Source: Verrucomicrobiota bacterium
Lineage (GTDB): Bacteria; Verrucomicrobiota; Verrucomicrobiia; Palsa-1439
NCBI GenBank assembly: GCA_037146675.1
Contig: JBAWWR010000002.1
Span: forward strand, 1 to 58,184
Length of the DNA: 58,184 nucleotides
Reading direction: 5' to 3'
Shown here: positions 1 through 58,184 of the stretch, in pieces
Numbering within the stretch: position 1 is the first letter of the stretch
Layout: each line of letters starts with the position of its first letter
Notes under the pieces: generated by a model
Told to the model about the DNA's origin: nothing
Seen by the model: only the letters and a program-made list of their open reading frames with translations
Databases searched by the model: none
Program-made: the position numbers and the translations under genes

Positions 1-698
1 CCGCCGAGGAGACTGGTGACGTTGCTGCTGATTGACACGGCCATGCGGCCGGAGCACAACGGCACGGTCAAATCGCAGGGCCCGCAGATATTCACGACGC
101 ACGCCACGCGGCTCGACAAGTTCGTGAACGGACCGAGGTTGCCGTCGAGCGTGGTCACGTTGCCGCTTGTGCCCAGCAACGAGGCGAGCAGGCCGCCTGC
201 CGAGCCACCGAATACGCCGATGCGGTTCGGGTCGATATTGAGTTCCTGGGCGTGACCGCGAATCCAGCGGATGGCGGCTTTGCAGTCGTGAATCTGCGCC
301 GGCCAGTGCGCTTCGTTTGTCAACCGATAGCCGACACCGACGGCCACGTACTCGCCCGACGCTGCGAGGTCGCAAGCGCGCTCGGTGAAGAACTGACGGT
401 TGCCGCCACCCCAACCGCCGCCGTGAACAAAAGCCACCACGGGCAAGGGCCGGTCGCTGGTCCGTTTCTTTGGCAGGTAGACATCCACCATTTGGCGCGG
501 ATTGTTGCCATTACCAACCGGCAGGTCCCGGCGGATTTCAACGGTGTCCGTGTACCGGGCGGCGATCTCGGCCGGCATCTCAGGCCGTTTCCGCTTTTCG
601 GGCGTTTCGGCCGGGGCCGGCACGATGGTCGTGAGAACGATGAGACCGGCGAGGAAAAGAATTTGGCGGCAAGTCCGGTGAGAAGACCTCGTATTCAT
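1..698 (-). CDS. alpha/beta-hydrolase fold esterase/lipase, probably secreted; C-terminus runs off the left edge
   Basis: Absent from the ORF track because it has no stop inside the window. The reverse complement from ATG (698-696) is open to base 1: MNTRSSHRTCRQILFLAGLIVLTTIVPAPAET... (signal-peptide-like). It then reads VVAFVHGGGWGGGN (HGGG oxyanion motif) and GVFGGSAGG (GxSxG nucleophile elbow). Confidence 0.75.
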   Translation of the reverse strand, partial: MNTRSSHRTCRQILFLAGLIVLTTIVPAPAETPEKRKRPEMPAEIAARYTDTVEIRRDLPVGNGNNPRQMVDVYLPKKRTSDRPLPVVAFVHGGGWGGGNRQFFTERACDLAASGEYVAVGVGYRLTNEAHWPAQIHDCKAAIRWIRGHAQELNIDPNRIGVFGGSAGGLLASLLGTSGNVTTLDGNLGPFTNLSSRVACVVNICGPCDLTVPLCSGRMAVSISSNVTSLLG

Positions 699-752
699 TA
701 ATGACCCGTATAATCGGTAACCGGTAAAACGTCAATATTCCGCAACACAGAC

Positions 753-1544
753 TTGACGCAGGGGGTGCGCTCGTTTCATTCTCCCGATTGGATGGAACAG
801 ATTACCTATAAATCCGTTGGCGCGGTCGAGTTGAAGTTGCATCTTTTCCGGCCCGCGGCGACGGCGGCCGGGTTGCGTTCGGCGATTGTATTTTTCTTCG
901 GTGGCGGCTGGACGACGGGATCGCCGGGAACATTTTACCCACATTGCCGGCATTTGGCTGAACTGGGCATGGTGGCCGTCGCGGCGGAATACCGGGTGCG
1001 CGACCGGCATGGGACGTCGGCATTCGAGTGTGTTGCCGACGGTAAGTCGGCTGTCCGATGGTTGCGCGCGCACGCGGCGGAGTTTGGAATCGATCCGCAC
1101 CGCATCGCGGCTGGTGGTGGTTCGGCTGGCGGACATGTGGCCGCATGCGCAGCGACGATTACCGGCGGCGAGGATGAGACCGGGTTTGTCAGTTCGCAGC
1201 CGGATGCGCTGGTCTTGTTTAACCCGGCCGTGGATGCGACGCTGGCGATGTTTGCCGACCGGTTTGCTGGACGCGCGACGGAGATTTCACCCGTGCATCA
1301 CGTCAGGCCCGGTCAGTCGCCGACAATCATCTTTCACGGGACGGAGGATAAGATCGTGCCCTATGAAAATGTTGAGCGGTTTACGCGGTTGATGACGGCG
1401 GCCGGCAATCGCTGCGAGCTGGTGCCGTTTCCCGGCAAGGAGCACGGCTTCTACCATTATGGCGACGGCACCGGCAGCGAGCCGTATCACTCGACGATTG
1501 CGGCTACCGATCAATTTTTGAGTGCGCTTGGTTTTATTTCCTGA
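753..1544 (+). CDS. alpha/beta-hydrolase fold esterase (paralogue of the divergent neighbour)
   Basis: Contains FFFGGGW and GGGSAGGH motifs, with a C-terminal FHGTEDKIVP...HGF consistent with an Asp/His triad region. The ORF-track start is TTG at 753. ATG at 792 (MEQITYKS...) is an equally plausible start. Confidence 0.8.
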   Translation: MTQGVRSFHSPDWMEQITYKSVGAVELKLHLFRPAATAAGLRSAIVFFFGGGWTTGSPGTFYPHCRHLAELGMVAVAAEYRVRDRHGTSAFECVADGKSAVRWLRAHAAEFGIDPHRIAAGGGSAGGHVAACAATITGGEDETGFVSSQPDALVLFNPAVDATLAMFADRFAGRATEISPVHHVRPGQSPTIIFHGTEDKIVPYENVERFTRLMTAAGNRCELVPFPGKEHGFYHYGDGTGSEPYHSTIAATDQFLSALGFIS

Positions 1545-1545
1545 C

Positions 1546-2226
1546 ATGATGCCCGGCATGATTCAGGTAACGCAAAGCTGGGACGATGGGGTGCACGATG
1601 ACGTGCGCCTGATCGAATTACTCCGGAAGTACCGGGCCAAGGCGACGTTCAACCTAATTTCAGGTGCACACCGGGCGGAGCGGTTTTCCAATTGGAAGTA
1701 TCAGGACACGAAACCGGTTTATCATCTGGCCCTGTCGGAGTTGGTGGAGTTGTACCGGGGGTTCGAGGTGGCGAGTCACACTGTCACGCATCCCCATCTG
1801 GAGCAATTGCCGTCGGAGAAGGTCGCTTGGGAGTTGGCGGAGAGCCGGAAGCAGTTGGAGGACATCTTTCAGCGGCCGGTCCGTGGGTTCGCATACCCGT
1901 TCGGCACGTTCAACGCCGCCGTGAAAGAGGAAATCCGCCGGCAGGGATACGTTTATGCCCGGACGGGTCGTCGGTTGCCGGCGCGGGATGTTTATCCGCC
2001 GGCTGATCCGATGGAGTTCGGGATTACGACGTGGTTTTCGAGTGAGTCATTTTGGGATGAGTTTGCTCGGGTCAAGCAGGCGGGCGGCGTGTTTGCTTTC
2101 ATCGGACATAGTTATGAATTCGTGACCGAAGCAATGTGGACGGAATTCGAGGAAAAACTCGCCCGGCTCAGTGCCGACCCGGAAGTTTGTTGGACGACAA
2201 ACATCGAGCTATTCACGGCCGCCTGA
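1546..2226 (+). CDS. polysaccharide deacetylase (NodB homology / CE4-like)
   Basis: Contains SWDDGVHDD and SHTVTHPHL, the NodB-type metal-binding motifs. ATG at 1546 lies just after the upstream stop (1542-1544). The track start at 1522 is an in-frame GTG that overlaps the previous gene. Confidence 0.8.
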   Translation: MMPGMIQVTQSWDDGVHDDVRLIELLRKYRAKATFNLISGAHRAERFSNWKYQDTKPVYHLALSELVELYRGFEVASHTVTHPHLEQLPSEKVAWELAESRKQLEDIFQRPVRGFAYPFGTFNAAVKEEIRRQGYVYARTGRRLPARDVYPPADPMEFGITTWFSSESFWDEFARVKQAGGVFAFIGHSYEFVTEAMWTEFEEKLARLSADPEVCWTTNIELFTAA

Positions 2227-2253
2227 CGACAATTCACATAAGGATTCTCCGCG

Positions 2254-2643
2254 ATGTCCAATGTACCGAAGATCATTCCCAAGCCCATCATTCTTGGCTT
2301 CTTTCTGCTCGGTCTGCTTTCTTCTGTCGCGTTTCGCGCCATCCTCTTGCTGCAGAAATACGAACCCCATTATGTCCGGCCTGTCTGGTATTTTGGCGTG
2401 ATCGGCTATCTGGTGTTCTTCGTCTACCGCTACTACATATCGCAGCGGCGCAAGCGCACAATCATCCGGTCGAATCTCATCGAGAAGGTTCGCGCCGGTG
2501 TCCCGCTCACACCTGAGGAGCGCGACGCCAATCTGTATCTGCTGAACTCAATCCAGAAATCGCAGGAAGACTGGAATTACCTCGCGATTTTTATCCTCTC
2601 CATTGTCGCCATCGCTTTGGACTGCCTCTTGCCCGGGAAATGA
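2254..2643 (+). CDS. small integral membrane protein, function unknown
   Basis: 129 aa with three hydrophobic segments (IILGFFLLGLLSSVAF, VWYFGVIGYLVFFVY, LAIFILSIVAIAL). I recognise no family. Confidence 0.5.
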   Translation: MSNVPKIIPKPIILGFFLLGLLSSVAFRAILLLQKYEPHYVRPVWYFGVIGYLVFFVYRYYISQRRKRTIIRSNLIEKVRAGVPLTPEERDANLYLLNSIQKSQEDWNYLAIFILSIVAIALDCLLPGK

Positions 2644-2882
2644 GCCCAGCTGCGCGAGATCCGCACTTTGTGACTTGACGCTCGGAGCCGATCATATCCA
2701 TATTACAATCTTACGGAAGGTGGTGGAACGAATCCGGGCAGTGTTGGGGCAGCCAGATGTCACGCCAAGAAGAGGAAGAAGAACATGCCAGCCTATCCGC
2801 TTTGTGACTTTGCGTCTTTGCGTGAACCAGTTGGTACCGGCATCTGCTGGCCAATTTGAAATGAATCCGGTAGGGTGAGGGC

Positions 2883-4568
2883 TTGATGAATCGTCGCGCA
2901 TTTACGCCGGGGACTGTGGCGCTGCTGGTGGGGCTGGCAGCGTTTCTCGGACTTTTTCTCGTTTACCCGGCCGGCTACATCTTGCGTGGGGCGCTGGTGG
3001 TCGACGGCCACTGGACTTTTGATTTCTTCCGGCTGGCGTTGCAGAGTCCGTTAATCCGCGGAGCGCTGGTCAATAGTTTCCTGCTCGCGGTGGCGGTGAC
3101 GGCATTGACGACGCTGCTGGCGTTGCCGTTGGCGCATGTGTTCACCCGGTATGCATTTCGCGGGAAGACGGTGCTGAGCGCGCTGTTGCTGGTGCCGATG
3201 ATCATGCCGCCATTTGTGGGGGCAATCGGGATGCGGCAGTTCTTGGCCCGGTATGGCTCGGTGAATTTGCTATTTGGTACGCACGTGGACTGGCTCGGCG
3301 CGGGCGGGTTCTGGGGCGTGATGCTGTTGCAGACGCTGAACCTGTATCCGATTATGTTCCTAAATCTGTCGGCGGCGATGGCCAACGTGGACCCGACGTT
3401 GCGGGAGTCGGCCGAAAATTTGGGGGCGAGCGCGTGGCGGGTGTTCCGGACGGTGACGCTGCCGTTGGTGGCGCCGGGATATTTTGCGGGGGCGATCATT
3501 GTGTTTGTCTGGGCGTTCACGGATTTGGGGACGCCGCTGATGTTCGGGTTCAACCGGGTGGTGGCGGTGCAGATCTTCGACCGAGTGACGGACGTAGGGA
3601 CGAATCCGATGGGCTATGTGCTGGTGTGCGTGGTGTTGGTGCTGACGGTGGTGCTGTTCCTGTTGTCGAAGCGGCTGCTGGCGACGCGCCGGTATGAGAT
3701 GTTGGCGCGCGGGCATACCGGTGGCGCGGCGGAGAAAGTACTCACCGGTAAGGCGGAGTGGCTGTTGCAGGCCGGGTTGGTGGCGTTCATCGGGGTGACG
3801 CTGTTGCCGCATTTGAGCGTGGTGCTGGAGTCGCTCGCCGGTAAATGGTTTTTCTCGGTGTTGCCGGAGGCGGTGACGGGCCGGCATTACGTGGATGTGT
3901 TCACGCATCCGCTGACGATGTCGGGGATGCGGAACAGTTTGTTTTATTCGTCGCTGAGCGCGGGGGTGGATTTGGTGTTGGGCGTGGCGATTGCGTACCT
4001 GGTGGTGCGGAAACAGATTCCCGGCGCGCAGGTGCTGGATGTGCTGGCGATGTTGCCGCTGGCGTTGCCGGGGCTGGTGCTGGCGTTTGGTTATCTGGGC
4101 GGATTCAATGTGAACCTCGACTGGTTGAACCCGCGCACGAATCCGACGGTGTTGCTGGTGGTGGCGTACTCCGTGCGCCGGTTGCCGTACATTGTGCGGT
4201 CGGCGTATGCCGGCTTCCAGCAGACGAGCGTGACGCTGGAGGAAGCGTCGTTGAATCTCGGGGCGTCGCAATGGCGGACGTTGCGCAAGATCACGATTCC
4301 GCTGGTGATGGCGAACTTAGTGGCCGGCACGATTCTGACGTTCAGCTACGCGATGCTGGAGGTGAGCGACAGCTTGATTCTGGCGATGCGCGAGAAGTTT
4401 TACCCGGTCACGAAGACGATCTACGCGCTGGTGGGTCGCATCGAGCCGAACGCGGTCAGCGTGGCGAGCGCGCTCGGCGTGCTGGGGATGTTGCTGCTGA
4501 CGATCAGCCTGTTGGTGGCGAGCAAGACGCTCGGTAAGAAGTTGGGGCAGTTGTTCAGGGCAAGCTGA
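2883..4568 (+). CDS. ABC transporter permease with duplicated transmembrane domains (Fe3+/thiamine/2-AEP type, FbpB/ThiP-like)
   Basis: 561 aa containing two BPD_transp_1-like halves, each with an EAA-loop-like segment (ESAENLGASAWRVFRTVTLP and EEASLNLGASQWRTLRKITIP). No ATPase or binding-protein gene is adjacent. Confidence 0.85.
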   Translation: MMNRRAFTPGTVALLVGLAAFLGLFLVYPAGYILRGALVVDGHWTFDFFRLALQSPLIRGALVNSFLLAVAVTALTTLLALPLAHVFTRYAFRGKTVLSALLLVPMIMPPFVGAIGMRQFLARYGSVNLLFGTHVDWLGAGGFWGVMLLQTLNLYPIMFLNLSAAMANVDPTLRESAENLGASAWRVFRTVTLPLVAPGYFAGAIIVFVWAFTDLGTPLMFGFNRVVAVQIFDRVTDVGTNPMGYVLVCVVLVLTVVLFLLSKRLLATRRYEMLARGHTGGAAEKVLTGKAEWLLQAGLVAFIGVTLLPHLSVVLESLAGKWFFSVLPEAVTGRHYVDVFTHPLTMSGMRNSLFYSSLSAGVDLVLGVAIAYLVVRKQIPGAQVLDVLAMLPLALPGLVLAFGYLGGFNVNLDWLNPRTNPTVLLVVAYSVRRLPYIVRSAYAGFQQTSVTLEEASLNLGASQWRTLRKITIPLVMANLVAGTILTFSYAMLEVSDSLILAMREKFYPVTKTIYALVGRIEPNAVSVASALGVLGMLLLTISLLVASKTLGKKLGQLFRAS

Positions 4569-5472
4569 CGCGCAACAGGCGTGCGTTGCCGGTTAAGTTG
4601 TAATCGCCAAGCGTCGCCGGTAATAAAACGAATTCGCCTGGCGCCAGTGCCACGTCGTTCACGCGTAGGTTGCCGGTAACGCCGCCGAGAATTTGAAAGC
4701 TTTTACTATCACAGCGACCGGTGAGTTCGCCGGTAACGTCCAGTTGCTCGACTACAAAATGTTCACACTTGATTGGGAGTGGTGTCGGGACCGGCTCGAA
4801 GTCGTTGAAATCAATTGAAGCGAGCGATTCTCGAATGTGAAGTGGGCGCGGCTTACCGGTGTCGTCCACGCGATCCCAGTCGTAGGCCCGGTAAGTGGTG
4901 TCGGAATTTTGTTGGATCTCGGCAATGACCAGCCCGGCGCCGATAGCGTGGAGTCGGCCGGATGGCACGAACAAAGCGTCACCGGCGCGGACAGAAAATT
5001 GGTGGAAACATTTTTGGAAAGCCGAGCCGCCTTGCTTAATTGCGGCTTCAAATTGCTGGCGCGTAGTGCCGCGCCGCAGGCCGGCAATCAACAAGGCATC
5101 AGGCATTGCGTCGAGGATGTACCACATCTCGGTTTTGGGTTCACCGCCGAGCAATGCGGCGAGGGTGGCCGGTGGATGAACCTGGAGAGAGAGTCGGTCG
5201 CGGGCGTCGAGTAATTTGACAATGAGCGGGAAACGGTTGCTCCGGCAATTGGCGCCGAGTAACTGTGCGCCGTGTTGCTGGATTAATTGATGGAGTGTCT
5301 GGCCGGCGTCAGGGCCGTTAGCGACGACGGATTGGGCGTCAGCACGGTCGCTGATTTCCCAGCTTTCACCGATGCGTTTACCGGCGGGGATGGCTTTGCC
5401 GTAGCGGGTGAGTGCGCTGCCGCCCCAGAGGCGTTCGACGAGAATGGGCTTAAACTTGTATGGATAAAGCAT
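4555..5472 (-). CDS. manA: type I phosphomannose isomerase (cupin, Bacillus ManA-like)
   Basis: MLYPYKFKPILVERLWGG is a typical N-terminus for this family, followed by SWEISD and LSLQVHP metal-site motifs. The track ORF extends to 5685, but that extra N-terminus is low-complexity and would overlap the ftsK promoter region. ATG at 5472 was chosen. The 3' end overlaps the convergent permease by 14 nt. Confidence 0.8.
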   Translation of the reverse strand: MLYPYKFKPILVERLWGGSALTRYGKAIPAGKRIGESWEISDRADAQSVVANGPDAGQTLHQLIQQHGAQLLGANCRSNRFPLIVKLLDARDRLSLQVHPPATLAALLGGEPKTEMWYILDAMPDALLIAGLRRGTTRQQFEAAIKQGGSAFQKCFHQFSVRAGDALFVPSGRLHAIGAGLVIAEIQQNSDTTYRAYDWDRVDDTGKPRPLHIRESLASIDFNDFEPVPTPLPIKCEHFVVEQLDVTGELTGRCDSKSFQILGGVTGNLRVNDVALAPGEFVLLPATLGDYNLTGNARLLRVSLP

Positions 5473-5575
5473 GTTGCGCTTGCAGTTGTCGCGTGTTTGA
5501 CCTAGGGTTCCGCGTCGAAGGAGGAATTGCAAGCTGAAACAGTCGGAACATTCACACATCCGTGAGATTTGGGCC

Positions 5576-8005
5576 GTGGCCTTGGTCGGCTTGTCGTTGC
5601 TGCTTCTACTGAGTCTGGTTTCGTACGAGCCATTCGACGTCGGTAATCGCGCCAGCAACGCAGTGCAGCCAGTGCACAACTTCATCGGCCCGGTCGGCGC
5701 GTGGTTGGCATTTGGGACATTTCAAGTCTTCGGCGTCGCCGCCTATTTTCTAATGCTCGTGCTGGCGGTCATTGGCGTGTTACTGCTCCTGCAACAGGAA
5801 GTGCCGTGGCGCGGGAAGTTTGGCGCGGGGTTGTTGTTGCTGCTGTCGTCGAGTTGCCTCTTGCATGTTGCCGGGTTGCGAGCGGTTGTGAAGGTGTTGA
5901 ATCTGCCGGATAGCGCGGGTGGCTATGTCGGGCTCTTTGTCGGCGACGCCTTTCAACGCACTGTCGGCAAACCGGGGACGCTGATTATTTTTGGCGTCGG
6001 TTATGTTGTCAGTCTGATCTTGCTGATTAATTTCCGACCGAGCTACTGGGTGAAATTGGCCGTGAGTAATTATCGGGATTTGTGGGCCGGCCTGCGCGGT
6101 AAGTCAAAGCGCGATGTGTCACAGGTACTTTCCGAAAAAGGCCGCGACATCCGAGTTCAGGAGGTTGATGTTGGCCGCAAGCTGGCGCAAACAGAAAAAG
6201 CCGCCCAAAAACTCGAAGACGAAAACAAGCCAGTCATGCCGGTGCCGCCACCGAAGTATGTCGATTCAACCTGGCCGCAGTCGACTGCGCCGGCACCCGA
6301 GCCGGTTAAGGAAAAGAAATCCAAAGTCGAGCCGGCCAAAGTCGAGCCGTCCGTCGTGCCGACGCCGGTCACCGTAGCGCCACCGGCCGCTCCGATAGTC
6401 CTGCCACCGGTTCCCAAACCAAAACGCGAGAAACCCGCCGAAGTTGAAAAAGCCGTGTTAGGTGGCGCTACTGCGGCCGATGGCGAGCAATTTGTCTTGC
6501 CGCCGTTGGACTTGTTGGAGCAGCCACCAGAACCGGCAGCGCGGAACATTGTGGACGACCTCAAAGCTAGCGCGAAGATTCTGAAGGATACCGTTCGCGA
6601 GTTTGGCATTGAGGTCGAGTCCGGCGATGTAACCAAAGGGCCGACTGTCACACTGTTTGAGTTGCATCCGGCGCCGGGCGTCCGCGTTGAGAAAATTGCC
6701 GCCTTGTCCAATAACGTCGCGATGGCGATGCGGGCTGAAAAAGTTCGCATTCTCGCGCCTGTCCCCGGGAAGGGCACGGTGGGCGTTGAGGTGCCGAATA
6801 TATCCCGCACGACCGTTTACCTGCGCGATATGCTGGAGTCCGACGAATGGCGCAATCATAAAGGCGGAATCCCGGTCACACTGGGTCGGGATGTGAAGGG
6901 GCGGGCGATCATTGGGGACTTGGCGGGGATGCCGCATTTATTAATTGCCGGCGCGACAGGTTCCGGCAAGACCGTTTGCGTGAATTCCATTCTGGCGTCC
7001 TTGCTCTACCGGTATACGGCGGAAGATTTACGGTTGGTGCTGATTGACCCGAAGATGGTCGAGATGCAGCATTACAACACATTGCCGCACCTCGTCGTGC
7101 CGGTTGTTACCGAGTCGAAGAAAGTGCCGCTCGCATTGGGTTGGGTCATCCGTGAAATGGAAAAGCGCTTTCAGATTTTTGCCAAGTCTGGTGTTCGCAA
7201 TATTACCTCGTTTAATTCGCGAGAAAAAAAACCGCCTGCAGCCGCACCGACGCCAGCGCCCGGTCAGCCGGAACAAGACGAACTCAAAATCGAAGTCCCG
7301 CGTGATTTTGATCTTATCATTCCGGAAAAAATGCCGTTTATCGTAGTTGTCGTGGACGAGTTAGCCGACCTGATGGTGACGGTTGGCAAAGATGTTGAAA
7401 TGGCCATCTCGCGGCTGACCGCACTCGGACGTGCCGCCGGCATCCATCTCGTCGTGGCCACGCAACGGCCCAGCGTCAACGTCGTCACCGGCGTCATCAA
7501 AGCCAACATCCCGGCGCGGATCGCATTTCAAGTCGCCTCTATGCAGGACTCGCGCGTCATTCTCGATAGCCCCGGCGCCGAAAAATTGCTCGGCAAAGGT
7601 GATATGATTTATGAGGCTGGCTCTGGCAGAGCTGTGCGCGCGCAAGGCGTGTTGGTGCTCGACAAGGAAATTAACGACATTGTTGATTTCATCAGCGCGA
7701 AAGCCCGGCCGAAGTTTGAACCAGAGCTGGAACGGAAGTTAAAACACGGCACGACTAACTTGCCTGAAGCCGAGGAAGATGACGCAGACGAAGAGCTGAT
7801 CGAACAGTGTATCGAAGTCATCCGCCAAACCAATCGCGCCAGCGTGTCCATCTTGCAGCGCCGCTTGCGTCTCGGCTACACCCGCGCTGCGCGGGTTATG
7901 GATACCCTCGAAGAACGCGGCATCGTTGGTCCGAACCGCGGTGCTGAGCCGCGCGAGATTTTAATGGACCTTGGTAGCAGTGCTGCCGAGCCTGACGAGG
8001 CGTAG
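5576..8005 (+). CDS. ftsK: DNA translocase FtsK
   Basis: N-terminal transmembrane helices, a Pro/Lys-rich linker, a Walker A motif (GATGSGKT), VVVDELADLM (Walker B) and a C-terminal winged-helix gamma domain (SVSILQRRLRLGYTRAARVMD). GTG start; no ATG lies between the in-frame upstream stop (5498-5500) and 5576. Confidence 0.9.
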   Translation: MALVGLSLLLLLSLVSYEPFDVGNRASNAVQPVHNFIGPVGAWLAFGTFQVFGVAAYFLMLVLAVIGVLLLLQQEVPWRGKFGAGLLLLLSSSCLLHVAGLRAVVKVLNLPDSAGGYVGLFVGDAFQRTVGKPGTLIIFGVGYVVSLILLINFRPSYWVKLAVSNYRDLWAGLRGKSKRDVSQVLSEKGRDIRVQEVDVGRKLAQTEKAAQKLEDENKPVMPVPPPKYVDSTWPQSTAPAPEPVKEKKSKVEPAKVEPSVVPTPVTVAPPAAPIVLPPVPKPKREKPAEVEKAVLGGATAADGEQFVLPPLDLLEQPPEPAARNIVDDLKASAKILKDTVREFGIEVESGDVTKGPTVTLFELHPAPGVRVEKIAALSNNVAMAMRAEKVRILAPVPGKGTVGVEVPNISRTTVYLRDMLESDEWRNHKGGIPVTLGRDVKGRAIIGDLAGMPHLLIAGATGSGKTVCVNSILASLLYRYTAEDLRLVLIDPKMVEMQHYNTLPHLVVPVVTESKKVPLALGWVIREMEKRFQIFAKSGVRNITSFNSREKKPPAAAPTPAPGQPEQDELKIEVPRDFDLIIPEKMPFIVVVVDELADLMVTVGKDVEMAISRLTALGRAAGIHLVVATQRPSVNVVTGVIKANIPARIAFQVASMQDSRVILDSPGAEKLLGKGDMIYEAGSGRAVRAQGVLVLDKEINDIVDFISAKARPKFEPELERKLKHGTTNLPEAEEDDADEELIEQCIEVIRQTNRASVSILQRRLRLGYTRAARVMDTLEERGIVGPNRGAEPREILMDLGSSAAEPDEA

Positions 8006-8105
8006 CTCCGCCATTCTAGGCGGCACAAAATGCGACTCGCATTTACGACGCTGTTAAAAAGTTCTTGGCAGCGGACGCCGCCTGTGGTTAATAGTTGTCA
8101 GTCGT

Positions 8106-8798
8106 ATGAAACTTGTCTCTGGTCTATTTTGTTCGTCGCTTGGTCGGAAATTTTTGATGGCGTTGACGGGTGTGGCATTGGTGATGTTTGTCGTGGTCCA
8201 CATGGTCGGCAATCTACAATTTTTTCTCGGCCGGGAAGTTATTAATCATTACGCGCACGTTTTGAAATCCAATCCGGAACTGCTTTGGCCGTCGCGCGTC
8301 GGGTTGCTCAGCTGTGTCATTATTCACATCGCGATGGCGATTTGGCTGACTTGCGAAAACCAGACAAAACGCCTCGCCGGTTACGCTGTGAACGATGTTG
8401 GAGCGGCTTCATTGGCTGCGCGCACCATGATTTATAGCGGTGCAATTATCGCAGCATTTATCATTTATCATCTCCTCCACTACACCGTTCTGGTGCAGTC
8501 CGTCAATCTGACCGGGCAGGATTTTAGCGCGTTCCGTGATGCTCATGGACAGCCAGATGTCTATCGGATGATGATTATCGGATTCTCAAATCCAACTGTC
8601 AGCGGATTTTATTTACTTGGAGTCGGGTTGCTCTGTTTTCATCTCAGCCACGGCATTTGGGCGATGCTCCAATCATTAGGCTTGGTCAATGCAGTCTACC
8701 GGGAAGTAATCGAACGAATTTCAGCGATTGGTGCCGTGTTGCTTTTCATCGGTTACGCTTCCATTCCAGTAGCAATTCTAACCGGCGTGGTGAAATAA
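8106..8798 (+). CDS. sdhC: succinate dehydrogenase/fumarate reductase cytochrome b subunit (single large membrane anchor)
   Basis: 230 aa with five predicted transmembrane helices and conserved His residues. It lies immediately upstream of sdhA and sdhB, 1 nt from the sdhA start. Confidence 0.8.
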
Positions 8799-8799
8799 T

Positions 8800-10713
8800 A
8801 TGAATCTCAACGCCCATATTCCGGACGGCCCGCTCTCGCAGAAGTGGGATAAGTTCCGCCGTAACGCTAAACTCGTTAATCCCGCTAACAAACGGAAGTA
8901 CGACATTATCGTGGTCGGCACCGGCTTGGCTGGTGCCTCGGCAGCAGCAACCTTTGGCGAACTCGGCTACAATGTAAAATCATTCTGCATTCAAGATAGC
9001 CCGCGCCGGGCGCACAGCGTTGCCGCACAGGGCGGAATTAATGCCGCCAAGAATTACCAGAACGATGGCGACAGCGTATACCGGCTGTTCTACGACACGA
9101 TCAAAGGCGGCGACTTCCGTGCCCGCGAGGGAAATGTCTACCGGCTCGCACAAGTTAGTGTGGATATCATTGATCACTGCGTTGCCCAAGGTGTGCCGTT
9201 TGCCCGCGAATATTCCGGCTATCTGACCAACCGGAGTTTCGGTGGTGCGCAGGTGTCGCGAACGTTTTACGCACGCGGTCAGACCGGCCAACAACTGTTG
9301 CTCGGCGCGTACCAGTCGTTGATGCGGCAAGTCAGTCTCGGGACAGTGAATCTGTTCCCACGCACTGAAATGCTCGATCTAGTGGTCGTTGATGGCCACG
9401 CCAAAGGGATTGTCACGCGCAATTTGATTACCGGTAAGATTGAAAGTCATGCCGGCGATGCGGTGGTGTTGGCGACCGGCGGTTACGGCAATACTTGGTA
9501 TCTTTCGACGTACGGCCGCGGCTCGAACGCCACGGCCATCTGGCGGGCGCACAAGAAGGGTGCCTGTTTTGCTAACCCGTGTTATGCCCAGATTCATCCA
9601 ACCTGCATTCCGGTCAGTGGCGATTACCAGAGCAAGCTCACGTTGATGAGCGAATCGCTGCGCAATGATGGCCGGGTTTGGGTGCCGAAGAAGCAAGGCG
9701 ACAAGCGCGCTCCCGGCGAGATACCGGAAGACGATCGCGATTATTATTTAGAACGCAAATATCCGAGCTATGGCAACCTTGCGCCACGCGACATTTCTTC
9801 GCGGGCCGCCAAGCAAGTGTGTGATGAAGGTCGCGGTGTCGGCGAGAGCGGATTGGGTGTTTATCTAGATTTCTCGGCAGCGATTCAACGGCTCGGTGAG
9901 GCGAAGATTGCGGAACGGTATGGAAACCTGTTCGATATGTACCATGAGATTACCGGCGAGAGCGCTTACAAGGTGCCGATGCGCATCTTCCCGGCGATTC
10001 ACTACACGATGGGTGGGTTGTGGGTGGACTACAATTTGATGAGCAACGTGCCGGGGTTGTTTGTGGCCGGCGAAGCGAACTTCTCGGATCACGGCGCAAA
10101 TCGCCTTGGTGCCAGCGCGTTGATGCAAGGTTTGGCCGATGGTTATTTCGTGCTCCCTTACACCATTGGCGATTATCTGGCCGGCCAGAAACCCGGCAGC
10201 CGTCCGAAGACCGACGCCAGCGAGTTTAAGCAGTCCGAGAAAGAAGTGAATGACCGGTTGCAAAAGTTGCTGACGATTCGTGGCAAACGCACGGTCACAG
10301 AATTCCACAAACATCTCGGCAAGATCATGTGGGATCATTGTGGTATGGCGCGGAACGAAGCTGGATTGAAGAAAGCGCTCCAGTTGATTCCAGAGCTGCG
10401 GGAAGAATTTTGGAAGGATGTCAATGTGCCCGGCGAGGGCGGCGACTTGAATCAGTCGCTCGAACGCGCCGGCCGCGTTGCGGATTATTTTGAATTGGCG
10501 GAGTTGATTGTGCGCGATGCGTTGACACGCGATGAGTCTTGCGGTGGTCACTTTCGGGAAGAGCACCAAGAAGAGGGTGAGTGCAAGCGCAATGACGAGC
10601 AGTTCGCCTACGTCGCCGCGTGGGAACACAAAGGCGTGGGCCAAGTGCCGGTTCTGCACAAAGAGCCGCTCACGTACGAGGAGCTTCACCTCGCCACGAG
10701 GAGCTACAAGTAA
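8800..10713 (+). CDS. sdhA: succinate dehydrogenase/fumarate reductase flavoprotein subunit
   Basis: Contains [12 protein letters not shown] (FAD Rossmann motif), [12 protein letters not shown] (covalent-FAD His region) and HYTMGG, at a typical length of 637 aa. Confidence 0.95.
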
Positions 10714-11483
10714 TGAACGTCAAACTACGTGTCTGGCGTCAGGACGGACCGGATACTCCCGGCAAGTTCGTTAAGTATGACGCCCACGGCTTGAATTCGA
10801 ACATGTCGTTTCTCGAGGTGCTCGACACCGTGAATGAAGACATCACGAAGCGTGGCGAGGAGCCGATTGCGTTCGATCACGATTGCCGGGAAGGCATTTG
10901 CGGGATGTGCTCCTGCGTCATTAACGGCGAAGCGCACGGGCCGGAGAAAAAAGTCGCCACCTGCCAGACGTACATGCGCAGCTTTCAGGATGGTGAAACA
11001 ATCACCATCGAACCGTTCCGCGCGAAAGCCTTTCCGCTCATCAAAGATTTGATCGTCAACCGCAGTTCTTTTGACCGAATCATTCAAGCCGGTGGTTTTG
11101 TTTCCACCAGTGCCGGCAGCGCTCCCGATGGCAACGCCATCCCGGTGCCGAAGCAACAAGCCGACGCCGCGATGGACGCCGCCGCCTGCATCGGTTGCGG
11201 TGCGTGTGTGGCCGCCTGCAAAAACGCTAGCGCGATGTTGTTTGTCTCCGCCAAGGTTTCGCATCTCAATCTCTTGCCACAAGGCAAACCGGAAAAAGAG
11301 CAGCGCGTCCTCAACATGGTGGAACAGATGGACAAGGAAGGCTTTGGCGCCTGCACCGTGACCGGTTCGTGCGAAGCTGTCTGCCCGAAAGGCATCAGTC
11401 TTAACTTCATCGCCAAGATGAATCGCGATTACTTTGGTGCCCTATTGCGCGGTAGTCCGAAGGCCACTGCGGAATCCGCGTAG
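10713..11483 (+). CDS. sdhB: succinate dehydrogenase/fumarate reductase iron-sulfur subunit
   Basis: [12 protein letters not shown]..., with Cys clusters [21 protein letters not shown] and [17 protein letters not shown] at 10713 overlaps the sdhA stop (TAATG). The track start at 10620 lies inside sdhA. Confidence 0.9.
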
Positions 11484-11548
11484 CCTTGATTCTTGGTTAG
11501 GACAGGTCGCTTGCTCCGTGGTTGGGCTTTTGCTAGCATCACCGGCAG

Positions 11549-12232
11549 ATGAGCATATCTTCCACATCGGCAATCGTCTTGGCCGCCGGCCGCTCGACGC
11601 GCATGGGCGGCGGACCGAATAAACAATTCATTGAACTCTCCGGTAAACCGCTCATCTGGTACTCGCTGGCCGCCTTCGAGCAATGCCGGGCCGTTACCGA
11701 AATCATCATCGTCAGTCGTCCGGAATACGCCGCCGAAGCGCAGCGCATTGCCGGTGCGTTCAAGAAAGTCACCGCGATTGTAGAGGGTGGCGTTGAGCGG
11801 CAAAATTCAGTGTGGAACGGTTTGGAGAAAGTGACCGGTGAAATTGTCGCCGTCCACGACGGTGCCCGACCACTCGTTACCACGGCTTTGATTGAGGCCA
11901 CGATTGAGAGTGCTCGGCAACACGGCACCGGCATCGCTGCCACGAAGGTAGTGGACACAATCAAGGAATCCGCGCCGGATAAGACTGTCCTGCGCACCGT
12001 GGACCGGACCAAACTCTGGGCCGTCCAAACGCCGCAGACCGTCCGCACCGAATTGCTCCGGCAAGCCTATGGGAAGGTTTTAGGGCAGGGGATCATCGTC
12101 ACCGACGAAGCCGCCGCCGTCGAATTGCTTGGCCAACCTGTTCATTTGGTCGAGACGCCGTTTCTTAATCTCAAGGTGACTACGCCTGACAACTTGCCGG
12201 TAGTCGAAGCCTTGCTGCAGGCGCGCCGTTAA
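11549..12232 (+). CDS. ispD: 2-C-methyl-D-erythritol 4-phosphate cytidylyltransferase
   Basis: AIVLAAGRSTRMG...NKQF has the IspD N-terminal signature. Also contains VHDGARP and TPQ motifs. Confidence 0.9.
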   Translation: MSISSTSAIVLAAGRSTRMGGGPNKQFIELSGKPLIWYSLAAFEQCRAVTEIIIVSRPEYAAEAQRIAGAFKKVTAIVEGGVERQNSVWNGLEKVTGEIVAVHDGARPLVTTALIEATIESARQHGTGIAATKVVDTIKESAPDKTVLRTVDRTKLWAVQTPQTVRTELLRQAYGKVLGQGIIVTDEAAAVELLGQPVHLVETPFLNLKVTTPDNLPVVEALLQARR

Positions 12233-12281
12233 CGGCGGAAATATTCTCGCGGTAATAACTGGTCTTGCTATAGTGCGGATT

Positions 12282-12755
12282 ATGAATCGCGTTGGCATTG
12301 GTATTGATGTCCATAAATTTGCGCCGGACCGGAAGTGTATCATCGGCGGCGTCCACATTCCGCATTCGGTCGGGCTGCTTGGCCACAGCGATGCCGACGT
12401 GTTGGCGCACGCCATTGCTGATGCGTTGCTCGGCGCGGTGGCGCTCGGCGATATTGGCAAATTCTATCCCGACACCGACAAAAAGTGGAAGGACATGGAC
12501 AGCATGATTATCCTCCGCGACGTGGCGGCAAAATACCGGGAACTTAAGGTGACGATCAACAACATTGACGCCGCCGTGATTGCCGAAGCGCCAAAGCTTT
12601 CGCCGCATATTCCGCAGATGCAGGCAATCATGGCCGGCCATCTCGGGGTGCGCCCTGATCAGATCGGCATCAAGGCAACGACGAGCGAGTTGATGGGCTT
12701 TACCGGCCGCAAAGAAGGCGTGGTCGCCATCGCGATGGTCAGCGTGGAGATTTAA
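12282..12755 (+). CDS. ispF: 2-C-methyl-D-erythritol 2,4-cyclodiphosphate synthase
   Basis: Contains GIGIDVHKF and GHSDADVLAHA motifs. ATG at 12282 is preferred to the in-frame GTG at 12273. Confidence 0.9.
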   Translation: MNRVGIGIDVHKFAPDRKCIIGGVHIPHSVGLLGHSDADVLAHAIADALLGAVALGDIGKFYPDTDKKWKDMDSMIILRDVAAKYRELKVTINNIDAAVIAEAPKLSPHIPQMQAIMAGHLGVRPDQIGIKATTSELMGFTGRKEGVVAIAMVSVEI

Positions 12756-14131
12756 TGGCGCTCCAGTTCTTCAACACACTCAGCCGCTGCAAAGAAGATT
12801 TCGTGCCGCTCGATCCTGCCGGCAAGAAAGTCGGCCTCTATACCTGCGGTCCGACCGTTTACAACTTCGCCCACATTGGGAACCTGCGGGCGTTCATGTT
12901 CGAGGACTTGCTGCGCCGGTATCTCGAATACAAAGGCTACGCCGTCACCCACGTCATGAATATCACCGACGTGGAAGACAAGATTATCCGGACCGTCCGT
13001 GAGACCGGTAAGTCGCTCCACGAAATCACCGATTTTTACACGCAGGAATTCTTCCGCGACCTCGACACGCTCAATGTTCGGCGGGCCCATGTCGTGCCGC
13101 GAGCCACCGACACTATTACCGGAATGATCAAGTTGATTGCGGAGCTGATTGACAAGAAACATGCCTACGTCGGCGAGGACGGCTCAGTTTATTTTTCGAT
13201 TCAATCCTTCCCAGCCTATGGCAAGCTGGCGCACCTCGACTTGGAAAACCTGCAGCACGGTGCGCGTGTCAAACACGACGAGTACGCCAAGGAATCCGTC
13301 GCCGACTTCGCGCTCTGGAAAGCGTGGGTTGAAACCGATGGCGCGGTGAAATGGGATTCGCCGTGGGGCCCCGGTCGGCCCGGCTGGCATATCGAGTGCA
13401 GCGTGATGAGCATGGCGCATTTGGGACCGAGCTTTGACATCCATTGCGGCGGTGAAGACCTTGTCTTCCCGCATCACGAGGACGAAATCGCCCAGAGCGA
13501 AGCCGCCACCGGCAAGCAGTTCGTCAAATACTGGCTGCACAACGCCCATCTGCTTGTTGAAGGCAAAAAGATGAGCAAGTCTGCCGGTAACTTCTTCACG
13601 CTCCGCGATCTGCTAGCCAAGGGCTGGACCGGTCGCGAGATTCGTTTCCTGTTGCTCTCCTGCCATTACCGTGACCCGCTCAACTTCACGATGGACGGCT
13701 TGGCCGGCGCGCGCTCGGCATTGCAGCGCATGGATGAATTTCTGTTGAAGATGCAGGAGCTAGCCGGGGTAACTCAAGCGCCGGTTACTAATCTCCAATT
13801 CCAATTGGAATCCGCTCTCGATGACGACCTCAATATCAGCGGCGCGTTCGGCGCAATTTTTGAATTTATCCGCGACGGCAATAAGCGCGAGGTCACACCG
13901 GCGGAAGCGGCAAGCATTGTTGCTACTTGGCGGCAACTCGATCAGATTCTCGGTTTCGGTCTGCCGGTGAAGTCGGCGGTGCCGGCGGAAGTTCAAGCGC
14001 TGGTCGAGGAGCGGCAGGCGGCGCGGAAGGCCAAAAACTTCAAGCGGTCCGACGAGATTCGGGATCAGCTCAAGTCGCAAGGTTGGGTCATCGAAGACAC
14101 GCCGACCGGCGCGCGGGCGAAACGCTCTTAG
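12755..14131 (+). CDS. cysS: cysteine--tRNA ligase
   Basis: Contains [13 protein letters not shown] (HIGH region), KMSKS, and Zn-site Cys/His residues. The start overlaps the ispF stop. Confidence 0.95.
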
Positions 14132-14916
14132 CGTGATCGTTCGCTGAAGAACAGATATTGCTGCGCCCAACCGGCGTACGGGCCGAAATGGTCGAGAACC
14201 TGCCGGCGTGTGATTTTCTTGCCGCGCCAACCCAGTCGGTGCAGCGCGCGTTGCATCCAGACATCCACCGGGAACGCTTGGTCGAACCCGAGCGAAAACA
14301 GCAGCGTGCAGTTGGCAATCTTTTCGCCGACGCCGTGAATTTTGGTCAGCTCCTCCAGTGCTCGTTCGTATTCCAGCGCCGGTAACTTATTCAGACGGAG
14401 TTCGTCGCGGTCAACCATTCGCGCTGCTGCCAGCAAATACTCGGCACGAAAGCCGAGTTTGCAGGCGCGAAGCTGCGGTAGTGTCGCGCCGGCAATGGTT
14501 GCGGCGTCGGGAAAAGAAAAAGCATCGTTGCCGAGCGGCTGGCCGAAGCGGCGTGCCAGATTTTCGACGATTTGACGGATCTGAACAATTTGCTTGGTAG
14601 AACTGGCGATGAACGAGGCGAGTGTTTCCCACGGTTCTTGCCGAAGTACGCGGACGCCCCAATGCTGCCGGACCGCCTGTTGCAAAACGTCGTCGTCGGG
14701 GAAGGTGGCCACAATGTCGAGGAGCGAGACATCCAGCCCGAGATAGTGCGGGTCAATATCGCCTTCCAACAGCTTGCCGGTTTGACGGAGCCGGCACACG
14801 CGTTGGCCGACGACGCCGGTAAACCAGCCGTCCGTGCCGGCGCTCCACCGAAACGCCTGTCCACACATCAGGCTAGCGGCGAGATCGAAATCAGAAACGT
14901 TGATTCGTTTGGGCAT
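14128..14916 (-). CDS. ogg: OGG1-type 8-oxoguanine DNA glycosylase/lyase (HhH-GPD)
   Basis: Contains MCGQAFRW and an HhH motif with the catalytic Lys (IHGVGEKIANC), followed by FPVDVW (catalytic Asp). ATG at 14916 (MPKRINV...) is preferred to 14955, which would overlap the divergent mpl start region. Confidence 0.8.
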   Translation of the reverse strand: MPKRINVSDFDLAASLMCGQAFRWSAGTDGWFTGVVGQRVCRLRQTGKLLEGDIDPHYLGLDVSLLDIVATFPDDDVLQQAVRQHWGVRVLRQEPWETLASFIASSTKQIVQIRQIVENLARRFGQPLGNDAFSFPDAATIAGATLPQLRACKLGFRAEYLLAAARMVDRDELRLNKLPALEYERALEELTKIHGVGEKIANCTLLFSLGFDQAFPVDVWMQRALHRLGWRGKKITRRQVLDHFGPYAGWAQQYLFFSERSR

Positions 14917-14935
14917 TTCTGTTACGAGAATAGCC

Positions 14936-16273
14936 ATGCTGACCAAGGAGGTCAAATCCGTTCACTTCGTCGGAATCTGCGGCACCGCGATGGCGTCCGT
15001 TGCTGTGTTGTGCCGGGACGTCGGTTACACCGTGACCGGCAGCGATGAGAATGTCTATCCGCCGATGTCCACGTTTCTCGAGTCGCGCGGCATCCGCATC
15101 CTCCAAGGTTATCAGGCAACAAATCTCGACCACCGGCCCGAGCTGATTGTCATCGGCAACGCGCTAAAACGCGGTACGCCGGAAGTCGAGCGCGCTTGGG
15201 ACGAGCGCCTGAACTGCTGTTCGTTGCCGGAACTGGTCCGGGAGTTTTTCATCCGCGGTAAACACTCGGTGGTGATTGCCGGTACGCACGGCAAGACCAC
15301 GACCACGTCGCTATTGGCGTGGGTGTTGGAATCGGCCGGCCAGGCGCCGGCGTTTCTCATTGGTGGCATCCCGACTAATTTTGGTGCCGGCGCGCGGCTC
15401 GGGACCGGCGCGCATTTCGTCATTGAAGGCGACGAATACGACACGGCGTTCTTCGACAAGCGGAGCAAGTTCGTCCACTACTTGCCGGACACTGTGATCT
15501 TGAACAATATCGAGTTTGACCATGCCGACATTTTTGCGGATCTTGCGGCAGTCAAACGCTCGTTCCGGCAATTGGTCGCGGTCGTGCCACGACGCGGGTT
15601 GATCATTGCCAATGGCGACGATGCGAATGTGCGGGAGGTGGTGGCCGGCGCACAGTGCCGGGTCCGGTATTTCGGGTTGCCAGATTTTGCGGGTTACCGT
15701 CTGCCGCTGGCTGGCGAACACAATCAGCGCAACGCGGCAGCGGCGGCGGTTTGCGCGAGCGAGTTGGGCTTGAGCCGGGAACAGATTCAAACCGGCTTTG
15801 ACAGTTTTACCGGCATCAAGCGGCGGATGGAAGTGCGTGGTGAAGTCGCTGGTGTGACGGTAATCGACGATTTCGCGCATCATCCGACGGCGTTGGTGGA
15901 GACGCTTCGCGCGATTCGGGCGAAGTATCCGGGGCAGCGTGTCTGGGCGTTATTCGAGCCGCGCAGCAATACGACGCGACGGAATGTTTTTCAGCGGGAA
16001 CTGGCGGAAGCGCTGGCGTTGGCCGATGGCGTGTTCATCACCCGCGTGGATCGGTTGAATGAGTTACCGGAAGGGGAACGCTTGAATCCGGAGCAAGTCG
16101 TGGCGGCGATTCGGGGGCGCGGAATTCCGTCTGAATATTCGGCGAACGCGGAGGCGATTCTCGCGGCGTTGGTGCCACAGTTGCGGCCCGGCGACGTGGT
16201 GGCGGTGTTTTCCAACGGAAAATTTGACGGCATCCACGACAAGTTGTTGGCTCGATTGCGTCAATCATCTTGA
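14936..16273 (+). CDS. mpl: UDP-N-acetylmuramate:L-alanyl-gamma-D-glutamyl-meso-diaminopimelate ligase (murein peptide ligase)
   Basis: VHFVGICGTAMASVA and GTHGKTTT (Mur ligase P-loop), with an Mpl-like length and C-terminus. ATG at 14936; the track start at 14834 adds an implausible leader. Confidence 0.9.
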   Translation: MLTKEVKSVHFVGICGTAMASVAVLCRDVGYTVTGSDENVYPPMSTFLESRGIRILQGYQATNLDHRPELIVIGNALKRGTPEVERAWDERLNCCSLPELVREFFIRGKHSVVIAGTHGKTTTTSLLAWVLESAGQAPAFLIGGIPTNFGAGARLGTGAHFVIEGDEYDTAFFDKRSKFVHYLPDTVILNNIEFDHADIFADLAAVKRSFRQLVAVVPRRGLIIANGDDANVREVVAGAQCRVRYFGLPDFAGYRLPLAGEHNQRNAAAAAVCASELGLSREQIQTGFDSFTGIKRRMEVRGEVAGVTVIDDFAHHPTALVETLRAIRAKYPGQRVWALFEPRSNTTRRNVFQRELAEALALADGVFITRVDRLNELPEGERLNPEQVVAAIRGRGIPSEYSANAEAILAALVPQLRPGDVVAVFSNGKFDGIHDKLLARLRQSS

Positions 16274-16306
16274 TTTCTACCGGTACGCCGCTATTCTGCG
16301 TGTGCT

Positions 16307-16382
16307 GGCCCCATCGTCTAGAGGCCTAGGACATCAGATTCTCAATCTGGGTACACGGGTTCGAATCCCGTTGGGGCTACCA
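16307..16382 (+). tRNA. tRNA-Glu (anticodon CUC), CCA encoded
   Basis: Folds by hand into a cloverleaf. Acceptor GGCCCCA/TGGGGCT (with G1:U72), D arm GTCT/GGAC, anticodon stem TCAGA/TCTGG with loop TTCTCAA (CTC), T arm ACGGG-TTCGAAT-CCCGT, discriminator A, then CCA. Confidence 0.9.
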
Positions 16383-16892
16383 TTCTTAAAGTGTGTTCTA
16401 AGCAATGTTTGCAAGGGTTGATAGGCCTTTGTCATCTATCTGCGGTTATCCAAAGTCGCCCAGACCACGCCTGATTTTAATCTAGTGGAAACGCCTGTGG
16501 TGGGGTCAGGCGCAGTCCTGTGAGTTTATTTTGGCGGAAATTGTGGTGGTCAGGTTGGGCGAGTGTGCGCACAGGGCGCGGCAATTCGGATCGAGTGGGT
16601 GGCGGCACGAGAAAAATGCGACGGCTAAACCGCTTCTCGACCGGTGCCAAGCAGCACGCGATGACGGCGAATTACCTCTGGGCAACGGCGATTTCACCAA
16701 CCTCCGGCCGGTCATTGCGGTTTTTCTCTAACTTGGAACGCCTCCCGCTGTCCGCGCCGCTCTCGGCTGCCGGCTGTGTCAATAGCGCGGCCCGGCATAG
16801 GACTATCGTCCGATAAGAAATTAGGTCTCTCACCTGATTGTCGCCTCGCGTGAAACTCGTATAGTTGCACCAGTGCGAGAGAGATGGTTTCG

Positions 16893-16976
16893 ATGGATAA
16901 CAACAGAATTATGCCCATTGTCGTGTTGCTGGTACTGCTGGCTGCCGGCACGGCGGTGATTTTGGCAACCTACTGA
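16893..16976 (+). CDS. possible 27-aa hydrophobic micro-protein (MDNNRIMPIVVLLVLLAAGTAVILATY)
   Basis: Below the ORF-track size cut-off. A purine-rich GAGAGAG lies about 9 nt upstream. It has a single predicted transmembrane helix, and its stop is 10 nt before the REC gene ATG (16987). There is no homology evidence. Confidence 0.25.
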   Translation: MDNNRIMPIVVLLVLLAAGTAVILATY

Positions 16977-16986
16977 CGGAGAACCA

Positions 16987-17547
16987 ATGACGGCACTCTT
17001 GGCAAAAAACTTAAACAGGATGCACGCCGCATTCGAGGCGCAAACGGTCGGCATCGCGGCAGTCACGCCCTTGCCGTCGGCGCACACCGTGCTGGTGATT
17101 GACGACGACGCGGTGCTGTTGGAGCTGATGTATTTGGTGCTCAGCGCGGCGGGATTCAACGTCCTGACGACCACGCGCGGGACGAAGGGATTGGAGATGT
17201 TGCAGCAGCTGGGCGACGTTGTGAAAGTGGTGTTGCTCGACTACCAGGCGCCGGTAATCAATGGCGCGCAGATGTTGGCCGGGATTCGGTGTTTGGCACC
17301 GGCGGCCAAGGTGTTGGGAGTTTCCGGTTGCGACCCGTACAATCTGCAGGCGGACTTTCGCGAAGGCGTGGACGGGTTGCTGGAAAAACCGTTCACCCGG
17401 TGCGCCCTGATCGAGGCGGTGTGGGCGCTCCTGCCGGCTGGCGGTCCCGCGCTGAATCGCGAGCACACTCTGGCACCGCGACAGCAGCCGGTGCACCTGC
17501 CGGTTGCGTTGTCCCGGCTGCAAAATATAGAGCGTGACATCGCGTGA
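16987..17547 (+). CDS. stand-alone receiver (REC/CheY-like) response regulator with a C-terminal tail
   Basis: VLVIDDD..., VVLLDYQAP (phospho-acceptor Asp) and LLEKPF (conserved Lys). It is a paralogue of the gene at 41365-41799; the LAPAAKVLGVSG block is identical in both. Confidence 0.8.
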   Translation: MTALLAKNLNRMHAAFEAQTVGIAAVTPLPSAHTVLVIDDDAVLLELMYLVLSAAGFNVLTTTRGTKGLEMLQQLGDVVKVVLLDYQAPVINGAQMLAGIRCLAPAAKVLGVSGCDPYNLQADFREGVDGLLEKPFTRCALIEAVWALLPAGGPALNREHTLAPRQQPVHLPVALSRLQNIERDIA

Positions 17548-20117
17548 ATAGAAATTATTATGCCCCTGTCTTAAGCGTGCGGAACGCAATGGCCGATCGA
17601 AAACCTCATTGTGGGTCGTTTCAATCTGAGCTCCTAGGGGTGCGAACTGGCTATCCCGTCGTTGGGATTGGCGCGTCGGCGGGCGGGTTCGAGGCCCTCA
17701 AGGCGCTGCTAAAAAACTTGCCGACCAAACCGGGACTGGCGTTGGTGCTGGTGCCACATCTCGATTCGAATGCTGACAGTCGGTTCAGCGTTTTACTCAC
17801 CCGCATCAGCCCCATGCCGGTCCACACGATTACCGATGGCATGGTGGTGGCGCCGGATCATTTGTATGTCAGCCCGCCCAATACCAGTTTGCAGATTGCC
17901 AAAGGCCGGCTGCGGCTGCGGTCGAGCAAGCGCCCGGCCCGGTTACCGATTGATAAATTTCTCGAGTCGTTGGCGAAGGAGTGCGGCCAGCGGGCCATTG
18001 GGGTGATTTTGTCGGGCAATGTGGCGGATGGCGTGCGCGGGTTGCAGGCGATCAAGACGGCCGGCGGAGTGACGCTGGCCCAGGATTTCAAGAGCGCGAA
18101 ACACGATAGCATGCCGCGCGCGGCGGTGGCGGCGGGATGCGTGGATCGTGTGTTATCGCCGGCGAAGATAGCCGGTGAACTCGTGCGGCTGGCTCAGCGT
18201 CCGGAGATGAACCTCGGCACCGGTGCGGTCGCCGCCAAAGGACAAATTGCGAAATTGCGCGCGGAGCTGCACACGACCAACGAGGAGATTCAGCTCAGCA
18301 ACGAGGAATTGCAGCTCGTTAATGCAGATCTGCGGGCGGCCAAGGATGAGTTGCAGATTGCCAATGAGGAATTGCGGAACCGGAACCAGACGCTGGGCCA
18401 GCTCAGCAACGAGATCACCAATTTACTGACCAGCACGCAGATCCCGATCGTGATGATTGATGCGGAGCGGCGCATCCGCCGGTTCACGCCGGTGGCGGAA
18501 ACGATTTTGAACCTGACTCCGGCCGACGTGGGCCGGTCAATCAGCGCGGTGGATCTGGGGATGAGCGGGCCGGGGTTGGACCAGCTCATCACCGCGGCGC
18601 TACTGACGCTCAGCGTCCAAGAACGCGACGTGCAAGACCGGCAGAGCCGGTGGTACACGCTCCGGGTCCGGCCGTACCTGACCGCCGACCACAAGATTGA
18701 CGGCGTGGTAATCGCGTGGCTGGATGTGGACACCCTGAAGCGCAATCTGGCCATGATCGTCGAGTCGCGGGACTTGGCGGAGTCGGTTATTGAGACGGTG
18801 AGCGAACCATTGCTGGTGTTGGCGTCGGACCTGCGCATCGATATTGCGAACCGGGCGTTCTTCGAGAAATTTCACGTCACCAAGTCCGAGACGATTGGCC
18901 GGCGCATCTACGAATTGGGCGCCCGGGAGCTGGACTTGCCGGGCCTGCGCAAGCTGCTGGAAGGCACGGTGACGACGAGCGCGGAGTTCCACGATTATGC
19001 GGTGAAAATCAAAGTCGCGAATCTTGGTCACCGCGATCTATTGCTGGGTGCGCGCCGGCTGATGCGCACGGACCGCGCCACACCATTGATCGTGCTGTCC
19101 ATCGCGGATATCACCGAGCAGAAACAGGCCGCCCGCGCCGAGTTTTCCGATCACGCCATTGTCGGCGTTAATTTGGGTGGCGAGGTCACCAGTTGGAACA
19201 AGGGGGCGGAGCGATTATTTGAGGTCACGGCGGACGCGGCGCTGGGGCAGCCGGTGGCGGCGCTCATTGCGCAGGAACTGGCGGATAATCTGCCGCGCGT
19301 GATGGAACAGTTGCGGCAACGGCAGTCGGGTTTGAAGTATGACGTGGTCCACCACCATCAGGACGGCCGGGTGTTGAATCTCGCGGTCATGGTTTCGCCG
19401 GTCCGAGCGGCGGGCGGCGCCGTCAGCGGCCTGTCGGTCGTGCTGCGCGACATCACCGCGCACCGCCACGCTGAGGCACAGGTCCAGGCGGCGTTGGCGG
19501 AGAAGGATGTCTTGTTGCGGGAGGTTCATTGCCGGGTGAAGAACAACCTCCAACTCATCGTCAGCCTGCTCAATTTGCAAGTCGACAAGTTGGCCGAGGA
19601 TCCGTTGCGACCGGTGTTTGGCAATGTGCGCGACCGGGTGTTTGCGATGGCGCTGGTGCACGATCAGTTGTACCGCGCGGGCAATCTGGCCCAGTTAGAC
19701 TTTGCCGAGTACGCCGGCAGCCTGCTGCGGTATCTCTGGCGCAACCACCACGGCGCGGCGCGGGTGCAGCTCGAGCTGGCGGTCGTGCCGGTCCAGTTGC
19801 CGGTTGATGCGGCGGTGGTGTGCGGATTGATTCTGCACGAACTGGTCAGCAACGCCATCCACCACGCTTTCCCCGATGACCGCAGCGGCACTTTGCTGGT
19901 CGAGCTGAAATATGAGCGCGCGACGGACCGGATCACCCTGCTGGTGCGCGACAATGGCGTGGGCTTGCCGGCGGATCTGGACTGGCAGCAAAGCCCGTCG
20001 CTGGGACTGCATTTGGTCCAGCTCTTGGCCGGCCAACTGCACGGCACGCTGGAAGCCGGCACCGGTCCCGGAACGGAATTCCGACTGACTTTTTCCACTC
20101 CCGAGAAACAGGCATGA
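17544..20117 (+). CDS. CheB-methylesterase-domain / coiled-coil / multi-PAS / HisKA_2-type histidine kinase (no CheR domain)
   Basis: The N-terminus reads VVGIGASAGGFEAL...LVPHL...GNVADGVRGLQAIK (CheB catalytic-domain signatures). It continues with an EELQ-type coiled coil, PAS repeats, the H-box EVHCRVKNNLQ, and a HATPase with VRDNGVGLP. GTGA overlap with the upstream gene. Confidence 0.85.
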   Translation: MNRNYYAPVLSVRNAMADRKPHCGSFQSELLGVRTGYPVVGIGASAGGFEALKALLKNLPTKPGLALVLVPHLDSNADSRFSVLLTRISPMPVHTITDGMVVAPDHLYVSPPNTSLQIAKGRLRLRSSKRPARLPIDKFLESLAKECGQRAIGVILSGNVADGVRGLQAIKTAGGVTLAQDFKSAKHDSMPRAAVAAGCVDRVLSPAKIAGELVRLAQRPEMNLGTGAVAAKGQIAKLRAELHTTNEEIQLSNEELQLVNADLRAAKDELQIANEELRNRNQTLGQLSNEITNLLTSTQIPIVMIDAERRIRRFTPVAETILNLTPADVGRSISAVDLGMSGPGLDQLITAALLTLSVQERDVQDRQSRWYTLRVRPYLTADHKIDGVVIAWLDVDTLKRNLAMIVESRDLAESVIETVSEPLLVLASDLRIDIANRAFFEKFHVTKSETIGRRIYELGARELDLPGLRKLLEGTVTTSAEFHDYAVKIKVANLGHRDLLLGARRLMRTDRATPLIVLSIADITEQKQAARAEFSDHAIVGVNLGGEVTSWNKGAERLFEVTADAALGQPVAALIAQELADNLPRVMEQLRQRQSGLKYDVVHHHQDGRVLNLAVMVSPVRAAGGAVSGLSVVLRDITAHRHAEAQVQAALAEKDVLLREVHCRVKNNLQLIVSLLNLQVDKLAEDPLRPVFGNVRDRVFAMALVHDQLYRAGNLAQLDFAEYAGSLLRYLWRNHHGAARVQLELAVVPVQLPVDAAVVCGLILHELVSNAIHHAFPDDRSGTLLVELKYERATDRITLLVRDNGVGLPADLDWQQSPSLGLHLVQLLAGQLHGTLEAGTGPGTEFRLTFSTPEKQA

Positions 20118-22342
20118 ACAAGCCGGCCATCTTAATTGTTGAAGACGAGGCCATTGTCGCCGCCGATCTCGCCAATAAAATCAAACGCCTGGGTTACGAG
20201 GTCGCCGGCACGGTCGCATCGGCCAATGCCGCCATCGCGCAGGTTATGCAGGAGCGGCCGGCGCTGGTGTTGTTGGACGCGCATTTAACATCCGGGGCGC
20301 TGGATAGCGCAGCGGGCGCCGCAGTGATTCGGGAAGAGATGCAGGTGCCGGTGGTGTTACTGACGGCGCAGTCCGATGCCGGCCCGCTGGAGCGGGCGCG
20401 GGAGACCGGGCCGTTCGCGTATGTTGCGAAGCCGGTCGATCTGCGGGAGCTGCACGTCCAAATTGAGCTGGCGTTGTACAAGCAGGACGCCGACCAGCGC
20501 TTGCGCGAGAGTGAGGCGCGGCTGGTGGGCATCGTCGGTTCGGCGATGGACGCGATCATTTCGGTGGACGAGGCGCAGCGCATTGTGCTGTTTAATGCGG
20601 CCGCCGAGTCGATGTTTGGCGTGACCGCCGCCGCGATGTTCGGCCAGACCTTGGAGCGCTTAGTCCCGGAGCGGCTGCGCCACACGCATGCGGCTAAGTT
20701 GCGCCAGTTCGCCACGACGGACACGGCCACGCGTCCGGCCGGCGCGATTCTGGAACAGACGGCCCGGCGCGCCAATGGCGAGGAATTTCTATTTGAGGCG
20801 TCGATTTCCTATATAGCGACTGCGGGCGGCAAGTTTTCCACCATCATCATGCGCGATATTACGTGGCGCAAGCGGGTGGAAAAGGAATTGAAACAGCTCA
20901 ATGTGACGCTCGAAGAGCGCGTGACCGAGCGCACGGCGGCGTTGCAGGAATCTGAGGCGCGCTTCCGGCAGATGGCGGAGCACGTGCAGGAAATGGTGTG
21001 GCTGACCAATGCCGATGCGACCGAAATTCTTTATGTCAGCCCGGCTTTTGAAACAATCTGGGGGCAGTCCTGTCAGAGTTTGTATAAAAACCCGCGCCTT
21101 TGGATTGAGATGGTGCATCCAGCCGACCGCGTACTGGTGCAGCAGGCCACTGAGACCCAGCGTAGCATCGGCAATGCGTGGCAGGCGGAGTACCGGGTCG
21201 TGCGGCCGGATGGTTCACTGCGGTGGGTGGCTGATCAGGGCCAGGTGATTCGGGACGCGGCCGGCCAAGTCTACCGGATGGCGGGCATCGCCCGGGACAT
21301 CACGGAGCGCAAGGCGGCGGAAGAAGTCCAAGCCCGGCTGGCCGCCATTGTCGAGTCGTCCACGGACGCCATCACCGCGATGGATTTGAATGGCGTGATT
21401 ACCGACTGGACCCAAAGCGCGGAGCGGCTCTATGGCTACACGGCCGCAGAAGCGGTGGGACGACCGGTCAGCCTGATTATTCCGTCGGACCATACGCACG
21501 ACATTCCGCTATTTCTCGAGCACTTGAAAGCGGGCCGCGGCATTGCCGCCCATGAAACCATGCGGATGCGCAAGGACGGGCACCGGTTCCACGCGTCCCT
21601 GTCAATCGCGCCGGTGCGGAACACGGCGGGCCGGGTGGTCGGTTCGGCCGCCATCACCCGCGATATGTCGGAGCGCCGGCGGCTCGAAGGGGAAATCCAA
21701 CGCATCAGCGAAACCGAGAAACAGCAGCTGGGCCGGGACCTGCACGATGGGTTGACCCAGCAGTTGACCGGGGTGCGCTACCTCGCCAGCATATTGAAGG
21801 ACACCTTGAGTAAGCAAGCGTCGCCGGAAGCCGACGCCGCCGCGCAAATCGTGCACGAGCTGACCACCGCCACCCGACAGGCGCGCGACTTGGTGCACGG
21901 ATTGGTGCCGGTCGTGTTGCACAGCGGCGACTTCGTGCCGGCACTGCAGGGAATCGCGGCCAGCGTCAATAATTTGTACAAGATTTCGTGCCGGGTCGTC
22001 GCGCCGCAGGAAATTCACTTGGCGGATGCGGATGCCGCCCGCCAGCTGTACCGGATTGCTCAGGAAGCAATCAATAACGCCGCCAAGCACAGCCAAGGGA
22101 AACGCATCACGGTCCGGCTGGTGACCCAGCGGGGCCGGATCATCCTGACGGTGCGCGATAACGGCGTGGGGTTGCCCGCGAATCATGCCGCCAGCACCGG
22201 GCTGGGGTTGCGCATTCTGAAGTACCGGGCCAACCTTTTGCATGCGAATTTAACGATTGCCCGCGCGCCCCGTGGCGGCACGGTAGTGAAGTGTGAGTTT
22301 GCCAGTCCAATCGCCAACAACGAGTCGAAGAAAAAATCATGA
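20114..22342 (+). CDS. hybrid REC / triple-PAS / HisKA_3 (NarX/DegS-type) histidine kinase
   Basis: N-terminal receiver (ILIVEDE..., LVLLDAHL, YVAKP), three PAS-like segments, the H-box GRDLHDGLTQQL, and a HATPase (VRDNGVGLP...GLGL). ATGA overlap on both sides. Confidence 0.85.
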   Translation: MNKPAILIVEDEAIVAADLANKIKRLGYEVAGTVASANAAIAQVMQERPALVLLDAHLTSGALDSAAGAAVIREEMQVPVVLLTAQSDAGPLERARETGPFAYVAKPVDLRELHVQIELALYKQDADQRLRESEARLVGIVGSAMDAIISVDEAQRIVLFNAAAESMFGVTAAAMFGQTLERLVPERLRHTHAAKLRQFATTDTATRPAGAILEQTARRANGEEFLFEASISYIATAGGKFSTIIMRDITWRKRVEKELKQLNVTLEERVTERTAALQESEARFRQMAEHVQEMVWLTNADATEILYVSPAFETIWGQSCQSLYKNPRLWIEMVHPADRVLVQQATETQRSIGNAWQAEYRVVRPDGSLRWVADQGQVIRDAAGQVYRMAGIARDITERKAAEEVQARLAAIVESSTDAITAMDLNGVITDWTQSAERLYGYTAAEAVGRPVSLIIPSDHTHDIPLFLEHLKAGRGIAAHETMRMRKDGHRFHASLSIAPVRNTAGRVVGSAAITRDMSERRRLEGEIQRISETEKQQLGRDLHDGLTQQLTGVRYLASILKDTLSKQASPEADAAAQIVHELTTATRQARDLVHGLVPVVLHSGDFVPALQGIAASVNNLYKISCRVVAPQEIHLADADAARQLYRIAQEAINNAAKHSQGKRITVRLVTQRGRIILTVRDNGVGLPANHAASTGLGLRILKYRANLLHANLTIARAPRGGTVVKCEFASPIANNESKKKS

Positions 22343-23031
22343 AAGCATTAAAACAGTCGCCGGTCAGCAAGCGGACAATCGTAATCGTGGATGATCATCC
22401 GCTGGTGCGCGAAGGTTTGCGCCGCACCATTGACAGCCAGGCGGATCTGGTGGTCGTCGGCGAAGCCAGCAACGGCAAAGACGCGGTGGGCGTTGTGAAA
22501 AAGTGCCAGCCAGATTTGGTGTTGGTGGACCTCTCCATGCCGGGGCGGGACGGGATTGACCTGACTAAGCAGCTGTGGACGGAATGTCCGAAGTTGCCGA
22601 TCTTGGTGGTCTCGATGCACGACGAATCGGTGTATGCCGAACGGTCGTTACGCGCCGGCGCGCGCGGTTACGTGATGAAAAGCGAGTTGCCGGAAACTCT
22701 CTTGAGCGCCATTCGGCGGATTCTCGCCGGTGAGGTGGCGGTCAGCAATTCGATCGTCACTCAAATGACCAGCAAGATGAGCCGCGGCAACAGCTTGTCC
22801 CCAATGGATCTGCTCAGTGATCGCGAGCTGGAAATTTTCCGCCTATTCGGTGAAGGCAATCCGCGGTCCAAGGTGGCGGGCGACTTGAATCTGAGCGTCA
22901 AGACCATCGAGACGCACCGGGCCAATATTTACAACAAACTCGGCCTGCGCGGGGCAGACGACCTGCGCCGGCACGCCGTGCGCTGGGTCCTCGATGCTAA
23001 CAATGCGCAGCGCGACGAAGCGGCTCAATAA
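22339..23031 (+). CDS. NarL/FixJ-family response regulator (REC + LuxR-type HTH)
   Basis: Contains VIVDDHPLVREGL, LVLVDLSMPG, and the LuxR HTH LSDRELEIFRLFGEGNPRSKVAGDLNLSVKTIETHRANIYNKLG. Confidence 0.9.
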   Translation: MKALKQSPVSKRTIVIVDDHPLVREGLRRTIDSQADLVVVGEASNGKDAVGVVKKCQPDLVLVDLSMPGRDGIDLTKQLWTECPKLPILVVSMHDESVYAERSLRAGARGYVMKSELPETLLSAIRRILAGEVAVSNSIVTQMTSKMSRGNSLSPMDLLSDRELEIFRLFGEGNPRSKVAGDLNLSVKTIETHRANIYNKLGLRGADDLRRHAVRWVLDANNAQRDEAAQ

Positions 23032-23298
23032 GCGGCGCCGAAAAACCGTTTACGAGGGCAACGCTGGCGCGTGGTCGTGAATAGGCAGTGCAACACGGTG
23101 AGGTTATGCCGCGCATTAAGGTGGGAGCGCAGCGATCTAGTTGCACTGCTGAATTCGTAATAACCACGGCCAACGTCCCCTCGCAAAAATTAAGTCGTGT
23201 CAGCCTCAGCTCGCTATTTCTGCGAACCACCCGGTTCGCTTTGCCAGAGGTTGACGTTTCGTTCATTGGCTGACCATCGACTACAAATGCCGCCGGCG

Positions 23299-23329
23299 CA
23301 ATCGGACCACATCCTGATTCTTTTGTAGG
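23299..23329 (-). promoter_or_regulatory. bipartite motif copy f (minus strand): CCTACA-N16-GTCCGATTG, with no annotated downstream gene
   Basis: The reverse complement of 23299-23329 reads CCTACAaaagaatcaggatgtgGTCCGATTG, with the same spacing as the + strand copies. It lies 59 nt from, and divergent to, copy a. Confidence 0.4.
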
Positions 23330-23388
23330 TCAAAAGCCCCACCCCAACCACGCGGTAATGCCGCGTCCGATGCAAGGTCGGACTAGGT

Positions 23389-23419
23389 CCTAGGAAAAAA
23401 ACGGATTCGCGTCCGATTG
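23389..23419 (+). promoter_or_regulatory. bipartite motif copy a: CCTAGG-N16-GTCCGATTG upstream of the ACT/alpha-glucan operon
   Basis: Reads CCTAGGaaaaaaacggattcgcGTCCGATTG and ends 137 nt before ATG 23556. Confidence 0.45.
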
Positions 23420-23555
23420 TACGAGGTAATCGGGACGGGTAGGGTATGACCGTTGCCAGTGAGGCGGTCAGAGTAAACACACAATCTCAAAGGGACTAAT
23501 CGATGCATGGAATTAACAGAACGCGCCGGCAGAATTTCACACGGACGGCGGGAGC

Positions 23556-23963
23556 ATGGTGAGCGCAACTCGGGAAATCGAAGTGCGGGTCCGCATTCCG
23601 CACGGCAAAAATGATGCGACGGATGTGCTGGCGCTGTTGGCGGAACACCAACTCCCGACGGTGACTCGGAGTTACACGACCGACAACACCGGGCTCATGC
23701 TCTTGCTGACCACCAACCAGCCGGAGGAAGTCCAGCGCGTGGTCCGTGCGGCCGGGTATCGGTGCGACTCACACGCGGTGATTTTGGTTGGGCCGACGTC
23801 GGCTCGACCGGGCGCGGCCGCCCGGCTACTGGGAGATCTGAAGCGGCAAGGGGTGAATATTCAGTATTCGTATCTGTCCGCAATCGATCCCGAGCATTGT
23901 TATCTGGTCTTCAAAGCTGCGACCGATGAGCAAATGTTGAAAGCGATGGCGGTGGCGAATTGA
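23556..23963 (+). CDS. small ACT-like regulatory-domain protein (tentative)
   Basis: 135 aa in two beta-alpha-beta-beta-alpha-beta-like halves (IEVRVRIPHGKNDATDVLALLAEH... and VILVGPTSARPGAAARLLGDLKRQGVNIQYS). It is the first gene after motif copy a. The family call is weak. Confidence 0.55.
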   Translation: MVSATREIEVRVRIPHGKNDATDVLALLAEHQLPTVTRSYTTDNTGLMLLLTTNQPEEVQRVVRAAGYRCDSHAVILVGPTSARPGAAARLLGDLKRQGVNIQYSYLSAIDPEHCYLVFKAATDEQMLKAMAVAN

Positions 23964-24006
23964 ACCGGCCGACGCCAGCTGGCTTGGAACTAACAGTTAG
24001 GAATTT

Positions 24007-25167
24007 ATGAAGATTGCGATGTTTACGTGGGAAGCGTTGCACGGGTGGGCGGTTGGCGGCGTGGCGGCGCATGTGACGGAGTTGGCGGCGGCGCAGCACC
24101 GTCAGGGCCACGAGGTGCACGTGTTCACCCGGCCGACCTACGGGACCGGCGGCCTCGCCTGCCACGATGGCGTCTGGTACCACTATTGCCCGCACAAACT
24201 GGCCGACAACTTCGTGGACGAGATTCAGGAAATGAACCGGTCGTTTGTTTGGCACTTCCTGCAACACGAGGATGCGCACGGGCATTACGATGTGGTGCAC
24301 GCGCACGACTGGCTGGCATCCAATGCGATGGTGTGGATCAAGCAAAGCCGGCCCGATCACCGGGCGGTGTTAACCATGCACTCGACCGAGTACGGCCGGT
24401 GCGGCAACAATTTCTACGGCGGCGCCTCGGCGCGCATCAGCGACCACGAGCGCCACGGTACCTACTGCGCCGACCGAGTGGTGGCGGTGAGCCACACGCT
24501 CAAACGCGAAGTGATGTGGATCTACAACCTCCCCGATGCTAAGTGCTGGCCGATCTATAACGGCGTGCCGTACCGGAAGTTCGACGGCTGGCTCGACCCG
24601 AGCGCAATCAAAGCCCGATATGGAATCGGGCCGATGGATCCGACGGTCATGTTTTGCGGCCGGCTGGCGATTCAAAAGGGACCGGATTTGTTGCTGGAGG
24701 CCATCCCCGGCTTGTTGCGGCATTATCCGCAGGCGAAGTTCATCATTGCCGGTGAAGGCCATATGCGCAGCGCCTTGGAGCAGCGCGCCCGGCAGCTGAA
24801 TGTGAACCACGCTATCCGCTGGTTCGGCATGCTGAACAGCCAATTGCACACTGAATTATTCCGCGCCTGCGACGTAGTCTGCGTGCCGAGCCGCAACGAG
24901 CCGTTCGGCATCGTGGTGCTGGAGGCGTGGGCCGCCGGCAAGCCGGTTGTCGCGACTAATCACGGCGGTCCCGGCGAGTTTGTCTGGCACGACGTGAACG
25001 GACTCAAGATTGATCCGACGGTTGAGTCGGTCGGCTGGGGGCTGGGCACGTTGTTCACCAACTGGGAAAAGGCGCGTTGGATGGGGCGCAACGGGCGCCT
25101 CGCCACCGAGACCGCCTTCACTTGGGACAAGATCGCGGACAGCACTCTCGACCTTTACCGGTCATAA
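24007..25167 (+). CDS. GT4/GT5-type alpha-glucan glucosyltransferase (glycogen synthase-like or GlgM-like)
   Basis: MKIAMFTWE...GGVAAHVTELA...GHEVHVFT at the N-terminus and NEPFGIVVLEAWAAGKPVVATNHGGPGEFV (E-x7-E region) at the C-terminus. It is 386 aa and lacks the KTGGL motif of classical bacterial GlgA. Confidence 0.8.
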   Translation: MKIAMFTWEALHGWAVGGVAAHVTELAAAQHRQGHEVHVFTRPTYGTGGLACHDGVWYHYCPHKLADNFVDEIQEMNRSFVWHFLQHEDAHGHYDVVHAHDWLASNAMVWIKQSRPDHRAVLTMHSTEYGRCGNNFYGGASARISDHERHGTYCADRVVAVSHTLKREVMWIYNLPDAKCWPIYNGVPYRKFDGWLDPSAIKARYGIGPMDPTVMFCGRLAIQKGPDLLLEAIPGLLRHYPQAKFIIAGEGHMRSALEQRARQLNVNHAIRWFGMLNSQLHTELFRACDVVCVPSRNEPFGIVVLEAWAAGKPVVATNHGGPGEFVWHDVNGLKIDPTVESVGWGLGTLFTNWEKARWMGRNGRLATETAFTWDKIADSTLDLYRS

Positions 25168-25173
25168 ATCGGA

Positions 25174-25566
25174 ATGAAACCACCAACCAAAACAGGAGCA
25201 GTCGCAATGAAAAAACTGATCGCCAGTAAGAAAACCAGCCAAGCCACCGAGGAATCTGCGAGCTGGGACAACCCGCTTACCGAATTTAAAATCAACCTAG
25301 CCAGTGCGCAAATGGTCGCAGTTGCCGGCACATTCAACGGGTGGGATCCAAGTCGGACGCCGCTGCGCAATGCCGGTGGTGGCGTCTGGCGCGTCTTTCT
25401 GGCACTCAAGCCGGGTAAGCACAAGTACCGCTATGTCGTGGATGGGAAATGGCAGGAGGATCCGGCCGCCAAGGAGTTTGCGACCAATCCGTTTGGCGGG
25501 CATGATTCGGTGCTGACGGTTGCCGTCGCAACGCGCCGGGAAGGGCCGATAGAGCTGGCGGCCTAA
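25174..25566 (+). CDS. stand-alone glycogen-binding CBM48 / AMPK-beta-like domain protein
   Basis: VAVAGTFNGWDPSRTPLRNAGGGVWRVFLALKPGKHKYRYVVDGKWQEDP is the classic CBM48 pattern. There is no signal peptide. Confidence 0.75.
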   Translation: MKPPTKTGAVAMKKLIASKKTSQATEESASWDNPLTEFKINLASAQMVAVAGTFNGWDPSRTPLRNAGGGVWRVFLALKPGKHKYRYVVDGKWQEDPAAKEFATNPFGGHDSVLTVAVATRREGPIELAA

Positions 25567-25570
25567 GGCA

Positions 25571-27577
25571 TTGATTTCCTTAAATCGGCCCATGAAACGC
25601 TTATCGGCATCTGTCGCGACTGCTTTGCCGCCATCGCGGGTGTCACCGGCGACGGCATCGGCAATCAGTCTCCTGACCAAGGAAGACTTGGACCGGTTTG
25701 CCGCCGGCGTACATTCGAGTTTGTACACCAAGCTTGGCGCGCACCCGGTCAGCTTGCACGGCGTGACGGGCGTGTGCTTCGCGGTCTGGGCGCCGCAGGC
25801 GACGGAAGTGTCGGTCGTCGGCGATTTCAACCGGTGGATGACTGGCGCCCATTGTTTGCAACGCTGGCGCGATTCAGGAGTTTGGGAAGCTTTCGTGCCG
25901 GACGTGGCGTGCGGCGCGAACTACAAGTTTCGTCTCACGACGGCGGCCGGCAACGTCGTGGAAAAATCCGATCCGTTTGCGTTTCACACCGAGGTGCCGT
26001 CGCGGACCGCGTCGGTGGTGTGGGATTTGGATTACAAGTGGGGCGATGCGGCTTGGCTGAAACAGCGGCGCCGGCGCGATTGGCGGGTGGAACCGGTGTC
26101 AATCTACGAGGTGCACATCGGTTCATGGATGCGCGTGCCGGAGGAAAATAATCGCTGGCTGACTTACCGGGAACTGGCGGAGCCATTGGCCGCGTATGTT
26201 CGGCAACAGGGGTTCACCCATGTGGAATTTCTACCGCTGGCTGAACATCCATTTTACGGTTCGTGGGGCTACCAGCCGACGGGTTTTTTTGCGCCGACCA
26301 GCCGGTATGGCACGCCCCAGGATTTTATGTATCTCATCGATTACCTGCACCAGCAGGGCATCGGCGTGATTTTTGACTGGGTGCCGCTGCATTTTCCGTA
26401 TGACGGGCACGGCCTGGCGAAGTTTGACGGCAGCTGTTTATTTGAGCACGCCGACCCGCGCAACCATCATCATCCGCAGTGGGGCAGCGTGATGTTCGAC
26501 TACGAACGGCCCGAGGTGCGGAGTTTTCTGTTGAGCAACGCGCTCTATTGGTTGCGCCGGTACCACGTGGATGGTTTGCGGGCCGACGCGGTGTCGTACA
26601 TGCTGTACCGGGATTATGGCCGCCGCCCGGGGCAGTGGAGCGCGAACCGGCACGGCGGCCGCGAAAATTTGGAGGCGGTGGCCTTGTTGCAATATTTGCA
26701 CGAGGAGATTGCTGCGGAGTTTCCCGATGTGTTGACCTGTGCGGAGGAAGCGACCGCTTACCCGCAAGTCTCGCACCCGGCGCACGCGGGCGGTCTGGGT
26801 TTTACATTCAAGTGGGACATGGGTTGGATGCACGACACCTTGGAGTACATGGGGAAGCCGTTCCATGCGCGACGGGGCCAATTGAACAAGCTGACGTTCC
26901 GCCAGCTGTACGCCGGGGCGGAGAACTTCGTGCTGCCGCTGTCGCACGACGAGGTGGTGCATCTCAAATGCTCGTTGTTAAATAAAATGCCCGGCAACCA
27001 GTGGGACAAGTTTGCCGGGTTGCGCTTGCTCTACAGCTACATGTACGCCCAGCCCGGCAAGAAACTGCTCTTCATGGGCGGCGAGTTTGGCCAGCACCGC
27101 GAGTGGAACCACGACCGCAGTCTCGACTGGCATCTGCTGAATGACCCGGCGCACCGTGGCATCCAGCAATGGGTGCGCGACCTCAACCGGGCGTACACGC
27201 GGTTACCGGCCTGGCACGCGGGCGACTGCCAGCCGTCCGGATTTGAATGGATTGATTGCCACGATCACACCAATCAGGTTTTGACTTTTCTGCGCAAAGG
27301 CCGTGACGACCAGCAAGCAATCCTTGTGGTCTGCCATTTTTTACCGGGCGTGCTGCACAACTATCGCATCGGCGTTCCGTGGCCGGGGTTGTGGCGCGAA
27401 CTGCTCAACAGCGACGCCCGCGACTACGGTGGCAGCGGCACTAGTAACAACGGCGGCGCCCAAACCGAGGCGCGCGGTTGCCATGGCCGGCCGCACTCGC
27501 TGAATCTCACCGTGCCACCGTTGGGCACGGCATTCTTTGTGTACGAACCGGCAATGGAGGAACCTGCTCATGGCTGA
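25571..27577 (+). CDS. glgB: 1,4-alpha-glucan branching enzyme (GH13_9)
   Basis: An N-terminal CBM48 (FAVWAPQATEVSVVGDFNRW) followed by the GH13 regions DWVPLHF, GLRADAV, AEE and SHDE. The start is uncertain: TTG at 25571 or ATG at 25592. Confidence 0.9.
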   Translation: MISLNRPMKRLSASVATALPPSRVSPATASAISLLTKEDLDRFAAGVHSSLYTKLGAHPVSLHGVTGVCFAVWAPQATEVSVVGDFNRWMTGAHCLQRWRDSGVWEAFVPDVACGANYKFRLTTAAGNVVEKSDPFAFHTEVPSRTASVVWDLDYKWGDAAWLKQRRRRDWRVEPVSIYEVHIGSWMRVPEENNRWLTYRELAEPLAAYVRQQGFTHVEFLPLAEHPFYGSWGYQPTGFFAPTSRYGTPQDFMYLIDYLHQQGIGVIFDWVPLHFPYDGHGLAKFDGSCLFEHADPRNHHHPQWGSVMFDYERPEVRSFLLSNALYWLRRYHVDGLRADAVSYMLYRDYGRRPGQWSANRHGGRENLEAVALLQYLHEEIAAEFPDVLTCAEEATAYPQVSHPAHAGGLGFTFKWDMGWMHDTLEYMGKPFHARRGQLNKLTFRQLYAGAENFVLPLSHDEVVHLKCSLLNKMPGNQWDKFAGLRLLYSYMYAQPGKKLLFMGGEFGQHREWNHDRSLDWHLLNDPAHRGIQQWVRDLNRAYTRLPAWHAGDCQPSGFEWIDCHDHTNQVLTFLRKGRDDQQAILVVCHFLPGVLHNYRIGVPWPGLWRELLNSDARDYGGSGTSNNGGAQTEARGCHGRPHSLNLTVPPLGTAFFVYEPAMEEPAHG

Positions 27578-28760
27578 AGTTTATCACGCGCTGGGATTGA
27601 ACATGCACCAGCCGCTCGGCAATCTGGCCGCGCTACACAATTCGTCGGAACGCTGGGAGGCCAAGCAGATTCTGTGGTGCTACGACCGGCCGACGCGGAT
27701 GCTCGAGGGCTACGAGGACATTGCCCGCTTGCACATGGATTTTTCCGGCACGCTCTTGAAACAACTCGAAGACCCCGCGATCCGCGAGACGTTTGGCGAT
27801 GTCGTCAACATCGCCGGCTTTCTCGACCGGTACCGGCGATCTAATATCGAGTTTGTTGGGACCGGTCTGTTTCACCCGGTTTATCCGCTGATCCCGGCGC
27901 AGGACTGGGATGCGCAGACTGAGTGGTGGCTTGGCTTGGGCCAGCAGTTGTTGGGGCGCGATCACTTTGCCGGTTTCTGGCCGCCGGAGATGGGGTTCTG
28001 CATGGAGATGATTCCGATGCTGGCCCGGCACGGTTACCGGTATGTGATTGTGGATTGCTGGTACATCAAGCCGAAACGCCCGATGCGCTGGGAGGAATTG
28101 CGCTACCGGCCGTACATCGCCAGGTATGGCGGCGCGGAGATCGTGGTCATCCCGCGGGATCGGGAACTATCGATCGCGCAACTGGCCGGGTTGGATCCAG
28201 GTTGGTTTCAGTACGAGTTGCAGCAGCGCACGAAGAACTGCGATTTCCCAGCATTGGTCACGACGTGGAGCGACGGCGAGAACGGCGGCTGGTTTCGGAC
28301 GACGTGTTTGGAAAGCGGATTCTGGGGGTTCTTCTATCGGCCGCTGTTGGACCGGTACCGGGCCGGCACGCTCGGATTCACTCCGATTTACATCAGCGAA
28401 TTCCTGAAAAAATATCCGCCGACCGAGGAAGTCGAAATCCACCGGGGCGCGTGGAACACGGATCACCATTGGGGCGGGGATTTTACGCAGTGGACCGGCT
28501 CGCTCGTACAGAAGCGCGGGCTCGACGAAATTCGCAACGCCAGCGCCTACTACCAGCAGGTCAAACGCACCTGCGACCAGCGCCAGCTCAACGGCAACGG
28601 CGCGGAGATCCGCCAGCTGATCATGAGCGCGTATGACCGGATCCTGACGGCGGAGACGAGCTGCAATTTCTACTGGGGCAGCCGCTGGGTGCACCGGTCA
28701 TTCGATGACTTGGAACAGGCGTACTATCTGCTGGATACCGCGATGGAGAAACTGAAATGA
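27570..28760 (+). CDS. glycoside hydrolase family 57 protein
   Basis: MAEVYHALGLNMHQPLGN (GH57 HQP motif), FWPPEMGF (nucleophile Glu region) and WSDGENGGWF (acid/base Asp region). ATG at 27570 overlaps the glgB stop. Confidence 0.8.
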   Translation: MAEVYHALGLNMHQPLGNLAALHNSSERWEAKQILWCYDRPTRMLEGYEDIARLHMDFSGTLLKQLEDPAIRETFGDVVNIAGFLDRYRRSNIEFVGTGLFHPVYPLIPAQDWDAQTEWWLGLGQQLLGRDHFAGFWPPEMGFCMEMIPMLARHGYRYVIVDCWYIKPKRPMRWEELRYRPYIARYGGAEIVVIPRDRELSIAQLAGLDPGWFQYELQQRTKNCDFPALVTTWSDGENGGWFRTTCLESGFWGFFYRPLLDRYRAGTLGFTPIYISEFLKKYPPTEEVEIHRGAWNTDHHWGGDFTQWTGSLVQKRGLDEIRNASAYYQQVKRTCDQRQLNGNGAEIRQLIMSAYDRILTAETSCNFYWGSRWVHRSFDDLEQAYYLLDTAMEKLK

Positions 28761-30037
28761 TTATTTACAATCTCTTTCCATTGTTGGCCGGGCCGTTCGC
28801 CAAGTGGGACGAACACTTTGAACGCGCGGCGGCGATGAGCTTTGACTGGGTTTTCGTGAATCCGATCCAGTATCCCGGCTATTCCGGCAGCTTATATTCG
28901 ATTGCCTACCATTTCCGGTATCACCCCCGGTTGTTGGATTCCGCCAGCAGTCTTACCGAGGAAGAACAGGTCCGCCAGATGGTCGCGCAGGCGCACAAGC
29001 GCGGCTTGAAGATGATGATTGATCTGGTGATCAACCACTGCGCCTTTGACGCGCCGCTGACCAAGAAACATCCCGAATGGTTTAAGCACGTGAACGGCCG
29101 GCTGGCGCATCCGTCCTGCAAACACGGAGACCAAGTCGTGGAGTGGGGAGATCTCGTGCAGTTTGACCACCGCCATACTCGCGACCGGGAAGGTTTGTAC
29201 CGGTATTGCCTCCGGATGGTGGACCATTTGCTGGAGCTCGGATTCGACGGTTTTCGCTGCGATGCCGCGTACCAGTTGCCGGGCGATTTTTGGCACCGGC
29301 TCATCGCGGAAGTGAAGGCGCGCCAACCGGCGATCGTGTTCGCGGCCGAGACGCTCGGCTGTACCGCCGACCAGACTAAGGAGACCGCGCGGGCGGGCTT
29401 CGACTACATTTTCAACAGCGCCAAGTACTGGGATTTCAATGAGCCGTGGTTGATCGAGCAGTACGAATTGACCCGCGAAATCGTGCCCTCAATCGCGTTC
29501 CCGGAAAGTCATGACACCGACCGGCTGGCGGCGGAATTGAATGGCAACGTGGCGGCGTTGAAGCAGCGCTATCTGTTTGCGGCGTTGTTTTCTGCCGGCG
29601 TGATGATGCCGGTTGGATTCGAGTTCGGATTTCGCAAACGGCTGCACGTGGTCAACAGCCAGCCGACCGACTGGGAGACAACCGATATCGACTTACGGCC
29701 GTTCATCACCGCCGTCAACCGCATCAAACGCGAGTACCCGCTATTTCAGGAAGAATGTCCGTTGAGCGTCCTGCCGTGTCACAATTCGAATGTCCTCCTG
29801 CTCTGGCAAGCCAGCACGCGCAGCCGGTACGAGTCGCTGCTCATTCTCAACAAGGACATCCACAATCATCAAGATTTCACGACGGATCATTTCCGGCACT
29901 ATCTGCAGGCCGGCGCGCCGTTGCACGATGTCTCGCCGGAGTATCAGTTGGAATATATTCATGAACCCTTTCACTACGCACTGCGCCCTGGTCAGGGCAT
30001 TGTGCTGGTGACAACCCGCGATGGAGGTCGCTTATGA
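28757..30037 (+). CDS. GH13 catalytic-core protein resembling GlgE maltosyltransferase, without the GlgE N-terminal domains
   Basis: Contains DLVINHCA, KKHPEWFKH..G.LAH (compare the GlgE KHPEWFHHRPDGTIAH block as I remember it), GFDGFRCDAAY, VFAAETLG and FPESHDTDR. It is 426 aa. ATGA overlap on both sides. Confidence 0.7.
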   Translation: MIIYNLFPLLAGPFAKWDEHFERAAAMSFDWVFVNPIQYPGYSGSLYSIAYHFRYHPRLLDSASSLTEEEQVRQMVAQAHKRGLKMMIDLVINHCAFDAPLTKKHPEWFKHVNGRLAHPSCKHGDQVVEWGDLVQFDHRHTRDREGLYRYCLRMVDHLLELGFDGFRCDAAYQLPGDFWHRLIAEVKARQPAIVFAAETLGCTADQTKETARAGFDYIFNSAKYWDFNEPWLIEQYELTREIVPSIAFPESHDTDRLAAELNGNVAALKQRYLFAALFSAGVMMPVGFEFGFRKRLHVVNSQPTDWETTDIDLRPFITAVNRIKREYPLFQEECPLSVLPCHNSNVLLLWQASTRSRYESLLILNKDIHNHQDFTTDHFRHYLQAGAPLHDVSPEYQLEYIHEPFHYALRPGQGIVLVTTRDGGRL

Positions 30038-31494
30038 AACTCGCCCCGATTCCAGAACTCATTGATGGTCTGCCCAATATTTCTGGCTGGGAAAAACAAG
30101 TCGCCGCAGTCACGGCCGACCGCACGCCGGTCTACCTGCCGCGCACGCCGTTGCGACTGGACCAAGTGCAGTCAGCGTTTGCAGTCGCGCTGCATATGCA
30201 TCAGCCAATCATCCTCGCCGATCACGATCTCGGCACGGCGCCGCTGATTGGGAATTTGCAATCCATGATTGAGAATCAGCACGTCCACGGTAATCACGAC
30301 GCGCCGGTATTCGCCTGGTGCTACACGCGCACTGCCGATTTCATCCGCGAACTCGTCGATGCCGGTAAGCAGCCGCGCGTCATGCTCGATTACTCCGGCG
30401 AACTGCTCTTCGGCCTGCGGCAGATGGGCCGGCACGACATTCTCGACAACCTTAAAAGCGTCACGACCAACGACCGGTATTGGCCGCATGTCGAATGGCT
30501 CGGCACCATGTGGGGGCACGCGGTCGTACCTTCGACGCCCATCCCCGATCTCCGGTTGCACATCGGCGCTTGGCAGCATCATTTCGCGGCGCTGTTCGGC
30601 TGGGAAGCGCTGGCGCGGGTGCGCGGATTCTCGCCGCCCGAAATGCATTTGCCCAACCATCCGGATACCGCCTATGAGTACGTCAAGGCACTGAAAGATG
30701 CCGGCTACATCTGGCTGCTCGTTCAGGAACATACCGTCGAAGAAATCGACGGCAGCGGCTTGCGTGAACGTTATCTTCCGCGCCGGTTAATCACCCGTAA
30801 CAGTCAGGGCGAAGAGGTGTCGATTCTCGCGCTGATCAAGACGCAAGGGTCGGACACGAAATTAATCGGCCACATGCAACCGTTTCACGAGGCGAAAGGG
30901 ATGCACCCGCGCGAGCTGGCCGGCAAGCGTGTGCCGCCGTGCGCCACGCAAATCAGCGACGGCGAAAACGGGGGCGTGATGATGAACGAATTTCCGAGTC
31001 ACTTCCAACAAACCTGGTGGCAGACCGGCACGAACGGTGTTGTCGGGATCAACGGCACGGAATATCTCGAGCTGCTGGCCGCTGCCGGCTTGAAGGAGGA
31101 AGATTTCCAGCCGGTTCAGCCATTGCACCAGCACAAACTCTGGCAGCATCTCGGCGCCAAGCCGACCCCGGCAACAGTCGCCGCAGCGATTACGGAATTG
31201 CGCGCCCACGACCACCGGTTCCAGATGGAAGGCGCATCGTGGACGAGCGATCTGAGTTGGGTGAAAGGGTACGAGAACGTACTCGATCCGATGAACCAGC
31301 TCAGCGTGGCGTTTCATCAGAAGCTCGATAAACCAGAGATTGACCGGCAGCAGCACGCGTACCGGAGCACGCTGTTGCACCTGCTGGTGAGCCAGACCAG
31401 CTGTTACCGGTACTGGGGGCAGGGGCGCTGGACTGATTACGCCCGCGAGATTTGCCGGCGCGGTTTGGATGTCCTAGCGCACGATTTTAAATGA
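30034..31494 (+). CDS. glycoside hydrolase family 57 protein (second copy, longer)
   Basis: Contains FAVALHMHQPI, FSPPEMHLP and ISDGENGGVMM motifs, in 486 aa. Confidence 0.8.
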   Translation: MKLAPIPELIDGLPNISGWEKQVAAVTADRTPVYLPRTPLRLDQVQSAFAVALHMHQPIILADHDLGTAPLIGNLQSMIENQHVHGNHDAPVFAWCYTRTADFIRELVDAGKQPRVMLDYSGELLFGLRQMGRHDILDNLKSVTTNDRYWPHVEWLGTMWGHAVVPSTPIPDLRLHIGAWQHHFAALFGWEALARVRGFSPPEMHLPNHPDTAYEYVKALKDAGYIWLLVQEHTVEEIDGSGLRERYLPRRLITRNSQGEEVSILALIKTQGSDTKLIGHMQPFHEAKGMHPRELAGKRVPPCATQISDGENGGVMMNEFPSHFQQTWWQTGTNGVVGINGTEYLELLAAAGLKEEDFQPVQPLHQHKLWQHLGAKPTPATVAAAITELRAHDHRFQMEGASWTSDLSWVKGYENVLDPMNQLSVAFHQKLDKPEIDRQQHAYRSTLLHLLVSQTSCYRYWGQGRWTDYAREICRRGLDVLAHDFK

Positions 31495-31521
31495 GTGACG
31501 ATAAATTTGGGATGACAACGA

Positions 31522-33207
31522 ATGCAGGGGCGACTACCAACGATTGCTTATTTCTCGATGGAGATGGCGCTGGAGCCGGACATCCCGACATACAGCGGCG
31601 GCCTCGGCATGCTGGCCGGCGACACGTTGCGGGCGGCGGCTGATCGGGGACTTGGGTTGGTTGGTGTGACGCTGATGTACCGGTGCGGGTATTTCCTGCA
31701 AACGCTCGATGCGGCCGGCCGGCAGGGTGAGGCGTGCTTGATCTGGCAACCGGAGAAAGGTCTCCAGGAATTACCGGTGCGCGTGACGGTCACACTAGAG
31801 GGGCGGACGGTCCAGATTCGGGCGTGGCAATATACGATGCGCGGGAACGACGGGGTCGTGCCGGTGTATCTGCTCGATACGAACTTGCCGGAGAATTCAG
31901 AGTGGGACCGGAAGTTGACCGAGAGTCTCTACAGCGGTGACAAGTGGTACCGGCTTGGTCAGGAGATTGTATTGGGCATCGGCGGCGTGCGGATGTTGCG
32001 GGCGCTGGGCCACACCAATTTGCGCCGGTTTCACATGAACGAAGGCCACGCGGCGCTCTTGACACTGGAGTTGTTGGCCGAGCACACCAAGGCGGCGGGA
32101 CGGATCGAGTTCAGTCAGGAAGATGTGGCGGCGGTGCGCGAGTCGTGTGTGTTCACCACGCATACGCCGGTGCCGGCGGGGCATGACCGGTTCCCGCTGG
32201 AGATGGTCACCCGCGCACTAGGCCGGGTGGATTTCGCGGCGCACCACGATGTGTTCTGTTGCGAGGGTGAGTTGAACCTGACCTACCTCGCTCTGAATTT
32301 GAGCCGGTACGTCAACGGCGTCGCCAAGAAGCACGCGGAAGTCTCGCAGCTCATGTTCGCGCAGTACCGGATCGACGCCATCACCAACGGCGTGCACGCG
32401 CCCACATGGGTCGCGCCGGCGTTTCAAGGGCTCTTTGATCAACAGATTCCGGGGTGGCGCGACGACAGTTTCATGCTCCGGTATGCGTTGAACATTCCGC
32501 CGGTGGAAATTTGGAAGGCGCACCGGCAAGCCAAGCACGAACTCTTGCAACGCGTGAACGCCGAGACCGGCGCTGGGTTCGAGAGCGACGTGCTGACGGT
32601 GGGGTTTGCCCGGCGCGCCGCTGCCTACAAACGCGGCGACCTGTTGTTTCACGATCTCGACCGGCTCAAACACATTGCCGCGACTGCCGGTAAGTTTCAG
32701 GTGGTTTATGCCGGTAAGGCGCATCCGCAGGATCAGTCCGGCAAGGATCTTATCCAGCGCATTTTCGCAGCGCGCGACGCTTTGCGCGACCATGTGCGGG
32801 TGGTGTACCTCGCGAATTACGATTGGGAATTGGGCCGGTTGATGACGGCCGGTTCTGATATCTGGTTGAACACACCGCAGCCGCCGTTGGAGGCGTCCGG
32901 CACCAGCGGGATGAAGGCCGCGCTCAACGGCGTGCCGAGCCTGAGTGTTCTCGATGGCTGGTGGATCGAGGGCTATATCGAAGGTGTGACCGGTTGGGCG
33001 ATCGACCATACCGCGCCGGTTATGGGGGACCGGACCCCGCACGATGCGGCGTCATTGTGCGACCAACTGGAGCGAGTGATTATCCCGCTCTATTACCGGG
33101 ATCGCGACCGATTTATCGATGTGATGCGGCACGCCATCGCGCTGAATGGCTCATTCTTCAACGCCCAGCGGATGCTGCTGCAGTATGTATTAAAGGCGTA
33201 TTTCTAA
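31522..33207 (+). CDS. glgP: alpha-glucan phosphorylase (GT35, short type)
   Basis: Contains YFSMEMAL...[18 protein letters not shown], and [15 protein letters not shown] (the PLP-binding Lys motif). Confidence 0.9.
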
Positions 33208-33262
33208 TGTTGCGCGACCCAAAAAATCCCAGCCGGCGGAACAATCGCCGGCAGGTTGGTGA

Positions 33263-34324
33263 ATGAACGCTCCTCAACAATCTGCTGAGCCCGAGCCGCG
33301 GATGATGATGTGGCGCGGCGACGAAGCCCGGTATCTGCGCTTGTTGGCGTGGATTACCGACTACATTTACACCGTTGCGATTACCAACGGGCAGCCGGTC
33401 AAAACCACGCACAGCCCGGCTTGCCTGACCATCACCGGCTACAGCGTCGAGGAATATGCCGCCAATCCGGCGCTGTGGATTGAGATGATTCACCCGGCCG
33501 ACCGCGACGTGGTGATGTCCCAAGCCGCCACCGCGTTGACCGGGTTGACGCCCACGCCTGTCGAGCATCGGATCATCCGGAAAGACGGCACTCTCCGCTG
33601 GCTGCGTAATACTATTGTGACGGAGAAAGACACCGCCGGCTGTGTGGTGGGCTACGATGGTGTCATCACTGACGTCACCGAGCGCAAGCGATTGGAGCGC
33701 GGGCTTCAGGAAATCAGCGACCGGGAACAATGCCGGATTGGACAGGAACTGCATGACGGTCTCGCGCAGAATTTGATTGCGGCGGCTTTCGTCGCCAATG
33801 CGCTCAAGTTCGATTTGCAAACACGGGCGGTACCGGAAGCCCGGCAAGCCGATGATCTGGCGCAATTGATTGACCAAGCTATTTCCCAAGCCCGGCAGTT
33901 TGCGCGTGGGCTGTATCCCGCCCAGTTGGAAAACGGCGATCTGGAGTCGGCGCTACACGATTTGGCCGGGCATGTGAGTGATCTGTACGGCGTGTGTTGC
34001 AACTTGCACACGCGGCAGCCGGCGCGCATTGGAGACCGGCTGGCGGCCAGCAATCTCTACCGCATCGCCCAAGAAGCGGTCGCCAACGCCGTCCACCACG
34101 GGCAAGCGAAACAAATCGATATCAACCTGACGACTGATGACGGTTCCGTGGTGTTGCAGGTTGCCGACAATGGTACCGGTCTGCCCGAGCCGCTGCCAGT
34201 CACACCGGGATTGGGGATTCACATTATGCATTACCGGGCCCAGAGCATCGGCGGCCGGTTGGAAATTCGCCGCCAGCCCCAAGGCGGCACTCTCGTCGCC
34301 TGTATTAGGAGATCGTTGCAATGA
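33263..34324 (+). CDS. PAS / HisKA_3 histidine kinase (soluble)
   Basis: A PAS domain ([11 protein letters not shown]...GTLRW), the H-box [12 protein letters not shown], and a HATPase (VADNGTGLP...GLGI). It is a paralogue of the C-terminal half of the gene at 20114-22342. Confidence 0.85.
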
Positions 34325-35010
34325 TTAAAAAACAGCCGTCGCCATTCCACCAGCCACGGGTCGCCCAGATTCTGATTGTGGACGACCATCCAATGGTGCG
34401 GGAACGACTGGAGGAAGTCATCCGCCGGCACGCCGACCTCCACGTGTGCGGTCAGACTGGCGACGCGACACACGCCCGGCAATTGATTGAGACGGCCAAA
34501 CCGGATCTGGCGATTGTGGACATTGCATTAAAACAATCGGACGGACTCGATTTGATCAAAGACCTGCGGGTGCAGGCTCCGCAGTTGCTGATTCTCGTGG
34601 TTTCCATGTACGAGGAATCGCTGTATGGCGAGCGCGCGTTGCGTGCCGGCGCCCACGGCTACATCAATAAACAGGAAGCCACGCGCAACATCGTGACGGC
34701 AATCCGCCGCATCTTGAACGGTGAAACCTACATCAGCGAGCAGCTGGCCCAGACTCTGGCCGCGCGAGTGGTGGGTCGACCGGCAGTCAAACCCACGACC
34801 GCGTTGAGCGCGTTGAGCGACCGGGAGCTCCAAGTGTTCACGCTGATTGGCGAAGGCCACACCGTCAGCCATGTGGGCGCCATTCTCCACGTGGCCAACA
34901 GCACCGTTGAGACGCACCGCGATCGCATTCGCGAGAAGCTGAATTTGCCGGATGCCAACGCTGTCTTGCGGGCCGCGATTGCCTGGCGACAGACCGCCGC
35001 CGCCGCGTAA
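34321..35010 (+). CDS. NarL/FixJ-family response regulator
   Basis: Contains ILIVDDHPMVRERL, LAIVDIAL, and the LuxR HTH LSDRELQVFTLIGEGHTVSHVGAILHVANSTVETHRDRIREKL. ATGA overlap with its kinase. It is a paralogue of 22339-23031. Confidence 0.9.
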   Translation: MIKKQPSPFHQPRVAQILIVDDHPMVRERLEEVIRRHADLHVCGQTGDATHARQLIETAKPDLAIVDIALKQSDGLDLIKDLRVQAPQLLILVVSMYEESLYGERALRAGAHGYINKQEATRNIVTAIRRILNGETYISEQLAQTLAARVVGRPAVKPTTALSALSDRELQVFTLIGEGHTVSHVGAILHVANSTVETHRDRIREKLNLPDANAVLRAAIAWRQTAAAA

Positions 35011-35155
35011 ACACCGCTGGCCGGGCCGGTGCTCGGTGCCATTCACATAGTTGTGTCCCGTTTGTCGGGGACACCAGATTCCTACCGCTCACCCGACAGA
35101 CAATCACTGCACTCCCGCCTAGAGTTTAGGCGTAGCAAGGAAGGAGCGCAGGATT

Positions 35156-35965
35156 ATGAAAACGGTGCGCTGGTTTCGAATCGGGGTGTTAATGTTGGTG
35201 TGTTGGTTGGGCGGCGGTGTCGTGTCAGTCTGGCCGCAAGAGATGGCCGTCCGGTTGGAGCGCGAACGAAAAAATGACGACCAAATGTACCAACTGATGC
35301 GGCAAATGTTAGTCGATTTCGGGTATTCAAACAAGGTCGCCGCGTTAGGCACAATGTGGCAAAAAACCTCCACACCGCAGCAGTGGGCGGAGGCCAAACG
35401 CGTCAAACAGGCGGAGCCGGATCGCGTTCCAGTCGAAACGGAACGGATTCTCGCCCGCCTGCCGTTGCGACCTACGGTGGGCTTCAGTCAGTTCTTCACC
35501 GACGTGTGCGCGCAAGGCCAAGACCTGCGCGAGATTGTGCGCGTGCTGGTGGCGTGGACCGCCCGTGGTGGGCAGGCCGAACTGCAGGCGCGGGGCGACT
35601 GGACGATGCACTTTATCTATGGCGCGGCCTGTGAACTCAACCTCGGTTTGGGTTACTTCGCGGCGGTGATGAAAGAACATCTCGATCAGCAACGCGGTGG
35701 CCCATTCGATTTCGGCGATATGGCCGCGAGCATGGCCGGGGCAGAGTGGGTGCATCAGGTCGAACGCAATCCGCAATGGCTTGCGGAATGGCAAACCGGC
35801 CGGCGGACGCTGGCCAACAACCTGCCGGCCCTGCGCTACGGCACGGGCGTTTACTCAATGCAGATTGCTGAGCGCGTGCACGCCGATATTCTGGTCGCGT
35901 ACGGCATCCGCAGTGGAACGCCGCAGACAGAGCGAGTTTTGGAGACCGCCTTGCGGCACCAATGA
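35156..35965 (+). CDS. hypothetical protein with an N-terminal signal/anchor helix
   Basis: Good RBS (AAGGAAGGAG). The N-terminus is MKTVRWFRIGVLMLVCWLGGGVVSVW. I recognise no family. Confidence 0.5.
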   Translation: MKTVRWFRIGVLMLVCWLGGGVVSVWPQEMAVRLERERKNDDQMYQLMRQMLVDFGYSNKVAALGTMWQKTSTPQQWAEAKRVKQAEPDRVPVETERILARLPLRPTVGFSQFFTDVCAQGQDLREIVRVLVAWTARGGQAELQARGDWTMHFIYGAACELNLGLGYFAAVMKEHLDQQRGGPFDFGDMAASMAGAEWVHQVERNPQWLAEWQTGRRTLANNLPALRYGTGVYSMQIAERVHADILVAYGIRSGTPQTERVLETALRHQ

Positions 35966-36089
35966 TTATCAGGGTGGCGCAATTTCCCGTGACCGGTTCA
36001 ATGGTTTTTCGGGTGCGGGTACTTGCTAAATCCGCGAAATGGTGCAGTTTAACCGCAGGTCGAGAATTTTAGATTTGGAGTGCTAGGCC

Positions 36090-37259
36090 GTGCGGTTGCA
36101 AACGCCAAACGAGCAATCAGTGAGCGCGAAAGGTTCGCCCGCCACTGTGGTGGCTAACGAACAGCAGAGCGTTGCTGATAGATTTCACAGCTTGCTGGAG
36201 TCGGCGCCGGACGCGATGGTGATTGTCGATCAGCAAGGGCGGATGATGTTGGTCAATGCACAGACAGAACAGTTGTTCGGCTACGGCCGCGCCGAACTGC
36301 TTGGGCAGCCGGTTGAGATGCTCCTCCCGGAGCGTTTCCACGCCGGTCATCCCGCCCGGCGCGCAGCGTACTACGCTAATCCGGGGACGCGGCCGATGGG
36401 TGGCAAGGGTGAGTTTTTTGCGCGGCGCAAAGACGGCTCTGAGTTGCCGGTGGATATCAGTCTCAGCCCGTTGCGCACGGCGGAAGGCTTGCTGGTGATT
36501 AGCGCAATTCGCGACGCGACTGAACGTAAGCGCGTCGAGCGGGCGCTTCGGCACGCCAAGGACGACGCCGATGCGGCCAATAAAGAGCTGGAGGCCTTTT
36601 GCTATTCAGTCGCGCACGATCTCCGAGCGCCGCTCCGGGCCGCCGATGGATTTAGTCGGATTCTACTCGATAACCAGAGCGCCAAGCTCGATGCGGTGGA
36701 CCGGGATTATTTGCAACGGATTCGCAACGCCAGCCAGCAAATGGGCCGGCTGATTGACGACCTCCTGAAACTCTCGCGCACCACGCGCGGGGAACTCGTC
36801 CGGGAAGAGACCAATCTCAGCCAGTTGGCGCGCGCGATTGTGACCGGGTTGCAGGAGTTGCAGCCGGACCGCGTCGTCGACTGGCGCATCGCGGATGGCC
36901 TGACCGCCAAAGTCGATCCGCGCCTCTTGCGCGTGGCGCTGGAAAACCTGTTCAGCAACGCGTGGAAGTTCACCGCCAAACACCCGCGCGCCGGCATCGA
37001 ATTTGGCGCGGTACAGCAAAACAACGAGCGCGTCTTTTATGTGCGGGACGACGGGGCTGGGTTTGATATGACCTATATCAAAAAAATGTTTGGCGCCTTC
37101 CAGCGGTTTCATTCGCCCCGCGAGTTCGAAGGGACCGGCATCGGGCTGGCGACTGTCCAGCGCATCATTCGCCGGCACGGTGGGCGCATCTGGGCGGAAG
37201 GCGCGGTCGAGGCCGGGGCGACGTTTTATTTCACGCTGGCTGGAGAACCGGGGCCATGA
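36090..37259 (+). CDS. PAS / HisKA / HATPase histidine kinase (soluble)
   Basis: GTG start preceded by GGAG. Contains a PAS domain (PDAMVIVDQQGRMMLVN), the H-box FCYSVAHDLRAPLRA, the N-box NAWKF, and G-boxes DDGAGF and GTGIGLA. Confidence 0.85.
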   Translation: MRLQTPNEQSVSAKGSPATVVANEQQSVADRFHSLLESAPDAMVIVDQQGRMMLVNAQTEQLFGYGRAELLGQPVEMLLPERFHAGHPARRAAYYANPGTRPMGGKGEFFARRKDGSELPVDISLSPLRTAEGLLVISAIRDATERKRVERALRHAKDDADAANKELEAFCYSVAHDLRAPLRAADGFSRILLDNQSAKLDAVDRDYLQRIRNASQQMGRLIDDLLKLSRTTRGELVREETNLSQLARAIVTGLQELQPDRVVDWRIADGLTAKVDPRLLRVALENLFSNAWKFTAKHPRAGIEFGAVQQNNERVFYVRDDGAGFDMTYIKKMFGAFQRFHSPREFEGTGIGLATVQRIIRRHGGRIWAEGAVEAGATFYFTLAGEPGP

Positions 37260-37283
37260 GTGCAATTCATTGGAGGAAGAATT

Positions 37284-38441
37284 ATGAATAAGCCAATCCG
37301 TGTTTTAATCGTGGAGGACTCCGAGGACGATACGCTGCTGTTGCTCCACGAATTGCGCCGGGCCGGTTACGATCCCATCTACCGGCGGGTGGAGACGGCC
37401 GGTGACATGGTTGCCGCGTTGGAGCACGAGCCGTGGGACATTGTCACTGCGGACCATACGATGCCGCATTTCAATTCCACCGAAGCGTTGCAGATTCTCC
37501 AGAAATGGAATCGCGACATCCCGTTCATCGTCGTCTCCGGGACCATTGGCGAAGACGCGGCCGTGGCGGCGATGAAGGCCGGCGCGCAAGATTACCTGAT
37601 CAAAGGCAACCTGGCGCGGTTCGTGCCGGCAGTCGAACGCGAAATCGTCGACGCGGGGCATCGCCGGCGGCAGCGCGAGCTCGAATGGAAGTTGCTCGCC
37701 CAACACGAACAGCTGCACATCGCCCGTGAAATCCAGCAGCGTTTGTTTCCGCCGTCTGAGCTGCGGCTGGAGAACTTTGAAATCGCCGGCATGTCGATCC
37801 CGGCTGATGAGACCGGCGGCGATTACTTCGATTACATCCCGATGCCGGAAAAACATCACGGCGTCGTCATTGGCGACATTACCGGGCACGGCCTTGGGGC
37901 GGCGCTCTTGATGGCCGAGGTGCACGTCTGTTTCCGGACGCTGGCGGAGCACTGCATCGATGCCAGTGAGATTTTTCAGCGCGCTAACCAACTGACGAAA
38001 GAGGATTTCGGCAACTATCGTTTTCTGACGGTCTTGTTCGCGTGCCTGCATCCGCCGACGCGGTCACTGGTTTACCTCAACGCCGGGCATCCGACCGGCT
38101 ACGTGTTGAACCGGGACGGCACTGTCCGCGTCGAGTTGAAAAGCTCCGATATGCCCTTGGGTGTCCATCCGCTCGCGAACTTCGCACCGACCCGGTCCGT
38201 GCAGTTGAAAACGGACGATGTGGTGGTGTTGTTGACGGATGGCGTCCTGAGCGCCTTCGTCACGCCGGACGATCCAACCGGGGACCGGCAGGCGCTCTCC
38301 ATTGTGCGCCGGCATCGCGACCAATCGGCGATCCAGATCGTGGAGGAGCTCTGCGGCAGCGCGCACGCGGCCGACACCTCCAGCGTCGAGGAGCAGGACG
38401 ACATCACGGCGGTGGTGCTCAAGGTCAAAGCGGCGGCCTGA
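37284..38441 (+). CDS. response regulator with PP2C/SpoIIE-type Ser/Thr phosphatase output (RsbU/RsbY-like)
   Basis: A REC domain (VLIVEDSEDD, IVTADHTMP, YLIKG) followed by PP2C motifs GGDYFDY, VIGDITGHGLGAALLM, LLTDGV and QDDITAVVLKV. ATG at 37284 follows GGAGGAAG. Confidence 0.85.
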   Translation: MNKPIRVLIVEDSEDDTLLLLHELRRAGYDPIYRRVETAGDMVAALEHEPWDIVTADHTMPHFNSTEALQILQKWNRDIPFIVVSGTIGEDAAVAAMKAGAQDYLIKGNLARFVPAVEREIVDAGHRRRQRELEWKLLAQHEQLHIAREIQQRLFPPSELRLENFEIAGMSIPADETGGDYFDYIPMPEKHHGVVIGDITGHGLGAALLMAEVHVCFRTLAEHCIDASEIFQRANQLTKEDFGNYRFLTVLFACLHPPTRSLVYLNAGHPTGYVLNRDGTVRVELKSSDMPLGVHPLANFAPTRSVQLKTDDVVVLLTDGVLSAFVTPDDPTGDRQALSIVRRHRDQSAIQIVEELCGSAHAADTSSVEEQDDITAVVLKVKAAA

Positions 38442-38468
38442 GCCGGCCGCGCCGTATCCGTGTTTCGA

Positions 38469-38499
38469 CCTACAAGATTATCAGGGTGCAGTCCGATTG
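38469..38499 (+). promoter_or_regulatory. bipartite motif copy e: CCTACA-N16-GTCCGATTG upstream of the REC-kinase pair
   Basis: Reads CCTACAagattatcagggtgcaGTCCGATTG and ends 225 nt before ATG 38724. Confidence 0.4.
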
Positions 38500-38723
38500 T
38501 GTTTGGTTTGGTTCGGCCTATGTTACCGGTAGATGAATGCAACCCGGAACATAGCCCCGCGAGTGGGCAGTGATGGTTCGGCGATTCCGTGGTTGAGCCG
38601 GGCGGGTGGCCGCAACACGAACGGTCGGCGTTGGCTGCGGGCCGGCACCGGTCACGGGTTGGAGGTCGAATCTGAACCGGGTCAGGGCCACTGCTGGCCG
38701 CAGTTACCCACAGGCGAGGTGTT

Positions 38724-39176
38724 ATGAACAACGATTGCATTCTCTACGCAGAAGACGATCCCAACGACGCGTTCTTTCTTCAGCACGCGTTCGATGAAGT
38801 GGGTATCCACAACCCACTGCAGATCGTCAAGGATGGGCAAGAGGCGATTGATTACCTCGCAGGGGTGGGGTTGTTTACCGACCGGCGCCGGTATCCGCCG
38901 CCTTGCCTCATCCTGCTCGATTTGAAGATGCCGCGCAAAAGCGGGATCGAAGTGCTGGCGTGGATCCGGGCGCAGCCGGCGATGTGTTGCGTGCCGGTCC
39001 TTGTTTTATCGGCCTCCTGCCTCGCGAGCGATTTGGAGAAAGCCAGTCTCCTCGGTGCCAATTCTTACATCATCAAACCCTTCTCGCTTGAGGAACGGGT
39101 TGAGTTCGCGCAGGCAATCCGGTCGTTCTGGCTCCACTTCCATTATCGTCCCGACCTCACCACGCTCGGAAAATAA
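38724..39176 (+). CDS. stand-alone receiver domain protein (Rcp/CheY-like)
   Basis: Contains ILYAEDDPNDAFF, LILLDLKMPRKSG, VLVLSAS and YIIKPF. Confidence 0.85.
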   Translation: MNNDCILYAEDDPNDAFFLQHAFDEVGIHNPLQIVKDGQEAIDYLAGVGLFTDRRRYPPPCLILLDLKMPRKSGIEVLAWIRAQPAMCCVPVLVLSASCLASDLEKASLLGANSYIIKPFSLEERVEFAQAIRSFWLHFHYRPDLTTLGK

Positions 39177-39209
39177 ACTGCACCCAACCAGTTCTAAAGA
39201 GAGACCACG

Positions 39210-40760
39210 ATGGCGCTGAAAAAACTGTTCCGGATTCTGTTGCAAGTCCAAGTCGTGTTAGCGCTGGTCGTGGTGCTGCTGATTGCCGCTATGTTCGCGA
39301 ACCAGAGAAGACTCAATCAGAGCCGGGAGCGGCAATTTCAAGCGGATGATCTGGCCGATGAACTGCGGCATAGTTCGGACGATCTCACGCGGATGACGCG
39401 CAGCTACGTGGTGACCGGCAATCCGGAATTTGAACGCCAATATTGGGCCGTCTTGGGTATTCGCGACGGCAAGCTCCCGCGCCCGGTGGCGTACGACCAG
39501 ATTTATTGGGAATTCGTTTCCGCCACCGGACAGAAGCCGTGTCCCGATGGTCCGCCCATTGCGTTCCGCGAGTTGCTGATTAAAAACGGCGTTACCGCCG
39601 CGGAGTTTCAAAAACTGGACGAGGCACAGCAATATTCGGATGCGCTCGTGACCACCGAACGGATTGCTATGAACGCGGTCAAAGGACTGTTTGCGGATGC
39701 CGCCGGTAACTTCACGGTGCAGAAAGAACCGGACCGCGCGTGGGCGTTGCAGTTGCTGTTTGATGAAGCTTACCACCAAACCAAAGCCAAGATCATGCGG
39801 CCGATTGCTGAATTCGATGTCCTGCTTGAGGCGCGGACTGCCGGGGTGGCCGCCCTCTATCGCCAGCGCGCAGTGTATTTACTCAGCGCTGCGAGCGCGC
39901 TCATCTGCCTCCTCTTGGCCATCTTCGGATTGTCATTTGTACTCGTCGAGCGCCAGATTGACTGCCGCGAGCGCGCCGAGGAGGCGCGGCGCACAAGTGA
40001 GGAGCGGCTCGCTGAGGCCAACGCCACATTGGAGCGCGCTGTCCAGCAGCGCACCGCCACGCTCAATGATCTGGTCAATGATCTGGAACATTTCTCCTAC
40101 AGCATCGTCCACGAAATGCGCGCGCCGTTGCGTGCGATGCGGGGGTTTGCGGAGTTGGTGCTGGCGCAATTCGGCGCCAATCCGCAGCTGGACCGCGATT
40201 ACCTGAAACGCATTGTCGATTCGGCCAAGCAGATGGACGACTTGATCAAGGACACGCTCATTTACTCGGGGACGCTGCGCGCCGAAATGCCGCTGGGGCC
40301 GGTGGAGCCGGCGGCGCTGCTGCAGGAGATGGTCGCGACGTATCCCAAGTTTCGAGCCGCGGTAGCCGACATCAGTATTGACGGCCCGCTACCACCGGTG
40401 CTGGCCAATCGCGCCGGCTTGGCGCGGTGTTTTTCCAACCTGCTTCGCAACGCCATTCAATTCACGCCGGCTGGCGTGCGGCCGCAGGTGCGGATTTCGG
40501 CGGAGACGCGCGGTGACTGGGTGCGGCTCTGGATCGCGGACAATGGCATCGGCATCGCGCCGGAGTTTCAGACGCGTATGTTTCAGGTATTCGAGCGCAC
40601 CAGTCGTGACGCTGCCGGGACCGGGATCGGCTTGGCGTTGGTGCACAAGATAGTCGCGCACATGCACGGGCGGGTCGGCGTGGAAAGTGAACTGGGCCAC
40701 GGCAGCCGGTTTTGGATTGAATTGCCACCGGCCGCCGCGCCGGCAGCGGCCGGTGGGTAG
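39210..40760 (+). CDS. membrane histidine kinase with a periplasmic CHASE3-like sensor
   Basis: Two transmembrane helices flank a roughly 180-aa extracytoplasmic region (RSYVVTGNPEFERQYW is a CHASE3-like phrase). The H-box is FSYSIVHEMRAPLRAM, and the HATPase has ADNGIGI and GTGIGLA. Confidence 0.85.
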   Translation: MALKKLFRILLQVQVVLALVVVLLIAAMFANQRRLNQSRERQFQADDLADELRHSSDDLTRMTRSYVVTGNPEFERQYWAVLGIRDGKLPRPVAYDQIYWEFVSATGQKPCPDGPPIAFRELLIKNGVTAAEFQKLDEAQQYSDALVTTERIAMNAVKGLFADAAGNFTVQKEPDRAWALQLLFDEAYHQTKAKIMRPIAEFDVLLEARTAGVAALYRQRAVYLLSAASALICLLLAIFGLSFVLVERQIDCRERAEEARRTSEERLAEANATLERAVQQRTATLNDLVNDLEHFSYSIVHEMRAPLRAMRGFAELVLAQFGANPQLDRDYLKRIVDSAKQMDDLIKDTLIYSGTLRAEMPLGPVEPAALLQEMVATYPKFRAAVADISIDGPLPPVLANRAGLARCFSNLLRNAIQFTPAGVRPQVRISAETRGDWVRLWIADNGIGIAPEFQTRMFQVFERTSRDAAGTGIGLALVHKIVAHMHGRVGVESELGHGSRFWIELPPAAAPAAAGG

Positions 40761-40768
40761 GATTAAGT

Positions 40769-40799
40769 CCTAGGTAACTTTCAGACTCGCGTCCGATTG
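40769..40799 (+). promoter_or_regulatory. bipartite motif copy b: CCTAGG-N16-GTCCGATTG upstream of the DUF2934 gene
   Basis: Reads CCTAGGtaactttcagactcgcGTCCGATTG. It starts 9 nt after the kinase stop and ends 52 nt before ATG 40851. Confidence 0.45.
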
Positions 40800-40850
40800 C
40801 GCACCTCGCAAGTCAGTGCGATTGTGTTGTGTACCAGTAGGAAGAACACT

Positions 40851-41099
40851 ATGAAAGATAAGCGCGCAACTCAGATTCATCCGATTGAAGAGCAAATTCA
40901 GCAACGGGCGTACGAGTTGTACCTGAAACGTGGCTGTCAGCCCGGCAAGGCCATCGACGATTGGCTGCAAGCCGAGTACGAACTGCGGCAGCTGCCCATC
41001 GCCAAGCTGGCCGCGCTCAAGCCGGTGAGCTACTCCACCAGTCGCGGCCTGCAAGCGAGCGCCTTGCTCGCGTTGGTGCAAGCCGCCATGCTGGTGTGA
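40851..41099 (+). CDS. DUF2934-family small protein
   Basis: MKDKRATQIHPIEEQIQQRAYELYLKRGCQPGKAIDDWLQAEYEL matches the DUF2934 RAYELY..RG...G...DW..AE pattern. The RBS is GTAGGAAG. The track start at 40797 is an upstream in-frame alternative. Confidence 0.7.
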   Translation: MKDKRATQIHPIEEQIQQRAYELYLKRGCQPGKAIDDWLQAEYELRQLPIAKLAALKPVSYSTSRGLQASALLALVQAAMLV

Positions 41100-41147
41100 C
41101 CGCCGGCGGTAACGCCCGGTCACTGTTGATTCCCACCTCGTTTACCA

Positions 41148-41175
41148 GCCGGCACTGATCTTCTGCCGGCTTTCC
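41148..41175 (+). terminator. candidate intrinsic terminator after the DUF2934 gene
   Basis: GCCGGCA-ctgatcttc-TGCCGGC (7-bp stem) followed by TTTCC. The U-tract is short. Confidence 0.4.
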
Positions 41176-41212
41176 GCCATCAGACTTTGTTGTATGAAAG
41201 TTTCAACGTGTC

Positions 41213-41221
41213 GTCCGATTG
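41213..41221 (+). promoter_or_regulatory. GTCCGATTG box copy d (upstream hexamer position not conserved: TGTATG)
   Basis: Exact 9-mer, 144 nt upstream of the REC gene ATG at 41365. The AT-rich patch (aaagttt) sits at the same relative position as in the other copies. Confidence 0.35.
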
Positions 41222-41364
41222 CGCGGTGGCGCCGGCGCTCGTACTGTTCCGGTAATGAGTCAGCGCCGGCTAATTCACAAAGCTGAATCCTGCCACTACT
41301 TGTCGGGCGGATATCTGCCGTTAGCGGCGCTGGCTCACTCCGCGAACCAGGAAAGAAATTTGCC

Positions 41365-41799
41365 ATGCAAAACTTGAGCACTCAAACGCAGCCAGTCGGA
41401 TGCACCGTGCTGGCGATTGATGACGATGCACTGGTGTTGGCGCTGATGCACGCGGTGCTGGGCGCGGCGGGCTTCAACGTCTTGACCGCCCGCAGCGGCG
41501 CGCAGGGATTGGAGTTGTTGCGCCGGGCGGCCACCGGAGTGCAGGTGGTGTTACTGGATTATCAGATGCCGGTCAGCAACGGCGCGGAGTTGTTGCCGGC
41601 GGTGCGCCGCTTGGCACCGGCGGCGAAGGTGCTGGGCGTTTCGGGTACCAATCTCGACCAGCTCGCGCCGGCGTATCGCACGGGCGTGGATCAACTGCTG
41701 AGCAAACCGTTCACCAATGCCAAGCTGGTGGCCGCAGTGTCGGCGCTGTTGCCGGTAAACACGGCGGCAGTCCGTCCCGCACTAGGACTTTTTACCTAG
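41365..41799 (+). CDS. stand-alone receiver (REC) response regulator, paralogue of 16987-17547
   Basis: Contains VLAIDDDALVL, VVLLDYQMP and LLSKPF. The block LAPAAKVLGVSG is identical to the paralogue. Confidence 0.85.
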   Translation: MQNLSTQTQPVGCTVLAIDDDALVLALMHAVLGAAGFNVLTARSGAQGLELLRRAATGVQVVLLDYQMPVSNGAELLPAVRRLAPAAKVLGVSGTNLDQLAPAYRTGVDQLLSKPFTNAKLVAAVSALLPVNTAAVRPALGLFT

Positions 41800-41825
41800 G
41801 TATAAAACAGACCGTAGTCCGATTG
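41795..41825 (+). promoter_or_regulatory. bipartite motif copy c: CCTAGG-N16-GTCCGATTG upstream of the structured leader and 60-aa ORF
   Basis: Reads CCTAGGtataaaacagaccgtaGTCCGATTG. The hexamer contains the TAG stop of the preceding REC gene. Confidence 0.45.
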
Positions 41826-41882
41826 CGCCACTGCCGGCAATCAAGCATATGTAGCTCAGTAGACGCTGTACCGTTCTTTCTG

Positions 41883-42031
41883 AGCCATTCGTGAGGGGGA
41901 TGCTGGGCGTGGTTGTGGGTTTGTAAGGTAACAAAGACTGTTACGCTCCAGCCTGATGGCGTAGCAGCACCCCATAGTTGTTGCACTTGCGGGTTCGCTG
42001 CCGCGCTGCAGCGTCCCCCTCGCGAATGGCT
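41883..42031 (+). ncRNA. long-helix structured RNA element (5' leader or independent RNA), family unknown
   Basis: 41883-41905 (agccattcgtgagggggatgctg) pairs with 42009-42031 (cagcgtccccctcgcgaatggct), giving 21 Watson-Crick pairs plus 2 G:U pairs. The wobbles are valid only in a + strand transcript. After a 1-nt bulge (42008) the helix extends about 8 more pairs (41906-41913 with 42000-42007), again using + strand-only G:U pairs. Confidence 0.4.
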
Positions 42032-42070
42032 GAGTGATAAGTAACCGGCCGGCAGAAAAGCGAGGAAACT

Positions 42071-42253
42071 ATGAAACATCTTAAACAGCATGCACTGACC
42101 CTTGGTGATGCGATTGCAACTGTTGCGCGGTATGCGCGTGACGATCACGAAGTTGCTGTGGTGGTGGCTGATTTCATCCGGCGGGGAATTATTCGGTTCC
42201 CGATCCGCCGGCACCACAACGCGCACCACAATATCACACGCCGAGCCGCCTGA
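42071..42253 (+). CDS. hypothetical 60-aa protein
   Basis: Good RBS (GCGAGGAAACT-ATG). The sequence is MKHLKQHALTLGDAIATVARYARDDHEVAVVVADFIRRGIIRFPIRRHHNAHHNITRRAA. It is bracketed by motif copy c and a terminator. I recognise no family. Confidence 0.4.
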   Translation: MKHLKQHALTLGDAIATVARYARDDHEVAVVVADFIRRGIIRFPIRRHHNAHHNITRRAA

Positions 42254-42375
42254 AGCACGCGCCGTCCGCCGCCGTGGCCGTCAGACCTGAGCGCTAGGTT
42301 GAGCGCAGCAGTTGGAATGTAAATCTGTCACGACTCCCACCGTTAGCCGAACCCGCCCGAATCCCGTCCGCAACA

Positions 42376-42410
42376 GCACCGCCAGCGTGTGCCGGCGGCG
42401 CTTTGTTTTT
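42376..42410 (+). terminator. candidate intrinsic terminator of the small transcription unit
   Basis: GCACCGCC-agcgtgtgcc-GGCGGCGC (8-bp stem, one mismatch) followed directly by TTTGTTTTT. Confidence 0.5.
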
Positions 42411-42698
42411 GTGCCAGTCGGTTAGTTGTAGGGACTGAGTATTACGGACAGTGAGACGAGCGTCTGAAGAAAGAATGAGAACCAAGCCCGATGGTTTATC
42501 GCGGCAGCGTGGCGTATTGGAAACAGCACGGGGCAATGAGTGAGCGCGGGCTCCGTAAATCGCAGTGCTGACAGTCGAACAACCTAAGGAAACGCGAGCC
42601 GGTGACTGGTTTTGGGAAGGCACCGGAATGGCGGCAGCGTGTCGGAATTCGGCGGAGAAATTTTTAGGTCGTACAGCCTAGGCAACCAAAGCAACGAG

Positions 42699-44279
42699 AT
42701 GGCACAGGAAAAAACACGATTTAGAAATTACCTGGCGGGAGTGAGTACCGGGCAGATGCGGATGGTCGTGCAGGCGGTGATCGGGCTCTGGCTGGTGCCG
42801 TTCACGCTGCGGTACCTCGACCGGGAACAATATGCGATCTTCAGTCTGTCGTTGAGTGTGTTGACGTGGCTGGGGTTGCTGGACTTGGGGATCACGGCAG
42901 GCCTCCGCGTGCAGGCGGCGCGGTTGACCGGGGCTCCGGACAAGGGTGACTTGAACCGGCTGGCCAGTAGCGCGTTTTTTGCGCAGTGCGCCGTCGTGCT
43001 GGCGGTCGTGGTGGTGGGCAGTCTGATTGGCGTGGGGTCCGCGCATTTCTTTGCAATCCGCCCAGAGTTGCGGCAGGAGGCGCTGGGGGTGTTCCTGCTG
43101 ACGGTACTCGGCGCGGCGATGTCAGTCGGCACGCAAACTTTTTCGGCGTTATTGATCGCGCATCAGCAGGTCCACGTGGACAATCTGATCGGTCTGTTGC
43201 TGGTGGTGATTCGGACGGTGCTGACGGTGGTGCTGTTGCAATTTGGCTGGGGGCTGTATTCGTTGGCGGTGGCGCACGTCGCGGCCCGTGGCGTGACGGC
43301 GATCTTGGCAGTGGTGCGGACTTACCGGGTGATTCCCGGATTGCGGATCCGGTATGGACTGGCCTCGTGGGAGGCGTTGAAGAGTTCGGTGGATCTGGGG
43401 GTCTGGTTCACGCTGGGCGGGGTGGCGGGAATCGTCATCAGCTCACTCGATAGCATCGTGACGGCTACGGTGGTGTCGGTTGAGATGGTCACGACGCTGG
43501 CGTTGACGAGCCGGATGTACGAGCTGGTTGGCGGGCTGGTGTCGGTGGTTACTGATACCGCGCGACCGATGCTGGGGCAGATGCTCGGGCAAAACAAGTT
43601 GGAGGAGGCGCTCAAGGTCTATCGCCGGCTGTTTGCGATGTCCACGGCTTTGGCGGTGGTGTTTGGGATGGCGGTGTGGGCCGGTAACTGCGCGTTTGTC
43701 AGCCGCTGGGTGGGGACTGTGAATTACGGCGGCCTGACGGTGGATCTCGTGCTGGCGTTAAACCTGATTCTGCATATGTGGGTCCTGCCCAGCCGCGCGG
43801 TGCTGTCGGCCAACTTGGAATTGCGCCAGCAAACTCTGACCCGCCTGTTGGAAGGTGCGCTCAACCTCGGGTTGTCAGTCCTATTCGGAATGTGGTTTGG
43901 ACTGATTGGCGTGCTGGTGGCCACATTGCTCGCCGGGTTGCTTTCTTCGATGTGGTATCTGCCGTACCTGACCGCCAGGATGTTTAAGCGGCCATTTTTA
44001 AAATTCGTCTGGGAAGATGCGGCGCCGATTGTGCAGTTGCTTGTGCTGTTGTTTCCCGTGGCGTTGCTGGCGCGCGTCTTGGCGCAGGGCCTGACCGGCT
44101 ATGTCGGCGCATTCGTCGGCGGCACGTTGACCGGCGGTGTCGGCGTGGTGCTGCTGTGGTTTGTCGTCTGTGATGAATCGCTGCGCGCCCGGTATTCACC
44201 CCGTTGGTTGTACGAACAAAAAATCGTGCCGGGCTTTCGCAGTTTGATCGCCAACCTGAACTATTGCGGAGATCGATGA
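42699..44279 (+). CDS. wzx: polysaccharide flippase (MOP superfamily, Wzx-like)
   Basis: A membrane protein with about 12-14 transmembrane helices and Wzx-like repeats. ATG at 42699 (MAQEKTRFRNYLAG...) is preferred to the TTG track start at 42612. Confidence 0.8.
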   Translation: MAQEKTRFRNYLAGVSTGQMRMVVQAVIGLWLVPFTLRYLDREQYAIFSLSLSVLTWLGLLDLGITAGLRVQAARLTGAPDKGDLNRLASSAFFAQCAVVLAVVVVGSLIGVGSAHFFAIRPELRQEALGVFLLTVLGAAMSVGTQTFSALLIAHQQVHVDNLIGLLLVVIRTVLTVVLLQFGWGLYSLAVAHVAARGVTAILAVVRTYRVIPGLRIRYGLASWEALKSSVDLGVWFTLGGVAGIVISSLDSIVTATVVSVEMVTTLALTSRMYELVGGLVSVVTDTARPMLGQMLGQNKLEEALKVYRRLFAMSTALAVVFGMAVWAGNCAFVSRWVGTVNYGGLTVDLVLALNLILHMWVLPSRAVLSANLELRQQTLTRLLEGALNLGLSVLFGMWFGLIGVLVATLLAGLLSSMWYLPYLTARMFKRPFLKFVWEDAAPIVQLLVLLFPVALLARVLAQGLTGYVGAFVGGTLTGGVGVVLLWFVVCDESLRARYSPRWLYEQKIVPGFRSLIANLNYCGDR

Positions 44280-44494
44280 ATTTTTTGACACGATCAACAA
44301 GGCTGGCGTGCGCCGGCAATATTACGACCACAGTGTCGCCGCTGATCAAGCACACGGTCCGCGTGAACGAAATGCTGCGGCTGATGGAAGACCGGCCCGC
44401 GCAGATTTCGATTTTGACGATCTTCGAACCTGACGGTTGTTGTGCGGGCGTGTTGCGGCTCCACGACATCTACCACCCAATCAGCAACGTCTGA
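44276..44494 (+). CDS. single CBS-domain mini-protein resembling the C-terminal end of KpsF/KdsD arabinose-5-phosphate isomerase (possible gene remnant)
   Basis: 72 aa: ...VSPLIKHTVRVNEMLRLMEDRPAQISILTIFEPDGCCAGVLRLHDIY. This matches the last CBS repeat of KpsF/KdsD-type proteins (…G.LH.HD…). No SIS domain is present upstream in any frame. The ATG overlaps the wzx stop (ATGA). Confidence 0.5.
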   Translation: MNFLTRSTRLACAGNITTTVSPLIKHTVRVNEMLRLMEDRPAQISILTIFEPDGCCAGVLRLHDIYHPISNV

Positions 44495-44506
44495 AGAAGG
44501 AGAACT

Positions 44507-45502
44507 ATGCAATCATTGATCACCGGCGGGGCGGGATTCATCGGCTCACACATCGCCCGGCATTGCCTGGCGCTGGGGCATCAGGTCGTCGTGCTCGACG
44601 ATCTTAGTGGCGGATTCCGCGACAACGTGCCGGACGGAGTGGCGTTTGTCCACGGATCAATCACCGATCCAGAATTGATCACGGGGCTGTTCAATGAACA
44701 CCGGTTTGACAACGTCTATCATCTAGCCGCGTGTTCCGCCGAAGGTTTGTCCCACTTCATTCGGCGGTTCAACTACATGAACAATTTGATCGGCAGCGTC
44801 AACTTGATCAACGCATCGGTACTCCACGGCGTGAAGCGGTTTGTCTTCACCTCCTCGATCGCCGTGTACGGCGCGGGCCAGCTACCGATGGATGAGACCA
44901 TGCCGCCGCAACCTGAGGACCCGTACGGTATCAGTCAGTACGCGGTTGAGCTGGATTTGCGCGCGGCACACGAGATGTTCGGGTTGGACTACATCATCTT
45001 CCGCCCACACAACGTGTACGGCGAACACCAGAACATCGGCGACCGGTACCGGAACGTCATCGGAATTTTCATGAACCAAATCATGCGCGGCGAGCCGATG
45101 ACTATTTTTGGCGACGGCAGCCAGACGCGGGCGTTTAGTCACATTGACGATGTCGCGCCCCAAATCGCGCGCAGCGTCACGGTGCCGGCCGCCACCAATC
45201 AGGTCATCAATATCGGTGCCGACACGCCGCACAGCATCAGCGCGCTGACGCGTGAGGTTGCCACGGCTTTCGGGGTGCCGATCAAGGTTCAGCATCTCGC
45301 TCCGCACCACGAAGTCCAGCACGCCTACGCCAGTCACGAAAAAGCTGTGCGGATTTTTGGCGCTGATGACCGGGTCAGTCTCGAAGATGGCGTCGCGCGC
45401 ATGGCGAAATGGGCCCGGCGAATCGGCCCGCGCCAAAGCTCCGCTTTCAAGTTGATCGAAATTGCCGAGAACATCCCAACCAGTTGGCGGCTCGCAGCAT
45501 GA
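44507..45502 (+). CDS. NAD-dependent sugar epimerase/dehydratase (extended SDR)
   Basis: Contains ITGGAGFIGSH (Rossmann motif), FTSSIAVYG and PYGISQYAVE. The canonical YxxxK here reads YGISQ, with CAG at 44936-44938. Confidence 0.85.
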   Translation: MQSLITGGAGFIGSHIARHCLALGHQVVVLDDLSGGFRDNVPDGVAFVHGSITDPELITGLFNEHRFDNVYHLAACSAEGLSHFIRRFNYMNNLIGSVNLINASVLHGVKRFVFTSSIAVYGAGQLPMDETMPPQPEDPYGISQYAVELDLRAAHEMFGLDYIIFRPHNVYGEHQNIGDRYRNVIGIFMNQIMRGEPMTIFGDGSQTRAFSHIDDVAPQIARSVTVPAATNQVINIGADTPHSISALTREVATAFGVPIKVQHLAPHHEVQHAYASHEKAVRIFGADDRVSLEDGVARMAKWARRIGPRQSSAFKLIEIAENIPTSWRLAA

Positions 45503-46857
45503 TTGCCCAATCTTTCCGGCGTCGTCACATCGCCATTTGCATCGCCTTTGGGCCGGAAGTGCGGGCGTTCATTCATTCCGGTTTCGCACGCCGGCTGGCC
45601 GAACGTTATGATGTGACAGTCTTGGCCTACCGGCCCGACTCGGCAGCTTTGACCGGATTGGACGAGGTCAAGGTGGTGCCGATGCCGCGGGTCAGCGAAC
45701 CGTATGGCTTGGCGGCATATCGGTCGTGGTCCAATTGCGCGCAATCCGAAATGTTGCGCCGGCAGGGCGGCGGTGTCTGGGCGCACTGGTTGCGCAGCGA
45801 GCCGGCGTCACGCAAGGCGCGCGTACTCCGGGCGGTTCCGGGCGGACTGCGTGTCCTGACGCCTGCGGTGCGGCGACTGGAACGCCAGCTGGGCCGGCAG
45901 TTCGGCACCCAACCGGTGTGGCAGCAACTATTCACGGAGTTGGGAATCGATGCGGTCATCGCCGGCAGCGGTTTCCATCCACGCATTCTACCGGCGTTAC
46001 AGACGGCAACGAATCGCGGGCTGGTGACGATCTTGGCGTTTAACTCTTGGAAGGATATTTACAGCGCGCCCAATTTCGCTGTCGTTCCCAGCCGGGTGGT
46101 CGTCTGGAGTCAGCGGGCGGCGAACGATCTATTGGCGATGAACCCGCATGTGTCGAGCCATCGCGTGGTTGTGATCGACTCATTGCATCTCGAACCATTT
46201 GTGCGGCCGGGGACGATTCCCGATCGCCAAGAATTCTGCGCGCGCGTCGGACTAGATCCGGCGCGGCCGTTCCTCTGTTACACCGCCGCTGCGCCCACTG
46301 CCGTGCGGCACGAGGAGCGGATTCTCGCGTTCCTGCTGAGTGCCACTCGCAATGGTCGGATACCGGCGCGCCCACAAGTGCTGGTGCGCCTTAATCCGAT
46401 GGACAACGGTCGGCGCTTTGCCGCGCTTGCCGGCGAATTTGTAATCCAGAAACCCGCCTGGGAATGGGATGGCACCGCCGACTGGTGCTGCGCCTTGCCG
46501 GCCGACATTCCGCAGTGGGTGGCGACGGCCTACCACGCGGCCCTGAACATTTCCATCGCCTCAACAGTCACGCTGGAATTCAAAACTTTGGGCCGGCCGG
46601 TGGTGAACGTCTGTTTTGATTTACCGGCGCCGTTGCCGGCCGCGACGTCCAACCGGCGATTCTGGGAAGCCGCTTTTTACGCTGAGATTCGCGAGCGGGG
46701 CGATGCCGTCCCGGCGTTCTCACCGGATGAATTGGTCCGCGCGGTCACGCAACAGTTGACCGCCACGCCGACGGGCCATAACGGCGACCAGCCAGTACCG
46801 TTGGTGAGTCCGGTGGACAAATTGCTCGCGGTCGTTGCCGAGGTGTTACCGGTATGA
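45499..46857 (+). CDS. hypothetical protein, possibly a GT-B-fold sugar/phosphosugar transferase
   Basis: 452 aa. ATG at 45499 overlaps the upstream stop (ATGA). It has a two-lobed alpha/beta-like pattern (ICIAFGPEVRAF...; FLCYTAAAP...STVTLEFKTLGRPVVNV). I recognise no confident family. Confidence 0.55.
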   Translation: MIAQSFRRRHIAICIAFGPEVRAFIHSGFARRLAERYDVTVLAYRPDSAALTGLDEVKVVPMPRVSEPYGLAAYRSWSNCAQSEMLRRQGGGVWAHWLRSEPASRKARVLRAVPGGLRVLTPAVRRLERQLGRQFGTQPVWQQLFTELGIDAVIAGSGFHPRILPALQTATNRGLVTILAFNSWKDIYSAPNFAVVPSRVVVWSQRAANDLLAMNPHVSSHRVVVIDSLHLEPFVRPGTIPDRQEFCARVGLDPARPFLCYTAAAPTAVRHEERILAFLLSATRNGRIPARPQVLVRLNPMDNGRRFAALAGEFVIQKPAWEWDGTADWCCALPADIPQWVATAYHAALNISIASTVTLEFKTLGRPVVNVCFDLPAPLPAATSNRRFWEAAFYAEIRERGDAVPAFSPDELVRAVTQQLTATPTGHNGDQPVPLVSPVDKLLAVVAEVLPV

Positions 46858-49037
46858 AAATTTGCTTTGTCTGTTCTGAATACCCGCCGGTCGTGTGCGG
46901 CGGCATCGGGATTGTCACGCAGGTGTTGGCGCGGGCGTTGGTGGCGCAAGGCCACGCGGTCCGCGTTATCGGCGTGAGTGACACCGGTCCCGAGTCCGAG
47001 GATGACATGGGCGTGCGCGTCTGGCGGCTGCGGCCCGGGTCCCAGCGTTTCGGCTGGATTCGTGATCGGATCGCGCTGTTCCGCACGGTGGAGCGCTGGG
47101 CCTGCGCGGGCGAAATCGACATCGTTGAGGTGGCCGACTGGGGTGGTGCGGCCGCGTTCTGGCCACGCTTACCGGTACCGGTGGTGGCGCGGTTGCATGG
47201 CTCGGCGACCTATTACGCCGCCGAACTTGAGCAACGCCTGAAGCGCCGATTGTTCTGGCTGGAATCTCGGTCGCTGCACCGGGCGGATTTTCTCTGTTCC
47301 GTCAGCCGGCACACGGCCGAGCGGACCAAATCGCTTTTTAATTTACGTTCTGGCGCTGCCGTTCTCTACAACCCAGTCACGGTGCCGCCGGCGCCAGCCG
47401 TTGTCGACCGCGCGCCGCATCGCGTTGTCTTTACTGGTACGCTCGTGGCTAAGAAAGGCGTCGTGGCGTTGATTCGCGCTTGGCCGAGTGTCGTCGCGGT
47501 TTTGCCGGATGCCGAACTGCATCTGTTGGGCAAAGACGGGCGCGCGGAGACTGGCGGTTCGATGCAACAATTTCTACTTGCCCAACTTCCGGCGGCCGTG
47601 CGCCCGACCGTTCACTTTTACGGCCACGTTGACCGGGAAGCGGTGCGGGCTGAATTGTGCCGTGCCCGCGTCGGCGTGTTTCCGTCGTACACGGAAACGT
47701 TTGGCTTGGCGCCCGTCGAAGCGATGGCGTGCGGTTGTCCGACCATTTACACGTGGCACCCGCCCGGCCCGGAGCTGGTGCGCGATGGCGTTGACGGCTT
47801 GTTGATCGACCCCGATCAACCACGCGAAATCGCTGCGGCAATCCTAGCGGTGCTTACCGACGACAAGCTGGCCAGCAATCTTGGGGCGGCCGGCGCGCAG
47901 CGCGTCGCTGAAAAGTTTTCGTTACCGGAATTGGTGCGGGCCAATGAGCAATTTTACCAGACGTGCGTGGATAAATTTTACGGTTGTGTCGCCCGGCAGA
48001 TTTTGCCGGGTTGGCGCAAAGCGGCTGTCAGCTCACCGGTGCTGGCCGATTGCAGTCTTGTGGTGGCAACTTACCGGCGGCCGGAAGCGATTGTGACGTT
48101 ACTGACCCAATTAGTGAGTGTGGAAGATCCGCCGGGCGAAGTTGTGATCGTGGACGGGACACCGGAACCGGTGGTCGGTGCGGCGGTTGCCGGTTGGGCG
48201 CGGCGGCACGACCTGCCGTTTGCGCTGGTTTACGTCCACAGTCCCGCAGGTCTGACCCGTCAGCGCAACGTAGGTGTGGATGCGAGCACCGGCGCGTTCG
48301 TGTTTTTCCTCGACGACGATTGTCTACCGCAAGCCGGTTATTTCACGGCGATCCGCCAAGTATTCGCAAGCGACGCGCTGGGCCGGATTGGGGCGGTTGC
48401 CGGGACGCCGATTAACGAACTGAACCAACCGCTGGCGTGGCGGTGGCGGATGCGGTTCCGGCTCGGCTTGATTCCGCACGGCGAACCGGGTCGGTATTAC
48501 CCGATGGCCACATCAGTGCCGCGGGCGTTGGCGCAACCTTTCACGGGGACGCGACCGACGGATGTGTTGCCCGGCGTGGCGTTCGCTTGCCGGCGCGTAG
48601 TGTTGGAGCGATGCCGGTTTTCACGATTCTTCGACGGCTACAGTCAAGGTGAGGATTTGGAGATGTCGCGGCGCATCGCACGCGACTGGGAATTGCGGTG
48701 GTGCGGCGACGCGCACGTGATTCACCAGCACGCGGCGGGTGGTCGGCCGGCGTCGTTCGCGAAAGGGCGGATGGAGGTGCGCAACCGTTATTTCATCTGG
48801 CGCCGGCATACGCCGCAGCCGAGCATGCGTTGCCGGCTGCAGATGTGGGCAGATTTTTTGTTCATTGGTCTCTGCGATATATTGCGCGGCGAGTGGATGC
48901 ACGGTGTCGGAGTGGCGTGCGGTGCCGGCGAATGCTTGGTCGCACCGCCGCAATATGTCGAACCGCCGGCGCGCCGGGAATATGAGTTTTCACTCAAAAA
49001 CTTTGTAGTCCGTAAGCCGACTTCACTAGCCGCATGA
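46854..49037 (+). CDS. fused GT4 (N-terminal) and GT2 (C-terminal) glycosyltransferase
   Basis: The N-terminal half has KICFVCSEYPPVVCGGIGIV and ETFGLAPVEAMACGCPTI (GT4). The C-terminal half has SLVVATYRRPE, VVIVDGTPEP and FFLDDDC (GT2 DxD region). Total length 727 aa. Confidence 0.85.
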   Translation: MKICFVCSEYPPVVCGGIGIVTQVLARALVAQGHAVRVIGVSDTGPESEDDMGVRVWRLRPGSQRFGWIRDRIALFRTVERWACAGEIDIVEVADWGGAAAFWPRLPVPVVARLHGSATYYAAELEQRLKRRLFWLESRSLHRADFLCSVSRHTAERTKSLFNLRSGAAVLYNPVTVPPAPAVVDRAPHRVVFTGTLVAKKGVVALIRAWPSVVAVLPDAELHLLGKDGRAETGGSMQQFLLAQLPAAVRPTVHFYGHVDREAVRAELCRARVGVFPSYTETFGLAPVEAMACGCPTIYTWHPPGPELVRDGVDGLLIDPDQPREIAAAILAVLTDDKLASNLGAAGAQRVAEKFSLPELVRANEQFYQTCVDKFYGCVARQILPGWRKAAVSSPVLADCSLVVATYRRPEAIVTLLTQLVSVEDPPGEVVIVDGTPEPVVGAAVAGWARRHDLPFALVYVHSPAGLTRQRNVGVDASTGAFVFFLDDDCLPQAGYFTAIRQVFASDALGRIGAVAGTPINELNQPLAWRWRMRFRLGLIPHGEPGRYYPMATSVPRALAQPFTGTRPTDVLPGVAFACRRVVLERCRFSRFFDGYSQGEDLEMSRRIARDWELRWCGDAHVIHQHAAGGRPASFAKGRMEVRNRYFIWRRHTPQPSMRCRLQMWADFLFIGLCDILRGEWMHGVGVACGAGECLVAPPQYVEPPARREYEFSLKNFVVRKPTSLAA

Positions 49038-50443
49038 ACGCTGTCCACGATATGGAGTCGTTTTTCCCGCTGGCGGGTGCTGTCCGCCAGACGCAGGAGC
49101 AGGCCGTCAGCCAATTTCGACGGCGGGTGGTGGCGCTGGTTTTGATCTGCACACTGCCCACGGCCGTGCTGCTTGCGGCGGGGCGACTCCAGTTGGCCGC
49201 CGACTGTTTTTGGGCCGTGTTCTTGGCGATTGTCGGCGCGCTGATCTTGTTTCGCCGGCATGAAACATTACTCAGTTTGATTATTGGTGTGATTCCGTGG
49301 CTCAGCTTGCTCCGCGGTAGTGGTTTTATGTTTTACAATGTCAACGCGGTGGTGCTGGCGGTTGGCGCCTTGCATTATCTGGTGCGTGCGCCGCAGGTAG
49401 TCGTGGCGACCGGGCGGGGATGTCGGCTAGCTGTTTGTCTGATCGTCGGCGCCGGTATCTATTATGCGCTCAGTTTGGCGCGGACCGGTGATTACGCTCG
49501 GAACCTGCGGATGTTTGAGTTTGGATTGGCCGTGTGGTGTGTGTTGCTGGCTGGCCGGAACCGGTTTGTGCTGGGGAGCGGGTTGCTGGGCTTAATCTTT
49601 GCGGCGGTCGCGGCCGGTCTTGCTTTGTTGCCACACAACGGTTTGATTGGTCGACTGGGGATCGCAGTAATTGAAGGCAGTGTCGTCGGTAATCCTGTGC
49701 AATTGGGCATGGCGCTGGCGCTTGTCTGCCTGGCGATGCTGGTGGACCGGGGACATTGGCTGGCGTGGATCGAGGCGCGTTGGTGGAATGGGTGCTGGCT
49801 GGTGATCGCCGCGATTTTATTGGTGCTGACGACTTCGCGCGCGGCGTGGCTGGTGACCAGTTGCGGCTTGCTCCTGACGGCGATGTTCGGTCGCAATCAA
49901 CGAGTTCGGTCGGTCCTGCTGGCGGGTATGGTGCCGGTTTGCGTGCTGGTAGCGTTGGCCGGTCCATTTGGGACGGGGCTGCGGGACGGCTTGCACAGGA
50001 CTTTCAGTGAAGAACGCGACATGACAGGGCGCACGAGTGGGCGCTCTGATCAATGGCGGGTTGCCGGACGCGCGGTCACAATGTCGCCATTGCGTCTGCT
50101 CTGCGGCTACGGACCAGGTACCGGTCCCACCGTCTACGCCAAAGCCTCTGATGAAGTCGCGGATGTGCGCTATGCGGTGGGTCGCAAAGCCGAGTGGCAT
50201 TCGCTGTTCCTGCAGGTTCTTGTCGAAACCGGTTTGGTTGGTTTGACTTTTCTGGTGGTTTGGTTGGCGGTGGCGTTTGCGCGGGTAGTGGCTGGGTTGC
50301 GGCGGACCGGTCGACTGCTGCCGCTGGTGTGTTTTAGCGGTTATGTGCTGACGATTTTGACGGTTTCAGGAAATGACACCATCGCCGGTACGATGCTGGG
50401 CATTGCGCTACTGGGCGCAGGGAGCCGACATGCGCAAGGTTGA
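49034..50443 (+). CDS. wzy: O-antigen polymerase/ligase-family membrane protein (Wzy_C-like)
   Basis: About 10-12 transmembrane helices. The LVLTTSRAAWL segment and a large loop with H..F are typical of the Wzy_C/O-antigen ligase domain. Confidence 0.75.
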   Translation: MNAVHDMESFFPLAGAVRQTQEQAVSQFRRRVVALVLICTLPTAVLLAAGRLQLAADCFWAVFLAIVGALILFRRHETLLSLIIGVIPWLSLLRGSGFMFYNVNAVVLAVGALHYLVRAPQVVVATGRGCRLAVCLIVGAGIYYALSLARTGDYARNLRMFEFGLAVWCVLLAGRNRFVLGSGLLGLIFAAVAAGLALLPHNGLIGRLGIAVIEGSVVGNPVQLGMALALVCLAMLVDRGHWLAWIEARWWNGCWLVIAAILLVLTTSRAAWLVTSCGLLLTAMFGRNQRVRSVLLAGMVPVCVLVALAGPFGTGLRDGLHRTFSEERDMTGRTSGRSDQWRVAGRAVTMSPLRLLCGYGPGTGPTVYAKASDEVADVRYAVGRKAEWHSLFLQVLVETGLVGLTFLVVWLAVAFARVVAGLRRTGRLLPLVCFSGYVLTILTVSGNDTIAGTMLGIALLGAGSRHAQG

Positions 50444-51569
50444 AACTATGCTCATCCTCAGCCGCGTTGCGCATTACGAGCACGCGGGCCGGCTCTATGC
50501 GTACACGCCGTACGCGCGGGAGATTGACATCTGGGCGGATTTGTTTCCGCGCATCGCGATTGCCGGTACGCTGCGACGGGAACCACCACCGGGCGACTGC
50601 TCGGAATTCACTCGCGACAATATTGCCGTCTGGCCGGTCGCCGATCCTGGCAGCCGGCGGCTCGCCCAACTCTGGTCGCTGCCGCGCCAGCTCTGGCAGT
50701 TATGCCGGCACATGCTGCGGGCGGACGCGATTCATGTGCGGTGCCCAGCGGATTTGGGATTACTCGGAGTGTTACTGGCGCCGTTGTTTTCGCGGCGGCT
50801 CTACGCGAAGTATGCGACGCAATGGACGAGTTTCGCCGGCGAGTCGTGGGTTTGGCGGTTGCAACGTGCCGTGCTGGGCTCGCATTGGTGGCGCGGGCCG
50901 GTAACCGTGTACGGCGCGTGGCCCGATCAACCCCGGCACGTTGTGCCGTTTTTCACCTCAGTGTTGACCGACGCACAAGTGGACCGCGCTCGCATCGCAG
51001 CCCAGGCGCGAGTGTCTGGCCCCGGGCCATTGCGGTTGTTATTTGTCGGCCGACTGTCGAAATCGAAAAATGTGGATGTGGTGCTCGCCGCGATGGCGGC
51101 AACGCAACTCAACGGACAACTCACATGCACCATCGTGGGCGACGGTTCGCAGCGTGCGGCGTTGGAAGCGCAAGCCGCCCGGCTCGGTTGCAACGGTCGC
51201 GTGCGCTTTACCGGCGGCGTAAGTTTCGAGCGAGTTCTGGAGTTCTACGAGCAGTCGGACGTTCTGGTGTTGGTTTCGGAATTGGAAGGTTGGCCCAAAG
51301 CCATTGCCGAGGGGATGGCGTTCGGGCTCGTTTGCATCGGCGCAAACCGGGGTTTGGTGCCGCAGATGTTGGCCGGCGGACGGGGCTTGGTGGTCGAGCC
51401 CGGTGATGTCGCCGGGTTGGCTGGTGCGCTCAGGCATGTGGCAACCCATCGTGAGGAATGTTCGCAGATGGCACAACGCGCCGCGCTCTGGGCGCAACGG
51501 TATTCCCTCGAAGGTTTGCGCACGTCGCTTCGCGAATTACTGACTCAACATTGGTCGGAGCGCGAATGA
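50430..51569 (+). CDS. GT4 glycosyltransferase
   Basis: The C-terminal half reads LLFVGRLSKSKNVD...SELEGWPKAIAEGMAFGLVCIGANRG. The start is uncertain (ATG at 50430 or 50448); the track start at 50373 lies deep inside wzy. Confidence 0.8.
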   Translation: MRKVETMLILSRVAHYEHAGRLYAYTPYAREIDIWADLFPRIAIAGTLRREPPPGDCSEFTRDNIAVWPVADPGSRRLAQLWSLPRQLWQLCRHMLRADAIHVRCPADLGLLGVLLAPLFSRRLYAKYATQWTSFAGESWVWRLQRAVLGSHWWRGPVTVYGAWPDQPRHVVPFFTSVLTDAQVDRARIAAQARVSGPGPLRLLFVGRLSKSKNVDVVLAAMAATQLNGQLTCTIVGDGSQRAALEAQAARLGCNGRVRFTGGVSFERVLEFYEQSDVLVLVSELEGWPKAIAEGMAFGLVCIGANRGLVPQMLAGGRGLVVEPGDVAGLAGALRHVATHREECSQMAQRAALWAQRYSLEGLRTSLRELLTQHWSERE

Positions 51570-52303
51570 AACCAGCCGTTATCGCTATGACTAAAGCTGA
51601 GCTTCAAGCGTTGGAATACACGGTGCCGTACCACTGGTTGACGATGCAGCACAATTGTCTGGCGCGTTACGTGGAGTTGTCCGCCGTCATGGCGCGAATG
51701 CTCCGTCAACACGCTCGACCGGGACCGGGGCTGGATATCGGTTGCGGCGACGGACGGTCGACGTTTGAGGTCGCGTGCCTATTGGGTCGCGACTACAAAC
51801 TCAGCGGGATTGATTACGATGCGCGGGCGATCCATTTCGCGCGCTTGTTTGCACCGGAGATCGAGTTTCGCGTCACCAACGGCGACGGGCTCGGCGCTGC
51901 GGCGGCGAGCATGACGTTTCTCTGTTGCCGGGAAGTGCTCGAACACATCGCGCCCGATGCAGTACCGGCGTTCATCGCGGAGCAATATCGCGTGCTGGTG
52001 CCGGGCGGCATCGCTGTCGTCGTCGTGCCATCCACGCGGCTGCCGGTGTCGACGAAACATTACCGGCATTTTACTGCGCCGAGCTTGGCGCAATGCTACG
52101 GGCAATTCGAATCGGTGGAGCTGATTGGGTTTGGTGACCGGCCCAAGGGTTATCTCGGCGAGAGACTTTACACGTTGATCGATCTCTGCCCGGGCCTGTG
52201 GAAAGTCTACCAGAACTGCTGGCGAACCACTGGCGCGGATGTGGGCGACTTGGTGGTCGGGTGTTTTCGCAAGCCGGTAACTTCTACGATTGGTGTGGCG
52301 TGA
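51566..52303 (+). CDS. class I SAM-dependent methyltransferase
   Basis: Contains motif I LDIGCGDGR, post-I GIDYD, and REVLEHI. ATG at 51566 overlaps the upstream stop (ATGA). Confidence 0.8.
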   Translation: MKPAVIAMTKAELQALEYTVPYHWLTMQHNCLARYVELSAVMARMLRQHARPGPGLDIGCGDGRSTFEVACLLGRDYKLSGIDYDARAIHFARLFAPEIEFRVTNGDGLGAAAASMTFLCCREVLEHIAPDAVPAFIAEQYRVLVPGGIAVVVVPSTRLPVSTKHYRHFTAPSLAQCYGQFESVELIGFGDRPKGYLGERLYTLIDLCPGLWKVYQNCWRTTGADVGDLVVGCFRKPVTSTIGVA

Positions 52304-52313
52304 GAACTCACTT

Positions 52314-53450
52314 ATGAATCGAATTGGTGTTTTACAAATTATCGACACGTTGGATGCCGGCGGTTTGGAGCGTGTGGCTGTGAATGTGGCGAATCATTTG
52401 CCGGGCGATTGGTACCGGAGCCATCTCTGCACGACGCGGGCGGAGGGAACATTGGCGGAATTGGTGGCGCCGCACGTGCAGCGGTTGCGGTTGACGCGGA
52501 GAGGGCGTTTCGACCGGCACGCGCTGCGGCATTTGGCGAAGTACATCCGGGCGCACGACATTCGGATTTTGCACGCGCATGGTAGTTCGTTGTTCATCGC
52601 GGCGGCGGCGTGCGGGACGCGGGCGGCGGTGGTGTGGCACGATCATTTTGGGCGGTATGCGACGGAACAACGACCGGCGTGGTTGTATTGGCTGGCAACC
52701 CGGCGGGTCGCGGGAGTGATTGCGGTGAACCAGCCGCTGGCGGATTGGTCGCGGCGGCGGTTGCGGGTAGCGGCGGAGCGGGTGTGGTATCTGCCAAATT
52801 TCGTTTGCGAGCCGGCGCCGGAACAGGCGGCGGTGGAATTGCCGGGGCGCGCGGGATTGCGGGTGGTTTGCGTGGCGAACTTGCGGCCGGAGAAGGACCA
52901 TTTGAATTTATTGGAGGCGATGCGGTTAGTGGTGCGCGAAGTGCCGGCGGCGCATTTGTTGTTGGTTGGGCTAGCGGATAATGCGGACTACCGGAGGCGA
53001 GTGCTGGAGGCGATGCGGCAGTCGGAGTTAGTGGGGCGGGTGACGTGGTTGGGGGCGCGCCCGGACGTGAGCGCAGTGTTGCGCGGGTCGGATATCGGGG
53101 TGTTGAGTTCGGCGTCGGAGGGGTTGCCACTGTCGTTGCTGGAATACGGGATGCATGCATTACCGGCGGTGGCGACACGGGTTGGTCAATGTGCAGAAGT
53201 TCTCGACGATGGTCGGGCTGGATTGCTGGTGCCGTCTAGCGCGCCACAAGCACTGGCGGCGGCCCTCGTTGCACTCTTGCGGTCGTCGCTGCAACAACGG
53301 CAGCGGTTGGGGCAGGCGTTTCAGCAACGGGTACGGCACAAGTACAGCAGTGAATGCGTAATGCGGGAGTTGTGCGGGATTTACCGGGCGGTATTGCCGG
53401 CAAGCGGGTCGCACGTGGAAGCAGTGATGGAATGCGGAGGAGTGGCGTGA
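52314..53450 (+). CDS. GT4 glycosyltransferase
   Basis: Contains IGVLQIIDTLDAGGLERV and SASEGLPLSLLEYGMHALPAVATRVG. Confidence 0.85.
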   Translation: MNRIGVLQIIDTLDAGGLERVAVNVANHLPGDWYRSHLCTTRAEGTLAELVAPHVQRLRLTRRGRFDRHALRHLAKYIRAHDIRILHAHGSSLFIAAAACGTRAAVVWHDHFGRYATEQRPAWLYWLATRRVAGVIAVNQPLADWSRRRLRVAAERVWYLPNFVCEPAPEQAAVELPGRAGLRVVCVANLRPEKDHLNLLEAMRLVVREVPAAHLLLVGLADNADYRRRVLEAMRQSELVGRVTWLGARPDVSAVLRGSDIGVLSSASEGLPLSLLEYGMHALPAVATRVGQCAEVLDDGRAGLLVPSSAPQALAAALVALLRSSLQQRQRLGQAFQQRVRHKYSSECVMRELCGIYRAVLPASGSHVEAVMECGGVA

Positions 53451-54502
53451 TGAATGCAAATCCACGCCGGGCGGTTTTGTTGGTGGGGAATTTTCTATCG
53501 GGCGATGGCGGGTCGCGCGGCGTTTGCGAGGAATTGGCCGAGCGTTTGGCAATGGCGGGATGGGCGGTGTTGACGGCCTCGAACAAACGGAATTGCCTGT
53601 ACCGGTTGGCGCACATGGTGCGGACGGTTTATGCGCGCCGGCAGGATTACGATGTGGCCCATGTGGATGTGTACAGCGGTCGGGCGTTTTTCTGGGCCGA
53701 AGCGGTCTGCACGAGTTTGCGGCAGGTGGGTAAACCATTTGTGCTGACATTGCATGGCGGACATCTGCCAGAGTTTGCGGAGCGTTGGCCGGCGCGGGTT
53801 CGGCATTTATTGCGGTCCGCCAAGGTAGTAACGACGCCGTCACCGTATCTGCAGAAAACTATGCAGGCGTATCGAGCTAATTTGCGGTTGGTGCCGAATG
53901 CGATTGATCTGTCGCGGTACCGGTTCCGGCAGCGGGATCATCTGCCGCCGAGTTTGGTTTGGTTGCGGGCCTTTCACGCGATTTACAATCCGATGTTGGG
54001 GCCGAAGGTGCTCAAGCTATTGTCGCTGCGATTTCCGACGGTGCGGTTGGTAATGGTCGGGCCGGATAAAGGGGATGGCAGTATCGGACTCACGCAACAG
54101 GTGGCCCGGCAGCTCGGCGTGGACAGCAAACTCTGCTTGCCGGGTGGTGTGGCGAAGGCGGCCGTGCCGGCGTGGTTGGAACGCGGCGAGTTTTTCTTGA
54201 ACACGACGAACGTGGACAACACGCCGGTCAGCGTGCTGGAGGCGATGGCGTGTGGGTTGTGCGTGGTCAGCACCGACGTCGGCGGGTTGCCGCATTTGTT
54301 GGAGCACGAACGAGATGCGTTGTTGGTGCCGCCGAATAATGCGGAGGCGATGGCGGCGGCAGTTACCAGACTCCTGACGAACCCGCAGCTGTGCGCGCAG
54401 TTGTCGCGCAATGCGCGAGCGAAGGCGGAACGGCATGACTGGTCCATGGTGTTGCCGGAATGGGAGGCGTTGCTCAGCTCAGTCGCTAGCAACGGAAACT
54501 AA
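53450..54502 (+). CDS. GT4 glycosyltransferase
   Basis: Contains VLLVGNFLSGDGGSRGVCEELA and NVDNTPVSVLEAMACGLCVVSTDVGG. The ATG overlaps the upstream stop (GTGATGA). Confidence 0.85.
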   Translation: MNANPRRAVLLVGNFLSGDGGSRGVCEELAERLAMAGWAVLTASNKRNCLYRLAHMVRTVYARRQDYDVAHVDVYSGRAFFWAEAVCTSLRQVGKPFVLTLHGGHLPEFAERWPARVRHLLRSAKVVTTPSPYLQKTMQAYRANLRLVPNAIDLSRYRFRQRDHLPPSLVWLRAFHAIYNPMLGPKVLKLLSLRFPTVRLVMVGPDKGDGSIGLTQQVARQLGVDSKLCLPGGVAKAAVPAWLERGEFFLNTTNVDNTPVSVLEAMACGLCVVSTDVGGLPHLLEHERDALLVPPNNAEAMAAAVTRLLTNPQLCAQLSRNARAKAERHDWSMVLPEWEALLSSVASNGN

Positions 54503-54515
54503 CATCGGACATCCG

Positions 54516-55922
54516 TTGGAAAAACTTTATCCGCACGTGCCGGTCTGGATGCAGAACGTGGGCATCTCGATGTACGGGTTGATGTACCGGCGCGAACGGC
54601 TTGGCGGCGGTTTTGAGCGGCACGTGGCCGGGTTCAACGCGCGCGACAAGTGGAGCGTGGAGCGAATGCGGGATTATGTGGATGGCGAATTGCGGCGGGT
54701 GCTGGTACGGGCGTTTGAGCAAGTGCCGTATTACCAGCGGCTTTGGCAGGCGGCCGGTATCACCCGCGCCGAGCTGCAACGGATGACTCAGGCTGACTTG
54801 CCGAAGTTGCCGGTGACACCGAAGCGGGATTTGCGGGCGGCACCGGAAGATTTTGTAGCGCGGGATGTTGCTGGGCGGCGTGAGTTGCACCGGTACTACA
54901 GCAGTGGCAGCACCGGCACGCCGGTGGTGTCTGTGTGCACGGCAGAAGATCATCGGCGCTACATCGCGGCGCGCGAAGTGCGGTCGTTTGGCTGGGCCGG
55001 TTCGAGCGTGCGCCGGCCACGGTCGATGATTGGGGGGCGGTTGGTGGTGCCGCGTGGGGTTGCGCGGCCGCCGTTTTACCGGCGCAACTGGGCGGAACGA
55101 CAGGTGTATTTCTCCGCGTACCACATTGCGCCGGACCATGTGGCCGATTATGTGGCCGGGTTTCACCGGTACCGGCCGCGGTTGTTGACGGGATATGCGT
55201 ACTCGCACTACTTGCTGGCGCGGATGATGACGGAGCAGGGAATGGCGCTGGATTATGTGCCGGACGCGGCGGTGTTGGGGAGCGAGAAGTTGACGCCACC
55301 AATGAAACGTGTGATCCAGCGCGCGTTTGGCGCACGGGCGTATGAGGAATATGGGGCGGTGGAGAATTGCATGTTGGCCACGGAGTGTGAGCGCGGCCGG
55401 TTGCACGTGAGTCCTGATTTTGGAGTGTTGGAATTGGCGGATGAAGCAGGTTTACCGGTGAAGCCGGGTGTTGAGGGACGCGTGCTGTGTACGTCGTTGG
55501 TCAGCGAGGCGCAGCCGTTGATCCGGTATGAAGTTGGAGATGCCGGGATTTGGTCGGCGGCAGGGTGTGCTTGCGGGCGGGATCAGTTACCGGTGTTACA
55601 GGAAATTGTGGGTCGCCTCGAAGACGTCGTTGTGGCGCCTGATGGCCGGGAGCTGGTGCGCTTTCATTGGGTGTTTGTGGATTTGCCGCACGTGCTGGAG
55701 GGACAGGTCGTTCAAGAATCGCTGGATCGGCTCACGTTGAATCTCGTGGTACACCGCGGCTATGGAGCGGCGGAAGAACAGGTGATTCGGGAACGGTTTA
55801 AGCAACGCTTGGGACCGATTCAGCTGGAGATTCGGGTGGTGCCGGAGATTCCGCGCACGGAACGCGGCAAGTTTCGAGCGGTGATTTCGCGGTTGCGGAC
55901 GAAAGGAGTCGGCGATGAGTGA
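54516..55922 (+). CDS. phenylacetate-CoA ligase-like adenylate-forming enzyme (CapK / F390 synthetase family)
   Basis: Contains YYSSGSTGTPV (AMP-binding P-loop-like), YGAVE, YEVGD and a C-terminal RGKFRAV. The start is uncertain: TTG at 54516 (LEKLYPHVPVW...) or ATG at 54549. Confidence 0.8.
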   Translation: MEKLYPHVPVWMQNVGISMYGLMYRRERLGGGFERHVAGFNARDKWSVERMRDYVDGELRRVLVRAFEQVPYYQRLWQAAGITRAELQRMTQADLPKLPVTPKRDLRAAPEDFVARDVAGRRELHRYYSSGSTGTPVVSVCTAEDHRRYIAAREVRSFGWAGSSVRRPRSMIGGRLVVPRGVARPPFYRRNWAERQVYFSAYHIAPDHVADYVAGFHRYRPRLLTGYAYSHYLLARMMTEQGMALDYVPDAAVLGSEKLTPPMKRVIQRAFGARAYEEYGAVENCMLATECERGRLHVSPDFGVLELADEAGLPVKPGVEGRVLCTSLVSEAQPLIRYEVGDAGIWSAAGCACGRDQLPVLQEIVGRLEDVVVAPDGRELVRFHWVFVDLPHVLEGQVVQESLDRLTLNLVVHRGYGAAEEQVIRERFKQRLGPIQLEIRVVPEIPRTERGKFRAVISRLRTKGVGDE

Positions 55923-56949
55923 GTTCGTTTTTGTGAGCGTAATGATTCCTGTCTTCAATGAGGAAAAATTCATCGGGCGTTGTCTTGCCGAGGTGCTGGC
56001 GCAGGATTATCCGGCTGATCGCTTCGAGGTGCTCGTGGCTGATGGAATGTCCACCGACCGTACGCGGGAAATTGTGCAGTCAATCCAAGCGGTGCATTCA
56101 AAGGTGCGCTTGATTGATAATCCGAAGCGAATTGTGTCGAGCGGTCTGAACCGGGCGTTAGCGGAAGCACGCGGTGAGATTGTTGTGCGGTTGGATGGAC
56201 ACTGTGAATATCCGCAGGACTACATCCGGCGGGTGGTGGAGTTGCGGGAGCGGTTGGGATCGGATAGCGCCGGCGGCGTGCTGGAGCCGGTTGGCGCCGG
56301 GTATGTGCAACGGGCGATTGCGGTGGCGTATTCTTCGCCGGTGGGTTTGGCGAGTTCGGCGCTAAAGGCGACGCGAGCGGCTGATGCGGTACGGGAAGTG
56401 GATTCGGTGCATGGTGGTTGTTGGAAACGCGAGCGATTGCTGGCGGTTGGCGGTTTTGATGAGGAGATGGTGCGGAATCAGGATGACGAGCTGAGTTTTC
56501 GTTTGCGGCATTCCGGTGGGCAGATTTTTCAGAGTTTGGCGATTCGGGTGCGGTATCACGTGCGGAATAGTTTTCAGAAATTACTGCTCCAGTTTTTGCA
56601 GTACGGCTACTGGAAGGTGCGCGTGGTGCGCAAGCATCCGCGGCAGGCAAGCGTCCGGCATTTTGTACCGGCGGCGTTTGTGTTGGCGGTGAGCGGCGGA
56701 TTGGTGGCGGCATTATTTTCGAGCGAGGCGCGGTGGGGCGCTGGTTTGTTGGTGGGCGTTTATCTGGCGGCAATTGGCGTGGCGGCATTGCCGCAGTTGT
56801 GGTCGGGGGAGAAAAAGTTATGGCCGGGGATTGTGCTGGCGGTGGTGGTCATGCACGTCGGTTACGGAGCCGGATTTTTGCTGAGTTGCTTACAGGAATG
56901 GCAAGGGGCGGTGCCGGTGAGTGGCGTATTCAAGCGGAGTAGCCGGTGA
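55915..56949 (+). CDS. GT2 glycosyltransferase with C-terminal transmembrane helices
   Basis: Contains VSVMIPVFNEEKFI, VLVADGMSTD, VRLDGH and QDDELSF, followed by hydrophobic C-terminal segments. Confidence 0.85.
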   Translation: MSEFVFVSVMIPVFNEEKFIGRCLAEVLAQDYPADRFEVLVADGMSTDRTREIVQSIQAVHSKVRLIDNPKRIVSSGLNRALAEARGEIVVRLDGHCEYPQDYIRRVVELRERLGSDSAGGVLEPVGAGYVQRAIAVAYSSPVGLASSALKATRAADAVREVDSVHGGCWKRERLLAVGGFDEEMVRNQDDELSFRLRHSGGQIFQSLAIRVRYHVRNSFQKLLLQFLQYGYWKVRVVRKHPRQASVRHFVPAAFVLAVSGGLVAALFSSEARWGAGLLVGVYLAAIGVAALPQLWSGEKKLWPGIVLAVVVMHVGYGAGFLLSCLQEWQGAVPVSGVFKRSSR

Positions 56950-56990
56950 TGGTTGCGAGGAGCGGTTCGTGGTCCGATGGTGCAAAGAAA

Positions 56991-57024
56991 CGGGCCGGCA
57001 ACTCTGGTAAGAATCGCCGGCCCG
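56991..57024 (-). terminator. candidate intrinsic terminator between convergent genes
   Basis: CGGGCCGGC-15 nt-GCCGGCCCG (9-bp GC stem). On the - strand it is followed by TTTCTTT, which fits termination of the surface-protein gene. Confidence 0.5.
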
Positions 57025-57045
57025 TGGGGTGGATCGCTGCGGTTG

Positions 57046-58184
57046 TTATTTTTCGACGAGCGCAATCCTTTGATCGTTTGCGATGAGGATGCGATCGAGT
57101 TTTACGTTGGCGTCGCGCGTTTGGAATGTGATCGTATGAAGACCACTGGTGAGAGCAAATGTTCGCGGGTTAAGGTTCAACGGCGCAATATTATTGCGGC
57201 CATTGACAACCGCCCACTGCCATGTCGAGGAGGCGGTCGAGTACGCGGCATCGAAGATGTCGGGAGTCTCGCCATCCACCGAGACGAGGAACGATTCGCT
57301 CGTCGAACCGCTGGCGATCACGCGACACCAAATGACGTAGGTGCCGGCAACGGGGATATCCACGTTGAACGTGGCGCTACCTTGGTTCACAATGGGAGAG
57401 TAGATGTAATCCCCATCGGTTGCGGTGACATCCTGCACAGCCGCCATCGGTGCGACGACTGTGCCGGTATCAACCTCCACCGAGAGGTACACCAATTGAT
57501 TGGTTGCCATGAGCTGATTGACGGCCAGCGCGAAGCTGGTCACGGCGGGGGTGCTACCGGCAGTAGCCGTGACTGTAATTGTCGCAATGCCGGCCTGGTT
57601 GGTTGCCGGTGTGACGGTGACGGTGCGGCTGGTGCCGCTGCCGGCAAAGACGATATTGCCGTTCGGGACCAACGTTGGATTGGAAGAACTCCCCGCAAAT
57701 GTCAGTCGGCTGGTTGTACTGCCTTTACCAGTGATGGTGAAGGACAGCGGAGCGGTCGCGGTGTTGCCCTCGATGATTTGATCGGGAATGGTGGAGATTG
57801 CCAGCGCACCGCTCGTTGTGACAGCGTTGACGGTCAGCGTGAAGGTGGTGCTGGCCGCGAGCGCGCCATCGCTGACGGTCACGGTGATTGTGGCGGTCCC
57901 GGTCTGACTGGTTGCCGGCGTGACGGTGACGGTGCGACTGGCGGTGCTGCCACCGAGGACGATATTAGCAGTCGGCACGAGGGTCGGATTGGACGAGGCA
58001 GCCGTGACGGTCAAGCTACCGACGGCGGTCTGAGCGTCGCCGACCGTGAAGGCGAGCGGCGCGGTGGAGCTACCGGCGGTGATGATTTGATTGGCGATGC
58101 TAGTAATTGTCGGGGCGGTGTTAGGCGGGGCGTTGACGGTCAGCGTGAAGGTGGTGCTGGCCGCGAGCGCGCCATCGCTGACGG
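57046..58184 (-). CDS. large cell-surface repeat protein, C-terminal part (Ig-like repeats plus a C-terminal beta-sandwich/CBM-like domain); N-terminus is beyond the right edge
   Basis: The frame is open from the window edge to the stop at 57046-57048. The track start at 58014 is only an internal TTG, and translation upstream continues the repeat: ...TFTLTVNAPPNTAPTITSIANQIITAGSSTAPLAFTVGDAQTAVGSL-TVTAASSNPTLVP... The repeats are about 102 aa (..SSNPTLVP..NIV..GS..SRTVTVTPA..Q.G.ATITVT...F.L.VN). The last roughly 160 aa (…GTYVIWCRVIA...FLVSVDG...WQW...HTITFQTRDANVKLDRILI) look like a galactose-binding/CBM-type domain. Confidence 0.85.
   Translation of the reverse strand, partial: VSDGALAASTTFTLTVNAPPNTAPTITSIANQIITAGSSTAPLAFTVGDAQTAVGSLTVTAASSNPTLVPTANIVLGGSTASRTVTVTPATSQTGTATITVTVSDGALAASTTFTLTVNAVTTSGALAISTIPDQIIEGNTATAPLSFTITGKGSTTSRLTFAGSSSNPTLVPNGNIVFAGSGTSRTVTVTPATNQAGIATITVTATAGSTPAVTSFALAVNQLMATNQLVYLSVEVDTGTVVAPMAAVQDVTATDGDYIYSPIVNQGSATFNVDIPVAGTYVIWCRVIASGSTSESFLVSVDGETPDIFDAAYSTASSTWQWAVVNGRNNIAPLNLNPRTFALTSGLHTITFQTRDANVKLDRILIANDQRIALVEK
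57824..58184. repeat. intragenic tandem repeat, period 306 nt
   Basis: The 55-nt string gcgttgacggtcagcgtgaaggtggtgctggccgcgagcgcgccatcgctgacgg occurs identically at 57824-57878 and 58130-58184. The surrounding sequence is also similar, and a more diverged third unit lies at about 57.5 kb. Confidence 0.85.

Follow-up and report, generated by a model that had tools for sequence, protein, structure and literature searches.

Described Regulator Boxes and Promoters of Similar Layout

The RcsB/RcsAB box of enterobacteria, TN(G/A)GAN4TC(T/C)NA (TaAGaatatTCctA), belongs to a regulator of the NarL/FixJ family, and the DosR/DevR dormancy regulon of Mycobacterium tuberculosis has the box TTSGGGACTWWAGTCCCSAA. 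Sigma-28 (FliA/SigD/WhiG) promoters have the form TAAA-N15-GCCGATAA. Each of these, as well as certain ECF sigma promoters, shares features with an element of about 70 nt that is built around the box GTCCGATTG in a contig of a Verrucomicrobiota bacterium, of which a stretch of 58,184 nt, here called the window, was analyzed.

The likeness to the RcsB box lies in the distal dyad of the element, TAGGA..TCCTA (TAAGGATTTTTCCTA in Ca. Udaeobacter), which has nearly the same inverted half-sites and is placed upstream of and beside a weak -35. The phmmer matches in the PDB of RR1, a regulator encoded in the window, include VraR, NarL, DevR, and RcsB, with E-values of 1e-21 for RcsB chains and 4e-22 for DevR (3c3w). 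The inner spacing is nevertheless N5 in the lake lineage instead of N4, the -35 has a second, unlike dyad (ATCrG-N8-CCGAT) fused to it, and neither the organisms nor the target genes are related. With the DosR system, the element shares the core GGAC-N4-GTCC (a perfect ATCGGAC-ggct-GTCCGAT is found in the relative L085), a NarL-family regulator paired with HisKA_3 kinases, tandem sites of which the proximal one overlaps the predicted -35, a regulator operon that would be autoregulated, and a regulon that takes in a storage-compound pathway; however, the flanking bases differ, most sites have CAG, not CGG, in the left arm, and nothing points to a link with hypoxia. The recognition helices of the window regulators (KTIETHRANI and STVETHRDRI) do not match those of DosR or RcsB, so that the likeness to both boxes is one of geometry and half-site and not an established equivalence.

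ECF sigma promoters (e.g., of the GGAAC-N16-17-GTC/CGT types) likewise have two conserved blocks 16 nt apart, the second starting with GTC, but the sites here have no AAC-type -35, both of their blocks belong to dyads, and a separate TTG-N16-19-TAnnnT core promoter partly coincides with the box and continues past it. Sigma-28 promoters have in common with the element the CCGAT core and an upstream block containing TA, although the spacing is 2 nt longer here, no flagellar or developmental genes are found, and both the -10 signal past the box and the dyads speak against this class.

Occurrence and Anatomy of the Sites

The window holds seven exact copies of GTCCGATTG, whereas 0.87 are expected by chance and 100 dinucleotide shuffles of the window yielded at most four, none reaching seven. 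The original prediction had located six of them, all at the correct coordinates and on the correct strands; its chance expectation of 0.4 was too low, but the excess itself is still significant. The copy that it missed (34534-34542, minus strand) contradicts its claim that no exact copy lies inside a coding sequence, being placed within the RR2 gene (34321-35010), where it codes for Q-S-D of the receiver domain. This copy is without all other blocks and without a -10-like hexamer, receives no score from a PWM built from the motif sites, and recurs at the same coding position in an ortholog (L088, 3050); it looks like a coding coincidence. With the same PWM, no match above 12 bits was found in 1.2 Mb of unrelated loci.

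The other six copies are intergenic, each aimed at a downstream gene or ORF (P = 6e-6 for at least six of seven, given a non-coding share of about 9.8% of the window). The five plus-strand copies all stand ahead of genes on that strand, with 59-245 nt between box end and start codon, a correction of the 52-246 nt given earlier. As originally described, a hexamer CCTASR (CCTAGG or CCTACA) stands exactly 16 nt upstream of the box in five copies, where the 100 shuffles lead to an expectation of none, and an AT-rich patch follows the hexamer position in all six. The proposed degenerate copies at 16808 and 23365 do exist, but they lack the other blocks and are thus not sites.

Site a (23378-23447, plus strand) lies upstream of an ACT-like gene (23556) and the glycogen operon and shows the complete element: dyad 1 (23378-23392, TCGGACTAGGTCCTA), the hexamer CCTAGG (23389-23394), the AT patch (23395-23401), CGG (23402-23404), and the box (23411-23419), with a predicted -35 TTGTAC (23417-23422), a predicted -10 TAGGGT (23440-23445), and a predicted start near 23451-23454. 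All blocks are retained at its orthologs in L085, L086, and L128. Back-to-back with it is site f (23271-23340, minus strand), which consists of dyad 1 (23326-23340), CCTACA (23324-23329), ATCAG (23314-23318), the box (23299-23307), and a predicted -35 TTGCGC (23296-23301) and -10 GATGGT (23273-23278). Because the ATG of an 89-aa ORF (22997-23266, minus strand) is only 6 nt past this -10, the transcript may be leaderless. The equivalents of site f in L085 (3433, minus strand) and L086 (5845, minus strand) lie upstream of a divergent Pel9A-like beta-helix gene, which is absent from the window.

The remaining sites are all on the plus strand. Site e (38458-38527) precedes a 64-aa ORF (38533), a receiver-domain gene (38724), and a histidine kinase gene (39210-40760), the product of which matched HisKA and HATPase_c in Pfam and not the CHASE3 domain once assigned to it; the blocks are CCTACA (38469-38474), ATCAG (38480-38484), and the box (38491-38499), with a predicted -35 TTGTGT (38497-38502) and -10 TATGTT (38519-38524). 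Its ortholog in L097 (315) has TTGACA and TATGGT. Site b (40758-40827), upstream of a DUF2934 gene (ATG at 40859), comprises dyad 1 (40758-40772, TAGGATTAAGTCCTA), CCTAGG (40769-40774), TTCAG (40780-40784), the box (40791-40799), and a predicted -35 TTGCGC (40797-40802) and -10 GATTGT (40820-40825), and its ortholog in L097 (4220) is also found upstream of a DUF2934 gene. At site d (41180-41249), ahead of a stand-alone receiver-domain gene (41365), a weak hexamer TGTATG (41191-41196) is followed by TTCAA (41202-41206), the box (41213-41221), and a predicted -35 TTGCGC (41219-41224) and -10 TACTGT (41242-41247). Site c (41784-41853) precedes a 60-aa ORF (42071-42253) that has a terminator-like hairpin downstream (42389-42401); it contains dyad 1 (41784-41798, AGGACTTTTTACCTA), CCTAGG (41795-41800), AACAG (41806-41810), the box (41817-41825), and a predicted -35 TTGCGC (41823-41828). 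A strict -10 was not found at site c, where an approximate one (CATATG / TATGTA) falls within 41846-41853.

The whole element is kept upstream of orthologous genes in relatives whose proteins are 59-68% identical and whose flanks have diverged, and it is also present in soil Chthoniobacterales / Ca. Udaeobacter, while the sequences between the blocks are unrelated among copies. The motif is specific, tied to orientation, and conserved at orthologous promoters of diverged relatives, which agrees with the proposal that it is the signature of an uncharacterized regulon.

Dyads, Probable Core Promoter, and Competing Readings

The hexamer of the original prediction is the right arm of an imperfect distal dyad, TAGGAC-N3-GTCCTA, centered near -67 from the predicted start, and an imperfect proximal dyad, ATCrG-N8-CCGA(T), has its center near -43.5, next to or overlapping the predicted -35. 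Pairing amounts to 70.9% of cells in the proposed register, as against 26-44% in slid ones; this level was reached in 36 of 500 shuffles, and the covariation score was not significant. Because no covariation beyond shuffles was found in the dyad register, the block pairs are taken as DNA dyads and not as RNA helices. Two left-arm positions that had not been searched for, T-33 and G-30, are conserved in 18 and 23 of 26 sites, respectively, and the arms of CCTAGGAC-tga-GTCCTAGG in L097 are perfectly symmetric. Site e and the site f equivalent of L085 have a poor left arm in the distal dyad, and in the lake lineage CAG is preferred to the symmetric CGG in the left arm of the proximal dyad. The inner spacings of the two dyads are one base apart (TAGG-N7-CCTA vs. 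TCrG-N8-CCGA), a difference that one rigid dimer would not easily accommodate. What stays invariant is CCGATTG(T) and not GTC, the GT being replaced at orthologous sites (CT, CC, GC), and an overlap between a half-site (CCGA/T) and the TTG of a -35 would lead to just this core.

The blocks, their fixed spacing and conservation, the dyad register, and a positional -10 signal are directly observed. Counted from the first base of the box, a hexamer nAnnnT begins at +28..+31 in 20 of 25 sites, compared with a background of 17% at the same loci (P = 9e-12), and TAnnnT does so in 11 of 25 against 1.9% (P = 4e-13). These positions were never included in any search pattern, and no other 4-nt offset window between -60 and +70 came near this signal, save GATTGT within the box. 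Only 5 of 21 chance copies of the 9-mer have the hexamer, and the metagenome matches L095 and L117, which are without a strict -10, may be chance matches. Missed originally, this hexamer was the decisive feature of the analysis; because of it, the TTG of the box is read as the start of a sigma-70-type -35. The -35 is TTGACA and TTGACC at sites of L097, and at most sites it is TTG alone followed by non-consensus bases. A consensus sigma-70 scan of the motif-bearing intergenic regions revealed no other canonical promoter, as would be the case for promoters that depend on an activator because their -35 is only partial. All start codons are at least about 26 nt away from the box end, and an ATG lies 6-8 nt past the predicted -10 at the Udaeobacter Cys-protein genes and at sites f and e, as would be expected of starts at about +41 that yield mRNAs with no leader or almost none.

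Each site is thus probably a complete activator-dependent promoter with a NarL/FixJ regulator on its dyads, and GTCCGATTG most likely forms one arm of a regulator site fused to the -35 of ordinary promoters. The last three box bases (TTG) would start a -35 (TTGyrn), followed after 16-19 nt by the -10 (TAnnnT or nAnnnT), and transcription is predicted to start about 40-43 nt past the first box base. The rest of the box and the upstream blocks would form the two imperfect dyads, on both of which a dimeric regulator, most likely a phosphorylated NarL/FixJ-type response regulator, either RR1 or RR2, would recruit RNA polymerase to a promoter with only a partial -35. The start site, activation over repression, and the identity of the binding protein are what we infer.

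The dyads and their overlap with the -35 would look the same if a dimeric repressor on or beside the -35 blocked polymerase until a signal arrived, and some -35/-10 pairs, such as TTGACA-N16-TATGGT of L097, might work unaided. Repression is nonetheless unlikely, because a -35 of mostly TTG plus non-consensus bases is typical of activator-dependent promoters and a second site near -67 is an activator-type position. The family of NarL, RcsB, and DevR, to which the linked regulators belong, mostly activates from such positions. Somewhat more doubtful still is an ECF-type promoter with CCTAGG or GTCCTAG as -35, a -10 within GTCCGATTG (GTC in the original prediction), and a start a few bases past the box, for which the SigK-like ECF encoded behind the motif in Ca. 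Udaeobacter would serve as the sigma factor. ECF -10 elements containing GTCCGA or CGAT are found in mycobacteria and corynebacteria, which counts for such a promoter, as does the constant 16-nt spacing. In four Udaeobacter contigs (L092, L118, L134, and L136), moreover, the motif precedes an operon for a small Cys-rich putative anti-sigma and a SigK-like ECF sigma, matching the common autoregulation of ECF sigmas (PMC7826278), and the L136 neighbors (CsbD, DUF892, PRC, DUF3309) look like a stress set. Taken alone, this operon would normally suggest an autoregulated sigma, and it speaks against the activator reading. However, the G and T of GTC vary, the hexamer changes (CCTAGC, CTTACC, CCGATC) ahead of sigma genes with an identical predicted region 4.2 helix (the -35-recognition helix), and the enriched TAnnnT, the TTGACA in and after the box, and the symmetry of both block pairs are left unaccounted for. 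A search of lake-lineage DNA gave no homolog of this sigma, and the results of scanning the larger ORFs against Pfam and NCBIfam agree with the earlier statement that the window has no sigma factor gene.

The other original suggestion, an AT-rich -10 with the box as operator or RNA element, is not supported either, since the patch has no conserved -35 suitably spaced upstream of it and nAnnnT occurs within it at just 12 of 25 sites. That the element acts in the transcript, as hairpins of a 5' leader or as a 5'-terminal RNA signal, is very improbable. The block pairs are mutually complementary, and partial complements 3' of the box had been noted in sites a, b, and c, but these are not conserved among sites or orthologs, sequence rather than pairing is kept, an Rfam search of the motif regions gave no match, and the predicted start lies downstream of all blocks. 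A dispersed REP/MITE-type repeat with no regulatory role, suggested by multiple, imperfectly palindromic, intergenic copies, is effectively refuted by the unrelated spacers, the orientation of every copy toward a same-strand gene or ORF, the placement at orthologous promoters, and the fixed-distance -10 signal, which argues for function.

Candidate Regulators and the Gene Set

RR1 (22339-23031, plus strand), a NarL/FixJ-family response regulator with a receiver domain and a GerE HTH (Pfam), is encoded by the last gene of a signaling cluster (16987-23031), directly upstream of sites f and a. RR1 is a candidate binding protein; its gene order is repeated in L086, and in L136 motif sites have a similar regulator close by. 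A second candidate is RR2 (34321-35010), also of this family, which together with a PAS-HisKA_3 kinase (33263-34324; Pfam) occupies 33263-35010 on the plus strand. Because the two genes form the far end of the same-strand run begun at site a, they would be autoregulated. In L088, the motif stands directly ahead of ACT, CBM48, kinase, and regulator genes, an arrangement that would represent two-component autoregulation, and autoregulation is typical of two-component systems. NarL/FixJ-family regulators and HisKA_3 kinases are found beside sites or in a motif-led run in the window, L086, L088, and L136.

The motif-led genes of the window comprise the ACT-like gene with the glycogen operon, three receiver-domain genes, a kinase, DUF2934, and small ORFs, to which the soil relatives add the operon for the Cys-rich small protein and ECF sigma. 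The motif most likely marks a glycogen and signaling gene set common to uncultured Verrucomicrobia, and the finding would add a new case to a well-known type of control.

Copies of the box and anatomy of the element

The nine-base box GTCCGATTG occurs seven times in the window by exact search, at 23299(-), 23411(+), 34534(-), 38491(+), 40791(+), 41213(+) and 41817(+), as against 0.87 copies expected and a maximum of four in dinucleotide-preserving shuffles, of which 0 of 100 reached seven. The repetition of the box is a real observation in which one copy had been missed: the six copies of the original prediction, all intergenic (from left to right, sites f, a, e, b, d and c), are present, and a seventh, at 34534-34542, lies antisense within the response-regulator gene at 34321-35010, so that the statement that no exact copy falls in a coding sequence does not hold. 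With a non-coding share of 9.8% in the gene model used here, at least six intergenic copies out of seven has P = 6e-6. The copy inside the gene is free of any accompanying block. It codes for Q-S-D in the receiver domain, and the 9-mer recurs at the equal coding position of an ortholog on a related contig (L088, 3050); the copy in the window is treated as a putative coding coincidence. The degenerate copies reported at 16808 and 23365 exist as sequences but not as sites, since all other blocks are absent from them. An eighth exact copy, also intergenic, is found about 3 kb past the right end of the window on the contig L141 (14045-14053 in the gene coordinates of that contig). It has CGG at the correct offset, no hexamer, AT patch or -10-like hexamer, and NRPS and PKS genes after it, and is probably a chance occurrence or a decayed site. 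In the roughly 9 kb to the right of the window, there is no further site, and no sigma factor gene among the Pfam-annotated calls.

In an alignment of 26 sites, numbered from the first base of the box as 0, the element comprises block 1 (T-a-g-G-a-c, -33 to -28), a T-rich triplet (-27 to -25), block 2 (G-T-C-C-T-A, -24 to -19), an AT-rich patch (-16 to -10), block 3 (A-T-C-r-G, -11 to -7), a variable stretch of six unconserved bases (-6 to -1), the box (0 to 8) and, at +9, a pyrimidine in 24 of the 26 sites. The constant distance between box and upstream hexamer was correctly described: CCTAGG or CCTACA lies exactly 16 nt upstream in five copies, where chance predicts none, and CCTASR-N16-GTC describes five of the six window sites. 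Elsewhere the hexamer reads TGTATG, TGTAAA, CTTACA, CTTACC, CCGATC or CCTATC. At sites found by orthology rather than by pattern, CCGATTGT is invariant and the first two bases of the box are CT (soil contig L134), CC (soil contig L136) or GC (contigs L137 and L140).

Block 1 is the reverse complement of block 2, and block 3 that of the CCGAT of the box. Complementary cells amount to 70.9% in this register, compared with 26-44% when the partner is slid by one to three columns, and covariation in the paired blocks is not above that of shuffles; a paired register without covariation indicates that the symmetry belongs to the DNA sequence and not to an RNA fold. Perfect dyads occur in two related loci (ATCGGAC-ggct-GTCCGAT at L085a and CCTAGGAC-tga-GTCCTAGG at L097c), and the left arms are conserved in spite of lying outside every search pattern. 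Inverted-repeat half-sites, as expected of a binding site for a NarL/FixJ-family regulator (LuxR-type HTH), are present.

Downstream of the box, in a region untouched by every search pattern, an nAnnnT hexamer starts at +28 to +31 in 20 of 25 sites, compared with 17% background in the same loci (binomial P = 9e-12), and TAnnnT does so in 11 of 25, compared with 1.9% (binomial P = 4e-13). Among windows offset from -60 to +70, the sole comparable value comes from GATTGT within the box itself, and among control copies of the 9-mer, located elsewhere or chance-like, nAnnnT is found in 5 of 21. The TTG at box positions 6-8 is invariant, and positions 6-11 form a predicted -35 hexamer that reads TTGACA and TTGACC at two sites of a related contig (L097a and L097b). 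The distance to the +28 to +31 hexamer fits a sigma-70-type promoter whose -35 starts at the TTG of the box: a TTG-initial -35 and an nAnnnT -10 are separated by a spacer of 16-19 nt, where roughly 16-18 nt is expected. The -10 candidates are TAGGGT at site a (23440-23445), TATGTT at e (38519-38524), GATTGT at b (40820-40825), TACTGT at d (41242-41247) and, on the minus strand, GATGGT at f (23273-23278); that of site c is approximate only, within 41846-41853. No further sigma-70-like promoter came out of a consensus scan of these intergenic regions. The transcription start is predicted at about +40 to +43 from the start of the box, which corresponds to about 23451-23454 for site a, 23264-23267 (minus strand) for f, 38530-38533 for e, 40831-40834 for b and 41253-41256 for d. 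In the Cys-protein genes of soil Ca. Udaeobacter contigs and in the small ORFs after f (22997-23266, minus strand, 89 aa) and e (38533-38727, plus strand, 64 aa), the start codon lies 6-8 nt past the predicted -10, which would be compatible with transcription that begins 6-8 nt past the -10 and suggests that these mRNAs are leaderless or nearly so.

Genes behind the sites and their conservation

Site a faces a long run that consists of an ACT-like gene (23556) and genes for a GT4/GT5 glycogen synthase, a CBM48 protein, GlgB, a GH57 protein, an amylase-like protein, an unknown protein, a glucan phosphorylase, a PAS-HisKA_3 kinase (33263) and the receiver-GerE regulator RR2 (34321). Site f is divergent from a and heads toward the 89-aa ORF. 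Behind site e come the 64-aa ORF, a receiver-domain gene (38724) whose start that ORF overlaps, and the gene of a histidine kinase (39210); a CHASE3 domain had been assigned to this kinase, and the domain search gave no CHASE3 match. Sites b, d and c precede a DUF2934 gene, a stand-alone receiver-domain gene (41365) and a 60-aa ORF, respectively. The 89-aa and 64-aa ORFs are both absent from the gene calls of the deposited assembly and may be leader peptides or chance ORFs; the counterpart of the latter in L097 has 22 aa and only its first residues in common. Past the 60-aa ORF by about 135 nt, a terminator-like hairpin with a T-run at 42389-42401 suggests that the transcript from site c would be short, at about 550 nt.

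The region upstream of f and a (16987-23031) is a signalling cluster that encodes a receiver-domain protein, one kinase each of the CheB-PAS-HisKA_2 and receiver-PAS-HisKA_3 types, and the receiver-GerE regulator RR1 (22339-23031). A tRNA-Glu (CTC) gene is located at 16307-16382, between a Mur ligase gene and this cluster. Just upstream of site e, the segment 37260-38441 encodes a receiver domain with a PP2C (SpoIIE) phosphatase, an architecture shared with RsbY and other partner-switching phosphatases; within the window, no partner of the STAS or anti-sigma kinase type was found for it. As originally stated, no sigma factor gene is present in the window among the larger ORFs scanned. Farther to the right, the plus strand carries a long cluster (44507-56949), probably for a surface polysaccharide, with GT4 and GT2 glycosyltransferases, a Wzy-type polymerase or ligase, a methyltransferase and an epimerase; no motif site falls within it. 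The plus strand carries nearly all genes of the window, and GC skew is positive across 1-58184, climbing to about 0.25 past 52 kb.

Matches to the window were found in the MAG GCA_964588885.1 and in several metagenome contigs. For the phosphorylase of the window, the nearest relatives at species level, with 62-70% identity, come from unclassified, Opitutaceae, Verrucomicrobiota, Kiritimatiellota and Planctomycetota MAGs. No motif was found at the glycogen phosphorylase locus of other Verrucomicrobiota or Planctomycetota (80 loci, 1.2 Mb), where a motif PWM gave nothing above 12 bits, compared with 37-49 bits for the six window sites. The ACT-like protein has few homologs, at 59-68% identity, and on the four relative contigs examined (including L085, L086 and L128) these are preceded by CCTAGA-N7-C(A/G)G-N6-GTCCGATTG in diverged flanks. 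An f-like divergent site is kept in L085 and L086, there before a Pel9A-like beta-helix gene. In L097, which is syntenic with 38.4-41.2 kb of the window, sites precede a receiver-domain gene, a second receiver gene with a kinase, and DUF2934. The idea of a regulon is borne out by this retention of the motif at orthologous promoters, facing the downstream gene. A scan of a metagenome collection with one pattern, which fitted seven of the nine sites then known, yielded 44 loci, about two-thirds of which have ataAGGATTTTT ahead of the hexamer, a context outside the search pattern; these are soil contigs of about 55% GC, whose protein relatives are labelled Verrucomicrobia, Ca. Udaeobacter and Chthoniobacterales in the sources. 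Judged from these sequences, the element occurs both in a freshwater lineage and in Chthoniobacterales / Ca. Udaeobacter of soil.

Candidate regulators and competing explanations

The element is best described as a putative response-regulator-dependent promoter of the sigma-70 type. A transcription start near +41 would place the centre of the proximal dyad near -43.5, abutting the -35, and that of the distal dyad near -67, the usual layout of an activator that contacts polymerase at a partial -35; the regulator bound to the dyads would contact polymerase at a promoter whose -35 is partial, mostly TTG alone. The 9-mer would then be invariant because two constraints overlap in it, one from a regulator half-site (CCGA/T), the other from the TTG of the -35. 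The candidates for binding are RR1 and RR2, both of the NarL/FixJ family, with PDB matches that include VraR, NarL, DevR and RcsB (E = 1e-21 to 7e-34). As expected of a cognate regulator, these genes are linked to the sites: RR1 is immediately upstream of f and a, and the run of genes on one strand that opens at a ends with a kinase and RR2. In L088 the motif leads directly into ACT, CBM48, kinase and regulator genes, with only two genes between motif and kinase. With the kinase and RR2 so placed, the system would regulate itself, as is typical of its kind. Sites in L086 and L136 are likewise adjoined by a similar regulator with a kinase, and in L136 a regulator with a similar recognition helix, CheB/CheR and PAS kinases stand beside the motif sites and a sigma operon. 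The identity of the binding regulator, and activation as against repression, we infer from this arrangement of DNA and genes; it is possible that the same dyads are repressor operators.

The GGAC..GTCC and TAGGA..TCCTA half-sites resemble DosR and RcsB boxes. DosR and RcsB are both NarL/FixJ-family regulators, and the RcsB box has the consensus TN(G/A)GA-N4-TC(T/C)NA. The element is not filed as an RcsB box because the lake-lineage consensus is TAGGA-N5-TCCTA, not N4, and the recognition helix is unlike that of RcsB.

The two mechanisms originally offered, an ECF promoter with the hexamer as -35 and the box as -10, or an AT-rich -10 with the box as operator or RNA element, are probably both wrong. 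The regular CCTASR-N16-GTC spacing recalls an ECF promoter, but both of its blocks are dyad parts and the hexamer varies widely elsewhere. An ECF promoter would be expected to have an invariant GTC/CGT core and a specificity that tracks the sigma factor; here G and T vary while CCGATTGT is fixed, and lineages whose hexamers differ have the candidate sigma with one and the same region 4.2. As the main explanation, it would also leave the +28 hexamer and the dyads unexplained. A second ECF geometry, with AGGACTT as -35, TCAG as -10 and the box as the 5' end of the transcript, is opposed by the weak conservation of block 1 in the lake lineage and again does not account for the +28 hexamer. If the AT-rich patch were the -10, it would lack a conserved -35 at a suitable distance, and nAnnnT gives a weaker signal in the patch.

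A dyad within the spacer would suit a MerR-type promoter, for which no conserved -35 is seen at -40 to -35 relative to the box. For sigma-54 (TGGCAC-N5-TTGC), the aligned sites inspected have no GG 12 nt upstream of the G of TTG, and the spacing does not fit the sigma-28 geometry. The complementary blocks might form hairpins of a cis-regulatory RNA; they show no covariation, and the only Rfam match in the window is a tRNA. A dispersed REP/MITE repeat, which had been named as a possible source of the copies, is opposed by unrelated spacers, by the fact that every copy faces a downstream gene or ORF of its own strand, and by retention of the copies at orthologous promoters.

The soil gene set and its possible meaning

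A small Cys-rich protein without a known family follows the motif in the soil contigs. In L092, L107/L118, L134 and L136, the motif is followed by a paralog of this protein, whose gene either overlaps the start of an ECF sigma gene or lies directly before it (L118 8241-9236, L134 9632-10600 and L136 9625-10600). The paralog, of 110 aa (CxxC...CCPxxxC), matches no Pfam or NCBIfam family and may be an unusual soluble anti-sigma factor; the adjoining 199-aa ECF sigma has its best NCBIfam match to the SigK type, below the family cutoff. The 5' region contains a conserved hairpin, atgcagtgagcag/ctgctcattgcat. The motif before this operon is now read as placing the ECF operon in the regulon. Neither the sigma nor the Cys-protein was found in the lake-lineage DNA searched.

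A further small Cys-rich family (126-190 aa, ...LDDQRFCRCCHKF..GRQIE..LVCPT..CSAT..DWVYPNE), typified by L127 1326-1706, has about 80 homologs and was found in Chthoniobacterales-like metagenome sequences only. Its genes stand behind the motif on every contig examined, with ATG or GTG 6-7 nt past the predicted -10, and are apparently leaderless. Beside the sigma operon, L136 8100-20500 carries DUF892, DUF3309, PRC-barrel, CsbD, two MgtC and glutaredoxin genes, a run typical of general stress regulons. The same segment also encodes PAS kinases, a GerE-type regulator and a CheB-CheR fusion, a set that resembles 16987-23031 of the window; it has two weak extra motif sites only (8676+ and 16367+).

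It is conceivable, although rather doubtful, that the motif marks a conserved energy-reserve, dormancy-like regulon of Chthoniobacterales-type Verrucomicrobia, in which a CheB/CheR and PAS-kinase phosphorelay leads to a NarL-type regulator in a two-tier cascade. Bound at tandem dyads that are fused to weak -35 elements, the regulator would switch on glycogen metabolism, single-domain receivers, DUF2934, the small Cys-rich family and the ECF sigma. Such a cascade, if true, would be a separately evolved functional analogue of the mycobacterial DosR system.

In the literature searched, no regulon, promoter architecture or regulator-site pair was found for these uncultured freshwater and soil Verrucomicrobia, and a search with the motif sequence itself returned primers only. 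As far as could be found, the kind of system is well known, and the motif, gene set and lineage are undescribed; because mechanisms of this kind are textbook knowledge, the finding is of value mainly for the lineage. The analysis also illustrates that an 'invariant box' can come from two overlapping constraints, not one exotic recognition element. Ca. Udaeobacter is among the most abundant soil bacteria, and the main value of the element, of about 70 nt, is as a scannable regulon signature for abundant uncultured bacteria. As a handle for scanning MAGs, it would list the genes co-regulated with glycogen storage and, in Ca. Udaeobacter, would tie a two-component pathway to an ECF sigma factor.
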